Assembly: GCF_902652985.1 (NCBI RefSeq)
Contig: NC_047019.1
Span: forward strand, 29,450,001 to 29,514,000
Origin: Pecten maximus
Lineage: Eukaryota
DNA length: 64,000 bases
Direction of reading: 5' to 3'
Notes under the pieces: generated by a model
Database searches by the model: none
Seen by the model: the letters and a program-made list of their open reading frames with translations, nothing else
What the model was told of the DNA's origin: nothing
Part shown: positions 1 to 64,000 of the stretch, one piece after another
How the letters are laid out: each line of letters starts with the position of its first letter
Numbering within the stretch: the stretch's first letter is position 1
Program-made: the position numbers and the translations under genes

Positions 1-1285
1 TGCTACGGATAAAGATAATCAACTGTAATTACTATTGTATCAGATATAAATATTCGTATAGTGTCATTAAAGCAATTTCTCGACGTAATATTAAAATAAG
101 AATAAAAAACATTTTTCTCTTTATTAATATATTATAAGAATAGATAAGTAGAACACACTATTATCTATATTTTGGTTGCTAAGTTTATTGTTATAGTCTT
201 ATCTCATCATCAATACTACAAGAAAAGCAACAACAAAGAGAACGTATACACGAAACCGTAATTCTAGCTTAAGTTGATATAACAATGGCAGAATATAGAA
301 TTACATGAGAGCCTTGCGAACAAGGAAAATAGGGCCGTTTGGCCGGAAATTTAGGCAACCTATGTTGATAATACCCGCCGTGTAAATCAAGCTCAAATCA
401 TGGTCACTTCATGTTCTCAAAACAGAACCACCAGGCATATGAATGAAAGTCGTAAACACTACGTATTACTACACGAGGGATAAAAATAAATATAATTTTG
501 GTCACTTGGTAGACTTACCTACTGAGCGACACTGTACATGGAAAGTAAGACAAAGTCAAAGCGTAATGTAAATTATGTAAATATAGCGTAATTAATTCCT
601 AAAATTAAGTCATAAGTCTATAGAAAGGCGAATCATCCCATCTTTGACCTGGTGCAGAGTAACAGAGAACTGGTAGATAGGGGTACATTTCGACACGTTA
701 CAGTTTTGATTGACAAAATGAGCAGGAATGATTAATGATATCCAATGCCCGAAGCGAGCAGTCGACATGTGTTCAAATTTACATACATGCAGTAAAAGTG
801 CGATAAAAGATTCTAATGGCGAGAATCGTACTGGGAGTTGTTTGATGATTGACAAGAGGACTGACGAAATAGCTGCATCCTATTTCATCTCAATTGAACA
901 AGAGGTCTTATCAAAGACTTCTCCGTATTGGAAACAAGATGGCGCCGATTACTTTGGTATGAAACTGTCAAATTCCGTCACGGTCAGTCGTATTAATCTG
1001 ACGTTAGTTCGGTGTTAAGAAGAAAATCTGACAATTGCGGAATTTATTTCGGATGATCAAGAGACTGAATCATGGATGAATTTCTTTTCATATCTAAATA
1101 TATTATTGAGAACACGGATCATTGGACCCTTGAAACAACTACAGATACAAAAACTTCGTCCAGATCGAGGCTATATAATAAAGGCAAACATTTGATTTTA
1201 CTGAAGATCAAAGACACCTGATACCAATATTGACATTTTGTCTCTAGTACTGATTCCGTTCTAAATAAATACACCATGACTAGTG

Positions 1286-1314
1286 CAAGCCAAGCCAAGC
1301 CAAGCCAAGCCAAG
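1286..1314 (+). repeat. (CAAGC)n pentanucleotide microsatellite
   Basis: ~6 direct copies. Confidence 0.85.
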
Positions 1315-2479
1315 AAGCTGAGGTGTGACGCGTAAATCTGGAAAATGTGGTTAACAGAAAAGAGCTCTGTAAATTGAAAACAAGTCATCTTGATGTTTGA
1401 AATTTCACTGTGGAATCGACTCAGTGGGATCTACTGTAAATGTCTTGTCTTTACAGGTAGTAGTATGCCTTTATGATGTTTATGGGAGTAATGATTGTTG
1501 TTTTACGTCCTCCAAAACTACCCGTCTACCATATAGATGTGTATTATCTGTTGATATGTATAATATGTACTAGTTAATCAAAACACGTCACCAAAGTGTG
1601 GGAGTACGGACCTGAACCATGTTGCCCCCACCTTGTGTGAAGCACGTGTAATTGATAGTCCCCATACGGCCAGTCAGTTGTGTAACTAATTAGCTCTGGA
1701 CGTGCAATAGTCAGCACGTGCTGATAAATGCTCTTTCTGCAATATGTTTGTGTAATCATAGCAGCACCTTCATGGCCACTCTAACATGTCACACCCCGTG
1801 TTACGGCTTCGGCAGTGACAACATGTGGGGACAAGGAGCCGGTGGGTGGTACAACGTAAGGGATCCTGGAACTATATTCTCAATCACACAGATATCCTTC
1901 CGCTCCAGCTGTAATACCTACTGGGAACAGGTGTCTCCGAACTCATTACGTAACACACATTTCTTGTATCGAATTCTTTCAAAATGCTATTTAAGATTTA
2001 CAGCAAGTGTAATTTGACGAATTTCATTTTTTCTGTGCTTGCGTGTTTTTTTTTTAAACTTTGGAACCATATTGAGAACATTTATTGGACGAATGGTGTT
2101 AATATCATCCATCTATCTTTCCCCTAACATTAGCAAACAAATTCCAAATTGATCTGTTTTACTTTACGAATTCCGGATTGGTCGGTATCACGAAGCAACT
2201 CCGTGTCAATTCCAGATAGCTCAGTTTCACCCAACAACTCAAAAAAGTTCAAGACCATGTGACTGGTTTAGGATGATTGACAAGTGTCCTACTATTTATG
2301 AAGTAATGACTTAGCAATGTGGAGACATGATAAAAGCATGTCAAACAAAAGTATACTGTCTAACTTATCGTTGGAAATGTAGGAGAGTCATCCGACCACA
2401 AATACAGTACAGAAATTCAAAACCACGAACAAACAAAACGTACCTGTGTACTGAAGGCGCTGCCTAGTAAAGGTGAAAG

Positions 2480-2845
2480 GCATAATATCACTGCTTATGG
2501 AAGACAAAAGGCATTAAAGTACCTAATTACTGAAGAAAAGGGGTATAACGCCACTAATTACTGAAGAAAAAGAATCCGAAAAAAAGATAATATGTACAAC
2601 TTCAGTGTTATCTCAACACAATAGTCACAACGTCACTGCTACTCAAGACAATAAGTAAAATATCACTGATATCTCAAGGCAAAAGGCACTTCGTCACTGC
2701 TGTCTTAAGACAATAGGCACAACGTCACTGCGCACTGTTATCTCAAGACAATAGGCACAATGTCACTGCTATCTGAAGGCAAAATGATAGAATATCACTG
2801 CTTACTGGTGACAAGGAATGTAACGTCATTTCTTAATGAAGGCAA
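2480..2845 (+). repeat. Degenerate ~31-bp minisatellite
   Basis: Recurrent TCACTGCT..CTCAAGACAATAGGCACAAC-like units, ~11 copies. Confidence 0.7.
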
Positions 2846-5399
2846 ATTAAACGACACAAATATACTCCATTGTTTTACCAGAATATGATTTTGGTTTCAT
2901 AAGTCATTGTCCTGCATTTAATTGATAACTGTATGTTCCATAAAATGATTGCAAAAATAGTATCGGTCAAAATCAACAACGAAAAGATATATGAATGATG
3001 TGCATGTATATCATTTTATATCAAATGGCCCCTTCTAACTTTTTCATAGCTGCTCTCACAATTTATTGTTATTGGATGTACATCTGCATTACAATGTATA
3101 GATTAAATATCGAAAATAAACTCCCGATCTTCATAGGTAATTTCACACGTACGAACTAGCCCGAAATTATTATATTTACACATGCGTTGGGCTGTGTTCA
3201 AACCCACTGTATGTATGTTTACGCATTGAAGAATACAAACGTAAACAGAACTACTTGCCTAAAATCACCATTCCTTGAAAAACGAATTAAAAGGTACATA
3301 ATTTAAAAAAGTAATAGTGTACCTATATTCAAGAAAATAGTTGTAAGCAATTCTAGCAGTAATGGAAATAAAATTTAGGCTTTAAAATTTTAACGACCTT
3401 GTTCCAAGCGGACGCTATATAGGAATTTGTCATCTGCAAACGACGCCAGTATTGACATCATGAATACAGCTGTGGCCGATTCCTTCGGAATTTCTGCGTC
3501 ACCTGGGGATGAACTGGAGCATAATACCGGATATACTGAGATTTCTATAGAATTGAGTTTGGTAGAGTGGAATAATATTAAAGCACACAAAGTAGTATGC
3601 AGATACCCCCCCCCCAAATAAAAAAAGGAAAATATGGACGAGAGAATGGAATTTTTATTTTCCTGAATTCTCCTCTGGATATCATAATTGTGGGTAATAT
3701 CATCACTACCGAGTTACATGAAGTTCCTTAGAAAGAAGACCCAGCTGTGTGACGCAGTTTTATACGTAACTACTGTGTCTTCACTGGTCCTTCCAGTGGA
3801 ACCTCGTCGTTCGATATAGACGGCGCCATTAGGTAGTATTTTATAATGGCCGGTACTGGACCGGGAGAAAAGTCGCCAACATTACATTTTTACTAACAGG
3901 AGGAGGTGTTTTATTACCACACATAATTCCAAGACGAAACCAACGTGTCAAAATTAGCATTAAAAAAGAAATAGAAGAATGGCACGTAATATTACTGAGG
4001 ATAGGAAAGCTTTCTAATGTCATCCATTAAAGGCGGTTTTGTGGGGGACGTGAAAAATGTAATGTACTCTCATTAATCATTTAAAGGACATTTAACAAAT
4101 CCTTAAGTAGGAAAAAAATTATGATAATGAAATGGCACTTACTGGTCTAGCTAGCTGACATTGTATTAAAGAGTTGTGTTAATGTGTTACATCTCCTGTA
4201 ACAGTAGGAGGTCCGTCCTTAATGATCAGAGCCATCCATCTTGTGCAAATAAGGATGTGCTTACAACGCGTATTGTTCCACGGTCTACTTAGTACGTTAG
4301 AAAACAGCCAGCCTAAAGTATCTCAGAACTAACATTATACATTATGTATACTATTTACATATGATTTAGTATGAATATCAACAATTATGTTAATCACTGC
4401 ACAAGAGGTTGAAGTCCCCGATGAATAAAAGGGAGTTCTGGTGACAGAATTTGTTTGTATCAAGAAATCTAGAATCTTTGCAGGAAACTACAGACTTATC
4501 AGCATATTTTTTCTTGTAAATCTCTGCAGTGATATCGTAACCCCAAACTTTTCGCCAATGGCGTGGGTTGCGCAACTCTTTGAGATCATGGAGACACCGT
4601 TGAAGGGGGGAAAACACTGACAGTTCTCCCAACGCCAGACTGGTGTTCACCAACTCCGAGGCTGAAGACAGAGGGAGAGGAAATTGAATCTTTGTCGTTG
4701 TTTGCACATTTCCGAATGTCTTATGGCATCGTGAATAGCGATTTTACATTGACCTTTGTGGTTGTGCCATTGTTCGTGACGTCATATTTCGTCTGACTAA
4801 AAAAACAGAGTTGTATATCCTCAATACTTTATAACTGTTATTGCTGTCTTTGAAATATCATTGATTAAAATTTAATAGTTTTGTTCATTGAAAGGATTGA
4901 AGGAGACATTTCTTGAACTTCTTTTCTGGAGCACAAAGGCTTCCTCCGCAATAATTGGATGCATTGTGTCCTTATAGTATAGTAATACCATATGAAAGTC
5001 TGTGGTGTCCAATGCATTACGTAGTTTTGTTATTAAGGTGTAAAATTTCGTCATTCTGGTTAGGTTACATGAAGGAAGCCACTGACCCATTAGAAAAAGA
5101 AGGGAACACGTACTTAATATGTATGTATATCAATATTTAATCAAGGATAACTGCATTTCACCATTTTATCGACGTTAGATTATTAGTGATGTTGATGACT
5201 TTCCATATAAAACGAAATAACATGATTTTTCAGCACTATGTTTTAAAAACTAACGATTTTGTCAAAGTGATTGGAATAATGACCAGCTATATCTACGTGC
5301 ACGGTGTATCGTACCAAAATTTACAGCATTCCTGGAAGTGCCGGAGATTAGTTCTAGGTATAAACTGTTTTTATCTGCGATACTAGCAATTGGTCGGAT

Positions 5400-5590
5400 A
5401 TGCAAAGGTGGCAAGTATGTATACCTACTGTCCAGGTCTAATACCGAGTATCCCAACAATGTAGCGTAACCATACGTCCTGGTTCATGACTCACCGACAG
5501 GTACCAGTATGTAACCCTGCGACCCTGGTGATACCACTGACGCCCAACATGGGTCAGCACTACAGACCACGAGGCTATCCGGGCTGGCCG
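5400..5590 (-). mobile_element. Degenerate tRNA-derived SINE head
   Basis: Minus strand GCCCGGATAGCCTCGTGGTCTGTAGTGCTG (A-box-like TAGCNNNGTGG), followed by GGTCGCAGGGTT (decayed B-box region). Confidence 0.35.
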
Positions 5591-8500
5591 TATATAACAT
5601 TCTTATTTAGGGTTTGACTTTAATAGTGACGGACAGATGAGGACAGTTCCCGCTGTGGTAGGGCGGGATATGCTGAGTAGTGGAAGGACATTGCCCAGTG
5701 TTCCTTAGAACATTACATCAAGTTAGCGCACGCCAGTTAACTCGCAGTAGGAAAACGATTCTGGTCATGGCCGTAGCTGGGCAGACTAATAAAAAACTAG
5801 TTATAATAAATCTATCTTAGATTTGTTGAACAGCGTGAAAGGAATCCGGAAAGCCTAAAAATGAACACTCTCTGGTTTACCTAGCGGGCTAACAGTCTAA
5901 ACCTATGGCCAAGTACACAAAACAGCTCTGGTCAAGGACGGCGTACTTCCGGTTCTGAAGTCGGTGAAAGTGATTGCAAACAGGTAATATGATCGCTGAT
6001 TTGCTCACGGGATGAATATATTGAGTAGGTGTTCTAGACTTAAACCAGATGTCGGCAGAATAAAGAAGTACCAAGTTGAAAAGCCTTGAATATCAACCGT
6101 AAACCAAGCTAGGTGTTTGTTTGATATGGTACAAGACGTAAAGTACATTTTTAAAGAATGTCAACATTTGACAGGGTACAAAATATGAGATATAAAACAG
6201 ACCGATTTTGATTTTGATAATATCAAGATGCACATTCAATCCATTTTTTTTCAAAGTTTCGAACCATATTTTAAACATATCTTTATCAACATGTTTTAAG
6301 CAAATGAAAAATAGATATTTCTTTAGAAACATTATTCATGTATAAAAACTATGCTTGTTTCTCCTAAAACAACAGTCTGTGTTTCATACACAATATCAAT
6401 GGGAAACCAATATGATAATTACAGTGTAGAATTGGCAAGGAGGGCGATTATTGAGCACGAGCCGCCGAACTATTGCCAAGCTTCAGACCCGTCTGCCAAA
6501 ATATCTCCGCCTACGTTATACATCATCTGTACCCGGTACCTATAACTATGACATCGGGTGACGTCATGTATTGTCACCAGAAAGGAGGTTCGAACACTCA
6601 AATTGACCGAGGATAAGGACCATCTGGGGCGTACACAGGCAAAATGTCTTGAGGTAAATGATGTCCGGGAATAAATATTTATGGGCTGGTCAAGCACCGT
6701 GGGAATATATATTTTGAATTTGTGACATGATAGATCATATCACCTCGAGGTCCTGGTTTGGGAAGCATCTGCTTAGAATTGCAGGGCTAATGTTATCCAT
6801 CTCCAATTCTAAACCCGAAAACTTTCTTTCATATCACTATCAACAACAATGCAGTGTTCTTACCGCAATCGTAATGACAAAACCAATATAACCTCAAATA
6901 CATCGGAACTAAAAGTCTGGTTATAGTCATAACTCAATATTGTAATAAAGAATATGGACATTACCCCATATAGAATTTATCACTAATAACAAAGTCGAAA
7001 GAGTATGGATTTTGACGTCTATCAACTCTGATTTAAGTTATTACTGAATACAGTGTATATGTATCTGAAATTGACAACACAAAAACACACCTGTTGAGAA
7101 TTCCATCGTCGACAGATTGGGACTGACATTTACTAATACAGTTATCGGTTATCACTCTTGTATCGGTATCAGAGTCATCTGTAGACTTAGTATATCATCA
7201 TTAGATTAATTCAGATAATTACTGAAGCGAAATGTTCACATTGCACGTCACCAGCAGTACTCGTGCCCATGCGCAGGGTTGCCAAGGTTACATTACGGCA
7301 CAGAATATGCTGCTCGCAGGGATTCATATCTTTACATCGACTTTGGTAATTCATATTTAAAACATAATTTTTCCACAGGTATCAAGTTCCAGAATCGTCC
7401 ATTTTTTTCATTACGTACATTTGTTTCTTCACGTGGTGTGACTGTGTCTTGAGAAGCCCAATTTAACACAGTTCTCATAACATCGTTAATTAAGAAATTA
7501 GCCTTTCTAATTAAACTCTGTTGGTTAATCCAGCCTTTATAGGTTTCCAGTTTACCCCCCGTGAAATTTGTGCAAAACAGTGAAATTGGCATCATAAATT
7601 TGCTGTATGTTATTCTTTAAATTGTCTTAATTGGTACCCAGCTACGACCCGACTTGGCGTTACACCGACTCGGCACAACGCCTTGTAGTAGATATTGACG
7701 TATACTTGACTTCACATCATGGGCCTATTACACTTCGCTTGAACCACTCCGTTCTCCTAATTTGTTTCCTAAGCAGATACAGTGAAACAAAATTTGCTGC
7801 AACTTATTAGGGAAATATAGCCGAGGTAGCAGGTGTCCGTTTGTCAGTTTTACACGCATTATATGGCAGCAAGGCGGATTTTAAAAGCACGGCAAAAACA
7901 CGCAAGCCAATCACTATTCCAGTAAAGTGTTTGCATAAAAAATAATGCCATATAAACTTTCATTACATGGTGCTTTCATTTTTCAATAAATTTAATATTC
8001 AAATGTGTCAATACGTACACCGTTGAACGATATTTAAACTTTAATAACAAGTTTTGGTAATTAAAAACGTAAAATAAAATCTGAAAACACTGTTGGGAAC
8101 ATCCAAAGGTAATGAGAAACATGCTTGGGGCAGTCAGTGAGAACGTCTCGCACAAATTAATACCAGTATTTGGGAACCTGTGGACATGCACAGTAATGTG
8201 TACATGATTGGTAGGCATTACTTTTAGCTTCATTGATAAAATGTCCAACATGATTTGATTTCGAACCCTGACAATTCCATCAACACCTGTTATAGCGCAT
8301 TGGCCGTCTCGTTGAGTGGGTAAAAGTTCGCGGAATCCACTTGCCATCGCGAGGAGAAATTCCCTTGGGTTAGAGACTCTTGATAAGGACTAATAATAGG
8401 CTTTTATTAAGGCTCTTTAAAATGTTTTGAATACAAGAAGAATCAGCGATGCTGAACTCGTTTTATCCGACGCGTAAAATTGACAACATTTACAGTAAAT

Positions 8501-9588
8501 TATTCACATGGTAACCCCAAACCAATATTTAATTCTAACGTGATTAAGTATAGAGCCAGCTCTAACCCAACACCAACAGTCCCTTTCCAAGTATTGTGAT
8601 TTAAGTAATAATACCGAAGTACTTTACTAGTATAGCAAATATCGTAATGACCTTTTATTAAGTGCTTCTTTGAGTCACTACGTAGTAGACATATACCATA
8701 AGTATGAGACATATACTATAAGTAGTAGATATATACTAATTGATAGAGTGTTATTCCTCCCTGTATTGATATTTTCCGTGTTTGACCTTTCCTGTGAGTA
8801 TTATAGAGGAGAAAGGATAAAGCAATAACATGCATTTGAATTATAGTTTTTGAGTCAACTCCAATCGATCTCCTTTGAGAGTCTATGGATAAAATATATG
8901 TGAACACATGTCGTACGAACTAGCAGTATAGAGCACCAATTTCTAACTTACCAGTGGAAATAAATGAGATCACGCGGTGTAGATATTCTATTTGATGTCA
9001 ATCGTGCATCTTACCTGGACATGGATCTTACATTTTCATTAAAACTTGATTAGGTGAGCACGACTTTTAGGTTTTAGAGGATACATGATAAGTAAGGCCG
9101 AGTAACACTGCAGTAACCATGTACTCCACAAACACAGGAAATCGGGGGAAATATCAATTTCTTTTTAAATATGTGGACTTATCATGTCAGCGTAAGGAAA
9201 ACCATTACCAGATTTTAGTACGGGATATTTAGTGTTACGGACGGCGAGGAGATTTTAACAGGGTCTGCCCTTGTCTGTAGTTCGCGTGGAGAAGGGTGTC
9301 GGTGAAATCCCAAACTAATCAGGGAATGTCAAAACATATATACAAAAGAGAACGTGTTAAATTTTTGAATTCTATATTTACCTTTAACTATCCAAGTTAT
9401 GCATTCATACGTCAAGGTTATACTGATGATCGCCTCATTGTATTACCCAGCCCATATCTATTCCCGTAGACAGTTTGAAATAACATCTACTATTTATAAA
9501 TATGAAAAAACACTAAAATAAAAACGCCTTGTATTCAGCTCTCTTGTATGGTGATTGTCGACGGTGAAGCAGAAGACGCTTAATCTTC

Positions 9589-9950
9589 GGAACGCCTGGT
9601 CTTAATCTCATGGTATTGTTTCAAGGAACGCCAGGTCTTAATCTCATGGTAATGTTTTAAGGTACGCCTGGTATTAATCTCATTGTTTTGTTTTCGGAAC
9701 GCCTGGTATTAATCTCATGGTATTGTTTCAAGGAACGCCTGGTCTTAGTCTCATTGTTTTGTTTCAAGGAACGCCTGGTCTTAATCTCATGGTATTGTTT
9801 CAAGGAACGCCTGGTCTTAATATCATGGTATTGTTTCAAGGAACGCCTGGTCTTAATCTCATGGTATTGTTTCAAGGAACGCCTGGTCTTAATCTCATGG
9901 TATTGTTTCAAGGAACGCCTGGGCTTAATCTCATGGTATTGTTTCAAGGA
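9589..9950 (+). repeat. 36-bp minisatellite, ~10 copies
   Basis: Unit GGAACGCCTGGTCTTAATCTCATGGTATTGTTTCAA. Confidence 0.97.
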
Positions 9951-10194
9951 TATCCGTCCAAATCCCTATTTTTAATCATATGCACTCTTTTTATCTATTT
10001 TGAGTTTGAATTTTGGTTTTGCTTTTGTGTCGATATTCTTTGTTACGTTTCTATTATTTTATTCATATTTAAATGAACTTTTTATGTTTATGTCTTTGAG
10101 ATCCTTTGAGAATGGAGTAAGCATGCAAATTTTTTAGTTGGCCCTCGCTAGCCCTTACCCATCATGGGTATTCTCTTCATAGATCTCTCAATCT

Positions 10195-13100
10195 AGACCT
10201 TATTACCTTATGGAGCAGGAGTTGTTACCTTATGGAGTAGGCCTTGCTACCTTATAGAGTAGGAGTTGTTACCTTATGGAGTAGGAGTTGTTACCTTATG
10301 GAGTAGGAGTTGTTACCTTATAGAGTAGGAGTTGTTACCTTATAGAGTAGGAGTTGTTACCTTATGGAGTAGGAGTTGTTACCTTATAGAGTAGGAGTTG
10401 TTACCTTATAGAGTAGGAGTTGTTACCTTATAGAGTAGGAGTTGTTACCTTATAGAGTAGAGTTGTTACCTTATAGAGTAGGAGTTGTTACCTTATAGAG
10501 TAGGCCTTGTTACCTTATAGAGTAGGAGTTGTTACCTTATAGAGTAGGAGTTGTTACCTTATGGAGTAGGAGTTGTTACCTTATAGAGTAGGAGTTGTTA
10601 CCTTATAGAGTAGGAGTTGTTACCTTATGGAGTAGGAGTTGTTACCTTATGGAGTAGGAGTTGTTACCTTATAGAGTAGGAGTTGTTACCTTATAGAGTA
10701 GGAGTTGTTACCTTATAGAGTAGGAGTTGTTACCTTATGGAGTAGGAGTTGTTACCTTATAGAGTAGGAGTTGTTACCTTATGGAGTAGACCTTGTTACC
10801 TTATGGAGTAGACCTTGTTACCGTATGGAGTAGGAGTTGTTACCTTATGGAGTAGGAGTTGTTACCTTATGGAGTAGGAGTTGTTACCTTATAAAGTAGA
10901 CCTTGTTACCTTATGGAGTAGACCTTGTTACCTTATGGAATAGACCTTGTTACCTTATGGAGTAGGAGTTGTTACCTTATGGAGTAGACCTTGTTACCTT
11001 ATAGAGTAGGAGTTGTTACCTTATGGAGCATACCTTGTTACCTTATGGAGTAGGAGTTGTTACCTTATGGAGTATACCTTGTTACCTTATAGAGTAGGAG
11101 TTGTTACCTTATAGAGTAGGAGTTGTTACCTTATAGAGTAGGAGTTGTTACCTTATAGAGTAGGAGTTGTTACCTTATAGAGTAGGAGTTGTTACCTTAT
11201 AGAGTAGGAGTTGTTAGTTAACTTATGGAGTAGACCTTGTTACCTTATGGAGTAGACCTTGTTACCTTATGGAGTAGACCTTGTTACCTTATAGAGTAGG
11301 AGTTGTTACCTTATAGAGTAGGAGTTGTTACCTTATAGAGTAGGAGTTGTTACCTTATAGAGTAGGAGTTGTTACCTTATGGAGTAGGAGTTGTTACCTT
11401 ATAAAGTAGGAGTTGTTACCTTATGGAGTAGGAGTTGTTACCTTATGGAGTAGACCTTGTTACCTTATAGAGTAGACCTTGTTACTTATGGAGTAGACCT
11501 TGTTACCTTATAGAGTAGGAGTTGTTACCTTATGGAATAGGAGTTGTTACCTTATGGAATAGACCTTGTTACCTTATGGAGTATACCTTGTTACCTTATA
11601 GAATAGGCCTTGTTACCTTATAGAGTAGGAGTTGTTACCTTCAAGAGTAGGAGTTGTTACCTTATAGAGTAGGAGTTGTTACCTTATGGAGTAGGAGTTG
11701 TTACCTTATGGAGTAGGAGTTGTTACCTTATAGAGTAGGAGTTGTTACCTTATGGAATAGACCTTGTTACCTTATGGAGTATACCTTGTTACCTTATGGA
11801 ATAGGAGTTGTTACCTTATGGAATAGACCTTGTTACCTTATGGAGTATACCTTGTTACCTTATAGAATAGGCCTTGTTACCTTATAGAGTAGGAGTTGTT
11901 ACCTTATAGAGTAGGCCTTGTTACCTTATAGAGTAGGAGTTGTTACCTTAAAGAGTAGGAGTTGTTACCTTATGGAGTAGGAGTTGTTACCTTATGGAGT
12001 AGGAGTTGTTACCTTATAGAGTAGGAGTTGTTACCTTAAAGAGTAGGAGTTGTTACCTTATGGAGTAGGAGTTGTTACCTTATGGAGTAGGAGTTGTTAC
12101 TTTATAGAGTAGGAGTTGTTACCTTATAGAATAGGAGTTGTTACCTTATGGAGTAGGAGTTGTTACCTTATAGAGTAGGAGTTGTTACCTTATAGAGTAG
12201 GAGTTGTTACCTTATAGAATAGGAGTTGTTACCTTATGGAGTAGGAGTTGTTACCTTATAGAGTAGGAGTTGTTACCTTATAGAGTAGGAGTTGTTACCT
12301 TATAGAGTAGGAGTTGTTACCTTATGGAGTAGGAGTTGTTACCTTATAGAGTAGGAGTTGTTACCTTATAGAGTAGGAGTTGTTACCTTATAGAGTAGGC
12401 CTTGTTACCTTATAGAGTAGGAGTTGTTACCTTCAAAAGTAGGAGTTGTTACCTTATAGAGTAGGAGTTGTTACCTTAAAGAGTAGGAGTTGTTACCATA
12501 TGGAATAGGAGTTGTTATCTTATAGAGTAGGAGTTGTTACCTTATGGAGTAGACCTTGTTACCTTATAGAGTAGGAGTTGTTACCTTAAAGAGTAGGAGT
12601 TGTTACCTTATAGAGTAGGAGTTGTTACCTTATAGAGTAGGAGTTGTTATCTTATAGAGTAGGCCTTGTTACCTTATGGAATAGGCCTTGTTACCTTATA
12701 GAGTAGGAGTTGTTACCTTAAAGAGTAGGAGTTGTTACCTTATAGATTAGGAGTTGTTACCTTATAGATTAGGAGTTGTTACCTTATGGAGTAGGAGTTG
12801 TTACCTTATAGATTAGGAGTTGTTACCTTATGGAGTAGGAGTTGTTACCTTATGGAGTAGGAGTTGTTACCTTATGGATTAGGAGTTGTTACCTTATGGA
12901 GTAGGAGTTGTTACCTTATGGAGTAGACCTTGTTACCTTATAGAGTAGACCTTGTTACCTTATGGAGTAGACCTTGTTACCTTATGGAGTAGGAGTTGTT
13001 ACCTTATAGAGTAGGAGTTGTTACCTTATGGAATAGACCTTGTTACCTTATGGAGTATACCTTGTTACCTTATGGAATAGGAGTTGTTACCTTATAAAGT

Positions 13101-14460
13101 AGACCTTGTTACCTTATGGAGTAGACCTTGTTACCTTATAGAGTAGGAGTTGTTACCTTATAGAGTAGGAGTTGTTACCTTATAGAGTAGGAGTTGTTAC
13201 CTTATGGAGTAGACCTTGTTACCTTATGGAGTAGACCTTGTTACCTTATAGAGTAGACCTTGTTACCTTATAGAGTAGGAGTTGTTACCTTATAGAGTAG
13301 GAGTTGTTACCTTATAGAGTAGGAGTTGTTATCTTATGGAGTAGGAGTTGTTACCTTATAGAGTAGGAGTTGTTACCTTATAGAGTAGGAGTTGTTACCT
13401 TATAGAGTAGGAGTTGTTACCTTATAGAGTAGGCCTTGTTACCTTATGGAGTAGGAGTTGTTACCTTATAGAGTAGGAGTTGTTACCTTATAGAGTAGGA
13501 GTTGTTACCTTATAGAGTAGGAGTTGTTACCCTATAGAGTAGGAGTTGTTACCTTATAGAGTAGGAGTTGTTACCTTATAGAGTAGGCCTTGTTACCTTA
13601 TGGAATAGACCTTGTTACCTTATGGAGTAGGAGTTGTTACCTTATAGAGTAGGCCTTGTTACCTTATGGAGTAGGAGTTGTTACCTTATAGAGTAGGAGT
13701 TGTTACCTTATAGAGTAGGAGTTGTTACCTTATAGAGTAGGAGTTGTTACCTTATAGAGTAGGAGTTGTTACCTTATAGAGTAGGAGTTGTTACCTTATA
13801 GAGTAGGAGTTGTTACCTTATAGAGTAGGAGTTGTTACCTTATAGAGTAGGAGTTGCTACCTTATAGAGTAGGAGTTGTTACCTTATAGAGTAGGAGTTG
13901 TTACCTTATGGAGTAGGAGTTGTTACCTTATAGAGTAGGAGTTGTTACCTTATAGAGTAGGAGTTGCTACCTTATGGAGTAGGAGTTGTTACCTTATAGA
14001 GTAGGAGTTGTTACCTTATAGAGTAGGAGTTGTTACCTTATAGAGCAGGAGTTGTTACCTTATAGAGTAGGAGTTGTTACCTTATAGAGTAGGCCTTGTT
14101 ACCTTATAGAGTAGGAGTTGTTACCTTATAGAGTAGGAGTTGTTACCTTATAGAGTAGGAGTTGTTACCTTATAGAGTAGGAGTTGTTACCTTATAGAGT
14201 AGGAGTTGTTACCTTATAGAGTAGGAGTTGTTACCTTATAGAGTAGGAGTTGTTACCTTATAGAGTAGGAGTTGCTACCTTATAGAGTAGGAGTTGTTAC
14301 CTTATGGAGTAAACCTTGTTACCTTATGGAGTAGGCCTTGTTACCTTATGGAGTAGACCTTGTTACCTTATAGAGTAGGAGTTGTTACCTTATGGAGTAG
14401 GAGTTGTTACCTTATAGAGTAGGAGTTGTTACCTTATGGAGTAGGAGTTGTTACCTTATA
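10195..14460 (+). repeat. 22-bp satellite, ~190 copies (degraded tail to ~14720)
   Basis: Unit CCTTATAGAGTAGGAGTTGTTA, with variants TATGG and AGACC/AGGCC. Confidence 0.99.
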
Positions 14461-14940
14461 GATGAGTGTTACCTAGGAGTAGGAGTGTTCCATAGAGTGG
14501 AGTGTACCTAGGAGTAGGATTGTACCTTAAGAGTAGGAGTGTCCTAGGAGAGGAGTTTTACCTTATGGAGTAGGAGTGTTACCTATAAGTAGGAGTGTAC
14601 ATGGAATGCGTACCTAGGAGTAGGAGGTTACCATAGATAGGAGGTACGAGAGAGTACCATAAGAGGTGTCAGATAGAGAGAGTTTTCCATATATGTACTT
14701 AGGTAGAGGACCTAGGAGTAGCTGACCTGTGGAGAGACAGAGGTACCATGCGTGATTAGGTCAACGAACGACATAATAACCATATAACAGGAAAAATATT
14801 TGGAGACTCTAAATAATGAGAATAGTAGGTGCGAAAGAAACTCTTGCTCTAAACAAAGTTAGGCACACGTTACCTCAATCTTAGGCAAATAAAATAGTCC
14901 AAGACGTACCATGATGTCCGCCATAAAACTGTCCACACAA

Positions 14941-15444
14941 TACATACCATGCAGATCTAGGTCACGACGACACATACCATACAGATCTAGGTCACGACGT
15001 CACTTACCATACAGATCTAGGTCACGACGTCACATACCATACATATCTAGGTCACAACGACACATACCATGCAGATCTAGGTCACGACGACACATACCAT
15101 ACATATCTAGGTCACGACGACACATACCATACAGATCTAGGTCACGACGACACATACCATACAGATCTAGGTCACAACGACACATACCATACAGATCTAG
15201 GTTACGACGACGCATACCATACATATCTAGGTCACGACGACACATACCATACATATCTAGGTCACGACGACACATACCATACATATCTAGGTCACGACGT
15301 CACATACCATACATATCTAGGTCACGACGACACATACCATTCATATCTAGGTCACGACGACACACAGCATACAGATCTAGGTCACGACGACACATACCAT
15401 ACATATCTAGGTCACGACGACACATACCATACATATCTAGGTCA
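14941..15444 (+). repeat. 30-bp minisatellite, ~17 copies
   Basis: Unit CACATACCATACA(G/T)ATCTAGGTCACGACGA. Confidence 0.97.
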
Positions 15445-17061
15445 AATCTGGTTAAGTCATAAACTCAACTGAGAACTTAGGTGGTGACAATGAAACTCTT
15501 AAGCATCTAAACAAAGTTCGAACACGTCTGACGGCATATCTCATAAGGAAATAAAATATTCCCAAATGGGACCGTGATGTCCCCCATAAAACTGTCCACC
15601 ATGGTGTAGTATACCGTGCAGAAGTACATGTCGTCATTCTGGATATTTGAAATATTTTCCATAGTTCCTTGATATAGTATACTACATTGGTACTTCAGAA
15701 TGGTAGTTATTATGTCATAATTTGCAATATTAATCGTTACGTTGTACCAGAGACCCCATTCGTGAAACGTCATCTTCCATACCAATTCAAAGTTTTTTGT
15801 CGACAGAGTTTCGCCAGAGATTTTAATTTATATCATTCTTTAGACATGTAAACGATCGATAAGCTTTTATTGTCGTCGTTTGTTTCGAGGGAAAATCACG
15901 AATCCACAATAATGTTTTAACAATAGCTTATGCTAGGATGATACACCTTAAACATTGTGTCGCTTAGGTTATTCCTATTGTGCCGAGTCGACCTTTGAAA
16001 GAAGAATATTGCATGACAAGAAGATGCTAACGCTTGCTTCAATTCAACATTGACTATTTTGAGCAATTTTGTGGAATTCGTCTGGAATATTTCCCTTAGT
16101 ACACAGAAATAATTGAAAACAATTTACTATTTGTTCCGTTCATTTAAACCGAAAATAGAATATAAATATAAAACATGTACAAGTTTCCAATACGTTTTCC
16201 TCCAATGGTTTTTCCTCGGGTTTCACCAGAATTAATAGCCTGTTGTCATGGTTAGTGGATCCAAAGCGACACGACTCCGATCGTCTGTCCAGACGGAAAT
16301 GAAAAGTAAATATACATTTAAGATTTATACCTGGGAATTCTGGCAATCCAGTCTGATTGTTAAATGATTGATAGGTGCTGACTTGTAAACGTCTATCTTT
16401 CACACAACATTAAATACAAAATATGCGCAAAAAGGACATTTGGCCGTCAACATCTCTATCCGATCCCACACAAATAATGGCATCTCTCGTTTCAAATGTT
16501 ATTTAAGGTCTTAACCTCAGCTCTCGTGTTACCACGCATTGTCTCGGGCTTCGCGGGACAAAATGGCGATGCACAACAATTTACTGTGTCCAAACTGGCA
16601 GTTTGATGAGAAAAGCATCTGATTTTTTCTCCAGGGTTGACAGAGCTACATAAACTGACACGATCAATTACTTGCCGAAGAGCTTATCTGAACCCAGGAT
16701 TCCGACTCCCAGGCCTGTACGTTCACACCGACACACAGTATACACATACACGTCAGGTTGCCCGGGGGTGAGGTTTGAGAAAACATGATAAGGCAGTATA
16801 TATTCACAAATACAATGTAATGCTACCCGGGGGTCAGGGTATGATGAAGTAACAAGGTAACACGTTAATAGGTTTTCCACAACTGTATTGCCATTCACCT
16901 ATGCTAACTTCTGAAGGCATGATAGGTCCAAAACTATCCCGTCACGTGTCGCACCATCAATTATTAATATAATGATATCAATAAACAAATTCTGTGGTTT
17001 ATATTTTATTCGGCGATGTAACACGAGGACGGGTTTGGAGGAGGTGGGGCGTGACTGGACA

Positions 17062-17082
17062 AGGGGGGGGGGGGGGGGGGGG
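17062..17082 (+). repeat. Poly-G tract (~20 nt)
   Basis: Run of G after GACAA, preceded by further G-runs. Confidence 0.9.
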
Positions 17083-17933
17083 TAATGGTGAGATAATATC
17101 TTATCACACATTCTAAAATGTCTCAAGAAGTAGGTATCCGCTGCGCCACGACATAATATAGTCATACACATGACATTTCTAGGACATTAAATCCACGCAT
17201 CCAAGTTAGAATGTAGGGGTAAATGTTGTGTAACAGCATGCAGTCAGATTAATGGAAAATGTCTAATTGTTCAATTAATTCCAATGAAGGTCGTCCGAAA
17301 AATTATGACATAAATTTATTCAATTCAGTGATACTTATGTTGGAGAACTACGAGTGGCGTGTTGTCATCAACGCAAAAACACTTACGGCTGTATTTTAGG
17401 ACTAGGACCCCATTTGTTGTAAAAATGTGAGCATGTTTTTCTTGTTAAATAAACATTTTGTGTACACGCCTTTCGATGTGTTATAAACAATTGTAGCCGA
17501 TCTACGCTGGTACAACAAAATATCTGTTACTTTTTAAGTCTGTGTCCTGTCGAGAAAGTCACGGTTTTCACTCGTACCATAATTTCATATAATTAAATAT
17601 GCACCTGTTGCGTTTTTGATTTTCAGTGAATATTGGAGTACATATTTAATTACTTTACACCCAGGTTAACAGTGGCGAGTTTTTTTTTATAAAACAATCG
17701 ACGTTTGTGGCTAATGTTTATATTACATATACGATAATTATATTAATAGACTGGCTCTATAACACTGTATCCAATACTGTAACTATCCCTAAATACAAAA
17801 ATGCATTTTATAATATTGTTAAAACATTTAAGATGAACTTTCCATCCACATAAAATACGTTGTCATTGTTGTCGGATAACATCATTTCACAACATCATAT
17901 CGGAAGGGTATTTGGCAATCACGAAATTCTTGG

Positions 17934-18081
17934 TCACTGAATATCATTTCATATAAAAGAAAAACAGTTAAATACAGTTTTATCACTGAATATCATTTCA
18001 TATAAAAGAAAAAAACAGTCAAATACATTTTTTATCACTGAATATCATTGCATATAAAAGAAAAACAGTTAAATACATTTT
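17934..18081 (+). repeat. ~50-bp tandem triplication
   Basis: TCACTGAATATCATTTCATATAAAAGAAAAACAGTTAAATACA x3. Confidence 0.9.
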
Positions 18082-19334
18082 TGTTAATGTACATTTAGAA
18101 AGTGAACAATTCATTCACGCCAGTGACTTTTTCAGAAGGTCGTTGATCTATAGATCGGAACACATTAACACAAAAGCATGGTTCGGGATGTCCGTCATTG
18201 GTACAATAGTCTTGAACAAAATAAAAAAATATTGAATAAAGCACAAGATCTTAACAAAATGTTATCTCATACAGAAAAAAAAAATTAATTTGTAAAATAT
18301 CTCACAACACAGGTTCAGTCCAGTTCTATATCTCAAATATATATATAAGATTTTGGAAGCCGTTGCCCTGCACCCCAACAGGGTGACTTTAATTATGCTG
18401 TGACATGACATCTCGCGTTGGAGTAGGTACGCCTCACTACGATACGAGTACTAACTCTTATTCATAATATTTATCCATATGTAAACCTGATCTGGATGAT
18501 TTGCGAAGACTTACCATAACACACGAAGTTTTGGCGTGTTTTTGTGCTCTGATGCCGACGGTAATATCAACTTAATTAAAACAGAATGGCAATTTTTCTC
18601 AAATTACCACGTGGCTTAATACAAAATGGACAAGGATTGTGGTTTATTTTGTTAATTCTTACATGTTCCTATCCTGGTTTACGCTGAGTGCTTTAATCTG
18701 TGCCGGTATGCAAATATATGTGTTCGTAGCAAGAGCAGGGAAAGTCTGGAAATATGAGCTGCTATATTTAAGTCTATAAGTACGGGCACGTGGTAAAAAT
18801 ACTTGTATTTTCTCCGGAATTTGCATATTTACCATTCCCGCAAGTTAATGTTATCAAACATAGCATTCTTGGTTTTCTTTGGTAGCATAACACTTCAAGA
18901 GGGTTCAAACCCAAACTAAACTCGCTTTTATGATGAGTTGATTAAACGGAGTATCAAACGCCCCAGCGTCCCGGGTATACCGGTACCTAACGGGACCGTA
19001 AGTGATACAGATAACATACAGGACACGTGCGAGATAGCATCCATTATACAATAATCTCGTGCACACATCAAATTATGACTGATCACTTAACATATACTGG
19101 TTTCAACGTCAGAATTCAACTAATATGTTAACCTTATAGTATCAAAGCAACAATACGCAATACTTGATCGAAAAAATAAGCTTAAATATCAAAAAAGGGA
19201 AACCTGCATGGGAACCCATGAAAAATATTAAAATGTAAATAAAATACAGACTGTCACCGAAATAGGCAATGTAACAATGTAAGATAAGAAATTATATCAT
19301 AATAATATAGAGAATATAACATGTCGGCTGAATG

Positions 19335-19607
19335 GTAACACTGTCCGTAACATAAGTAATGCAACATTGTCAGTAAGATAAGTAATGTAACACTGTCCGT
19401 CACATAAGGAATGTAACCATTGCAAAAATAGGTCGTAATATTACATGCAACAGTAAAAATTAGTTAGTAAAATAGTCACACAGTTCGTGAAATTAAAAAT
19501 GTAACATTGTTAGTAAAATAGTCACACAGCTCGTGAAATTAGAAATGTACCACTGTTAGTAAAATAGTCACAATGCTCGTGAAATTAGAAATGTAACATT
19601 GTCAGTC
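19335..19607 (+). repeat. Degenerate AATGTAACATTGTCAGTAA-type repeats
   Basis: Includes three copies of GTTAGTAAAATAGTCACA..CTCGTGAAATTAGAAATGTAAC. Confidence 0.7.
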
Positions 19608-20519
19608 ATTTAAAATTTTGCTAAGTTCATACTTATCTTGTTTCCAATATCTGTGGAAATCGGAAAGAGGAAGCTGCTTCATCTACAAAAACTATTGTCT
19701 TTGGATCAGACCTTCTTGGTGAAGTATATCTTTACCATACGAATATACGTCTGTATCCCTTTCTTTATGTACGTTCTAGAAGATCTGAAATCATTTGTTC
19801 CGGATATCGCTAAGTGCTCCAAAGTGTTGAACAGAAACCTAGCTTGGATTCTTATCTTTGGAATCACACATTCAAATGACAATGGACACACATTGTGAAA
19901 TCTGCCATAACGTCCATCGAAAACTCAGCTCTAAAAGCCCGAAACTGATCGTGACTTCGATATTAAGCATGCATTATGTGGCTCAAAGCTGAGTCTGTAA
20001 CAGAAATTCGTTCAATTTACTCTTTAAATCAATTTTGTCCATGACAGCTACTCCTGTTTGAAGAATGTGTTTTCTCTGCTATCGGCGTTTCGTTGACGCC
20101 ATTCTTCCTCTCTGCTCCACCAATGATTTCTAAGAGAGGTATTTTCGAAGTATGGTTTGATTATGCTTAGACCTTTGGAAAGTAAGGACAATGCCACTTT
20201 CTTTTAAGCATTACTAGGTGCGACCACGGGCGTCCAATTCTAGGATGCTGCTGTCCTAAAACTGTTCCTAATTAAAGCAGCATGATTGTTTTATACACGC
20301 TACGCCTTGGATGATTTCATCACGAAATAGAGAAAGTTGCACCCGGTAATTTGCTAGACACGAGCACTTATTGAACTTTCTTTCTCTCTTTCTAATTATC
20401 AAATTATTTTTCATTTTCCCTTTTTCTGCATACATGACTATCTCCTTGTGGGGAAAATAAAAGTAATAGTAAAAGTAATATTATAAGATGAAAACACGAT
20501 ACGTAACATTTCCCATAGG

Positions 20520-20650
20520 ATAAGAATGTAAAATTGTCAGTGAAATGAGGAAATGTTACATTGTCAGTGAAATGAGGAAATGTAACATTTTCAGCAAAAT
20601 GAGGAAATGTAACGTTGTCAGTAAAAACTGGAAATGTAACGTTGACAGAG
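20520..20650 (+). repeat. 27-bp minisatellite related to the 19.3-19.6 kb repeats
   Basis: TTGTCAGTGAAATGAGGAAATGTAACA x ~5. Confidence 0.75.
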
Positions 20651-20762
20651 AAGTATGAATGGTGACATTGTGTCAGTATAGTATCGATCTTAAAGAGTGC
20701 CTTAACTGATGTGAAGAAAAATCAAAGCATTTGCATTGTTTTAGTGCGTTCAACTCTTCGAT

Positions 20763-23707
20763 CGGGGGTAGAATCGTTACCATGGCCACGACCACACCGG
20801 GGGTAGTTACCATGGCCACGACAACACGGGGTAGAATATTGAATCGTAACCATGGCCACGACAACACGGGGTAGAATATTTAATTGTTACCATGGCCACG
20901 ACAACACCGGGGGTAGAATATTGAATTGTTACCATGGCCACGACAACACGGGGTAGAATATTGAATCGTTACCATAGCCACGACAACACGGGGTAGAATA
21001 TTGAATTGTTACCATGGCCACGACAACACGGGGTAGAATATTGAATCGTTACCATAGCCACGACAACACTGGGTAGAATATTGAATCGTTACCAAAGCCA
21101 CGACAACACGGGGTAGAATATTGAATCGTTACCATAGCCACGACAACACGGGGTAGAATATTGAATCGTTACCATGGTCACGACAACACGGGGTAGAATA
21201 TCGAATCTTTACCATGGCCACGGCAACACCGGGGGTAGAATATTGAATTGTTACCATGGCCACGACAACACGGGGTAGAATATTGAATCGTTACCATGGC
21301 CACGACAACACGGGGTAGAATATTGAATCGTTACCATGGCCACGAAAACACCGGAGGTAGAATATTGAATCGTTACCATAGCCACGACAACACGGGGTAG
21401 AATATTGAATTGTTACCATAGCTACGACAGCACGAGGTAGAATATTGAATCGTTACCATAGCCAGGACAACACGGGGTAGAATATTGAATCGTTACCATG
21501 GCCACGACAACACGGGGTAGAATATTGAATCGTTACCATGGCCACGACAACACGGGGTAGAATATTTAATTGTTACCATGGCCACGACAACACCGGGGGT
21601 AGAATATTGAATTGTTACCATGGCCACGACAACACGGGGTAGAATATTGAATCGTTACCATAGCCACGACAACACGGGGTAGAATATTGAATTGTTACCA
21701 TGGCCACGACAACACGGGGTAGAATATTGAATCTTTACCATAGCCACGACAACACTGGGTAGAATATTGAATCGTTACCATAGCCACGACAACACGGGGT
21801 AGAATATTGAATTGTTACCATGGCCACGACAACACGGGGTATAATATTGAATCGTTACCATAGCCACGACAACACGGGGTAGAATATTGAATTGTTACCA
21901 TAGCCACGACAACACGGGGTAGAATATTGAATCGTTACCATGGTCACGACAACACGGGGTAGAATATCGAATCTTTACCATGGCCACGGCAACACCGGGG
22001 GTAGAATATTGAATTGTTACCATGGCCACGACAACACGGGGTAGAATATTGAATCGTTACCATGGCCACGACAACACGGGGTAGAATATTGAATCGTTAC
22101 CATGGCCACGAAAACACCGGAGGTAGAATATTGAATCGTTACCATAGCCACGACAACACGGGGTAGAATATTGAATTGTTACCATGGCCACGACAACACG
22201 GGGTAGAATATTGAATTGTTACCATGGCCACGACAACACGGGGTAGAATATTGAATCGTTACCATAGCCAGGACAACACGGGGTAGAATATTGAATCGTT
22301 ACCATGGCCACGACAACACGGGGTAAAATATTGAATCGTTACCATAGCCACGACAACACGGGGTAGAATATTGAATTGTTACCATGGCCACGACAACACG
22401 GGGTAGAATATTGAATTGTTACCATGGCCACGACAACACGGGGTAGAATATTGAATCGTTACCATAGCCACAACAACACGGGGTAGAATATTGAATTGTT
22501 ACCATGGCCACGACAACACCGGGGGTAGAATATTGAATCGTTACCATAGCCACGACAACACGGGGGTAGAATATTGAATCTTTACCATGGCCACGACAAC
22601 ACCGGGGGTAGAATATTGAATCGTTACCATAGACACGACAACACGGGGTAAAATATTGAATCGTTACCATAGACACGACAACACGGGGGTAGAATATTGA
22701 ATCGTTACCATAGCCACGACAACACGGTGTAGAATATTGAATCGTTACCATGGCCACGACAACACCGGGGGTAAAATATTGAATCGTTACCATGGCCACG
22801 ACAACACGGGGGTAGAATATTGAATCGTTGCCATAGCCACGACAACACCGGGGGTAAAATATTGAATCGTTACCATAGCCACGACAACACGGGGGGTAGA
22901 ATTTGAATCGTTACCATGGCCACGACAACACCGGGGGTAGAATATTGAATCGTTACCATAGCCACGACAACACGGGGGTAGAATATTGAATCGTTACCAT
23001 GGCCACGACAACACGGGGGTAGAATATTGAATCGTTACCATAGCCACGACAACACGGGGTAGAATATTGAATCGTTACCATAGCCACGACAACACGGGGT
23101 AGAATATTGAATCGTTACCATAGCCACGACAACACGGGGTAGAATATTGAATCGTTACCATAGCCACGACAACACGGGGTAGAATATTGAATCGTTACCA
23201 TAGCCACGACAACACGGGGTAGAATATTGAATCGTTACCATGGCCACGACAACACGGGGGTAGAATATTGAATCGTTACCATAGCCACGACAACACCGGG
23301 GTAGAATATTGAATCGTTACCATAGCCACGACAACACCGGGGGTAGAATATTGAATCGTTACCATAGCCACGACAACACGGGGGTAGAATATTGAATCGT
23401 TACCATAGCCACGACAACACGGGGGTAGAATATTGAATCGTTACCATAGCCACGACAACACGGGGGTAGAATATTGAATCGTTACCATAGCCACGACAAC
23501 ACCGGGGGTAAAATATTGAATCGTTACCATAGCCACGACAACACGGGGGTAGAATTTGAATCGTTACCATGGCCACGACAACACCGGGGGTAGAATTTGA
23601 ACCGTTACCATGGCCACGACAACACCGGGGGTAGAATTTGAATCGTTACCATGGCCACGACAACACCGGGGGTAGAATTTGAATCGTTACGATAGCCACG
23701 ACAACAC
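20763..23707 (+). repeat. 40-42-bp satellite, ~70 copies
   Basis: Unit GGGTAGAATATTGAATCGTTACCAT(A/G)GCCACGACAACACG; no unique spacers. Confidence 0.99.
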
Positions 23708-23989
23708 TTGTTGAAAGGTTCTGTTGTGTCCATGATTCTGAAAAAAGGTTGTTGTGTCCATGATTCTGAAAAAAGGACCAGATTCGTTGTATAATTCCAA
23801 GATCGTATCTGTGCTCTGTTGAAGATACAGTTAGCTGATATGGTTAAGTGGTTTACAGAACAATATATCGTATTTATATCATTCTTGTAAACAAACCTAA
23901 TTATACTGATCCTCGTATTAATTATAGACCTATCTATCTATACATTGATAAAGTGTTTTACGTAGTAGAGTACGGGAGCTGTACAGCTG

Positions 23990-24200
23990 AACATATCACT
24001 CTCATGAGAACGTAGGACAGTGTTAATACATACCAGACCGGGCTGTGTAACCGATACCTCCCCCCTCCCTACTCCCTCTCCCGATAAACAGCAGTCCGGT
24101 AAGTGCAGTATATTACAATCATGATTTATACTACTAGTATATGACTTGTCCAGGAATCAGACCTAAAGCTTTCCTTATCTACTTGTGATATACAAAGGAG
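23990..24200 (-). mobile_element. Possible decayed SINE
   Basis: Plus-strand ..TATGACTTGTCCAGGAATCAGACCT..CTTTCC resembles the reverse complement of a tRNA-SINE B-box region; heavily diverged. Confidence 0.25.
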
Positions 24201-24825
24201 GATAGGTAGTCTTTGTTGTACTTTTTATTTCACATTTTAGATTATTTTGTTTTTATTTCTACAATGTTGGATATATATTTACTTACTTAATATTTTAGAA
24301 ATGGATTATTTCTGTCGTGAAAGACACATGCCTGGTTATCGGTTATCTTTACGATATAACTCCGCGAGTGGGTGTGGGAGGCCTCACAGCAAACTTAACG
24401 GTTATGTCCTAATTATTAATTAAGAAACGGTGTTAATTGATATGCTACTGGTTACATGCAGTGAAGTCTTAGATACAATCACGCCGGACGTGTAAGATTT
24501 GAGCAACACGTGCCTTACCATATTTGGATGTTCACCAATATAGCCTACCCTATCTAAGGAGAGTATGGATAGAAATTAGTGTTTCTAAAAGTTTATTTGG
24601 GAAGAGGTACATTTTGTAGCCAATTATTAACTGTGTAGGATTAGTAATTAAGATTAAGATGTCGATCAGTAATATATTACAAGCAATTTCTAATTACTAG
24701 TATTTATAATTTTCCACGTTAAATTAAAGTGCACTGTATTCTACAGGGTAATCAAATTATTCTTGTTCCAATACACAGTGTAGTCGCGCAATGTTTAAAA
24801 TTGTGATTCTTACTTCTGTAATATT

Positions 24826-25245
24826 AACATATTTACACCTGTGATGGCTGTATCGGTATTGTTTACATATTTACACCTGTGATGGCTGTATCTGTATTGT
24901 TTACATATTTACACCTGTGATGTCTGTATCTGTATTGTTTACATATTTACACCTGTGATGTCTGTACCTGTAATGTTTACATATTTACACCTGTGATGTC
25001 TATATGTGTAATATTTACATATTTACACCTGTGATGTCTGTATCTGTATTGTTTACATATTTACACCTGTGATGTCTGTATCTGTAATATTTACATATTT
25101 ACACCTGTGATGTCTGTACCTGTAATATTTACATATTTATACCTGTGATGTCTGTATCTGTATTGTTTACATATTTACACCTGTGATGTCTGTATCTGTA
25201 ATATTTACATATTTACACCTGTGATGTCTGTACCTGTAATGTTTA
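24826..25245 (+). repeat. 38-bp minisatellite, ~11 copies, followed by degenerate GATGTTTACACCTGT units to ~25640
   Basis: Unit ACATATTTACACCTGTGATGTCTGTATCTGTATTGTTT. Confidence 0.95.
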
Positions 25246-25679
25246 CGCATATGATATTTTATGTAAAACTGACATGTGACACTTCAATAAAATACATTGT
25301 ATTGTATTGTAATTTTTGTATCTCAGATGTGTACAGCTTTCGTGTGGTGATTGAAGCCGTGCTGCGATGTTTACACTTGCGATGTTTCCACCTGTGATGT
25401 TTACACCTGTGATGTTTACACCTGTGACGATTGTACCTACGACAGTTACATACACCCGTGATATTTACTGAAGTATTCAGACCTGATACGTTAACGCCTG
25501 TACTATTTACACATGTGATAGTTACATCTGTGGTGTTTATAACGGTGTATTTACACCCGTAATGTTTCCAACTTCCGACCTGATACCTTAACACCTGTGA
25601 TGTTTACACCTGATACACGTGATACTGTTATCACAGGTACACTGATGCGAGGCTCCATCCCCGTCCTATACAGGCAAGT

Positions 25680-25973
25680 GATGCGACAGTGACGCGCGAT
25701 CTCTATCTGTCACTGTTGCTGAGGAGAAGTGGGCGAGGCTTGCATACATCAACACTTATGATTGGACCAACACATGTCAGATTTATGCAAATATCCCGCG
25801 CGGGTGGCTCGCGTGCACATTTTGACATGTAGCTTATCGGATTTCGACAAATGAGAAAGATACTTGAATTATTCCGTTACTTCTGAGGACTTGAAAGAAA
25901 AACACAGGTTATGTGCTATAGAATGGTAGAAACTCCACGAGAATGCATTTCTGAATAGTTTGGATCCGTCGGA
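25680..25973 (+). promoter_or_regulatory. Putative vestigial proximal promoter / 5'UTR
   Basis: Locally CpG-rich. GC-box-like GGGCGAGG at ~25731, reverse CCAAT (ATTGG 25761-25765), E-box CACATG 25771-25776, octamer ATGCAAAT 25785-25792, immediately upstream of the ATG exon. Confidence 0.55.
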
Positions 25974-26051
25974 ATGAGTAACTGTGCCGATATGATGCAT
26001 CCGCTATACCCGCCGTACTTTCCACATAAAACCTCCACCAATGACATATCG
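25974..26051 (+). CDS. vg: vestigial-like (VGLL1-3 class) coding exon 1
   Basis: ATG at 25974 reads MSNCADMMHPLYPPYFPHKTSTNDIS, resembling the N-termini of VGLL2 (MSCLDVMYQVY..PYF) and fly Vg (..SCPEVMYGAYYPY). Phase-0 donor TCG|GTAAGT at 26051/26052. Confidence 0.88.
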
Positions 26052-27191
26052 GTAAGTATGCATGCAAGTCTCAAATATTTTCATCAAAAAGAATTTTCAT
26101 TTGAAATTGATTTTCTTTCTTCTTTCAGCTTCCTCACTAAGCACGTGCCAATGGAAATAGTTTAAAAAGAAACTCGGAATTTCTGATCGCATAGTTCCGC
26201 TTTCTGATCACATAGTTCCGCTTTCTGAACAAACATACCAGCCGGTCCACGCGCGTAGGGTAACACACGGCATGATCCGTAAAACGTTTGTGGTAAATAT
26301 TTTCTCCGATACCAACAGGAATTCCACGACATGTCTGAGATTTTAGTCAGAAATAACGGTCATTTCTTTCCTCATTTCATACGATGTGCAAAAATATTTA
26401 CCGATACCTAAACCAAATGTTGTATGGTTATAAGCGACTATAACCGCCAATCCTCGATAGTGGAGACCGTATCTATAATGTTGGTGTTTCGGTGGTTTAT
26501 TGAAAGTCTATTTCGTGTGTATTTGATCTGACGGTCACTCTTACTTAGATCCCACGTGGATTATAACTTAGCCGCGGCACTACCAGGGATAGAATAAGTC
26601 CGATTTCATAATGATGGTCTTGTGACGAAAAATTTCTGAGGATTATAATTTCGGAATCATGACTGAAAGACTTATCAAAATTGTCCTCGGTCTGATTTGT
26701 TGAGAAATACATGTAGTAAATATTTCTTCGCCTTGTGAGTATTGGCAAATATATTCATTCGAATAAACCGATGGACTATACGTAAATGGTACCGACCGTC
26801 TGACAGTGAACGATCTCCATGTACATAATATTCCGTATGATCTGATACGGTCGATACGGTGTCAAACAATTTAATGTGTAATCAATTAATTTGATCTGTT
26901 TAGATATTTTTTTTTACTAATTTTACATGTTTATATTATTTCTGTACTGACAAAGAACAAAGTTAATTCTAACTATTGTATTCCTGATAACCTACGATCT
27001 TACGAGAGGAGATTACTAATCAGAGTACATTAACAATGCTTAAATAGCAACACTTTCTGACGAGTGTTTTTCCTCAAACGATATCAAATAATTTACTAAA
27101 ATGACGTCAATATTAATTTGTTTATTGTATTTTATTTATATAGAAAGATTGAAGCATTTTATAAAATATATTACTTTTTTTGTCTCCACAG

Positions 27192-27465
27192 AAATACGGT
27201 TCTTCTGGTAGTGTTCCGGTATACGACCCCGCGAGCACTTCTTATCCTTGTATCCCGGAGAGTGTGAACCTTAACGTGTCTAGGAATGCCGACGTCGATA
27301 TGGAGAGTCAGCCTAAGGCGTCCCAATACGTCAATCCGAATTGTGTTCTATTAAACTATTTTACCGGGGACACTGCCACAGTCGTGGACGAACATTTCTC
27401 ACGTGCTCTTAGTCAGCCCAGCAGTTTCACCGCCGACCGGGGTACGACGCCGCTCCGTAAAACAG
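27192..27465 (+). CDS. vg: vestigial-like coding exon 2, TONDU (TEAD/Scalloped-interaction) domain
   Basis: Pyrimidine tract + CAG acceptor ending at 27191. Encodes YVNPNCVLLNYFTGDTATVVDEHFSRALSQPSSF, the Vg/TONDU signature (CV.F.YF.GD...VVDEHFSRAL). Phase-1 donor ACAG|GTGCGT. Confidence 0.97.
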
Positions 27466-28024
27466 GTGCGTTTATTTATTTTTTTATTTTAAATATCCAA
27501 CCCCGCATCAAACGAGTGATACAACCTAGTTGTGTAGTTGACAACTTTAACACTAAAATTGGTGATATCTACACATCTAAAACTGGTGGTCGTTAAACCA
27601 TAAAACTGGTGATAATCAAATTGATAAAACCATGAAGCTGTTGATAATTAGACAGAACACAAATGTGTAGTTGATTTCACGATAATTAATTTAATGGTTT
27701 ATGGTCAATCATCACTACAAATAATGTAAATATATTACAATGTTTACAAAACGTCTATGGTTTCTGTTGTACATGTACATGTATGCATTTATTTTTTTAT
27801 GTGGTAATTAATTATTCGGATACGAACTTGGAAATATATATATATATATAAAACACCCCATCATAATGAGTGAAAATAACTTAATCGTACACATGTTATT
27901 ATTTTATATATTAATACAGTCAATGATACTATATTCAATGATAATATATTTAATGATAATATATCCAATGCCGTATTTCGTTTTGTTCGTTCTATTCTGA
28001 CGGTGCAATGGAGCTATTTCCTGT

Positions 28025-28100
28025 TCAAGTCCAATATTACACTCACGGTTGTGGGGTCATGCAAGTCCAATATTACACTCACGGTTGAGGGGTCAAGTGT
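28025..28100 (+). repeat. Short tandem duplication in vestigial intron 2
   Basis: CAAGTCCAATATTACACTCACGGTTG(T/A)GGGGTCA x2. Confidence 0.85.
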
Positions 28101-30392
28101 CCGAGATTACACTGTTTTGTTATACAAATCATTCCTATGAAGTATAACGTTTTACACATATTGATTGTACAGTCATAAGTGATAACTTAATATTATCATA
28201 AATTTCATTATTCTATACTATACAATCATACAACATCGTCAGTTTATGTAAGTGATGGTCAACTATACATATATATGTCATAACTCTTCAATACTATATA
28301 TGTACACTTATCAACTTCTTAATACTGTCAGCTATATATATTCAACAATGGTACATCTTTATCTTAATTGTTCAGTACTGTATATTTATTAGCCATTAAA
28401 CATTGTTCACTATATATATATGCCTTACCATTGACACACTTGATGCTCTTCACAAAAAACGATCTTATGTTGCTGTAAAACTGTATCTATAATTAATTCT
28501 TTTTCTATGTATTTTATGTACTCACAATATGCAAAAGGATGAATAAAAATTTTACAAAACTGAAAAAATACTATCATAGATCAACAGTTTTATTATTACC
28601 ATCCAAACCCGCTGACGAAGTACCATATCAAATACATTTTTCTGTATGTCTATACCAGGGAGCACGTGAACATACAAACCCCAGCCGTCCCCGGCTTAAA
28701 CACACGACATTTTTACAGAATATTCTAACTTATTCGCTTCAATTTCGATGGAAGCTTTCACGAACGATAAGACTTATGGCATCGTATTTGTCAATTATCA
28801 CCTAGCAAGAATTAATGACGAACAGCTGATAAACTTTACCCTCCGCACCATAGCATAACATGACTCCCCGGGGCCTTCAGAACATTCGATCCCCACCTCC
28901 CTTCACTTCTGTGAAGGATTTCAGGGGCTGGACGAGTTCTGTAAATCGAGATCCACAACAAAGTTTTGGGAATAAATATCAGAAGCGACGCGAACTGAAA
29001 CTCACGGGTGGTATAATACGAATGCTCTATGATAGATACAAGTAACGATAAGTGGAATTGTACCTTAAATAAATATATATATATACGTATCGTGATCTCT
29101 TCTAACAATGGAGAAACATGATCGGTATTTTAACAAGATACAGTTTACTTTAACACCGCTGGGGTAATAATGTACTTATGAACATTTTCTCGGCAAATGT
29201 CAAAAGAATTTCTTTAACATAGTTATACTCTCCGAGTATATTGTCTCTGGCACGAATGTATGTTTTTCGATGTTGTCAATGTTCTGTAAATTTGTATATT
29301 GTGTATGTGTAGGATACTGATGAGTCGAAAGACTCAAAGTTAATGAAGAACTTGAACATTTGTATTATGTTTCAGGTCCTAGATAGATAAAATCATATCA
29401 GAAAAAATACATAATATACTGATCACTGAACCGAGAGATGAACGGTGAACTTATGTTAGATGAAAATTATTAAAGATAGATAATTTTTCACTTTGTCGTT
29501 CTGTTTTACAAATCATGCAAGATAGAATAAATAATTTCAGAAGTCTATTTACATAATTATGTATTATTTGTTTAATCGATGGTTTGATTTTTAAAATGAC
29601 GTTAAGATATAAAATTGTTGATTATTGACGCTGAAAGATACAGGCCATCGAATGGCTCGATGGGTTTGAACTGTTCGTGGTATTTGTTGATAACTTCAAA
29701 TATTTTTTGTTTAGTTTCTTAATGCGAGAAAATCTAGTACATTTGTTAAATAGTTAAAATCTTACAGAGAATCAAAAGTCAGACATTACTGATATATTAA
29801 ATCACACCATTTAAATGATATGTCGAATTATTATTATTATTAGTTTTATTTCTCCTGGTATAGATTTAAGTGAATCATTGATTTGATTTGAACGTATCTT
29901 AATTATTGTTTAGACACAATTGGATTGGGCACAAGTTTTTAACAACTTATAAAAATCATCTCCACAAATATCATTAATATACAAACAAACAAAATAGACC
30001 AACGGAAATGTACATTTCAGTATCTATGTTATAAAATAAGATATGGCCGATGTTGAATGATTTATTAGTTTGAGATTTGTATTGAGTTCAGTTAAACATT
30101 TCACGCACGAGCTAATGCTCCAAGACGGATTTACAGAATTTTCAGGTGATTGTTGATAATTAAGTGCACTTATGATATTGGTTTATTGGTTTTTATTCGG
30201 GCATTTCAAAACATATATAGTTACAAAATTGAATATAAAGAATAGGAAATAGAAACAAGTGTTTCAGAAACTTATGTAAATCTATCACCTTAATAATATA
30301 TGATATATTTCAAGTTGGGCGGATTTTGACATGATTTGTATTTATATATTACACACAATCTTATATATCCTGTACATTTACGTTACTTACAG

Positions 30393-30805
30393 ACAAACCA
30401 CTGATGTGCCACCGGAAGTTACCGCCATCATTTTGGAACAGTTCCTACCGTCCCCCAGCCACCACAAATCCTCTGGGGTCCTCAGGGGGCGGGCCTGGAT
30501 TACTCCCGGGACACGTACTTCAGTCCCTCCTGGTACTCCTTACAGAACAACTGGCCCGTATCGACTGCCCTCCCACGGACACTCGGACCTCGGACAAAGT
30601 CTGTCATACTCGTCCCTAGACACCTCCAGCAAGCTCAGCAATCCCTATCAATCCCTTGTGTTTCCCTCCAGTTATGATTCCAGACCGTCTAAATTTGACT
30701 TTTCAAAAAACATGGATCCCCTCAGCGGATCTAGTGGCTATTACGGACTTTCCAGATTAGGGATGGATTTCCCATCCAAAACCAATATTGAGAGTACTGT
30801 TTCTG
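30393..30805 (+). CDS. vg: vestigial-like coding exon 3 (two apparent 1-bp frameshifts as assembled)
   Basis: TTACAG acceptor, phase 1, continues DKPLMCHRKLPPSFWNSSY (the conserved VGLL 'R.LPPSFWNS.Y' motif). Ends at phase-1 donor CTG|GTAAGT. Needs correction at G5 (30485-30489) and C3 (30555-30557) to be continuous. Confidence 0.88.
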
Positions 30806-31827
30806 GTAAGTATACCGTGTTATAAAACTGGTGCTATAAAGTCATTGTATTCCTCATCTGTGTAAATTCTGTGACTTAATATTCTTAAAAAGAGAGATTT
30901 ATTCGAATTAGGCTGAAATTTAATTTTAGTGTCACGGAGCGTGATGATTCATATACAAAATTAAACCTTAAACAAATGGGGTGAATTTGTTTCACAAATA
31001 GGAAATAAAAATAATTAGTGGTCAAAATATTAGCTTCTTATGCAGTTTGATGGGGGGAAATAATGAAATCACCAAAAAAAGAATATATACATTGAGGAAT
31101 GGAAATTAATTCCTCCCACATAATCGGGGATATTATGCTTTTGACAAAAATATGTTTCCGGGAAAAAAATCGCCGTGGGCCGATTCAGCCCTCCTATGCA
31201 CCACCTCCTTTGTTTAGTTTAAAATCCTGTTTTAGTCCTTTGTTTTGGATTGCGACACCTTGTTGTCGATGTCTACTGAATCAATCTCAATTCTCAATTC
31301 AAGTTTATTCCGAAATCCTTACCGCCCATAGATATACGTGGTTCAATACATTAAACATACAGTCATACATATTTGGAGAGTTTTTCTCATGCCAAGTAGT
31401 AACATAAACATCTTTGTATAACAAACAGCAAACAAAGACATATCAGTACAAGAAAGTTTAGCCTAAGTTAAATTTAAGTTTACAAATTGTTGAATCAATC
31501 AACCAAGTTTGATAAATACATGTCGTGCAACATCATCAATTGCATTTGTATTGTACAGACATACAGACAGACAGATGGATTTTCCAGGGAAGATATTTTG
31601 CATTCAAAATAATATATGAAGTACATATTAATTTTAAAGAATGGATTAAAAGTATTTTCTTTCAGCTAAATCAAACACCATATATTTTCCGAAACTAAAT
31701 CAAAAGGCAAAGTAACATCTTAAGTGTATTCGTTGTGATTTTGTTACATTTTCCATTTTTATCAAACGGATATAATCAACTTCCGCTGTGAATCATAGTA
31801 TTTTACCTTCGCCATTTTATTTTACAG

Positions 31828-31874
31828 GCCTTGAGTACCAACTCCAATCGGCACGACGAGAACTGTGTTGGTGA
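31828..31874 (+). CDS. vg: vestigial-like terminal coding exon 4
   Basis: TTTTACAG acceptor, phase 1, reads GLEYQLQSARRELCW-stop. Similar to the invertebrate Vg C-terminus (GLE..Q....KDLYWF). Confidence 0.85.
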
Positions 31875-32239
31875 CGTCACAGCAACGTCTAAGACAAACT
31901 TCCGGTGTCAAGTGCGCATACAAAATGTGACAATGATCTCACATGGGTCTTTCTTGGTGTTTATAATTATACGATTCATCCGATTGTGACTCCATTTTCT
32001 TCACGCGCAATAGTTGATTATGATCATCATTGTCATCATGGACGAGACTGCGAGGATTTACTGGACACGTGACTCCACGTTCGTGCGATAAATTCATTCG
32101 ACACATAAATGTGGGTACGTACCAGGGTTAACTGGTTACCACATGATTGTGTGACAGGTTACATTTCACTTGCATACAGGAAACGGTACCCAATAGTTTC
32201 GTTATAGACCACGTAAAGGGGAAGACTGTTTGGTCGAGA

Positions 32240-32468
32240 AGTAACTCGGCCGTCCAAGTCAACCGTCCAACTGTTGGTGATAACACTCGACCGTCCAAGT
32301 ATTAGTGATAATTCGTCCATCCAACTGTTGGTGATAATTCGACCGTCCAAGTATTAGGGGATAACTCGACCGTCCAAGTATTGGTGAGAACTCGGCCATC
32401 CAAGTAGTGGTGATAACTGGATCGTCCAAGTAGTGGTGATAACTGGACCGTCCAAGTAGTGGTGATAG
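32240..32468 (+). repeat. 27-bp minisatellite in the putative vestigial 3'UTR, ~8 copies
   Basis: Unit GGTGATAACTCGACCGTCCAAGTA(G/T)T. Confidence 0.85.
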
Positions 32469-32981
32469 TTATGGTGTTGTGCCATGTTATCTGCAGACTG
32501 TACTGGTAAATAGTATACAATCAAATCTCGTATTCCTCGAGATGTGGACACCGAATTCCAACGATCTAAGGATGTACCTGGTATTAATGTTAAGACATTT
32601 CCTGAAAGCATACAGAACGACTAACTTTATAAATTAATTGATATAAACATTCCTCCCCGTATTGACTTCATCCAACTAGATAATCTTCATTTAACAATTA
32701 CATATCACCAGCAACCTGGTGTATCCATATCTCAAACCAAACATGTCAGGTGTAGTGACACACAGTTAAAACAATCCAACATATAGGTCTTGTACAAATG
32801 TATATAGGTTTGTGTGTTTTCCAATATCCACTTGGCCGGCATTGGTCAGTGTCTAAAGTGATGAAATCCTAACCAAGTAGGGATCAAACTGTAATAGGAT
32901 CAAACCCAGTAAGTTAGGATCTACAAAACGTTAGTTTTCGTTAAAAGTTGAACAACTGTATCAAGGACATATGTGTCGTTT

Positions 32982-33073
32982 CTGTTTTAAAAGATTATTT
33001 CATTTTATCCAAGATGTTCTTTCATCGTTTGTGTTTTAAAAGATTATTTCATTTTATCCAAGATGTTTTTTCA
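32982..33073 (+). repeat. Tandem duplication
   Basis: TGTTTTAAAAGATTATTTCATTTTATCCAAGATGTT x2. Confidence 0.85.
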
Positions 33074-33831
33074 TACCTGTATTGAAACACATAAAACAAT
33101 ATATGCTAAATATAATGGACACCGTGAAGTAAAAGCTTGGTTTCTATGACGTTGGTGACGTCACAAATGGCAGACATGGCTCCCGCCCAGAACAGTGTCA
33201 AGTTCGGACAGAGAGATCCAACAAACGTTACGTCTTTGACGCTTCTATCTCAAAGAGACCTTTAAAATTCCTGGAATGAAGCAGGGACTTTTATACTGAT
33301 CACTGAAAGTCTTTGATTCATTCTGCTTCCATCAGTAGGGCGGCAGATAAAACAAGCTAGATCGGTTTTCATAGATTTGAATTGCAGGTCTAAGCATTCC
33401 TATACGTATAACTTTATAGGAATCGGAACTTTGTCTCCAAACAGTATTTGCATACGTAAATACGCTAACTAAAGTCATTGATGTTTATTTTACCACATAA
33501 GTTAAATTTTAACTCTGAAGTAAACAATCGATTTAGTGTGACGAACGTTGTAAACCTTATCATTTGTTACAAGTGGATCTGCGTTGTTAGATTGGTCAGG
33601 TAGTCGGTCCAATGGTTGCTATATGTCCCGTTACTACTGTCGACCAGTCCTGTGGGGTGTCTGGTAAACTTTACCTAGTATATATAACTATTATTGCTTA
33701 TTTTCAACATGACAGATGTATATTTTTTCCCATGGAAATTGATGTGTATTTCTCTATGAACATTGTTATAAATATGGCTGTATATTTCACTGTGAGAATC
33801 AAAGGGTGTGTGCTGTGTGAAAAGAACGAAG

Positions 33832-33837
33832 AATAAA
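33832..33837 (+). terminator. Candidate polyadenylation signal of vestigial (implies ~2 kb 3'UTR)
   Basis: AATAAA followed ~20 nt later by U/GU-rich ATGTTTTGTTGTTTATTT. Confidence 0.4.
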
Positions 33838-36800
33838 CGAAAGAAAACTTTAAAACAAATGTTTTGTTGTTTATTTGAAATATATTTCGTGACATACGTA
33901 AGCTCTCTGTTTAGTTAATATATCTGCTATTGTTTTGCTATAGAAATGTTGCCTAGTGTTCTCCAGTTCCCGAGGAAGCTCTGGTTTGTCTTTGTATTTA
34001 AGATTTGGTATATTGTGTATTTATTTTGTATATTGTTAATTTGTGTTTTGGCACTATTCTCTCTTGTATCATTGGGCTAACATATGATCACACTATTCCT
34101 CATAATTAATATCCAATGATCCCAAAGAGGCCTCTAAATACGACATCTTCCTCAATCTTACACCAGGTTTCTTTTTTCTTAGTTTCTCCTTAGTTTTATA
34201 TATCCCATCCGAAATTGATACTGTGCATTCATCCCCGATCAATTTGTTTTAAAATATTTAAGACAATCTACTAAATTCCGATAAAGCAATGAGCTTGAAA
34301 CGAATAGATCTAAATATATATTTATATAATCTTTGGTGTCTGTATAACAGTCGGCACCGTTAGCGGACCATGACATTTAAATACCTACCGAATCACTGAT
34401 ATTAATTACTCAATCTTCTCCGGTCAGGGAATAGAATGTCCGGCATCTAGTATATACTGGAAATCAGGATGATTAGAACAGAGAGAAGAGCAGTTACCCC
34501 TACACACAATTAAGATTTCACATTCATTACCAAAATTTGTCGTTTTCAAGATAAATAAGTGATAAATTGGATAAGAGATCGTTCCACGGGGATTGGGGGA
34601 AGTGTGCCGTCACTAATACACTCCGCGCTGACAGGAGTTATAATGAGACAATCTGAGCTGTCGTTAGGGCGCATTAATTTGTCACGGACTACTTTCCACA
34701 CCTGTCGCCCAACTAAAATACTATCTTATCGTCACCGTACGGACTGGGCGTGTTTCTATTCTGGACCAGTGTCACTCATCTAGTTATTGACTGCCATGCG
34801 ATAATGTGTTTTCCAAGATTTTGAAAATTCCGAACCTTCGTTCATACATTTATTGCTACAAGGGAAACACGAACATGTCAACACCAAACTGGACAGCAGT
34901 CTCTGTTTGCCTCATAATTCAATATCTAACTGAATTTTCCATAAATCTGTATTATCTAGAACGCTTATTATAACCCCCTTTTTATCTTATTTACGAAATT
35001 GATAGCAATAAATGTTGATAGTTTTAAGTAAATGCAGTGTAAAACACGGAATGTGTATTTAACGACGGAAAGACTCGCACAACAGAAATATACATTTCCC
35101 CAATTACATTCAATTTTCATAAACCAAGAAAATATTATCAATATGATTTGATCATTCAATGAAGTTTCGGTTCTGGTGTATAGGGGAAATTGATATTCTT
35201 GCTAACCTTACAGATGCGCGTTACCTTGTATCGCGGTACCTGTATCTCATTAAGGTAGATAACGAGATAGTCCTGGACCGATGGACTTTGATCAGTAGCA
35301 GGTTTCCACCAACGAGCAATACTATTTACATTTTAGAACAAGAGCTGTTATATCTTTTTATCATCAAAACATATGTTTGCCAATTAGCTGAGTAAATTAA
35401 ATATAGACTATGTTAGTTTAATTTACCTCAGTTAATGTAACCGTATGTTATGATATATCAGTTTATTAAATATAGCAACTTATAATAAAATACCCGTAGT
35501 GAAGGGAACATTTTCTCTGATGTTTCCAGAAGGCATTATTTTCCAATTTCAATCAACATATTGTTCACAAACTATATGCCAGCAATGTTTCCAAAATATC
35601 TTTTTCTTGGGAACATTGATGTTAATACTAGAAATAGTTAATTGTCTTAGAAATCCATAGACACATCAATTGTATTTGCAGAAACTTCAAGATATACATA
35701 AAATATCCACATTTTCTGGGGAAAATGACGTTTGCTGAAGAAAATTCAGAAATTCTTCAGATTGTTATTTTTTCTTGATGCTTATCGGATAATTCAAGGT
35801 ATATCATATCTGTCAGAATAGATATTAGTTTTCCTTGGAATATTTATCTTGGCTGAAAAATTGGAAAGATTTTCCTGTATAAAATTCAAGGTAATTCTTC
35901 GAATGAATATTCGTTTCTTTGGAATATTGATGATTGTTGGGGGAAAATTAAGATTTCTATCAAAATGCATTGTATAAATCCCCCCCCGCCCCCCCTAGGT
36001 TTACATGATACTTGTTCGAGAAATTTTTCAGAATAAATGCTCCATTTTCCTAGGAAAACAGACGATTGCAGCTAAAAATCAGAGGTATGTTCACAATATT
36101 ATTGTTTTCCCTGATGTTTTAGAAATTTGAATGCTAGAGAAAATTCAAGGTGTTCCTCAGAATATTATATGGTTTTGCCGGGGAATATTGATGTATAGAA
36201 CATTATCAGTATGTCGAGTATATTGAGATTTTATACAACCACTGTGGATGTAGTAATGAGTATCCTATAAAATACAATCACATGTCAATGATTACCTTAT
36301 TGATGTTAAAATAATGTTATATCTCAACAAGTTCTTGGGTCATTTTGTTCGGTGATTTATTATCGACTTTAGTCGTGGGACGTCAAATTTAAGGAGTTAG
36401 GTGATGCTGTGGAAGGGGGCTGCCATTTCTGACACCGTTACGGGTTAATCCAACCCCGATAAGTAAATATTCCCTAAACACCGATCTGATTAGACTGGCC
36501 CACCAATAACACCGTTAACAGTAGCACGCGTCAGACCGACATGTAATGGTAGTAGGTGAAGGGATATGTGAAATACGACCATATTCCCAGAGGTAATTAA
36601 AACTCGTTAATGAAAGCAAACCGTCTACTGGTCAGAATGGTGTTGTCACTCATTGTGTTAACAAAATTAATGTCAAAAATTCTTCAGTGGGATACGGAAA
36701 CTCTACAGAGTAACATTATTTCACTTAATGCATCAATATAAATATTTTTGGTAATTTATACTTTCCCATGAGATAAGATGGTTTTATTTGCGGCAAACCA

Positions 36801-38029
36801 ACATAGAATGATTAACTTATATGTATTTATTTCCTCGTTAAGTTTAGGTGAAACTGTTTGGAACTCCCTTAAGAGGTAACACCTATTATATAAAATGTTC
36901 ATCGTCGTATCTGATTCAAATGTATCTAAACAATCTATAACAAAACGCTATTTCTACTGAGAAAACATTATTTCGACTTTATGGTAAAACTCTATGTGGA
37001 AATATAAAATGTACTGAGAGAGGGGAATCATGTGTTAATCATGTTATGGCATTAATGTTATTTATCGTGTTGTTCTGTTGTTATTATTATACTAATGTGG
37101 GCGTGTAGAATACTTTACTTTAACATAGCAATGTTAACAAGTTTGAATTCCACAAACTAAGGCCATCTGTTATCATACTTTAAGTAATAAAGTCACAAAA
37201 AAAACAAAGGTGGGGTTAGTTTTTAATTAGATCAGAATAGAAAGTGGACGTTTAATGTGTGGACCTGCCATGTTAAATTTTCTGTTGCTCGTCCAAGCCG
37301 GTGGTGCTCGCTACTTTCTCACCAATACATTCGGATTTCTATATACTACACGTACTCTATGCCACTAGTATTACATAGCCTTTCAACGCGCCTCACATTC
37401 TCCCACACGTAAGTAATATACGGGCACTACCCCTCCGCTCAGACTATGATTTATCTTCCCGTAATCCCCGGGGGTATCCCCGACCCCCTGCGGAAATGTC
37501 GTTCCCGCGAGATTCCTCTTGGAAGCTTGTCATTCGTGGGTAAGTGGGAATAAATAAGTGACAGATTATACGGACTTAGCAAAGTCGTTACATTTGGACT
37601 TTCAATACAGCGAAAAGGAACCATCGACAATGTAATGAGTATTCGTCTAATGTTCGCACCGGCCATGAAAAGCTCAAAGAGCCCGAAAGTCATAACATAA
37701 TTACATAGTAAATTACTGAAATCATATCTGAAGAAAGACTTTAAAAATGTGCGATTTTCTGGTTTGCTTGCTTCTAATGCAGAAGTATTAATGAGGTAAC
37801 TTGTAGGGCAGTAAATCGCGGTTTATTGCCCGTTGCGTTCCAACACTCTGGCAATCCTTCGCTACTACTGTATACTAAGAGCACTAGGAGTACACATCAC
37901 CCCGTCACAATCCTTGGTTTGTTGGCAGTCACCAAGTTTGTACTGCACAACTGTTCTATATAAAAAGAAGTTGTTTGTTCATACATACTCCACACGGTAA
38001 AACACACAAAGAAACAATACCAGAATGCC

Positions 38030-38430
38030 ACACAAGGAAACAATGTACACAATACCAACAAACAAGGAAACAATGCACACAATACCAACAAACAAGGAAA
38101 CAATGTACACAATACCAACAAACAAGGAAACAATGTACACAATACCAACAAACAAGGAAACAATGTACACAATACCAACAAACAAGGAAACAATGTACAC
38201 AATACCAACAAACAATGTACACAACAATACATAAATATCACAACCTCAAAATTAGAGGAAACAAGGTACACAACAATACATAGATATCCCAACCTCAAAA
38301 TTAGAGGAAACAAAACCTCAAAACTAGAGGAAACAATGTACATAACAAACATAAATATCACAACCTCAAAATTAGAGGAAACGATGTACACAATACATAA
38401 ATATCACAACCTCAAAACTAGAGGAAACGA
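38030..38430 (+). repeat. Compound minisatellite: 30-bp x6, then ~50-bp x4
   Basis: ACAAGGAAACAATGTACACAATACCAACAA, then ..ATACATAAATATCACAACCTCAAAATTAGAGGAAAC. Confidence 0.92.
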
Positions 38431-40604
38431 CATCACACTATCAACATACAACAAAGAATAGCAGATACGTTTCAAAACTGACAGGAATCTTTATGAAATA
38501 TTTTTCTTTAAAAAAAATTATCCAGTGCCTTTCGCCATATTAATAAATAATTTCCCTTCAGTCTGTTTAGAAATGACACGCATACATTTTATAAGAATCG
38601 TACATAGGTAGTTCAATAACAGTAACGGTTTGAGGAAATGATTACAAGATCCATACCCAGCATTTCGCTTTAAATACGATTTTTATATACTTAAATGTAT
38701 TCATATGTCTCTGCTACATCTACAGTACTTGTTAGAAAGATAAGGTATTTATCATTACAATGCTTTTAAATCCTTTTAACAGTTTCTTCTCACATTTTCT
38801 CAGAACTGACGATCAAACGGGATCAATGTTCGAGATTACATCTTATATAACTGTTTGTTCTGCTTTGATGCCACTTTTGTAGTATGTATGCATGGTTTTG
38901 TTGTCTTTAGTGACATTTATCCTGGATTATTGATAATTCTAGTGGCATTTATCCATAAATTTCCTGTCTGAAATCTGAAGTTAAAACATAATTTATGAAT
39001 AGAATAATGCCTTGTGAGTTTATATTTCAGCACATACAACTCTCATTTAAATTTAAACCTGGATCGCACCCAAATGAATAAATAAAACCATTATTAGTGT
39101 CAGGAAAGAAGCCCATGATTCGGACGGGAATATTTATGTTCAGGGGTCTATCTCTCTAGTCAGTAAGCGACACCCTGCAAATTATTGAAAATTTTCCAGT
39201 TAATCTTCCTTCCCTAATACCAATTTGAAAACAAAACTGCGATATTTAATAGACTATGAGTTGAATTATTGAATATCACTTTCCGTTTCCTTCGAGTGAT
39301 ACTGAACCTTAATACTGGACCTGAGTAAGCGAATACACCCATCACGTGCGCACAACTCTCCCAAGGTTCCAGCATACATGCCTTTACAAATATCCTTTAC
39401 AACTTGCTCATAGGGATAATTCAATTTGCACAATTTTCATAATCTTAAAGAAAAAATCTTGTTTTAACACGGCTCAATTGTATTTGAAATCCAGATTAAA
39501 TTTGATGATGTTTTTGACTTCATATAAAGGAGCTCTAAACTCGCTAATATAAGTCCTCTCCGCCGTTATTTATGATAATTTAATTGGTTCCCGAGATAAG
39601 CCTAATTGAATAAGTGCATTCGTATCTTTTGTCAAGTGGATACATCTCGCAAACGGTGAAAGGTCAATTTCTACACACGGAACACTTAAAGGGGTTATCA
39701 TTTGTTATGTAACACCGCTAACCCCCAAAGAAGACGTTGGTAAGTATATCCATATCAGTTTTCACGCTCACGAGCACAAGTCGATAAGAAAATGTATATT
39801 TATTTACATGTAGCGAGGCTATATCTTTATCATTTAAGACACGATTCTAACAGCTCTGTGTGTTATCACGCCGCTCCTACAGGAACATATAGCTACAGAT
39901 CTGTAATATAAAACCGTTTATCTTATCACATTGGTATCCAGCATAAACCTCACAATATGACCCGTGAAAAGGTAACAATTAACGAAAATAATTCATTATT
40001 TTATCTGACGAACGAATCTAGTCATAAATGATCACCTACTAGGTAAAGAGTTTCCTTTAACATAACGAAATCGGTCAGACGCGACATTGGGCAAGTCACT
40101 TCGGTATCCAACATTCGGTAATATAAAAGTCACAGAATTCACTGATGGAAAATAGTAATAATGTAACCACGTGTTTAGCTATTCCACCCTTTGCCAAACA
40201 AAAGCATTCCTATTACCAGATCAATAATGAGAAATAAGTAATTACTCTGAAGTATGTATGGTCACTTAGGGACCTATGTTTTACCATGCTTACATTAATG
40301 TTATGGTTGGTTAATCAAACTCTTTATTATTCATTATTCTCTAGGGTAGAATAAAACTACGAAAAGTAGATACATCGAAAATAAATTAATACAGAAAAAT
40401 ATGGTCCACTTTTTGTGATTTCTGCGAAAAAATATCCTGTTCTATTTACATTTTCGTACTACCGCAAAAAAATAAAAATAAAAAAATAATCAAAAACACC
40501 AAACAAAAACAAAAATCTTTGTTACCTGATAATGAACAATGTAGAAGCGCTTGTATTACATATTTACTTCTTCACATTTTAATACTTTGTCCTTATCAAC
40601 ATTA

Positions 40605-40840
40605 CATATCTAATTACTCAGTATAATAAGGGTACATTGTATGATAGTTTATATCATATTATCTTATATCATTATTTCATGTCTAATTACTCAGTATATA
40701 ATTGATACATTGTTTAATATTTTATATCATATTATCTTATATCATTATTTCATGTCTAATTACTCAGTATATAATTGATACATAGTTTAATATTTTATAT
40801 CGTATTATCTTAGTTATCATTATTTTATATCATTATTTTG
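40605..40840 (+). repeat. ~74-bp AT-rich triplication
   Basis: TCTAATTACTCAGTAT...ATATCATATTATCTTATATCATTATTT x3. Confidence 0.85.
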
Positions 40841-41224
40841 TATAACATTATTGGCATTTAATTAATATTAACAACTTTTCAAGTTTCATTGCTTAATAAT
40901 GAAAAATGCTCAATATTTGAATTTTTATGTCTACTTACTTTGAAAAGTGTGAATATTACATATATAAATCTAATAATATTAATATTTTATGTTCTTGTTT
41001 TAATAAATTAATAATTTAACCAAACAGTCGGAGGTTAAATATATCAACAATTCATTTAAAGAAGAAAACGATAATCTTTTTATAATCTTACGGACCGCTG
41101 AATGCAGGCAAGGCCATTTATTGATTGATTGGTTGATTGATGGGGCTGAACGTCCATGTTCCCGGTCATCGTGTCACATCTAATAAAGTATCCAACAACG
41201 AATAATAAGTCATATCAAGAGATT

Positions 41225-41545
41225 TACGTAACAGTAGAAGATAATAGGTCAGATTTATGTACACAATAATGAACACTAAAACAATAGGTAGGTCAGATAT
41301 AGGTAATATTTATGGTCTCGTGTGATCCGAGGACTTTATCCGAGGACAATTTACAAAAGGTCAGATCTATGGGCGCGCGTGACTTAAGAACACTTTTAGG
41401 TCATATCTATAGTCTCGTGTGACCTAAGGAAGCATTCTTCTATAGGTCAGATCAAACATAGGAACACTTACGCAATAAATGTAGGTCATAAAGATGTGTG
41501 ATGTGACCTAATTACGCTGATACAAAGATCACCTATGGTCTTGTT
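41225..41545 (+). repeat. Degenerate TAGGTCAGAT...GTGTGACCTA repeats
   Basis: TAGGTCA occurs several times, often followed by GTGTGA(C/T)C. Confidence 0.55.
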
Positions 41546-41590
41546 TGGTATATATTTACATTTACACTGCAGCCCCACTATATAACTCTA

Positions 41591-41858
41591 CCAAGCTCAC
41601 TTGGATGTTATGAGTCCATAACTTCCAAATCTTTATTATGACGTCATTATTATAGTGACGTCATAATTGTCACGTCGGCGATAACGAAAGATGGCTGTTG
41701 AAAAGGCTGTTCCGTCTTTGACGATAATAATTTGTTCATTCATCGTCGGAGCAAAATTCATGGATATAGTCTTTATAAATCGTTGTCAAATGTAAATATA
41801 AGCATTGAACTGCTTTCATTTGGAAGTTATGGGCTGATGAATGCCAACTGGACATAGG
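41591..41858. mobile_element. MITE-like element (~270 bp) with imperfect terminal inverted repeats
   Basis: TTGGATGTTATGAGTCCATAACTTCCAAAT (41601-41630) versus ATTTGGAAGTTATGGGCTGATGAATGCCAA (41818-41847): perfect 15-bp inverted core CCATAACTTCCAAAT. No ORF. Confidence 0.65.
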
Positions 41859-41949
41859 CAAATTCAACATGAAGCGCTAGACAACAGATCAGATGTTGAC
41901 AACTGATTAAAATAACAAACAAGCAGACTTCTCATATCCACAATGCTAT

Positions 41950-42381
41950 TTATTCTGTGGTCATTGCCGATGCGCTCGTCCCCTCTGCGGTGTTCGCCGC
42001 ATCCATGGAGTTGCCTGAGGAATTAAGATTGAGATCGTCTTGTTCTTTATTATCATTTGCCTGAACTTGAACCTTATTCGGTTCATCATTAGTGTCAGTC
42101 TTAACAATTTTGTCGGCGGTATCATCATGATGATCTATCTGATCTTTGGCCAGACCACTTTCTTCCTCTTTTTTCGCATCACTTTCCAAGAACTTCTCCC
42201 ACTTGGACAACCGTTCCTCTCTCTCTGCTTCCGACTCTTCGATTTCAAACTTGGTTCGTCCGTCCCAATTCTGTGCCATGACACGCCTCTTTGAGAACCA
42301 TCTGTGGTGAAGAGCAGCTATACAACCATCAGCCGCTTCTGCAGTCTTGAAATAAACCATCATCACACCGTCGGGGTGGTT
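41950..42381 (-). CDS. HTATSF1: HTATSF1 terminal coding exon 7 (UHM end with RWF motif, acidic tail)
   Basis: NHPDGVMMVYFKTAEAADGCIAALHHRWFSKRRVMAQNWDGRTKFEIEESEAEREERLSKWEKFLE. Contains the UHM R-X-F motif; ends at TAA. The seven exons sum to 1554 nt = 517 aa + stop. Confidence 0.96.
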   Translation of the reverse strand, partial: NHPDGVMMVYFKTAEAADGCIAALHHRWFSKRRVMAQNWDGRTKFEIEESEAEREERLSKWEKFLESDAKKEEESGLAKDQIDHHDDTADKIVKTDTNDEPNKVQVQANDNKEQDDLNLNSSGNSMDAANTAEGTSASAMTTE

Positions 42382-43011
42382 CTGAAATGACCAAATGAAA
42401 TATTTCATTGATATTCAAATAAACATTACATTTGGAATGGTTAAATGTGCTACAACGCCGACAAAGAATTTTCATGATCGAATCTTGTTACAATATACAG
42501 TACCAACAGTTAAAAGTTTAGCTCTGTAACCACTCTCCAAAAAGGGTGAGGTTCTCTTTTTATCTTAAATAAGTGAATAAGTAACTAATCGCATATCGAC
42601 AAACTGTTTCCGTGTCCAGACTCTCTATATTCCGCAAGTACCACCCAGTTATACATGCGGTCATTTTTGTGAATTAAATATATTTCTATACCATGGGTTC
42701 CATTCAAATCATTTCGGGACAAACAGCGTTTACGTTGTCAGGGATGTTACATCTTCCGGTGTCTAACATGTATCCTTCGGTTAAAACAAAATATACGGTT
42801 GACCAATGGATTGACCTATATATACAATATACATGTACATGTCTAGTTATTTGAATGTGTAATCACTGTTATGAAGTTCATTGTTAATTTAGCACATGTT
42901 AAATCACACTCTCTGGAGACGGCATCGACTGTAGGCTTCCACTGTTTCAATTGTGACGCCATGGCTTCATGATGGCGCATTGTTACATCACCAACGAAAG
43001 AGGTATGTAGT

Positions 43012-43169
43012 AAAAATATCGTCATGTTAGGTTGTTTTCAGTCCGAGAAAGGCTGTTTTTCAAATGCTTTGCAAAATATCTCTCCGAATATATAGCTAAA
43101 ATATCGTCAAGTCAGATTGTTTTCCGTCAGAGAAAAGATAGTTTTTCAAATGCTGTTCAACATATCTCT
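43012..43169 (+). repeat. Diverged ~84-bp tandem duplication in HTATSF1 intron 6
   Basis: AAAATATCGTCA....TTGTTTTC.GTC.GAGAAA.G...GTTTTTCAAATGCT....AA.ATATCTCT x2. Confidence 0.8.
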
Positions 43170-43331
43170 GCAATTAAAGCAATATGACATTTGTATATTC
43201 TAAACAATAGCTTCACAAATCTCATATGCAATTAAAACGTACTATTTACTAGCATCTGTGGAATCGAAGCTTGTTAATATATGATAAGAATGAGAGGAAT
43301 ACAACTGCATTCAACTGTTTTAAAAACTTAC

Positions 43332-43421
43332 GTCGAACATCTTAACATTTTTCACTTCTCCATATCTGCTACATTCATCTCTGACATCGTCTCTGAGATC
43401 ATTAATCAATGTAGGCTCCTC
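43332..43421 (-). CDS. HTATSF1: HTATSF1 coding exon 6 (UHM middle)
   Basis: EEPTLINDLRDDVRDECSRYGEVKNVKMFD (UHM acidic helix, EC.KFG.V-like). CTGCAG acceptor, GAC|GTAAGT donor, 90 nt, phase 0/0. Confidence 0.94.
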
Positions 43422-46400
43422 CTGCAGAGAGAGAACGACAACGTAACATTAATTCAATGTCGAACAAATTGTATGAAAGTAGCACATTAAAAAAACAACA
43501 ACATCGTTATGATTATATTTATCTATGTATCAACTTAATAAAATTAATCAAATCTTTAATAACATAGTTTCCAAATTGATAGACTGTGAATTAGTTTTGA
43601 TTGTTCCCAGTTTTCTCTAAAATGTCTATCAGGATTTAAAAAGGAAGAAGAAGAAAAAAACTCTTAATGTAGACCTGCATGGTACGAAAGGACTTGATAC
43701 TGATATAAATTCAGGAGATGTATTAATTCCGTGATATAGTCAACATGACAAATGTAGGCATAGGATAGTTAGAAGAATATAAAATAAGTTCGTATATTTA
43801 TAACAAGTCCAAATATTCGTACGGATTTAATCGTACCAGGAAAGTTAAAAGTAAATTGAAAATAATACATCCTGGTAGGAAAATATAAATATCCCACAAA
43901 TTATTCTATCTGAGACCGACAACTGGTGAGGTTACAGATATCCTGACAGAGATATAGAAAGACCTATATCGTATTCATGTTCTCTAGTAAATAGTTACCA
44001 TTCCCCACTCCCCAGATGTACATTCCACGTACCCCGGGAATACGGCACGTATAACTAATAGTAGTAGCATAGCATGTATGTACGGGTTAGAATGATCTGA
44101 GGGAAGGGAACGTCACATTTGTTACGGAGTTACTCGGGGTATTCCGAGATTTGTGACCTTTATTATATCTGGGTATGATTTATATGTGCAGTCATGAATT
44201 AACTGGTCTTCTTAGTATTCCAAAAAGCATGAAATATGTCATAACTTGTAACTGAATATCTTACCGGTAGAACAGAAGCGTTTACCAAAAACTAGCATAA
44301 TAAATAAATAATAACAAGAGGAGGAACCGCGACTGTGACAATAGCAATGTGGCAGTTCATGTCGTCGCTCTAGTACATGTGAAAATACAAACATAAAGCA
44401 ATACCCTCTACACGTAGTTTATGTCGTTTATTTATGTGAAATGTGTTTCATTAATCAAAGTCAACCTAGGTTGTATATATGTAAACATAGGACACAGGTA
44501 TGTGCCGCCGTCGACATGATTAGTACACCACACACGTATGAGAAAAACAAAAATATGAGAATGGGCCACAAATACAAAGGCGTGTGTGACGTTGATGATG
44601 AAATTTCACTTAAAAAAGAAGTAATACCGAAGTGTAAACAAACTCGAAATTCTACCTCAAAATCGATGAAACAAGACAAAACAAACAACCGGAGATTCAA
44701 AACAGACATCCTTGAAAAAATATAAATAGTGGCAGGTGTTCCGCAAGAGTTAGCGTTTTCTGATTCCTCAACAACACCGGAATATAAATCTAGGTGACAT
44801 CAAAGTAACATTCATATCACGAGATACAACACCAGACAGACATACAATAGAATATCCAGGTATACGAAAGAGCATCGAACACCTCGACCTTAATATCAAA
44901 CAACAAAAAAGGAACATTTCTTAATGAGGCCAGAAATCGACCATAAATCATCATCATGATCTTCCTCAACCTGTGTCGTCACTCGAAACAATGTTACACG
45001 TTTTATCAGTCAGCAATAAACATCTATTATGGAATTCGTCGTATTGAAAACAAATAGATGACATGCAGTATATATAGATTCAACACAAAAAGTTTAATAT
45101 TCACTTTTTCGCTAAAGGTTGTATTAGCGTATAGTTCTTCAACCTTTACCACAAGTTTCTGATATATAACCATCACTGTACTATACAACGGTAAAGCGCA
45201 AATGTGAAACATGTAGAATTATATGATACAAAATGGGTGTGTTCACATGTACTATTATCACCAATATTCAGAACCATTGTTTGAGGTACTCATTTTGTTG
45301 GGATGATTTATAGCTACAAATGCATGTTTTATGGGTCTACATATACATGCAAACAAAAGGATATCACGAATTGTTGCATTTCTACTTATCACTCAAACCA
45401 AAAAAACCAATAGAATGTAATAAAATATCTATGAACACAACACTTAAAACGACTGCTTTTCTTGTGGAGCAACATATCGCAATGGGTTTTAGATAAGAAG
45501 CAGACATTTGCCGTTTATGTATTTCAGTAACAGATGAAATCGTACGACTGGAATACCTATTAATATATACAATAAAACCCAGTTTTGTTTGATTCTGTTT
45601 GCGACACAACCCATCACTTAGCCTCCCGCTGCTTACCGTTCTTCCATAAAACCAAACATCGCATGCTTGTGCGGACTTGTATTCACTTACACGTCCTATG
45701 AAGCCAATTACAATTCTATCACGGCAAATTCCTTCACGTGAGTCTACATATCAATTTGCTAACAACCTCATGCGCATTCAGATGTGAAATGGACGCATTA
45801 ATGTTTTAGGGGACACCAAAAATGCGAAAAGCTTGCGCAGCACTATGCCCCTGTTGGGATGGAAATGACAAAATTCCAGCATGCAAAATACCACGGCCAT
45901 TTTGCGACATCTTTCTTACATAAATCAAATAATTGAATTACCTTCTCCCAGTATTGTGTAATTTGTTTTTTGAAATCGGACCCTTGGTAGCATTTGTCTT
46001 GGAGCAGACGACACGTGTAGCTCCCCGACCTGACAGCCTCGTGCAGATGGCATGCATACCTGGGATTACAAGCGCGAGCAATAATGGTTTTTTGACGGAA
46101 CCCGATCCTGCCAATTATTGTGGATATTACATCTAGCCTCTTTTCCATTCATACATAATGGCTGACTTTTAACCAATTTTCTTACAGTTTGCTCACGGAA
46201 ATATTTTCCTTGACAGCGACATATCTTTCTCGACCTGTTCTCCAACTGGATCCCGGTTTTGAAGTCTGTTCTCCATGTGCAGTTGTGTCGAAAATCGGAT
46301 TTATTTTCTAACCCAACAGTTAATTACTTCAATTACTATTAACGTCCATTAAAGCAGCATTCTTGGTTATAATGAAGTTGCATAAAAAGAGCACTGTCCC

Positions 46401-46459
46401 TTCGCATTACACGTGTTTGCGTCTTTGTACATGCCGAGTTGCACCTAATGTTTGTCTTT

Positions 46460-46697
46460 TACGCGTCTGTTGTACCTGCTGTTTGTGTGTATGTCAAGTT
46501 CTACCTCATGTTTGTGCCATGTGAAAGTCGTGTTCCACCTGATGTTTTTATCTTATGAATGTCGTGTTTCAACTGATGTTTTTATCTCGTGTATGTCGTG
46601 TTCCACCTGCTGTTTTTGTTTTGTTTATGACGTGTTCGACCTGATGTTTTCTGTCTTGTGTATGTCGTGTTCCACCTGATGTTTTTGTCTTGTGTAT
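46460..46697 (+). repeat. ~33-bp degenerate minisatellite
   Basis: TGTATGTCGTGTTCCACCTGATGTTTTTGTCTTG-like units, ~6-7 copies. Confidence 0.8.
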
Positions 46698-47269
46698 GCA
46701 TATAAATGTTTTTGATTAATTCGATATGGTATATCATTTTATCCAGTATCTAACAATATTTACAGTTACCCTCATACCGGAAGAGATTCACATTGAAAAA
46801 ATAAATTATATGTCAAACATTAATTAGCAATTAAAAGGACCTGTAATTTATTCAGTTCAAAGCGTTTTCAAATACCAACCCACTAATTATAATGCATCAG
46901 TAAAACATTTTCAATGAGATTATATTATCCGAAGTAATGGTTTGATATTGGAAATATATAAATATAATATAGGGAAGGGGAAGAGAATGTACCAGGCATT
47001 ATTGTCAAATATAAGGTCATATCAAATAATATTAGAAAAAAAAGAAAGTGAATTTAAGATAAATTATATACCAAATAAATAACCCCATTTCAAACACGAG
47101 AAAATAATTTTATATTGTATATCACATTAGTAAATATATACCAAATTGATAACCGAACGGTATATAAATTACTATACACTGTGTCGGATATCATAAACAG
47201 ACTAATGTTCTTATATTCTATTTCAGTTAAGTAAAATTATGAAACTCAATAGCATACACAAAATAAATA

Positions 47270-47730
47270 GCCATATATTGTATACCAGATAAATGACTCA
47301 ATACATCAAACCAGATAACCCTATATTGTATACGAGATTAATGGCTCGATATTTTAAACCAGAAAAAAAATCATATATTGTATACCAATTAAAATGACTC
47401 AATATTACAAACCAGAAAAATAACCTTTTATTGTATACCATATAAATGACTCAATATTTTAAACCAGTAAAATATCCGAAGATATTGTACACAAGATAAA
47501 TGGCTCAATATTATAAATAAAACAGATAACTCTACATTGTATACAAGATAAATGGCTCAATAATATATATACCAGACAAATAACCCTATATTGTATACCG
47601 ATTCAAATGTATACCAGATAAATGACTCCGTATTATAAAGCAGACATATATTGTATACCAGATACCTGGTAAGTTACCCAATATTATAACAAATAGTCCT
47701 ATATTGTTTATCAATTACGTGATTCAATGT
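47270..47730 (+). repeat. Degenerate ~50-60-bp repeat
   Basis: ATATTGTATACCAGATAAATG(A/G)CTCAATATT..AAACCAGA, ~7-8 copies. Confidence 0.75.
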
Positions 47731-50700
47731 TATATTCCATCAAATAACCAAAATATTATATTAGATAACTATCAATACCAATGGCTATAAAGTTACATGT
47801 AATATAACTGCTATTTTGTATGTTGGTATTTTCCCCGCTAACACACACATAAGTTTTGAAACCTTTCATCCTTCATGACTCTCAGAAATGGACATTAAAA
47901 TTTCACGTGTTTACAGCCAAGGGCCTCCCTTTACGACAAAGCCAATAACTTATACTAACCACAGACATAGGACCACCTTTCACAATTTTATGTCACTTTA
48001 TTTCTGTAATTAAGAAATACACATTAAACTAAATAACAAAATAAGCACATTTCATGGTGCAATTTCAAAATCATTTGCACATAGAAGTTAATTCGATACA
48101 CCCAGGAATTTTCTCATTTCTGAAAAAACTGTAACTTCCCAATCCAAATTGGACAACTTTTCCGTGTCATTTTCACGATGCCGTATCGTATCCACAATTA
48201 ATTCAAAACTTGCCATAGACATTTTTTACATATGACAAGTTACTTTGATGTGGGTAGGAGCCAAATTTACACAGTTACACAAGCGAAATTGTCTCCCAAT
48301 GGGGTCTAGGTAATTGTGGGGATGGCCACAGTAGTCAAGCGCCCTTCATCTCCTTAATTTACATCTGAGAAAAATCTAAATTTAATAACTCCCTTTCTGG
48401 GCTTTAGGTAATTGTTATTGGGTCCCTAAAACATACCCTAAGTAATATCAACGCTACAAATCTACACATATAGACAAATTATTCGCTTACAAACAGGACT
48501 GGTTTCATAGGTACAGGGGGTAATATCCTCAAGTAGTCTAATACAGTACTGGAATTAATTCACAACTTGGGGTTAAGTAGCGATACACAGTAAATAATCG
48601 TCCATTTAAATCTTACTTGTGATGTCTCATTAAACATAAGCCCAGTTACAAGTAACCCCCACAGATCTCGCTATCCTTACTTTTTCTTTTTCTCTGCGGC
48701 CAGATTAAACATCTAACTTCACCTCCACGGTAAGAAATCTACCTAGAGCTTATGTGCAGTTAATAATTACATTTCGGGACAAGATATAGTGCAAACTCTG
48801 TTTTTCCCACACTAAAATTAGACTTACAACTGTTCCGAACCAGCTTTGGAATGATTAATTAGTTTTTAATGTTCCCAGAAAAACAAAATATGTGCCATTC
48901 AGAGTAGATTTCAGTAAAATAAAAATGCTTATCCTACACGTTACTAACTACTCTGTAAGTCGGTTGCCTCATAATTGATTACAAAACTACACTGGGCAAA
49001 TCCGCTGAACATTTAAACAATTTATATAATAACAAATCTGAACATTAATTTGGATATCATTCTATCTCATTATTTTTATTATAATTAAACATGATTTTTT
49101 TCTGACAATTTTTTAGGAGAAATATTCTTCAGATGATATAAACACATGCCTTATTAAATTAAATACATTTTACAGTAATACCTCATCTAAAACACTGCTT
49201 AACTAGTAAATTGTTGCACGTACATTGATTTGGCAAGAAATATGATGACTGTTTTTTTCAACACAAAAATAATTTTACAATAAACAGCAAAGATTTCTGC
49301 AAAATTTGAAATAATTGTATTTGAAATAGGAATTTCTAATTAAATACATCTTATATGCGGTTAGACCCGACGAAACCGTACCAGTGTACGGTTTGACGTT
49401 AGACATACGTTGTTAGTTAAAAAAATGACATTGTTAGAAACAACGATAAACAAACTGAGTGTATCATATATATATATGACGTGGGGATATGTTTGTTTAA
49501 TTCTAGTTTAACATTCATTATTCCGTACATAATGTATACATTTTTGAGAGTGTTTTGTAAAATTGATTTCGAGCTACATTGTAATATTGTCTTCGCTTAT
49601 TATCAATTTTAAAAGAATAGATTTTTCATCACCTCAGAAAATAAGTGCTTTCATTTTCATATGAAGTCATTTCGTGTAAAGTAATTTTAAAAATTTAAGT
49701 CATTAATTAGAATAAACATTAGAATGGTTAAACACGTTAAAAATAGCACCTCCAATCTGCAAAACTAAAATTCACACCAAAAGATAAAACTTCCTTAGGT
49801 GCCAAATTCTATTACATATAAATACAAAATTTTCTGGACAAATCTGGAAACAATGTTTTACGATATATATATTAAATTTAACATATTTAATTATAATTTA
49901 TTTTATTTCCTCGTTAAACAGGTATTTCATGTACAGCAAAGTCGTTACTGTAAAAATACCATTTAGCCATTGGATTTTGTCATTGTTCGTGAATGGTTAG
50001 TCAGTACTACAGACCAATATATATAGACAACAGGAATGCGGACAGGCAAACTGTTTTGGTTGAATGTGAAACATTATACAAAGATGTTTACTAACTAACT
50101 GTGAAACCATGTAAATGATATGGTTGTTACTGTCCGAGAAAGCGAGACGAATTGGGGAGTAGTTCGGACGGTGACAGTTTCTTTATCGCAGATTCTCTAC
50201 AGCAGGGTAGGGGTTCTCAATGAAGCAAACTAAATATCATATGACCAACTATCAACAAAACAACACCACACAAAATATCATCAACCCCTTCCCGTGAAAG
50301 AAACAAACTCACATACTCAAATACCAGCCATCAGATCAGTTAAAACCTCAGAAACACTTAATAGCTTATTCTAAATCTAATAAAAAAATTAAAAACAGAT
50401 TCAAACTAAGTATGTAGAACTCTTGGACTCGGACATTCCTTTCAAATTGGGAAAGGAATTAATATAAACTTGCTTAAGCTTGTTTTCTATTTCTAAATTA
50501 TAAAAATGTATGTATATTTGAATTTTGAATAAAAATATTGTTAAACTAATAAGGCATTGCAAAGTAATATAGCTATATGGTAGCGCATTGATACATGTAG
50601 CTACTCCGGGATCCTATAACTAGTAAGTCCTATACCTACACCAAACACGTGTTTACCGTTAATATCTTATGCCGTACAGTCAGGAACTGAGTTGTGCTAT

Positions 50701-53029
50701 TCAAATGGGAAGTGAACATGAGTTTAGTAAGTCTACATACTACGGAGACAGGTATTGCTCCGATGTCAGAGAATGCTCGCGTCATACACGGTGTTCCCGT
50801 AATGACTTGAAGTCTACTACCAACTTACCAAGCCATTGTGCAGGTGGTGGCGTAACACACGTACTAGTTCATATTATTACATAAAATTAACATAATATCT
50901 GTTGCATAGGCAGGTGTTATGTCCTTGACCAGATGCTAAATCCCATGTCAACCCTACAAATATTCCCATCAATACCCGCACCATTGAATATTTAACGCCT
51001 TGTTCTCATACCGATAGCAACGTTTATAACAGCAGGTCTTACTGACACTAGTTAAATGTCATTGTTCCCCACATCAACCAAGATTTAGCACCAAAATACG
51101 TATCTGTTTCAATTAATCATTTTCTGGCTAAAATCCCATGTGATGATAAACACCCTGGTGTTTTGCATATGTCCACATAAAATAAAATAAATAAATATGG
51201 ATCGGGATCACTTAAACAACGAATCACACGACGTGACAAGCGTCTAACGAAAATATCACGAATCGTATCGCCAGTCAGGGCGCGGGATCTCTGGTCTAGA
51301 GGAGGAGGGACATGGGAATCGAAGTTACTTTAGGTGAATTTGGACCTATCACGATGTTTTAAAGCGATTGTTAGGCGTTATGGTAAGATCAAAATTTCCT
51401 ATTTCAGTTTAGGAACTACCTGAATTAAATGAATTTTAGAACAGATGTCAGAACTTTCAGATCTGTTTTATGGATCCCGCCCCCATTTTTCGTGATATTC
51501 TTCAGATAACGATAATAATGTTATCTGATGGCATACATGGGTTTTTCTTGAGAAGGAAAGAAACAATGTGCTACCTGTATTATTTTACCGTTTTTACATA
51601 ACTGGTATAAAGTCTTTGGGCATAAAGAAGACTTTATGACGATTGACTGGAATTTTTATAAGAATGTCGCTCGCAAGCTTATTATCAAAGTAATCAAAAT
51701 TCGTGATAATATCAACGACGGTCGTCTATTTCCTCGATCTATTTGGTGTTACTGATCTCCAATATCATATCCCCCATTTTCAAGTGTTTGCTTGGAAATT
51801 TAAATCTCGGCCGAGTCCCCAAACCTCGTCTCTGTGGTGAAGCCGTATCATGTGGGAGGTAGGTAATTTGATCAACACACCAATAGACAAGTTTTGGGTG
51901 TATTCATTTCAAGATGTTTTCCTTAGATGTAAACCAGGTACTTGACAAGGTTAGTTTGTCACCGCTAACGGTGCTGATGAGATGCCACTTGAAACAAGTA
52001 GCCTCCCTTGGTGTAGAAATTCCAAGCTGTTCAGGGAGGTGCAATTGATATGGGAAACTGCATATCTATAATGTCATTGGACAATATCAAAACCATTCCG
52101 CATTCTTAGTTTTTCAAACGACTGACTTTTGCTTTGTTTATGTTTAGACCACATACCACACTTCTTTATAATATTGAACGCAACTGGCCACTTTTATGGG
52201 AACTGAATTCAGTATATAACACCGAGTGTGCCTTATTTTTATTTAGTAGCATTCCAGTAAGAAGGTTGTTTGATCTTTGTAATTAGGTGGTCAGAATTAT
52301 ACTGTGTGTACGTATACTAGTACAGCTATGCTAAAACGAATAATTAGTACGAATATTAATATAGGTACTTACAGCTACATCGTTATATGTATGTATATAT
52401 ATAAATTTGAGGTAGATAAAGAATTAATGATATCAAAAACATAAAGAAAAAATGTTCGAAAGCTTTAGTACACAGGAAAGTTGATCCAAATGATATATGC
52501 TGGTTTGAATTTTCTGTTGAATTTACTAGAACATTCTAATTCAGAAGAGACTCGATATTCAAACTAAGAATAAGGATAACCACTTCCATCAGATTTATTT
52601 CTGTATATAATCGGTATAAGTGATTTGGAGAGAAAATATCAGTATTTAATCGTTATTTATCCAGATACACCTAAAAAGTTCCGCCCTAGGATAACATGAA
52701 TATTAAAAACTATCTTATTGGTTTATCATCTCTAACGTAGAAATAAAGCATTAAATCTTGTGGTTATAAAGACTAGCCTATCAAAAACCTCTTAGTAAGG
52801 TTTTCAGCCAAACTATATAAACTGTCATTGTTTTCAGTATGACGTGATATCCCCATTAATTCTTGCACCGATCACGAGTCGCTCATTTAATTTTCTATGC
52901 TGTTTCACATGTGAAGAAAACATTTATGATTTCAGTCTGCCCACTTCATATTCTTGTTATTTCGGGAAATGGCGACACTTTTGTTGTTTTGGGTTTTTTC
53001 TTTTGAATCAACGTTAAGCTTGAACTCCA

Positions 53030-53146
53030 ATGTCTTTTGTACAGTCCTTTGTCCTTGTGTGTGGAGGATGTCATACAGTTGTCTGTTGTATAGTCCTTTG
53101 TCCCTGTGTGTGGAGGATGTCATACAGTTGTTTTTGTACAGTCCTT

Positions 53147-53181
<35 letters not shown>

Positions 53182-53682
53182 AGGATGTCATACAGTTGTC
53201 TTTTGTACAGTCCTTTGTCCTTGTGTGTGGAGGATGTCATACAGCTCTTTTGTACAGTCCTTTGTCTGTGTGTGTGGAGGATGTCATACAGTTGTCTTTT
53301 GTACAGTCCTTTGTCTGTGTGTGGGGGATGTCATACAGTTGTCTTTTGTACAGTCCTTTGTCATTGTGTGTGGAGGATGTCATACAGTTGTCTTTTGTAC
53401 AGTCCTTTGTCATTGTGTGTGGAGGATGTCATACAGTTGTCTTTTGTACAGTCCTTTGTCATTGTGTGTGGAGGATGTCATACAGTTGTCTTTTGTACAG
53501 TCCTTTGTCTGTGTGTGGAGGATGTCATACAGTTGTCTTTTGTACAGTCCTTTGTCCCTGTGTGTGGAGGATGTCATACAGCTCTTTTGTACAGTCCTTT
53601 GTCTGTGTGTGTGGAGGATCTCATACAGTTGTCTTTTGTAAGTTCCTTTGTCCTTTTGTGCGGAGGATGTCATACAGCTGTC
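53030..53682 (+). repeat. 49-bp minisatellite (~13 copies) with embedded (TG)n at ~53151-53179
   Basis: Unit GTCTTTTGTACAGTCCTTTGTCATTGTGTGTGGAGGATGTCATACAGTT. Confidence 0.96.
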
Positions 53683-54291
53683 TCCTATTTCATGTTATTT
53701 CGTGTTACATTTCTAAACATATTTGTTATAAAAATGTCACATTGATATTAACAGATTTTCTAGAGCACATATTGTGAATATCTTTGGACAGGTCTATTTC
53801 GGTGCCGATCTCAGGAATTGATACACCAGGTGAACCTGTGTTCACAACGTATTGAACATGACATCAATGGTGGCTCATGGTGGAGGGAGTTGTAAAGGAT
53901 ACACATCACAGGTAATATATCCCAACAAAAGTAAGGCATACTCGACATAGTTTCTAGATAGCTTTGTACACAATCAGTATATCACACTGATTTTAAGTAT
54001 ATAGTAGCCTCATTGTCAAGTAAGGGACAATTATCTTGATAACCTGTATCAACAACATTTACTGATCCCAATGGTGAACTTTCACTGTCAATTTTCCCAT
54101 ATTATTTTTATCACATCACTGATAATTGATAGACCAGTTATGACAACAAACACATCTTAGGATTACAGAAGTGTAGTGAACAGGTAGTGTGTATAAAGAA
54201 GAAAAGGTGAAAACGTTTACACTGTAATCTGTACAGACAAGAAAATACAAAAATCTGTGAAAATAATCAGCAAGTCATTACTTAACCTCTT

Positions 54292-55866
54292 CACAAGTCA
54301 TGAGTGTCTATCTCTACACAAGTCATCAGTGTCTACCTCTACACAAGTCATCAGTGTCTACCTCTACACAAGTCATCAGTGTCTACCTCTACACAAGTCA
54401 TCAGTGTCTACCTCTACATAAGTCATCAGTGTCTACCTCTACACAAGTCATCAGTGTCTACCTCTACAGAAGTCATCAGTGTCTACATCTACACAAGTCG
54501 TCAGTGTCTACCTCTACACAAGTCGTCAGTGTCTACCTCTACACAAGTCGTCAGTGTCTACCTCTACACAAGTCGTCAGTGTCTACCTCTACACAAGTCG
54601 TCAGTTTCTACCTCTACACAAGTCGTCAGTGTCTACCTCTACACAAGTCATCAGTGTCTACCTCTACACAAACCGTCAGTGTCTACCTCTACACAAGTCA
54701 TCAGTGTCTACCTCTACACAAGTCATCAGTGTCTAACTCTACACAAGTCGTCAGTGTCTACCTCTACACAAGTCATCAGTGTCTACCTCTACACAAGTCA
54801 TCAGTGTCTATCTCTACACAAGTCATCAGTGTCTACCTCCACACAAGTCGTCAGTGTCTACCTCTACACAAGTCATCAGTGTCTACCTCTACACAAGTCA
54901 TCAGTGTCTACCTCTACACAAGTCATCAGTGTCTACCTCTACACAAGTCATCAGTGTCTACCTCTACACAAGTCATCAGTGTCTACCTCTACACAAGTCA
55001 TCAGTGTCTACCTTTACACAAGTCGTCAGTGTCTACAGCTACACAAGTCGTCAGTGTCTACCTCTACACAAGTCGTCAGTGTCTACCTTTACACAAGTCG
55101 TCAGTGTCTACCTCTACACAAGTCATCAGTGTCTACCTCTACACAAGTCATCAGTGTCTACCTCTACACAAGTCGTCAGTGTCTACCTCTACACAAGTCG
55201 TCAGTGTCTACCTCTACACAAGTCATCAGTGTATATCTCTACACAAGTCATCAGTGTATATCTCTACACAAGTCATCAGTGTCTACTTCTACACAAGTCA
55301 TCAGTGTCTACTTCTACACAAGTAATCAGTGTCTACTTCTACACAAGTAATCAGTGTCTACCTCTACACAAGTCATCAGTGTCTACCTATACACAAGTCA
55401 TCAGTGTATATCTCTACACAAACCGTCAGTGTCTACCTCTACACAAGTCATCAGTGTATATCTCTACACAAGTCATCAGTGTCTACCTCTACACAAGTCA
55501 TCAGTGTCTACTTCTACACAAGTCGTCAGTGTCTACCTCTACACAAGTCGTCAGTGTCTACCTCTACACAAGTCATCAGTGTCTACCTCTACACAAGTCA
55601 TCAGTGTATATCTCTACACAAGTCATCAGTGTCTACCTCTACACAAGTCATCAGTGTCTACCTCTACACAAGTCATCAGTGTCTACCTCTACACAAGTCG
55701 ACAGTGTCTACCTCTACACAAGTCATCAGTCTCTACCTCTACACAAGTCATCAGTGTCTACCTCTACACAAGTCATCAGTGTCTACCTCTACACAAGTCA
55801 TCAGTGTCTACCTCTACAAAAGTCATCAGTGTCTACCTCTAGACAAGTGATCAGTATCTACCTCTA
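54292..55866 (+). repeat. 25-bp satellite, ~63 copies
   Basis: Unit ACAAGTC(A/G)TCAGTGTCTACCTCTAC. Confidence 0.99.
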
Positions 55867-57243
55867 ACATTATTATATTGACAGGAAAATATATTACCTG
55901 CAGGTGCATAATGATTTAATACTATATTGATGAATTAAAGCAAAAAAATGTGCTTAATCCCTGTTGAGGCAAGAACAACATTAAAATCGTGAATATTTTG
56001 GTAAAATAAGACAAACAGTTCAATTTGAGGTTTCTTTTAAGGATGATTGACAGTAAAAAGTGATTTTCAATTCCATTATTCACATTTTAGCAAATGTATA
56101 CTGTGCTTTAGAACACCTAATTCATTAAACAAAATCCATGTTAGGGTATACTTTCCCCTACTAAAATCTAGGTTAGGATGTATATGTGACATTTTCACTA
56201 ACCTCAATCCTGGTAGGGATATGTATATATACTGATTTCATTTTCCACAATCCAAGTAGGGATATGTACATATGCTAATATCCTCAAATAGGGAAATATA
56301 TATGAAATTTTTTCCTAACTAGAATTCAGATGTGCATATTTCATTTCCGTCAGTCTAAGTAAGAAAAGTGTAACAGATATATACAGCGTGAAATTTAATC
56401 ATTTTGAATTACAAAATAATTCTAATTTTAATTTTTGTGATTAGCGTTTATTGTATCTTTTAAGCAATCTGTTCCAAGGGAGATAACCAAAATTAAACCA
56501 TACAAGAACGAAAAACCTGATATTGGAAGGGAGGCAACCCAATCAAAAACGCATTGTATAATGGTGTAACTTCCATAATATTTACACAAGTACTAGCTTC
56601 CAAAAAAGTTAAGAGGACTACCAACAGCATTATCTATGAGTAAGCATTATAGTTAAGTTTGAGATAGATGGGTATGTTGAAGCTTTTGAAGTCAGTGGAG
56701 TTTCTCTCATATGCATATCTCTCCCAAGTCTATCAATTTCCGACCATAACCAAAAAAATCAGCACCACTAATCATGCGATAATAGTACAATGTCCAACAA
56801 TCCTGCTGGAACAATTGTATCTCTGATTTTATCAACCACATGATGTTTTTATTGCAAATAATTTCCCCTACTACAAATGATGACATCACATACTGAAGGT
56901 AACCAATCACGTAGTATAAGCAATGCTAGCGAGGCAATCAAAGTAGATAGATCATTCATATACATGTGCAATCCCCACAATATGGCTGGTACAAAGACCA
57001 AAACTAATGCTACCATTCCTGGATGGTAGTGAAACCTTTCTCTGATGTTAAAAGTATTAATGTGTGATTTATGACATCAAGGGAATTTCGTTTTGTTGAG
57101 TGTATCAAGTAACTTAAGAATGTTCAGAATTTATTAAATACATACCTTGAAGATGAGTATTATCACTGCTTACCTAAAGGCTCAAAAATATCTTAATATA
57201 TACCAATTACTACATAGTTACAGTATATACTGTCATAACTTAC

Positions 57244-57352
57244 TTCAAAATCATTTGGATCAAACATGTTCTTTAAGACAACAACTTTCTCATTTTTGGG
57301 TCGAACAGAACCTTGTCCAAGCTCTTTTTTCTCTGGTCTCCAGTCAAACAAT
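57244..57352 (-). CDS. HTATSF1: HTATSF1 coding exon 5 (start of UHM/RRM2)
   Basis: LFDWRPEKKELGQGSVRPKNEKVVVLKNMFDPNDFE. Phase matches exon 4; phase-0 donor GAA|GTAAGT. Confidence 0.95.
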
Positions 57353-58012
57353 CTGTGTAATTATAACACATATACATTAAATAACATTTCAATTAGTTAA
57401 CTAACTAGTGCCATCAATCTGACAGAACTAGTGAGTGGGATCAAAGAAATGACGAGATATCAAGCTGATACATCAAGCCGACATGTGATAAATCTTGGAC
57501 AAAGCACCAGTACAATCGGAAAATTAAATCAAAATAATGGTTGTGATATCGGAAAATGAAGACCTCAGGTAATGAAAACCATGGTATGAATTGTATGAGT
57601 GAATAAGTAAGTGTATTGGAGTATTGGCTTTATGAAATCTGATCATAAACAAATACAAATCTTATTATTACATGACAGTGAATTACAGAGGAGGAACAAC
57701 TACCTCGAGCTCTATGAAACCATATTAGAGTTGACTGTCCATGGCCAACTCACCAGTTATCCATATTCTTATGTAATGTGATTGTTTTATATTTTTTCTT
57801 TTCTCATAATTTGATAAATTTCTGTCTGCAATAGTGTTATATATCAACTCATTAAATCAAAATGCATCTAATGAACACTCATTATCAGAGATAAACCATT
57901 TTTCCACTAAGGGGAACAACTCAAATACATTTTTCCATGAACTCTAATAACAAAATTTCACCATGCATTTAGAATTTTTTCATCATTTGGCATTTCATAA
58001 ATATGTTCTTAC

Positions 58013-58182
58013 TTTTCTTGTTTCTCCTTGAACTTCCGCTTGTCTTTGTTGCTGAGTTTTTTTCTCCGTTTGCTGGGATCAAAATCTCCCTTCATAGTGA
58101 ACTTGGCCAGCTCTACCTTGATCTTATGACCTCTGAGCTCAGAATCATCCAGAAACTTCCTCGCAAGTTCCACAGACTCAAC
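58013..58182 (-). CDS. HTATSF1: HTATSF1 coding exon 4 (RRM1 C-part and linker)
   Basis: VESVELARKFLDDSELRGHKIKVELAKFTMKGDFDPSKRRKK...KQEK. TTCAG acceptor, phase-2 GTAAG donor. Confidence 0.96.
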
Positions 58183-58377
58183 CTGAACACAGTATAAAAC
58201 TATTCCATGTAAAAGTCTTACCAAAATTCACAACACTTATAATTCACAATGGTAAGTGATACATTACATTAGTATCAAAATGATAAATAGTTCTCTCCCC
58301 TGTTGTGAAAATGTGATATACAAGAAAACAGCTCTTTACTCAGGTTCAATATAAATTCCTCGCATTTCTCCCCTTGT

Positions 58378-58462
58378 GAGGTGGTAAATTAAAGTGATTA
58401 CAGACTTGCCTTTCACCTTAGCAGTCTGTGTTTGATTCCCTGATCGTATGTGAAAGGTATAC
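58378..58462 (+). mobile_element. Possible decayed tRNA-derived SINE head
   Basis: ..GCCTTTCACC..GCAGTCTGTGTTTGATTCCCTGATCGTATGTGAAAGG contains a B-box-like GTTTGATTCC (GTTCGATTCC after CpG decay). Confidence 0.3.
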
Positions 58463-58675
58463 TTATATTCATCTTTAGTCCTAAGAAATAAGGTAAATCT
58501 TCATACCTTACAGTAAACACCTTTCAGTAAACAATCATCAATTTCCCTCCCCATATCACCTACTCATCTATCCATTCTAGGATAATGTTCCTTCTTTTCA
58601 TCAACTGTAAGTCTGTTCTGTTTAGGGTTTCCCTAACAGGTATATTAAGTCCTACTGATCTTTTGTCCCCTTTGG

Positions 58676-59830
58676 ATACCTTACCCTGGTATACCTTACC
58701 CTGGTTAACCTTACCCTGCCATACTTTACCCTGGTAAACCTTACCCTTGTAAACCTTATCCTGGTAAACCTGACCCTGGTATACCTGACCCTGGTATACC
58801 TTACCCTGGTATACCTTATCCTGGTATACCTTACCCTGGTAAACCTTACCCTTGTAAACCTTATCCTGGTAAACCTTACCCTAGTAAACCTTACCCTGGT
58901 AAACCTGACCCTGGTAAACCTTACCCTGCCATACCTTACCCTGGTATACCTTACCCTAGTAAACATTACCCTGGTAAACCTTACCCTGGTATACCTTACC
59001 ATGTTTAACCTTACCCTGCCATACTTTACCCTGGTAAACCTTACTCTGCCATACTTTACCCTGGTAAACCTTACCCTGGTATACTTTACCCTGGTATACC
59101 TTACCCTGGTATACCTTACCCTGGTAAACCTGACCCTGGTAACTACCGTTTAACCTTACCCTGGTAACTTTACCCTGGTAACCTTACCTGCATACTTATA
59201 CCCTGGTAAACCTTACCCTGGTATACCTTATCCTGGTATACCTTACCCTGGTATACCTTACCCTGGTATACCTGACCCTGGTAAACCTTACCCTGGTAAA
59301 CCTGAACCTGGTATACCTTACCCTGGTAAACCTTACCCTGGTATACCTTATCCTGGTATACCTTACCCTGGTATACCTTATCCTGGTATACCTTACCCTG
59401 GTATACCTTATCATGGTATACCTTACCCTGGTATACCTTACCATGGTAAACCTTACCCTGGTATACCTTACCCTGGTAAACCTTACCCTGGTATACCTTA
59501 TCCTGGTATACCTTATCCTGGTATACCTTATCCTGGTATACCTTACCCTGGTATACCTTACCATGGTATACCTTACCCTGGTATACCTTACCTTGGTAAA
59601 TCTTACCCTGGTATACCTTACCCTGGTAAACCTTACCCTGGTAAATCTTATCCTGGTATACCTTACCCTGGTATACCTTACCCTGGTATACCTTACCTTG
59701 GTAAATCTTACCCTGGTATACCTTACCCTGGTAAATCTTACCCTGGTATACCTTACCCTGGTATACCTTACCCTGGCAAACCTCATCCTGGTAAATCTTA
59801 TCCTTATATACCTTATCTGATAAATCTTAC
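58676..59830 (-). repeat. 15-bp satellite (~75 copies) starting at the HTATSF1 exon 3 donor
   Basis: Plus-strand unit CCTTACCCTGGTA(T/A)A; the minus strand reads CCAGGGTAAGGT(A/T)TA. Confidence 0.98.
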
Positions 59831-60039
59831 CTTTATATAACAGCAGCGCCCATCACCTTTCGGATTTCCTTCACTATCCTTGTAAAGTTTGAGCTTGAGA
59901 CCTCGGCTGAGTGGGTCAGCCATGATGAGGCCGTATTTGCCCATCAGTTCTCTGAATTCGTCGTCAGTGATATCCAGTGGCAGTCCAGACACATATACAT
60001 TGGTGTTCTTTGTTTCATCAACATCAAACCAAGAAGGAG
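59831..60039 (-). CDS. HTATSF1: HTATSF1 coding exon 3 (RRM1, N-part)
   Basis: WFDVDETKNTNVYVSGLPLDITDDEFRELMGKYGLIM...KLKLYKDSEGNPKGDGRCCYIK. CTGTAG acceptor, AAG|GTAAGA donor. Confidence 0.97.
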
Positions 60040-60660
60040 CTACAGAGACAAGGCAAAATAGAATGTACATATAACTTACAATTTACATTGACTCAAATTT
60101 AAATAGTTTATATATGAAGTAAGATGAAAATCTTTAACATGAACATTTAGTCATTGACCCAAGGAATTTAAGCATTGTCACAAAGCATGTTCATATACTA
60201 ACTTTGAAATCCAAATCAAAGACTCCGCAGTAAATTATCAATAACTAATATACATGACTGCACCATTGAAATACACTTTAAGTAATGGCAGAAAAGAAGG
60301 TTCAGAACATGCTTAGAAATGGTAGGCAAGTCAGCATGATATCGTTTTGGTACAAGTTCATTTTAACTACACAGCAGTGCCCTTGAATAATTAGCCTGAT
60401 TTGATTTATTTGTCATTTACCATTATCTTTAAAGGCATTTACCTAGGAATTGGTCAGTTATTTATGTGAACCAGTCAGATAGCTAACAGGAAGCCTGAAG
60501 TTAGTACATGGTGTGTGTATATGTCATCACAAATTTCAATTTTTCTCAAATGGTGCAGAGAAAATATGACAGTATAATGGAATCAAAGCCCTTGGATTTT
60601 GAATATATTCAATTCTCTGACAGACTATTAAACTCAAATTTATCAAACATTTTTAATTAC

Positions 60661-61078
60661 GTTCTTCTGGCTTTTTGGGTTCAGATGCCTTTTTTCGTTT
60701 CTTTCCCTTCTTTTCCTGCTGACTTTCATCTGCTTCCTTTTCCTCTGAGTTTTCTTGGTTGTAATAATCATATCCACAATATTCTACTGCTTCTTTGTGT
60801 CCATAGTAGTATGCATAGTAATCAAAATATTTCTTCCTGTACTCATCACTGTTTTCATCAACCTCCTCCTCACTTCCTTCCTCTCCACTGCCCTTGGCTT
60901 CCGTACCAGGATCCCTCTGACCACCATAGTACTTCTTACAGTACTGATCATACCATTCCTTGTACTCAATGCTGTTGATGTCTGCTGGAGGAGCTGGGAA
61001 ATCTGAAGTATCAGGCCTAGGGCTGGCCTCTGAAGCACCATAGCTCATCTGATATCGGGCTATAAAATCATCATCAAT
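60661..61078 (-). CDS. HTATSF1: HTATSF1 coding exon 2
   Basis: TTATAG acceptor. IDDDFIARYQMSYG (human ITEDFIATYQANYG), then an acidic/Tyr-rich segment and basic KKGKKRKK (NLS-like). Phase-1 donor C|GTAATT. Confidence 0.92.
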
Positions 61079-61240
61079 CTATAACAAAAGAAATGTAAAA
61101 GTAAATCAATTGACCCTTCAATGAATCAGTTAAGCTCTAAAAAGATCTATTAATACTATAATTTTTTTCTTTTTCTTTTTGGTATATATATTCCACAGAA
61201 AGAGATCTGGTCAAAATATCAAAAATTTAGATAGACCTAC

Positions 61241-61366
61241 CTTTGGAAACCATGCTTGTTTCTCATCATTCCATTCATACTCGGTCCCATCCTCATCAAC
61301 TTTGGTTTTTCTCTTTTTCTGTTCTTCCTCTTGTGCCAGCTGTGCCTCAAAATCAGATTCCTCCAT
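61241..61366 (-). CDS. HTATSF1: HIV Tat-specific factor 1 homolog, coding exon 1
   Basis: MEESDFEAQLAQEEEQKKRKTKVDEDGTEYEWNDEKQAWFPK matches the Tat-SF1 N-terminal F..QL...E and YEWD..K.AWFPK motifs. Phase-0 donor AAG|GTAGGT. Missed by the ORF track. Confidence 0.93.
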
Positions 61367-62436
61367 TGAATAGACAGTGTGTAAGGGAGGTAGCCCTTGA
61401 AAAAGTTATTAACACAAGTACATGAGACTAGTACACTGCATCATTGTACAAGTTTATATAAATGCACTTCCAATATACCAATTCTTAATATTTTGTTCGG
61501 TGGTCCTGAAATCCCCATGTGATCTTAAATTTAAGGAAAATTTACTTTGGAAAGATGGAAAATGTGTGGATGTATTTTTCATATTACATAAGACAAGTAA
61601 CACGGATCGAATAGTGAATTGATGCACAAGTTAGTATGTTTTCCCTATTCATCCATCATCATCTGTAAACTAATCATACAAGATACGAGAACATTCATAC
61701 TGGACCTGAAAATAATTGAATTATAATTAATGGCTACACAAACATACATCAGATTCCCTTGTGACCACTGATAATTATTTATAAGGCAAGCCTAGTCACA
61801 GGAGACTTGACACATTCCTATAACCCAGAATGGAAGATGTCATTTTTTATTCAATTGTAAGTGATCTTGGGTCGGATCAAGGGTTAAATATAGTAATCTG
61901 GGAGTCAGACCCCGGGGCAAATATTATTCTGGGAAATACAAAAAGTGTCAAGCCCGTGGTCTAGTAGTAGTACTTTGTAATGTAAATTGATTGTACTATG
62001 TCCAACATGTCCAGTATTGCCTTTAGTGCATTCCATAATCTTCTTTAAAGGTTTTACACAATAGGTCTGATAGGCTATTAACTATTTACATGAACTTCAT
62101 TTTAGTTGCATCCACTAGTACTATAAACTATTAGAAAACATACCCCCAATATCTATATGCAGCTAAACACAAATGCTTTAATACAAACACACCAATCTAT
62201 ACCACATAAGCTCGTGACAGACGTCTATGCTGAGTTTAGTATCAGGGATGAATAGCATATGCTGTGTAGATACACATAGATGGGAATGATTTTACAGAAC
62301 GTCAGCCACACGTTTTTCTGGACCGGTTGTTTATTATTCTATTTTTATACTTTCTCGCTATAACAACAGGAACTTCAGTTGAAAATTAATTTCTTATTAC
62401 GTAGAGAAAGCAAATATGCAACAATAGCTCCATTAC

Positions 62437-62525
62437 CTTCCTCTTACAGACAGAGAGCACAAAATAATTAAACCGCAAACAATGTGACTTGAATTTCCTC
62501 GATATTGGCGGCCATATTTTCTCAA
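62437..62525 (-). promoter_or_regulatory. Putative TSS region / non-coding first exon of HTATSF1
   Basis: Minus strand reads AAAATATGGCCGCC (YY1/Pho-type motif typical of housekeeping TSSs). Donor GAAG|GTAATG at 62437/62436. CpG density rises here; candidate acceptor TTTTCAG near 61706. Confidence 0.5.
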
Positions 62526-63114
62526 CTGTCGTAATCTAGTCTAAACTAATGTCGTATTTTATAGCAAAAATTAAAAAAAAAAAATAAAAAGAGAAAAATA
62601 ATATATTCTTCAAGAAATGATGAAATATCGTTCAAATTTGGGTATTGGAGTTGTGCCAAAAATATATATTAGGCCTAGATTTCTACTATATTTCCCATAT
62701 TTTACGACAAACCTGGATCAAGGGAAGTAACTCTTACGTACTTACCGTGCTTTGTGGTTTCAAACTCCAATTTAGATCTACCGAAATCAGTATAGGGGAC
62801 ATACATAAAGGGATTAGAGATTCCAGTAGTTTGGAGACGGACATAGCATGAGCTTTTGTGCACTAAGCCGCGAAGGCGTGATTTCCACTATATAACTAAT
62901 ACTATATACATGTACCAGCGGGCATTAAGTAAAATTGAATAATTTTATTAAAGATCTGCTGATTGATATAAAATTAAGTTAACTTTTTCAAAATTGTTTG
63001 CTATTAAACTTGATCATTAGCAATGTAAATGTATTCAGCTTTTATTTGATTCCAATAGAAAAAAAAAAATCGGATGAAGACTTTTGGAGAAAACTTGCTG
63101 AAAAATAAGCTTTA

Positions 63115-63475
63115 TTTAATGCAAAATTTTAATAGTTTTATGAAAAAAAAATACAAATGTATGTTTCAAAAACTTAATCAGTGCATGTGTAATTTATCAA
63201 GCTTTTTACTATTCCAAACAAGATTGAACGAGTATTTTTGGAGAAAAGTGGTTCAAAACAAGGTTGTATATTTCGATAATATTTGATATTTTTTGTACTA
63301 CTAACAGTAAGCGGCTATTGCGTAAAATCAGTGATTATTTATGCAAAATTTGAGCAATTTGCTCAAAACCGTTTGCTAGAACAACTTAATCAGTGCACGT
63401 GGAATTTATTCAGCTTTTGACAGATTCAAAAACTGAAACGACTGGGCGAGACATTTGGGAGAAAAGTGGTTGTAG
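63115..63475 (+). repeat. Diverged ~220-bp tandem duplication
   Basis: Blocks ATGCAAAATTT, AACTTAATCAGTGCA.GTG.AATTTAT and GAGAAAAGTGGTT each occur twice, ~205-225 bp apart. Confidence 0.65.
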
Positions 63476-64000
63476 TTAACTCGATGTCATCACGCTAAGT
63501 CGTTACTAACAGATAGAGACAGTTTCCAATCCCCGTATGTACGTTCCTGGTTCAACAAGCCTTTACAGTCTGTCACATGATTTTATTGCTATTAATATTG
63601 AACAAACGGTGAAAATAGCTGACCCTGACAGGTGCCCCTTGTGATGAAATATTCCATTGAATATTGAAATTAACAAAGTAAAGTGTAAGTGTGATTTACT
63701 TTAAAAAAATGCCTTCTGGGGTACTTATGGTTTAATAGACTTGTTTCGAGATGGAACAAATAGTTTCCATATGTGTATAGCCAATGGGAAGCCAGTATTC
63801 TGTCATGTGATGTATTATGTAATTATCAATAATGCTATCTTGTGTGTACAATTATGTACATTTATTTACAGTTTAACTATACGATAAAAGAAAGGAAATT
63901 GTATTTCAAACAGTATACATTTTTAGCCTTAATTCTTATGACTCATGATGGTAAAAATATAGTTATACATGTACCAACAAAGATTTAACGAATGGTATAA

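Follow-up and report, generated by a model that had tools for sequence, protein, structure and literature searches.

A vestigial gene lies next to HTATSF1 in the genome of the scallop Pecten maximus, and the linkage between these two gene families predates the split of protostomes and deuterostomes. We consider it fairly probable that they form an ancient microsyntenic pair in which vestigial (vg) was duplicated and inverted in bivalves and which is kept together by the vg regulatory landscape, as in the genomic-regulatory-block model. Vestigial/VGLL proteins act as cofactors with TEAD factors in the programmes of wing, muscle and epidermis, and HTATSF1 is a ubiquitous U2 snRNP factor (Tat-SF1/Cus2 family, a component of the 17S U2 snRNP); to our knowledge, little is known of how vestigial/VGLL expression is controlled outside Drosophila. 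The window, by which we mean the whole stretch of 64,000 nucleotides that was analysed (contig NC_047019.1, positions 29,450,001 to 29,514,000, forward strand), supplies the coordinates used below unless stated otherwise. Sequence searches from it were run exon by exon.

The vestigial gene within the window, termed vg-A, comprises four exons on the + strand (25974-31874) and one TONDU motif, as delimited by tblastn with the Mizuhopecten vg protein (P0273):

25974-26051, + strand: vg-A exon 1, ATG at 25974; P0273 aa 1-26, 96%
27192-27464, + strand: vg-A exon 2, encoding the TONDU (TEAD-binding) motif; P0273 aa 27-122, 86%
30389-30805, + strand: vg-A exon 3, three tblastn pieces in three frames; frame broken by two extra reference bases
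31828-31874, + strand: vg-A exon 4, stop codon 31872-31874 by translation; P0273 aa 259-274, 94%

Exon 2 matches the Pfam family Vg_Tdu (PF07545) at residues 49-79 of its ORF (E=1.1e-15; 57.7 bits against a cut-off of 27) and also matches the VGLL1 chain of PDB 5z2q, an alignment from which vg-A is predicted to bind TEAD/Scalloped. Spliced RNA contigs support exon 2 (X6 record 23, X10 record 2) and join exons 1-2-3 and 3-4 at GT..AG introns, with joints running from 26050/1 to 27191/2 and from 30804 to 31827. The two frame changes in exon 3 raised the possibility of a pseudogene, which we rejected. The extra reference bases fall at ~30491 and ~30555; the first is missing in DNA runs X3 and X5 and RNA run X6, the second in X5, and two gaps each in X3 record 13, X5 record 21 and X10 record 2 are consistent with both sites. 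Because these single bases are absent from independent DNA and spliced RNA contigs, the frame breaks are reference errors, and vg-A is a real, expressed, spliced gene.

HTATSF1 occupies seven GT-AG exons on the - strand (61366-41950), which translate exactly to the annotated P. maximus protein 'HIV Tat-specific factor 1-like' (P0159; 517 aa):

61241-61366, - strand: HTATSF1 exon 1, ATG at 61366; exact exon model
60661-61078, - strand: HTATSF1 exon 2, exact exon model
59831-60039, - strand: HTATSF1 exon 3, RRM1; Pfam RRM_1; human HTATSF1 (6y50_q) residues 122-191, E=7.6e-27
58013-58182, - strand: HTATSF1 exon 4, exact exon model
57244-57352, - strand: HTATSF1 exon 5, start of the UHM; exact exon model
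43422-57243, - strand: HTATSF1 intron 5, 13,822 bp, splitting the second RNA-binding domain (UHM)
43332-43421, - strand: HTATSF1 exon 6, exact GT-AG exon model
41950-42381, - strand: HTATSF1 exon 7, end of the UHM and acidic tail, stop codon 41950-41952; human HTATSF1 (6y50_q) residues 306-376, E=5.9e-18

Against human HTATSF1 the RRM1 exon reaches 96 bits, compared with at most 37 bits against Sxl and Hu proteins; the UHM exon aligns to HTATSF1 residues 306-376 with 69 bits and also matches the isolated UHM structures 6n3d and 2dit. The encoded domains follow the HTATSF1 order of an N-terminal RRM, then a UHM-type RRM and then an acidic tail. The gene is single-copy, its last exon matching itself alone in the 918-Mb assembly, and orthologues are present throughout animals.

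An earlier note on this DNA had described the two genes as immediate convergent neighbours ~10 kb apart. This is accurate: 10,075 bp separate the stop codons, and the limits given there (25974 and 61366) are exactly the vg-A and HTATSF1 start codons. The fully read Pecten interval between them holds no gene, only minisatellites and conserved non-coding blocks. The single vestigial gene of that note is real, but it is just one of two tandem paralogues, the other lying outside the window. This second gene, vg-B, was mapped by a PF07545 profile search and by tblastn with the vg protein P0285, and is intact at contig positions 29423153-29432446 (- strand), 18-27 kb left of the window, with its first exon at window coordinate -17554. 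The Vg_Tdu genome scan gave 59.7 bits for vg-A and 65.3 bits for vg-B, with one TONDU match per gene rather than the two short TDU motifs of VGLL4. The two paralogues are divergent, and vg-B shares the HTATSF1 strand, 59.5 kb downstream of that gene. The DNA between them, as far as it reaches into the window, is as follows:

1-25973, no strand: right-hand part of a gene-free interval, 26 kb out of 43.5 kb between vg-B and vg-A; repeat-derived ORFs only
10203-14462 and 20806-23707: large minisatellites in this interval (tandem-repeat search)

In a tree built without VGLL1 and VGLL4 sequences, bivalve vg-A and vg-B form sister clades (100/99) nested with gastropod and cephalopod genes (100/100), and the amphioxus vg gene groups with Saccoglossus and VGLL2/3; within that sampling, the genes take the place of single-TONDU Vg/VGLL1-3 members. 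The Mizuhopecten orthologues, 86-96% identical to the window exons, belong to a mollusc clade whose members NCBI calls 'vestigial-like 2' and which stands opposite the deuterostome clade.

To place this arrangement in other animals, gene order, strand and spacing were recorded within 10 kb on either side of each annotated gene; the middle 35-69 kb of the Haliotis, Physella and amphioxus gaps lies outside this view and may hold genes. The linked loci are:

Tegillarca granosa HTATSF1: CM056596.1 26,150,910-26,172,597, + strand
Tegillarca Vg_Tdu gene (254 aa): 9.4 kb downstream of HTATSF1, - strand, its immediate neighbour
Tegillarca gene of vg-B type: CM056596.1 26,223,501, + strand, 50.9 kb downstream of HTATSF1 on the same strand
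Haliotis rubra: vg 73.3 kb downstream of HTATSF1, both on the - strand
Physella acuta: vg 55.0 kb downstream of HTATSF1, both on the - strand
Branchiostoma lanceolatum: vg 89.1 kb downstream of HTATSF1, both on the - strand

The ark clam Tegillarca thus has the same three-gene layout as Pecten; its locus tags (KUTeg_006611 versus 007526/7) had suggested that the adjacency was lost, a reading rejected because the coordinates show neighbours. The proposal in the earlier note that the linkage is ancient holds well. Pecten (through vg-B), Tegillarca, Haliotis rubra, Physella and B. lanceolatum all carry vg downstream of HTATSF1 on the same strand, and the other molluscs and amphioxus repeat this order at distances of 51-89 kb. 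Because it is shared by Mollusca (two bivalve orders and two gastropods) and Cephalochordata, we place its origin before the protostome-deuterostome split. Furthermore, since the tree makes A and B bivalve sisters and Tegillarca repeats the layout, vg-A is a bivalve-specific inverted duplicate set between HTATSF1 and the ancestrally placed vg-B. The tandem layout is therefore ancestral and the convergent one derived, which solves the puzzle of convergent genes in the scallop versus the presumably tandem genes of human: vg-A is the inverted duplicate, and vg-B keeps the tandem place.

Other assemblies add partial views. All three Mizuhopecten genes (HTATSF1 and both vg genes) are each assigned to a contig of the same size, 443,668 bp, and HTATSF1 and vg lie on chromosome-sized contigs of equal size in Argonauta hians and in Haliotis cracherodii. 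In Argonauta, the model of the vg gene covers 142 kb. For Haliotis, Physella and amphioxus, the 10-kb flanks of both HTATSF1 and vg, which leave 35-69 kb in the middle of each gap, are free of gene calls. The 10-kb HTATSF1 flank of Ylistrum balloti contains no vg and stops ~1.6 kb before the expected place of vg-A. In the frog Spea, neither a gene call nor a TONDU motif occurs within 10 kb of HTATSF1, a range smaller than the human gap of presumably ~20 kb. At human Xq26.3, HTATSF1 and VGLL1 are presumably both on the + strand, with VGLL1 ~20 kb downstream. That the human genes are neighbours, as the earlier note had stated, agrees with published lists in which they stand side by side, namely the marker order cd40lg, vgll1, htatsf1 (10.1101/2024.10.30.620815) and the list of genes for the domain beside GPR101 (PMC12890961).

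A chance scallop neighbourhood or an assembly artefact is refuted by these cross-species data, and we regard it as extremely improbable. Nothing was found in its favour. The reference does have local errors, namely the two 1-base insertions in vg-A exon 3, but the vg-A region is covered by independent DNA contigs, the independently assembled ark clam genome has the same layout, the three Mizuhopecten genes sit on contigs of the same size, and the two gastropods and amphioxus are linked alike.

More weight attaches to the view that the linkage, although inherited, is selectively neutral: no break would have happened between the genes, and the conserved blocks and large intron described below would serve something else. 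Bivalve, abalone and amphioxus genomes do keep much ancestral linkage, as is well established (for example PMC3514665 and PMC8851819), the gap varies in size from ~20 to 89 kb, and the features expected of a regulatory block (the CpG switch and the dense conserved blocks) are limited to scallops. We nevertheless judge neutrality to be rather unlikely, given that order and strand are the same in five species representing three independent lineages (bivalves, gastropods and amphioxus, with human presumably a fourth), that the interval remains large and, where read, gene-free, that it came through the bivalve duplication and inversion unbroken, and that the UHM-splitting intron is the largest HTATSF1 intron in all eight species examined, from scallop to amphioxus and frog.

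Under the favoured explanation of a pair kept by regulation, the layout handed down from before protostomes and deuterostomes diverged would have been 5'-HTATSF1-3' followed, on the same strand and across a large gene-poor stretch of ~50-90 kb, by 5'-vestigial-3'. Vestigial would then have been duplicated in pteriomorph bivalves, and the inversion of the extra copy, vg-A, between HTATSF1 and vg-B would account for the convergent neighbours. The cis-regulatory landscape of vestigial may fill the interval and, in scallops at least, reach the 3' third of HTATSF1. Breaks between the two genes would separate vg from its enhancers, which would be why the pair stays together, HTATSF1 being the bystander.

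Base composition in the window is consistent with such a landscape. Sliding-window and repeat-excluded CpG observed/expected (o/e) ratios place a change within HTATSF1:

53000-53700, no strand: CpG-content boundary

Across this boundary the CpG o/e of unique DNA falls from 0.88-1.07 on the left to 0.26-0.35 on the right, in the 5' part of HTATSF1. The CpG-undepleted domain extends over 99 kb (~-46 kb to +53 kb), takes in both vg genes and has its right-hand limit within HTATSF1 intron 5; outside satellites, the vg-B/vg-A interval (1-25973) has CpG o/e of ~0.8-1.2. Judged by this composition, the domain is probably unmethylated in the germline. In scallops, HTATSF1 carries the CpG signature of gene-body methylation only as far as its middle: the mid-gene switch also occurs in Ylistrum and is absent in Tegillarca, Physella, Haliotis, Argonauta and amphioxus. 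The CpG-rich domain begins past the end of HTATSF1 in Tegillarca and Physella, and amphioxus and Argonauta have no such pattern.

Conserved non-coding DNA was mapped by blastn against the Ylistrum balloti locus, within which the intergenic matches are collinear and unique:

31875-41949, no strand: vg-A/HTATSF1 intergenic region, 10.1 kb, CpG o/e 0.90
34430-34739, 35049-35190, 36421-36540, 37182-37943 and 39332-39991, no strand: five intergenic conserved blocks, 71-84% identical
43987-44173, 44414-44547, 45394-46435, 47929-49051, 50030-50226, 50638-50963 and 51851-52108: seven conserved blocks of HTATSF1 intron 5, ~3.3 kb in all
45916-46017, no strand: deep core of the 1-kb block, common to the homologous Tegillarca intron and inverted relative to the host gene
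53031-53683 and 54285-55866, no strand: intron-5 minisatellites (tandem-repeat search)

Overall, the blocks are 69-91% identical between Pecten and Ylistrum, and fourfold sites are 61% identical. The substitution pattern is non-coding in 10 of the 12 blocks, the ten that were checked, and the three intergenic blocks tested (34430-34739, 37182-37943 and 39332-39991) have no codon periodicity. The 1,042-bp block (45394-46435) is single-copy in the genome, and its deep core matches Tegillarca by blastn at 77.6% over 107 bp (E=5.5e-13), with 0 matches in a reversed-sequence control. Alignment of the core in three species contains long invariant runs, including TAATTGAATTA and CACGTG. Blastn found no conserved element in common with the gastropod, cephalopod or amphioxus loci, and when an nhmmer profile of the deep core was run on these loci and on that of the frog, its one hit, located in the homologous Haliotis intron, was not significant (E=2).

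The intron-5 blocks and the unmethylated state could instead belong to HTATSF1 itself, for instance to an internal promoter or to the control of splicing or of the 3' end, or to an unannotated non-coding RNA that the intron hosts. The blocks do sit within the HTATSF1 transcription unit, and the intron remains large in amphioxus and Argonauta, too, which lack the CpG sign of a separate domain. A sense-strand RNA or splicing signal, however, fits poorly with the deep core, whose orientation within the host gene is reversed between scallops and ark clam; scanning the window against Rfam and for tRNAs gave no match, similar blocks also occur in the intergenic DNA on the vg-A side of HTATSF1, and the CpG-rich domain is continuous with that over both vg genes. 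We therefore hold this alternative to be improbable.

That vg enhancers are embedded in HTATSF1, as the earlier note had supposed, thus finds partial agreement. The conserved blocks, the CpG boundary in intron 5 and the status of the homologous intron as the largest all fit, but the CpG switch and the dense blocks occur in scallops only, and the Physella gene is compact, its span of 6 kb meaning that intronic enhancers are not a universal requirement. We put forward only tentatively, as a possibility we rather doubt, that HTATSF1 to vestigial is a bilaterian-wide regulatory block whose UHM-splitting intron has harboured candidate vestigial enhancers since the bilaterian ancestor. If true, this would account both for this intron being the gene's largest in animals as far apart as scallop, amphioxus and frog and for HTATSF1 having stayed with VGLL1 but with no other vertebrate paralogue, and in scallops the vestigial chromatin domain would override gene-body methylation in the 3' third of a housekeeping gene.

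Order and orientation conserved from molluscs to chordates would mark an ancestral vestigial control region between the HTATSF1 3' end and the vg promoter, possibly extending inside HTATSF1, and candidate elements can be offered within it (for example 45394-46435, with its core at 45916-46017). The pair would be a clean case for studying the coexistence of a developmental regulatory domain and a housekeeping gene. For vertebrates, the conserved neighbourhood suggests that VGLL1, not VGLL2 or VGLL3, sits at the ancestral locus. A literature search found no published report of the HTATSF1-vestigial pair (the supplements of PMC3514665, PMC7530604 and PMC4729200 being outside its scope) and no paper combining HTATSF1 with microsynteny, and the pair is absent from the supplements of PMC8851819 and PMC9023564. 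Conserved microsynteny and regulatory blocks are, as a general phenomenon, already well established.

Several known systems invite comparison. Drosophila vg, a single-TONDU cofactor of Scalloped/TEAD, is controlled by intronic boundary and quadrant enhancers; it resembles the scallop genes as a single-TONDU cofactor under several modular enhancers and differs in that the fly enhancers lie within vg itself. We know of no linkage between fly vg and an HTATSF1 orthologue. The human Xq26.3 pair is alike in having the same two families side by side, presumably in the polarity of vg-B, gastropods and amphioxus. Vertebrates, however, have three single-TONDU paralogues, of which VGLL1 alone keeps HTATSF1, whereas the scallop has two bivalve-specific paralogues with the inverted copy in between. 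The enhancers described near VGLL1 in human pituitary are located within that gene or on its telomeric side rather than in HTATSF1 (PMC12890961).

Genomic regulatory blocks are reportedly a concept of Kikuta and colleagues from 2007, with a target gene and a bystander. Like the target-bystander pairs of Irimia et al. 2012 (PMC3514665), the scallop pair links a developmental cofactor across phyla to a housekeeping gene, with conserved non-coding elements in the bystander intron and a gene-poor interval; it differs in that its enhancers, their target and the chromatin contacts are putative, and in that its deep non-coding conservation reaches only from scallops to ark clam. VGLL4-ATG7 (conserved block 526, 'Bilateria novel'; Robert et al. 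2022, PMC8851819 supplement) is likewise a pairing, kept throughout bilaterians, of a housekeeping gene with a gene of the wider vestigial-like family, but it involves the VGLL4 class, with two TDU motifs, and another partner gene, and is therefore an independent block.

The best-supported reading of this region is an ancient microsyntenic pair, HTATSF1 leading into vestigial, to which a bivalve-specific inverted vestigial duplicate was added, giving the convergent neighbours seen here. The plus-strand open reading frame at about 27192-27464 contains a Vestigial/Tondu motif, scored by Pfam PF07545 at 57.7 bits (cut-off 27 bits; E=1.1e-15) and alignable to VGLL1, one of the chains in PDB entry 5z2q; we call this gene vg-A. 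Minus-strand exons match human HTATSF1, as present in solved U2 snRNP structures, over residues 122-191 (E=7.6e-27) and 306-376 (E=5.9e-18), and seven GT-AG exons give a translation identical to P0159, the protein named 'HIV Tat-specific factor 1-like [Pecten maximus]'. HTATSF1 is single-copy in the 918-Mb P. maximus assembly.

Exon models of the gene pair
25974-26051, 27192-27464, 30389-30805, 31828-31874, plus strand, vg-A exons 1-4, mapped with the Mizuhopecten orthologue P0273
31872-31874, plus strand, vg-A stop codon
61366-61241, 61078-60661, 60039-59831, 58182-58013, 57352-57244, 43421-43332, 42381-41950, minus strand, HTATSF1 exons 1-7, exact model against P0159 (introns 1-6: 162, 621, 1648, 660, 13,822 and 950 bp)

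The earlier note had described the genes as convergent with about 10 kb between stop codons, and measurement bears this out (convergent, 10,075 bp); the ends of its interval, 25974 and 61366, are the start codons of vg-A and HTATSF1. Only minisatellites and non-coding DNA lie between the stops.

As assembled, vg-A exon 3 requires two frame changes relative to P0273. Logan contigs from four public runs were aligned to 25900-31899: the base at 30491 is absent from DNA contigs of X3 and X5 (separate samples and studies) and from RNA run X6, the base at 30555 is absent from DNA run X5, and the exon-3-spanning contigs of X3, X5 and X10, the last an RNA run, show two gaps apiece, consistent with both positions. 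Because independent contigs lack these bases, 30491 and 30555 are two spurious single-base insertions in the reference and vg-A is intact; that the frame changes reflect a broken gene is ruled out by DNA and RNA contigs without the extra bases. The insertions probably explain why homologue searches gave no clean P. maximus vg-A protein. One RNA contig joins 25933-26050, 27191-27461 and 30389-30492, further contigs join 27212-27461 to 30389-30710 and 30804 to 31827, and GT..AG is found at both tabulated joints, 26050 to 27191 and 30804 to 31827; this shows that vg-A is transcribed and that its splicing follows the model. Within introns 2 and 3, contig depths in DNA runs reach the thousands at 28100-28700, 29100-29500, 29900-30300 and 30900-31300; the sequences there are high-copy repeats and probably derive from transposable elements.

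Scanning the whole genome with PF07545 returned exactly two matches, vg-A and C5:29431480-29431572 on the minus strand (C5 being NC_047019.1), the latter within a second paralogue, vg-B.

Second vestigial paralogue
G000:C5:29423153-29432446 (window -17554 to -26847), minus strand, vg-B, covered by fetched loci L001, L010 and L011

This gene is intact, with four exons, each in a single frame and 87-92% identical to its Mizuhopecten orthologue P0285. A 43.5-kb interval separates it from vg-A, to which it is head to head; it shares the HTATSF1 strand, and 59.5 kb lie between the HTATSF1 stop and its downstream ATG. The genes thus run HTATSF1 -> <- vg-A, then vg-B ->. Since the nearest recognisable gene past the vg-B 3' end, an open reading frame with a BIR (inhibitor-of-apoptosis) domain, is about 44.5 kb on (L005 5965-8595), both vestigial genes sit inside about 113 kb with no other recognised gene. 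A retroelement reverse-transcriptase frame lies farther out, beyond the BIR frame (L003 2929-4140). On the other flank, some 7.7 kb upstream of the start of HTATSF1, a 299-aa plus-strand open frame (L013 5089-5985; window 69089-69985) has 85% DNA identity to Ylistrum and no match in a Pfam search; it probably represents an exon of the adjoining gene. As its 5' neighbour, HTATSF1 has a GCFC-domain gene in Physella and a DUF498 gene in Tegillarca, so the conserved block stops short on that side.

For the cross-species comparison that the earlier note had proposed, HTATSF1 orthologues were gathered by querying protein representatives and in a named homologue search, and vestigial orthologues by two more searches; coordinates were read from contigs of the exact annotated proteins, +/-10 kb around each gene. 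Linkage was scored in molluscs and chordates, the gastropod and amphioxus gaps being read only at their 10-kb ends.

HTATSF1-vestigial linkage in other species
Tegillarca granosa (ark clam) CM056596.1: 26,150,910-26,172,597, plus strand, HTATSF1
Tegillarca granosa: 9.4 kb from HTATSF1, minus strand, convergent 254-aa Vg_Tdu gene
Tegillarca granosa: 26,223,501-26,229,340, plus strand, B-type vestigial, 50.9 kb from HTATSF1, tandem
Haliotis rubra: 320,064-379,784, minus strand, HTATSF1; 227,623-246,733, minus strand, vestigial; 73.3 kb, tandem, vestigial downstream
Physella acuta: 242,834-248,929, minus strand, HTATSF1; 172,902-187,797, minus strand, vestigial; 55.0 kb, tandem
Branchiostoma lanceolatum OV696686.1: 4,048,791-4,066,886, minus strand, HTATSF1; 3,959,017-3,959,713, minus strand, vestigial; 89.1 kb, tandem

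The genes are linked, with a vestigial gene downstream in tandem at 50.9-89.1 kb, and the three-gene arrangement of Tegillarca is that of Pecten. In Mizuhopecten the longest contigs for HTATSF1 and both vestigial genes are all 443,668 bp, so a single scaffold probably carries all three; for Argonauta hians and Haliotis cracherodii, the HTATSF1 and vestigial contigs match in length and are of chromosome size. No gene was called in the 10-kb flanks of HTATSF1 and vestigial in Haliotis, Physella and amphioxus, six-frame scans of flanks revealed no additional TONDU exon, and in the frog Spea neither a gene call nor a TONDU motif lies within 10 kb of HTATSF1. For genomes of 0.5-1.4 Gb, random placement would bring a given gene to within 100 kb of a second one with a probability on the order of 1 in 10,000 in each lineage, which excludes convergence: the layout was inherited. 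A neighbourhood due to chance or artefact is excluded as well. With same-strand linkage in bivalves, gastropods and amphioxus, the antiquity that the earlier note had proposed is now very probable.

In a maximum-likelihood tree built from 32 single-TONDU proteins, VGLL1 not among them, bivalve A-type genes (scallop, mussel, ark clam, oysters) come out as sister to B-type genes (scallop, mussel, ark clam; support 100/99), both nested among mollusc genes, in one clade (100/100) that also contains Argonauta vestigial and the HTATSF1-linked genes from Haliotis rubra and Physella. These nested sister clades place the duplication, on the tree's evidence, as bivalve-specific and older than the scallop/mussel/ark clam split. 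Of the two copies, vg-B occupies the ancestral site in the ancestral polarity; vg-A is an insert in reverse orientation. Human HTATSF1 and VGLL1 are presumably both on the plus strand, VGLL1 about 20 kb downstream; the puzzle of convergent scallop versus tandem human genes dissolves once vg-A is the inverted bivalve duplicate and vg-B the tandem partner. Haliotis cracherodii, Gigantopelta, Mya and Solemya form a second mollusc vestigial clade (99/98; P0301, P0302, P0320, P0324), of which no member is detectable in the Pecten genome; the contig of the H. cracherodii member equals the HTATSF1 contig in size. Amphioxus vestigial clusters with vertebrate VGLL2/3 and Saccoglossus (98/97), which would fit one pro-orthologue in chordates whose HTATSF1 side VGLL1 retained.

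Mapping each species' own HTATSF1 protein to its own locus and aligning the proteins showed that the intron located after the position matching Pecten aa 344, within the UHM (second RNA-binding domain), is the largest HTATSF1 intron in 8/8 species. It spans 13.8 kb in Pecten, 13.5 kb in Ylistrum, 12.5 kb in Tegillarca, 29.0 kb in Haliotis rubra, 1.3 kb in Physella, 35.9 kb in Argonauta, 12.1 kb of an 18-kb gene in Branchiostoma lanceolatum and 3.5 kb in Spea. This suggests long-standing content, of a nature that intron size leaves unspecified. In Haliotis rubra, three exon-4-like copies occur in one intron region (L024 18462-18578, 20286-20411, 30241-30423), either an exon duplication or an assembly artefact.

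Comparison with another scallop genus (Ylistrum balloti, L023) revealed collinear unique matches outside exons, 69-91% identical and 0.1-1.1 kb long.

Conserved non-coding blocks matched in Ylistrum
43987-44173, 44414-44547, 45394-46435, 47929-49051, 50030-50226, 50638-50963, 51851-52108, seven blocks in HTATSF1 intron 5
34430-34739, 35049-35190, 36421-36540, 37182-37943, 39332-39991, five intergenic blocks

HTATSF1 coding sequence in the two scallops is 61% identical at fourfold-degenerate sites and 86-87% at codon positions 1 and 2, and the best block, at 90.8% over 1,046 bp, is therefore conserved beyond protein-coding positions. Mismatches lack three-base periodicity in the ten blocks that were checked, where the majority of gaps are not multiples of three. 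The 1,042-bp block (45394-46435) is single-copy in P. maximus; Rfam and tRNA scans gave no match. Its 107-bp core (45916-46017), with long invariant runs including TAATTGAATTA and CACGTG, recurs in the homologous Tegillarca intron (77.6% identity, E=5.5e-13; zero matches in a reversed-sequence control). The blocks could alternatively serve HTATSF1 itself or an intronic RNA; because the core is inverted relative to its host gene between Pecten and Tegillarca, an orientation-independent element would fit better than a splicing signal or sense-strand RNA. No counterpart of the blocks was detectable in the gastropod, cephalopod, amphioxus or frog loci.

CpG observed/expected is 0.8-1.1 over about 99 kb (window -46 kb to +53 kb), spanning both vestigial genes, the intergenic DNA, HTATSF1 exons 6-7 and the block-bearing part of intron 5, and, between about 53 kb and the start of HTATSF1, falls to 0.26-0.35 in unique DNA, a switch that persists with minisatellites excluded.

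Minisatellites
10203-14462, 22 bp x 193
20806-23707, 40 bp x 72
53031-53683, 49 bp x 13, HTATSF1 intron 5, coinciding exactly with the CpG-content boundary
54285-55866, 25 bp x 63, HTATSF1 intron 5
58676-59815, 15 bp x 76, HTATSF1 intron 3

CpG depletion in invertebrates is a sign of gene bodies that are broadly expressed and methylated in the germline; accordingly, the 3' third of HTATSF1 appears to form part of the vestigial-type unmethylated domain. The switch within the gene recurs in Ylistrum; CpG-rich DNA starts only past the HTATSF1 end in Tegillarca and Physella, and the profiles of Haliotis, Argonauta and amphioxus show no such pattern. As the mid-gene switch occurs only in Pecten and Ylistrum, a CpG domain overlapping HTATSF1 is demonstrated only for scallops.

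Under a genomic-regulatory-block model, the vestigial regulatory landscape would occupy the HTATSF1-vestigial interval and, in scallops, would extend into HTATSF1. We hold such regulatory constraint as the cause of the linkage tentatively, at a little under an even chance; neutral retention of the inherited pair is one alternative. The pair has no report in the searchable literature and supplements, outside which lie the key tables of large surveys, where a prior listing is possible. Conserved microsynteny and bystander genes are already well known (PMC3514665). For human, an X-chromosome marker order of cd40lg, vgll1, htatsf1 has been given (10.1101/2024.10.30.620815), and a study of X-linked acrogigantism places HTATSF1, BRS3, VGLL1, CD40LG and ARHGEF6 in a domain beside GPR101 and provides hg19 coordinates for enhancers within VGLL1 (PMC12890961).

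What the first reader, a model, noticed from the sequence alone, without database searches (positions are those of the whole stretch)
41950..62450. CpG landscape switches in the middle of HTATSF1
Seen (rough by-eye count): about 11 CpGs in 55980-57200 and very few in 60100-62200, versus about 25 in only 44400-45060. Exons 6-7 are CpG-rich, the change lies near 53-54 kb, and CpGs return at the putative promoter (>62.2 kb). Known: invertebrate gene-body methylation depletes CpG in housekeeping genes while developmental loci stay unmethylated. Inference: methylation covers only the 5' ~9 kb of HTATSF1, and its 3' half lies within the unmethylated vestigial domain. The 49-bp and 25-bp satellites sit at the border.
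Basis: partly seen in the sequence, partly recalled or inferred. Interest (0 to 1): 0.7.

Follow-up and report, generated by a model that had tools for sequence, protein, structure and literature searches.

The report
Methylation footprint ends mid-gene beside vestigial
In a scallop, the CpG loss that likely marks long-term DNA methylation covers only the first half of the splicing-factor gene HTATSF1 and is missing from its last two exons, unlike 30 other genes checked, likely because those exons lie in the regulatory territory of the neighbouring vestigial developmental genes, a gene pairing that other scallops share.

Summary
Confirmed. With repeats masked, CpG o/e is 0.30 over 55.9-62.1 kb and 0.88 over 41.9-53.0 kb. 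The switch (52,976-54,011) lies inside the 13.8-kb intron 5 of scallop HTATSF1. RNA contigs splice across it, so it is one transcript. Synonymous sites agree (CpG:TpG/CpA 7:79 in exons 1-5, 19:34 in exons 6-7). Controls make it an outlier: 3 of 150 exon neighbourhoods in 30 other genes reach o/e 0.8, against 0.84 and 0.91 for exons 6-7. Depletion returns after every long gap tested, also in the 85-kb Islet bystander SCAPER. The satellites are chance neighbours (0.43 for a random point). Only the exons' failure to be depleted needs explaining. HTATSF1 and vestigial are also adjacent in two other scallops and listed consecutively on human X. Most likely, chromatin of the twin vestigial locus keeps HTATSF1's 3' end unmethylated in the germ line; this is inferred, as no methylation or chromatin data were seen. 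The scan's earlier notes held nothing on this.

The parts
53700..62200 (.). CpG-depleted block (inferred germ-line methylated 5' part of HTATSF1)
   Evidence: o/e 0.29 masked; edges from the changepoint fit
41900..53000 (.). CpG-undepleted 3' part of HTATSF1: distal intron 5, exons 6-7, intron 6
   Evidence: o/e 0.88; DNA contig depth of about 23-63 in most bins from 44.1 to 53.0 kb, one bin at 125-176, so mostly single-copy
52976..54011 (.). Switch interval inside intron 5
   Evidence: 2-log-likelihood interval
62437..62526 (-). Likely non-coding first exon and start region, where CpG returns
61241..61366 (-). HTATSF1 coding exon 1
   Evidence: the 7 exons give 517 aa identical to P0001
60661..61078 (-). 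HTATSF1 coding exon 2
59831..60039 (-). HTATSF1 coding exon 3 (RRM)
58013..58182 (-). HTATSF1 coding exon 4
   Evidence: RNA joint 57352/58013 in X7 and X10
57244..57352 (-). HTATSF1 coding exon 5, last depleted exon
   Evidence: loose end at 57243 carries exon-6 letters in X7 and X10; local o/e 0.31
43422..57243 (-). Intron 5, 13.8 kb, holding the switch
43332..43421 (-). HTATSF1 coding exon 6, not depleted
   Evidence: local o/e 0.84
41950..42381 (-). HTATSF1 coding exon 7 (second RRM/UHM and acidic tail), not depleted
   Evidence: local o/e 0.91; spliced to exon 6; one copy in G000
53031..53683 (.). 49-bp tandem array, within the switch interval; probably incidental
54285..55866 (.). 25-bp tandem array on the depleted side; one column is CG in 19 and CA in 40 of 62 units
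58676..59815 (.). 15-bp tandem array in intron 3
25974..31871 (+). vestigial-like gene a (exons 25974-26051, 27192-27464, 30389-30807, about 31827-31871), tail to tail with HTATSF1, its stop 10.1 kb from HTATSF1's stop
   Evidence: PF07545; tblastn with P0007; distances

Best explanation
The CpG depletion of scallop HTATSF1, likely the mutational footprint of germ-line gene-body methylation, covers exons 1-5 and ends inside intron 5, and the last two exons likely escape methylation because they lie in the chromatin territory of the neighbouring vestigial genes. Shown: the CpG pattern, the gene structure, one spliced mRNA across the switch, the rarity of the pattern among control genes, two vestigial paralogues next door, and the same adjacency in two other scallops. 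Inferred: methylated CpG decays to TpG/CpA over evolutionary time. Methylation is laid down with transcription from the promoter onward and fades 3-4 kb into intron 5. In ordinary genes it resumes at the next exons; here it does not. The likely reason is that a repressive (Polycomb-type) or enhancer-bearing domain of vestigial, whose stop codon is 10-11.5 kb from exons 6-7, blocks de novo methylation there in the germ line. The state would be old, since synonymous sites in the conserved UHM part also keep CpG.
For: Masked o/e 0.30 against 0.88, introns only 0.28 against 0.88. Synonymous CpG:TpG/CpA 7:79 against 19:34, p=9e-5, with no shift at non-CpG sites, p=0.30. The conserved codons 345-440 alone give 8:17, p=0.005. 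RNA contigs of two studies join exons 4-5-6, and one study joins exons 6-7 (X6 and X7 look like one data set). Controls: 3 of 150 exon neighbourhoods in 30 genes reach 0.8 (3 of 83; 0 of 26; 0 of 41). All 14 of 14 hits after gaps of 5 kb or more are at most 0.68, and 30 of 30 hits 15 kb or more into a gene are at most 0.73. The only two Vg_Tdu matches in G000 are both at this locus. The IAP gene converging on vestigial-b from 33.6 kb away, and SCAPER, 163 kb from Islet, are depleted to their last exons; this fits a short-range effect. vestigial and HTATSF1 have neighbouring accessions on one scaffold in Mizuhopecten (OWF41339/OWF41338, 443,668 bp) and Ylistrum (XP_060084346/XP_060084348, 173,575 bp). 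In Nematostella, remethylation is 5'-biased and slow where H3K27me3 or H3K9me3 is present (PMC13345969, section 10 read).
Against: No methylation or chromatin data were seen; CpG o/e is an evolutionary proxy. Undepleted DNA is the default (0.96-0.97 over 62.2-164 kb), so nothing in the sequence marks a vestigial domain or its edge. SCAPER, a textbook bystander, is depleted at 26 of 26 exon hits, also after 22- and 17-kb introns, so bystander status alone does not give this pattern. Control exons keep more synonymous CpG (222:860) than HTATSF1 exons 1-5, so exons 6-7 differ from them only modestly: p=0.013 against the last two hits and p=0.09 against distant hits. CpG-context polymorphism did not differ between the sides (3 of 39 against 5 of 40 listed differences, p=0.71). 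No second case of a housekeeping gene ending within about 12 kb of a developmental gene was tested. Only about 10 of the 30 controls had hits near the true last exon. Vestigial-a's third exon needs two frame changes in this assembly.
Confidence: 0.5

Rival explanations
1. Methylation is seeded from the 5' end with elongating polymerase and simply fails to be re-established beyond a long intron in this modestly expressed gene; vestigial plays no part.
For: 5'-biased recovery in long Nematostella genes (PMC13345969 section 10). CpG-rich patches of 4-10 kb occur inside long introns of controls. One control rises to 0.73 at its last hit and one hit reaches 0.79.
Against: Depletion returns at 14 of 14 hits after gaps of 5 kb or more and at 30 of 30 distant hits, and along all 85 kb of SCAPER. 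HTATSF1 spans only about 21 kb.
Confidence: 0.22
2. A shorter germ-line transcript ends by intronic polyadenylation near 54 kb, so transcription-coupled methylation stops there.
For: In Ciona, methylated domains fall off at the ends of transcription units (PMC3827831, passages). The tissues of the RNA runs laid here are not known to include gonad.
Against: In both RNA runs laid on 55,880-58,500 the only contig over exon 5 continues into exon 6, and none reads on into intron 5. A short form would lack the conserved second RRM/UHM (90% identity among close homologues). Contigs drop rare forms, so absence is not shown.
Confidence: 0.1
3. An independent unmethylated element unrelated to vestigial (internal promoter, antisense or nested non-coding unit) keeps the 3' half free of methylation.
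For: The 3' half is mostly single-copy DNA, and short low-depth RNA contigs lie on parts of the intron.
Against: Those contigs are 189-445 nt at depth 4-7, with no spliced joints supporting a second gene. An 11-kb flat profile is wider than the short CpG-rich zones at the 5' ends of control genes.
Confidence: 0.1
4. Artefact or recent structural change: satellites, misassembly, or a recent insertion or move of the 3' half.
For: Two arrays sit at the switch, and no read set was laid across them.
Against: The effect stands with repeats masked. Exon order matches the spliced RNA. Exon 7 has one copy, and no degenerate exon copies exist in 264 kb. The gene pair is adjacent in two other scallops.
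Confidence: 0.08

Closest known systems
Mosaic gene-body methylation of invertebrates (molluscs: PMC13333978 part 1 read, PMC5481141 passages; Ciona: PMC3827831 passages)
   Same: A broadly needed gene is CpG-depleted, its start region is not, and the developmental locus and intergenic DNA are not.
   Different: In Ciona the domain falls off at the ends of the transcription unit, and 30 control genes here stay depleted at their 3'-most hits. In HTATSF1 the footprint ends about 12 kb before the stop codon.
Genomic regulatory blocks with bystander genes (Irimia et al. 2012, PMC3514665, passages and section 9; Touceda-Suarez et al. 2020, PMC7530604, passages and supplement search)
   Same: A developmental regulator beside an unrelated housekeeping gene with an intron over 10 kb on the side facing it; adjacency kept across species.
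   Different: HTATSF1 has 0 hits in the 2020 supplement, and VGLL1-3 appear there only in the ohnologue table. Enhancers and conserved non-coding elements were not tested. The known bystander SCAPER shows no such split in this genome.
5'-biased methylation recovery in long Nematostella genes (PMC13345969, section 10)
   Same: Methylation favoured at the 5' end and opposed by repressive marks.
   Different: That is a transient recovery gradient after drug treatment; this is a standing step written into the sequence.

Membership tests
HTATSF1 / Tat-SF1 | Two RRM-type domains and similarity to human HTATSF1 | tested here: met
   PF00076 in 2 stretches; E 1e-97 to human HTATSF1 chains 7q3l_q and 6y50_q
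Invertebrate gene-body methylation | CpG-specific depletion with TpG/CpA excess in the gene body | tested here: met
   5' part only:
Invertebrate gene-body methylation | Covers the transcription unit to its 3' end | tested here: not met
   exons 6-7 and intron 6 at o/e 0.84-0.91
Invertebrate gene-body methylation | 5mC measured on the DNA | not testable with these tools
   no run among the 24 listed was labelled as bisulfite, most library fields being empty
Invertebrate gene-body methylation | Excess of CpG-context polymorphism in the methylated part | tested here: inconclusive
   5 of 40 against 3 of 39 listed differences, p=0.71; the tables were cut, 10 and 152 rows not shown
Genomic regulatory block | Developmental regulator next to an unrelated housekeeping gene | tested here: met
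   two Vg_Tdu genes beside HTATSF1
Genomic regulatory block | Long intron (over 10 kb) in the bystander | tested here: met
   intron 5 is 13.8 kb, but long introns are common in the controls too
Genomic regulatory block | Linkage conserved across distant lineages | tested here: inconclusive
   Met within scallops. Human: consecutive in two gene lists; strict adjacency and orientation are recalled. No species outside scallops gave both genes, and 0 of 27 metagenome loci held vestigial.
Genomic regulatory block | Conserved non-coding elements in the bystander intron | not testable with these tools
   no second animal genome was available
Genomic regulatory block | Enhancers in the bystander acting on the regulator | not testable with these tools
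   needs ATAC, 4C or reporter assays

The most novel reading that the evidence does not exclude
HTATSF1-vestigial is an unlisted gene pair kept since the bilaterian ancestor (scallop and human). Its bystander is epigenetically split in the germ line: a methylated housekeeping 5' half and an unmethylated 3' half annexed by the vestigial regulatory domain. Intragenic CpG steps would then map the edges of developmental regulatory domains in any mosaic-methylated invertebrate genome from sequence alone.
Probability: 0.25. Interest if true: 0.72.

Novelty: new variant of a known kind. Interest (0 to 1): 0.45.

Why it matters
Gene-body methylation in invertebrates is usually treated as a whole-gene property tied to transcription. 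A single transcript whose footprint stops midway, next to a developmental regulator, would show that local chromatin can override transcription-coupled methylation. It gives a natural locus to test this with existing scallop bisulfite data. It would also give a sequence-only screen for regulatory-domain edges and add a candidate ancient HTATSF1-vestigial pair. As it stands it is one well-controlled locus with an inferred cause.

Tried and rejected
Satellite composition as the cause: rejected by masking. Satellites as a border element: rejected as chance. Satellite CpG columns as a methylation probe: the 25-bp array has 19 CG to 40 CA, but the 40-bp array in undepleted DNA also has a column with 29 CG to 12 TG, and copies are not independent; 2 of 10 arrays gave too few units. 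Young high-copy insertion as the source of the CpG-rich intron: contig depth is near single-copy in most bins; a blastn against 800 kb of the genome found nothing but has little power. SNP context test: inconclusive. ELP4 as a second bystander control: its neighbour has an Alx-like homeodomain (label by eye) and only the 3' exons were located, all in depleted DNA. LMBR1 and the NT-C2 gene: exon maps too partial to use. Deep synteny by accession numbers: 20 of 150 listed HTATSF1 representatives were looked up, none from a species for which I had a vestigial protein. Metagenome loci: 27 with HTATSF1 relatives, none with vestigial. RNA bins without cover in intron 5 are no proof of silence. Paper searches that found no report of this pair or this pattern: (open-access library only). 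The supplement of PMC3514665, which lists the conserved pairs, could not be read and may hold this pair. Scan notes: nothing relevant.

Full report
Setting. The window is G000:C5:29,450,001-29,514,000. Seven exons on the minus strand (61366-61241, 61078-60661, 60039-59831, 58182-58013, 57352-57244, 43421-43332, 42381-41950) have canonical splice sites and give 517 aa. This is identical to P0001, labelled HIV Tat-specific factor 1-like of Pecten maximus. It has two RRM stretches and matches human HTATSF1 at E 1e-97. A non-coding first exon at about 62437-62526 is inferred from splice signals and from the length of an RNA contig.

Observation. With tandem repeats masked, CpG o/e is 0.30 in 55867-62100, 0.88 in 43422-53030 and 0.91 in 41950-43421. 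The best changepoints are 53,865 (52,976-54,011) and 62,213 (62,147-62,300), with a gain of 43 log units against at most 8 in 20 permutations on a coarser grid. Introns alone give 0.28 against 0.88 (p=7e-11). GpC does not change, and TpG and CpA are higher on the depleted side. At synonymous positions CpG:TpG/CpA is 7:79 in exons 1-5 and 19:34 in exons 6-7 (p=9e-5), while non-CpG C:T does not differ (p=0.30). The conserved codons 345-440 alone give 8:17 (p=0.005), so the fast-evolving tail is not the cause. From established knowledge, this is the footprint of methylcytosine deamination in the germ line; 5mC was not measured here.

One transcript. In RNA runs X7 and X10 (two studies) one contig joins exon 4 to exon 5 and runs on into exon-6 letters at 57243, and none reads on into intron 5. 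In X6 and X7, which look like one data set filed twice, exon 7 carries exon-6 letters at 42381. Exon 7 has one match in G000, and no other exon copies exist in 264 kb. DNA contig depth over the CpG-rich part of intron 5 is near single-copy except for one bin. Misassembly, a duplicated 3' end and a young repeat are therefore unlikely. A rare or gonad-only short isoform is not excluded.

Wider landscape. CpG o/e is 0.87-1.08 from -47 kb to 53 kb and 0.96-0.97 from 62.2 to 164 kb in window coordinates. Undepleted DNA is the default and depleted islands are the exception. Vestigial-a (25974-31871, plus strand) converges on HTATSF1, 10.1 kb stop to stop. A second vestigial lies head to head at about -17.5 to -22.3 kb. 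These are the only two Vg_Tdu matches in G000. Further left a BIR-RING (IAP) gene is depleted to its last exon (0.34 and 0.37, with a CpG-rich patch between), 33.6 kb from vestigial-b's last matched exon. Tandem repeats of 100 bp or more cover 29% of the 264 kb, and a random point is inside or within 1 kb of an array of 500 bp or more with probability 0.43. The satellites at the switch therefore need no explanation.

Is it unusual? Control exons were located by family searches and by tblastn for SCAPER. Masked o/e within 600 bp of each hit reached 0.8 in 3 of 83 hits in 12 genes, 0 of 26 in SCAPER and 0 of 41 in 17 genes. In that last set, one further window with expectation under 10 was dropped, and one merged hit was split by me into its two ends. 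HTATSF1 exons 6 and 7 give 0.84 and 0.91. All 14 hits after gaps of 5 kb or more were at most 0.68, and all 30 hits at 15 kb or more from the first hit were at most 0.73. Not every family match was used: the C14 P4-ATPase, single stray hits and small-contig duplicates were left out. Only about ten controls have hits near the true last exon. CpG-rich patches inside long introns are common, and in some of them depletion fades 3-4 kb past an exon, as it does past exon 5 here. So the oddity is not the switch but that depletion does not return at exons 6-7, intron 6 and the 3' end. Against this, control exons keep more synonymous CpG than HTATSF1 exons 1-5, so at synonymous sites exons 6-7 differ from controls only at p=0.013 and p=0.09. 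The polymorphism test was inconclusive.

Link to vestigial. In Mizuhopecten and Ylistrum the two genes have neighbouring accessions on the same scaffold. For human, one paper lists HTATSF1, VGLL1, CD40LG consecutively in Xq26.3 (PMC9116409, one passage). A preprint's X-linked landmark list has cd40lg, vgll1, htatsf1 in a row (10.1101/2024.10.30.620815, one passage). That they are direct neighbours with HTATSF1 upstream on the same strand is my recall; it would match HTATSF1 and vestigial-b here, with vestigial-a as an inverted copy between them. The pair fits two of the four predictions for a genomic regulatory block in PMC3514665 (passages and section 9); the other two could not be tested. 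HTATSF1 is absent from the supplement of PMC7530604. The supplement of PMC3514665 was not readable and may list the pair. Linkage in other phyla could not be shown. The known bystander SCAPER, 163 kb from Islet (homeodomain label by eye), is depleted throughout, so if vestigial is the cause the effect is short-range.

Mechanism and odds. Most likely (0.5), transcription-coupled methylation marks the 5' part, fades in intron 5, and cannot be re-established on exons 6-7 because vestigial's repressive or regulatory chromatin reaches them. In Nematostella, remethylation is 5'-biased and slow under H3K27me3 or H3K9me3 (PMC13345969, section 10 and passages). In Ciona, domains normally end at gene ends (PMC3827831, passages). 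Rivals: 5' seeding that fails after a long intron (0.22), a short germ-line transcript (0.10), an unrelated internal element (0.10), and artefact or recent change (0.08).

Other papers seen: PMC13333978 (part 1 of 5), PMC5481141, PMC11292947, PMC7530604, PMC12890961, PMC8715457 and 10.1101/2022.08.05.502661 (passages only). Nine searches found no report of this pair or of a mid-gene CpG step beside a developmental locus in molluscs; a tenth was for scallop methylomes. The library is open-access only.

Verdict. A real, well-controlled single-locus anomaly and a new variant of known mosaic methylation, with an inferred cause and a candidate old gene pair. Interest 0.45.

Noticed in passing
window 30389-30807: The third exon of vestigial-a aligns to the intact Mizuhopecten orthologue P0007 in three frames, with changes near 30,470-30,490 and 30,545-30,557. 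Three other scallops have intact proteins, so assembly errors are likely, but recent gene loss is not excluded.
   Followed up: partly
G000:C5:29,427,700-29,432,500 (L012-L013; window -22.3 to -17.5 kb): A second vestigial-like gene on the minus strand, head to head with vestigial-a about 43 kb away; 56% identical around the Tdu domain.
   Followed up: partly
G000:C5:29,375,965-29,394,143 (L016-L018): IAP gene (BIR, BIR, RING) converging on vestigial-b, CpG-depleted, with a 4-kb CpG-rich patch in one intron that holds a transposase-like fragment by eye.
   Followed up: partly
window 41550-41880: A very high-copy short interspersed repeat just past the HTATSF1 stop codon, with contig depth above 10,000 in DNA and RNA runs.
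   Followed up: no
window 58540-59830: The 15-bp array in intron 3 starts at the exon-3 donor and its unit resembles a splice donor; like the 'mirage' minisatellites noted elsewhere in this genome.
   Followed up: no
G000:C9:34,584,550-34,832,680 (L109-L134): SCAPER and an Islet-type homeobox converge in this scallop, 163 kb apart, with undepleted DNA between them: the known Islet-Scaper block.
   Followed up: partly
G000:C9:43,782,000-43,792,000 (L030): About 10 kb of CpG-rich DNA inside a long intron of a P4-ATPase gene, with depletion returning afterwards; nature unknown.
   Followed up: no
G000:C5 window coordinates 69089-69985 (L001:5089-5985): A 299-aa open frame 7 kb upstream of HTATSF1 in undepleted DNA, with only a weak Pfam hint (Mala_s_1-like, E 0.003).
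   Followed up: partly

What the first reader, a model, noticed from the sequence alone, without database searches (positions are those of the whole stretch)
43422..57243. 13.8-kb intron splitting the HTATSF1 UHM: likely bystander intron holding vestigial enhancers
Seen: the other coding introns of HTATSF1 are 0.16-1.6 kb, but intron 5 is 13.8 kb. Only ~3 kb of it is tandem repeat and no nested gene is visible. Unique blocks such as 45600-46330, 48240-48420 and 48560-48900 are dense in TAAT cores. They include a TCF-type CTTTGAT (48243-48249) and a Su(H)/RBPJ site TTCCCACA (48804-48811). Known: fly vg is driven by Notch/Su(H), Wg/TCF and Sd inputs. Inference: the intron is enlarged because it hosts cis-elements for the neighbour. 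Single motif hits are not significant by themselves.
Basis: partly seen in the sequence, partly recalled or inferred. Interest (0 to 1): 0.7.

Follow-up and report, generated by a model that had tools for sequence, protein, structure and literature searches.

The report
Long bystander intron beside vestigial genes
In a scallop, a housekeeping splicing gene beside two vestigial developmental genes has a 13.8-kb, mostly single-copy intron with a few slowly changing patches that likely hold control switches for those neighbours, but the DNA motifs first cited as proof occur only at chance levels.

Summary
The intron is real: 13,822 bp, GT-AG, splitting the UHM; the other coding introns are 162-1,648 bp. 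It has 2,821 bp of tandem repeat, is otherwise nearly single-copy where searched, and shows no Pfam or Rfam match. The motif argument fails: TAAT, TCF and Su(H) counts are at chance. Other evidence supports a genomic-regulatory-block reading. Both Vg_Tdu matches in the genome lie here, and HTATSF1-VGLL is a catalogued bilaterian synteny block (limpet, sea urchin, Ciona, another scallop). New here: CpG depletion, the trace of gene-body methylation, stops inside this intron (about 53-54 kb). The last exon and its flanks are undepleted (0.95), unlike 13 other housekeeping genes (0.19-0.58) but like ATXN10 beside Wnt7 (1.06). Against: intron and spacer diverge equally overall, a non-bystander gene has a 10.6-kb intron, and my written prediction failed for GMDS and SCAPER. 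No enhancer activity or target gene is shown. Verdict: a likely new example of a known kind.

The parts
43422..57243 (-). HTATSF1 intron 5, 13,822 bp, phase 0, splits the UHM
   Evidence: a 1,893-nt RNA contig has a length that fits exons 1-7 joined (the joint itself was not seen)
43422..53030 (.). Distal intron: CpG o/e 0.88, nearly single-copy, alignable to organism B over at least 4,608 of 9,609 bp
53684..57243 (.). Proximal intron: CpG-depleted (0.32-0.35 in its two non-tandem parts) like the rest of the gene body; holds a 1.6-kb 25-mer array
   Evidence: not searched against the genome and no reads laid
53019..54035 (.). Support interval of the CpG change point (best 53857); overlaps the tandem array 53031-53683
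45241..46107 (.). Low-divergence patch 1 (42 substitutions in 867 bp); candidate regulatory element; also holds a candidate 160-nt cassette exon at 45691-45850
48142..48688 (.).
51778..52114 (.).
39164..40035 (.). Low-divergence patch in the spacer between vg and HTATSF1 (45 in 872 bp)
41950..43421 (-). HTATSF1 exons 7 (41950-42381) and 6 (43332-43421), not CpG-depleted (22 observed, 25.2 expected)
57244..61366 (-). HTATSF1 exons 1-5, CpG-depleted (14 observed, 43.9 expected)
25995..31874 (+). Vestigial-like gene A, tail to tail with HTATSF1; exon 3 has two frameshifts in the assembly
   Evidence: Vg_Tdu E 1e-15

Best explanation
The distal 9.5 kb of this intron, with the last two HTATSF1 exons, likely belongs to the regulatory landscape of the two neighbouring vestigial-like genes, and its slow-changing patches are likely enhancers for them. 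Shown: the gene layout, the single-copy intron, the patches and the CpG switch. Taken from a published table: the linkage in four bilaterian species. Inferred: the patches are under selection; they act on vg rather than on HTATSF1; regulatory chromatin keeps germline gene-body methylation out of this part; elements in the intron would resist deletion and breakage and so help keep both the length and the linkage.
For: HTATSF1 plus VGLL genes form block 9042, 'Bilateria novel', in Lottia, Strongylocentrotus, Ciona and Mizuhopecten (PMC8851819 file 4). Both Vg_Tdu matches in G000 lie here (48 of 48 candidates scored). One organism-B contig bridges exon 7, exon 6 and the intron to 46581, and other pieces reach 52114. 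Divergence differs among 14 non-coding pieces (chi2 56, df 13, p 2e-7); three intron pieces are at 4.7-4.9%, like the exon-6 piece (4.7%), against a median of 8.7%. Interspersed repeats cover 63 of 11,001 unmasked bases against a median of 6%. Synonymous CpG use is 14 of 131 in exons 1-5 and 22 of 79 in exons 6-7 (p 0.002). Last detected exon +/-1 kb: 0.95 here, 0.19-0.58 in 13 of 13 other housekeeping genes, 1.06 in ATXN10, which lies tail to tail with a Wnt7-like gene and also switches within a 9.8-kb intron.
Against: Motifs are at chance, and TAAT is rarer in low-divergence pieces (16.0 per kb) than in the others (21.8). Pooled divergence is the same in intron (7.3%) and spacer (7.7%). Only one close species was compared, using the longest listed pieces. 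LMBR1, 2.6 Mb from Hedgehog here, has a 10.6-kb intron with an undepleted interior, and the exon hits of one chaperonin gene leave a 9-kb gap. Undepleted CpG is the default across most of the 264 kb around the window. My prediction written failed for 2 of 2 known bystanders, GMDS and SCAPER. 17 of 115 loci are as repeat-poor. HTATSF1 is absent from the supplement of the 156-pair GRB study. The human pituitary enhancers described in PMC12890961 lie in or distal to VGLL1; no passage seen puts one in HTATSF1.
Confidence: 0.55

Rival explanations
1. Neutral bloating: the intron grew by old insertions now decayed past recognition, the patches reflect local mutation rate and alignment bias, and methylation fades in a long intron for reasons unrelated to vg.
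For: Long introns occur in a non-bystander gene. Intron and spacer diverge alike. The genome search skips very common words. Low divergence tends to go with higher GC (rho -0.41, p 0.14).
Against: In LMBR1 and the chaperonin genes depletion resumes after long introns and reaches the last detected exon. A twofold drop in divergence over 300-900 bp is large. The linkage is ancient.
Confidence: 0.22
2. The patches serve HTATSF1 itself, for example as a frame-breaking 'poison' cassette exon of the kind many splicing factors use to regulate themselves (recalled knowledge).
For: A candidate 160-nt cassette with a stop (45850-45691, consensus donor) lies in patch 1, and 6 of 16 GTRAG donors fall in the patches, which are 16% of the unmasked intron.
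Against: Only 1 of 4 candidate acceptors with a downstream donor is in a patch, about chance, and the filter is crude. This reading does not explain the similar patch in the spacer or the CpG switch.
Confidence: 0.12
3. The elements are regulatory but act on another gene, such as the pectinacetylesterase-family (Notum-like by recall) gene about 28 kb past the HTATSF1 start, or they belong to a hidden non-coding transcript.
For: PAE match at L003:6557-6820. vg gene A has frameshifts in the assembly.
Against: The undepleted part is continuous with vg and is separated from the PAE gene by the depleted HTATSF1 5' half. No Rfam match.
Confidence: 0.08
4. Assembly artefact: the length comes from a misjoin or from false inserted sequence.
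Against: A second sample of the same species has depth in all 30 bins of 33100-53000, and organism B bridges exon 7 to 46581.
Confidence: 0.03

Closest known systems
Genomic regulatory blocks with bystander genes (Isl-Scaper, Otx-Ehbp1; Irimia et al. 2012, PMC3514665)
   Same: A developmental gene next to a housekeeping gene, deep linkage, one very long intron in the bystander, patches of conservation.
   Different: No enhancer test here; conservation measured against one close species only; the pair was not found in the searchable GRB supplement.
Wnt7-Atxn10 block (called a hypothesised GRB in PMC8851819)
   Same: In this genome it has the same tail-to-tail layout, a 9.8-kb intron, and the same loss of CpG depletion over the last exons.
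   Different: Its intron is 40% tandem repeat with 1,156 bp of interspersed repeat, and the partner is 42 kb away, not 10 kb.
Synteny block 9042, HTATSF1-VGLL (Robert et al. 2022, PMC8851819, file 4)
   Same: The same gene families; two VGLL genes beside HTATSF1 in Mizuhopecten and Ciona, three in Lottia.
   Different: It is only a table entry in what I saw; no intron or regulatory analysis.
Amphioxus demethylated elements inside widely expressed gene bodies (Marletaz et al. 2018, PMC6292497)
   Same: Regulatory DNA lacking methylation inside a housekeeping gene, in some cases thought to act on a neighbour.
   Different: Those are local and adult-specific; here a stretch of about 11 kb with two exons lacks the evolutionary CpG loss, which points to the germline.

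Membership tests
Genomic regulatory block (bystander intron) | Developmental regulator next to an unrelated non-developmental gene, with ancient linkage | tested here: met
   block 9042 in four species
Genomic regulatory block (bystander intron) | [quoted passage not shown] | tested here: met
   13.8 kb against 0.16-1.6 kb; not specific, as LMBR1 has 10.6 kb
Genomic regulatory block (bystander intron) | Short, highly conserved non-coding regions in that intron | tested here: inconclusive
   three patches near 5% against 8.7% in one close species; pooled intron equals spacer
Genomic regulatory block (bystander intron) | Enhancers in the intron that act on the developmental gene | not testable with these tools
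   no chromatin, contact or reporter data
General signature: bystander 3' exons escape gene-body methylation | Seen in known bystanders still facing their partner | tested here: not met
   1 of 3: ATXN10 yes; GMDS and SCAPER no
Poison-exon autoregulation of a splicing factor | Conserved stop-bearing cassette exon that is spliced in | tested here: inconclusive
   one candidate in patch 1, at chance frequency; contigs cannot show rare forms
Repeat-filled intron | Most of the length is recognisable repeat or transposon | tested here: not met
   2,821 bp tandem; non-self matches only near 44650-44990 and 50440-50550 in 43422-53030; no Pfam match; 53031-57243 compared only with 1.2 Mb of fetched DNA

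The most novel reading that the evidence does not exclude
The edge of a developmental gene's regulatory domain can be read from bare sequence in a mollusc: where the domain reaches into a transcribed housekeeping gene, germline gene-body methylation has long been excluded, so CpG depletion stops mid-gene. HTATSF1-vestigial and ATXN10-Wnt7 would be two cases of an ancient bilaterian block whose border is written in CpG content.
Probability: 0.25. Interest if true: 0.65.

Novelty: new member of a known kind. Interest (0 to 1): 0.42.

Why it matters
It names a testable regulatory block for the vestigial-like (TEAD cofactor) genes in a mollusc and narrows the candidate enhancers to three patches of 0.3-0.9 kb. 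If the mid-gene CpG switch marks regulatory domains, a genome-wide scan could map them without chromatin data in invertebrates that methylate gene bodies. The bystander concept itself is known, and nothing here shows function.

Tried and rejected
Motif enrichment (TAAT, TCF, Su(H), TEAD, E-box, MEF2, GATA, Fox): no convincing excess. Nested or decayed coding sequence: intron ORFs gave only weak or repeat-driven Pfam matches and none in read-through frames. A duplicate of exons 6-7 that could act as an alternative 3' end: none in 264 kb. Run X11 had no cover at 48175-48824, which first looked like non-conservation; X12 from the same sample covers it, so the hole means nothing. RNA contigs (X15, and X6 of guessed kind) gave little or no intron cover, including at the candidate cassette; contigs cannot show absence. 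The idea that the unmethylated state is special to vg was dropped, since it is the regional default. The general bystander signature failed for GMDS and SCAPER; the other PF16363 genes named in that prediction were not fetched. A search for a full-length SCAPER gave only fragments, so its last exons were placed by recalled short motifs. The ESM Atlas gave no result for the 101-aa ORF in patch 1. Earlier scan notes held nothing relevant.
Full report
Setting. The window is G000:C5:29450001-29514000. Exon 7 matches at 100% a 517-aa protein labelled HIV Tat-specific factor 1-like, Pecten maximus, so this is a scallop. HTATSF1 runs on the minus strand in seven coding exons. A vestigial-like gene lies tail to tail, 10 kb from its stop. 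A second vestigial-like gene lies head to head with the first, about 18 kb left of the window; these are the only two Vg_Tdu matches in the genome.

The observation. Intron 5 is 13,822 bp, follows aa 344 and splits the UHM. An RNA contig of 1,893 nt lies with its bases 65-647 on exon 7 and the 3' UTR; the remaining 1,246 nt fit exons 6 to 1 (1,122 nt) plus a leader, though the joint was not seen. Tandem repeats cover 2,821 bp. Genome searches of 43422-53030 found non-self matches only near 44650-44990 (16 of 17 matches) and 50440-50550 (39 of 40 scored, of 198 candidates), and none in 47620-50430 or 50560-53030; that search skips very common words. Against 1.2 Mb of fetched DNA, 63 of 11,001 unmasked bases matched; 17 of 115 loci were as low, and 15 of 65 CpG-undepleted ones. 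Pfam and Rfam found nothing. TAAT, CTTTGAT and TTCCCACR are at chance.

Conservation. Two runs of one sample of a related species, organism B, were laid on the window. One contig bridges exon 7, exon 6 and the intron to 46581, so the intron exceeds 3 kb there, and other pieces reach 52114. The tools list only the longest pieces: 8 for X11, and 16 of 160. I used 14 non-coding pieces, and dropped one low-depth piece (50048-50303) and four that overlap others. Substitution rates differ (chi2 56, df 13, p 2e-7). The pieces 45241-46107, 48142-48688, 51778-52114 and the spacer piece 39164-40035 are at 4.7-5.2%, against a median of 8.7% and 4.7% for the exon-6 piece. These tests are after the fact and gaps were not counted. 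Pooled, intron (321 of 4,373) and spacer (202 of 2,635) do not differ.

Linkage. File 4 of PMC8851819 lists block 9042, 'Bilateria novel', with HTATSF1 and VGLL genes in Lottia, Strongylocentrotus, Ciona and Mizuhopecten (the file was cut when stored, so species may be missing). Human HTATSF1 and VGLL1 appear in the same Xq26 gene lists; that they are direct neighbours is recalled. HTATSF1 has no hit in the supplement of PMC7530604. The supplement of PMC3514665 could not be read and may list the pair.

The CpG switch. CpG o/e is 0.32 in exons 1-5 and the proximal intron, and 0.87-0.89 in the distal intron, exons 6-7 and intron 6; the change point is 53857, with support 53019-54035. Synonymous CpG use confirms it (14 of 131 against 22 of 79). 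In 43960-44424, CpG sites change no faster than other C and G sites between the two species (3 of 34 against 9 of 145), as expected without germline methylation; the numbers are small and there is no methylated control. That CpG depletion records gene-body methylation is established knowledge; oyster methylation forms a plateau along gene bodies (PMC4378273). Nine chaperonin loci, an LMBR1-family gene on C4, LMBR1, GMDS and SCAPER all stay depleted around the last detected exon (0.19-0.58). For the first ten that exon is the last profile match and may not be the true last exon; one reaches only position 304 of 490. ATXN10, tail to tail with a Wnt7-like gene, repeats the HTATSF1 pattern: exons 2-5 have 14 of 40.1 expected, exons 6, 7 and 9 have 21 of 29.9, with a 9.8-kb intron between (p 0.03).

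Limits of that signal. Undepleted CpG is the default over most of the 264 kb examined. The interior of the 10.6-kb LMBR1 intron is undepleted too, though Hedgehog is 2.6 Mb away. I wrote down beforehand that GMDS and SCAPER should show the switch. Both still face their partners, a forkhead gene 56 kb away and Islet about 160 kb away, and both are depleted to the end. So 1 of 3 known bystanders shows it. One after-the-fact reading is that the switch appears only where the domain enters the gene, not where a large spacer holds it; this was not tested.

Mechanism. Most likely (0.55) the distal intron is part of the vg regulatory landscape, and its constrained patches are enhancers that help keep the intron long and the genes linked. 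Constraint, target and methylation exclusion are inferred. Rivals: neutral bloating (0.22), elements serving HTATSF1 such as a poison exon at 45850-45691 (0.12), another target or a hidden transcript (0.08), artefact (0.03).

Papers seen. PMC8851819: passages and supplement rows. PMC3514665: passages and sections 8-9. PMC7530604: passages and a supplement search. PMC6292497, PMC4378273, PMC12890961 and PMC9601528: passages only. In the listings of ten searches I saw no paper that treats HTATSF1-VGLL as a regulatory block or describes a mid-gene methylation edge in bystanders; the library lacks most subscription papers.

Verdict. It is a likely new member of a known kind; interest 0.42.

Noticed in passing
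L019:1396-1767 (G000:C5:29431396-29431767, minus strand): A second vestigial-like gene, head to head with the one in the window and about 45 kb from it; its third exon reads in one frame.
   Followed up: partly
window 30393-30805: Exon 3 of vg gene A matches its paralogue in three successive frames, so it has two frameshifts, near 30490 and 30555, at short G and C runs. Assembly error or a real break; untested.
   Followed up: partly
window 41549-41880: A very high-copy interspersed repeat overlaps the HTATSF1 3' UTR (summed contig depth about 70,000 against about 35 nearby).
   Followed up: no
window 61367-62500: CpG depletion continues about 1 kb upstream of the first coding exon, and the RNA contig has 124 extra nt, which suggests a non-coding first exon near 62400-62500.
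   Followed up: no
L003:6557-6820, minus strand: Pectinacetylesterase-family exon (Notum-like by recall) about 28 kb past the HTATSF1 start, inside a long CpG-undepleted stretch.
   Followed up: no
G000:C7:44096900-44331048: Two Wnt genes in tandem, the nearer Wnt7-like, followed by ATXN10 tail to tail; ATXN10 shows the same mid-gene CpG switch.
   Followed up: yes
G000:C2:11270692-11301270 and C2:13911865-13938376: Hedgehog and LMBR1 share a contig but lie 2.6 Mb apart, so that known block is broken here.
   Followed up: partly
G000:C9:34669400-34832500: About 160 kb, CpG-undepleted beyond 34680 kb, between the SCAPER 3' end and Islet; a candidate regulatory desert.
   Followed up: no
window 10203-14462, 20806-23707, 58676-59815: Large tandem arrays (22-mer x193, 40-mer x72, 15-mer x76); the last fills most of HTATSF1 intron 3.
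   Followed up: no
L013:5965-8595: An 877-aa open frame ending in a BIR domain, in a CpG-depleted island left of the second vg gene.
   Followed up: no
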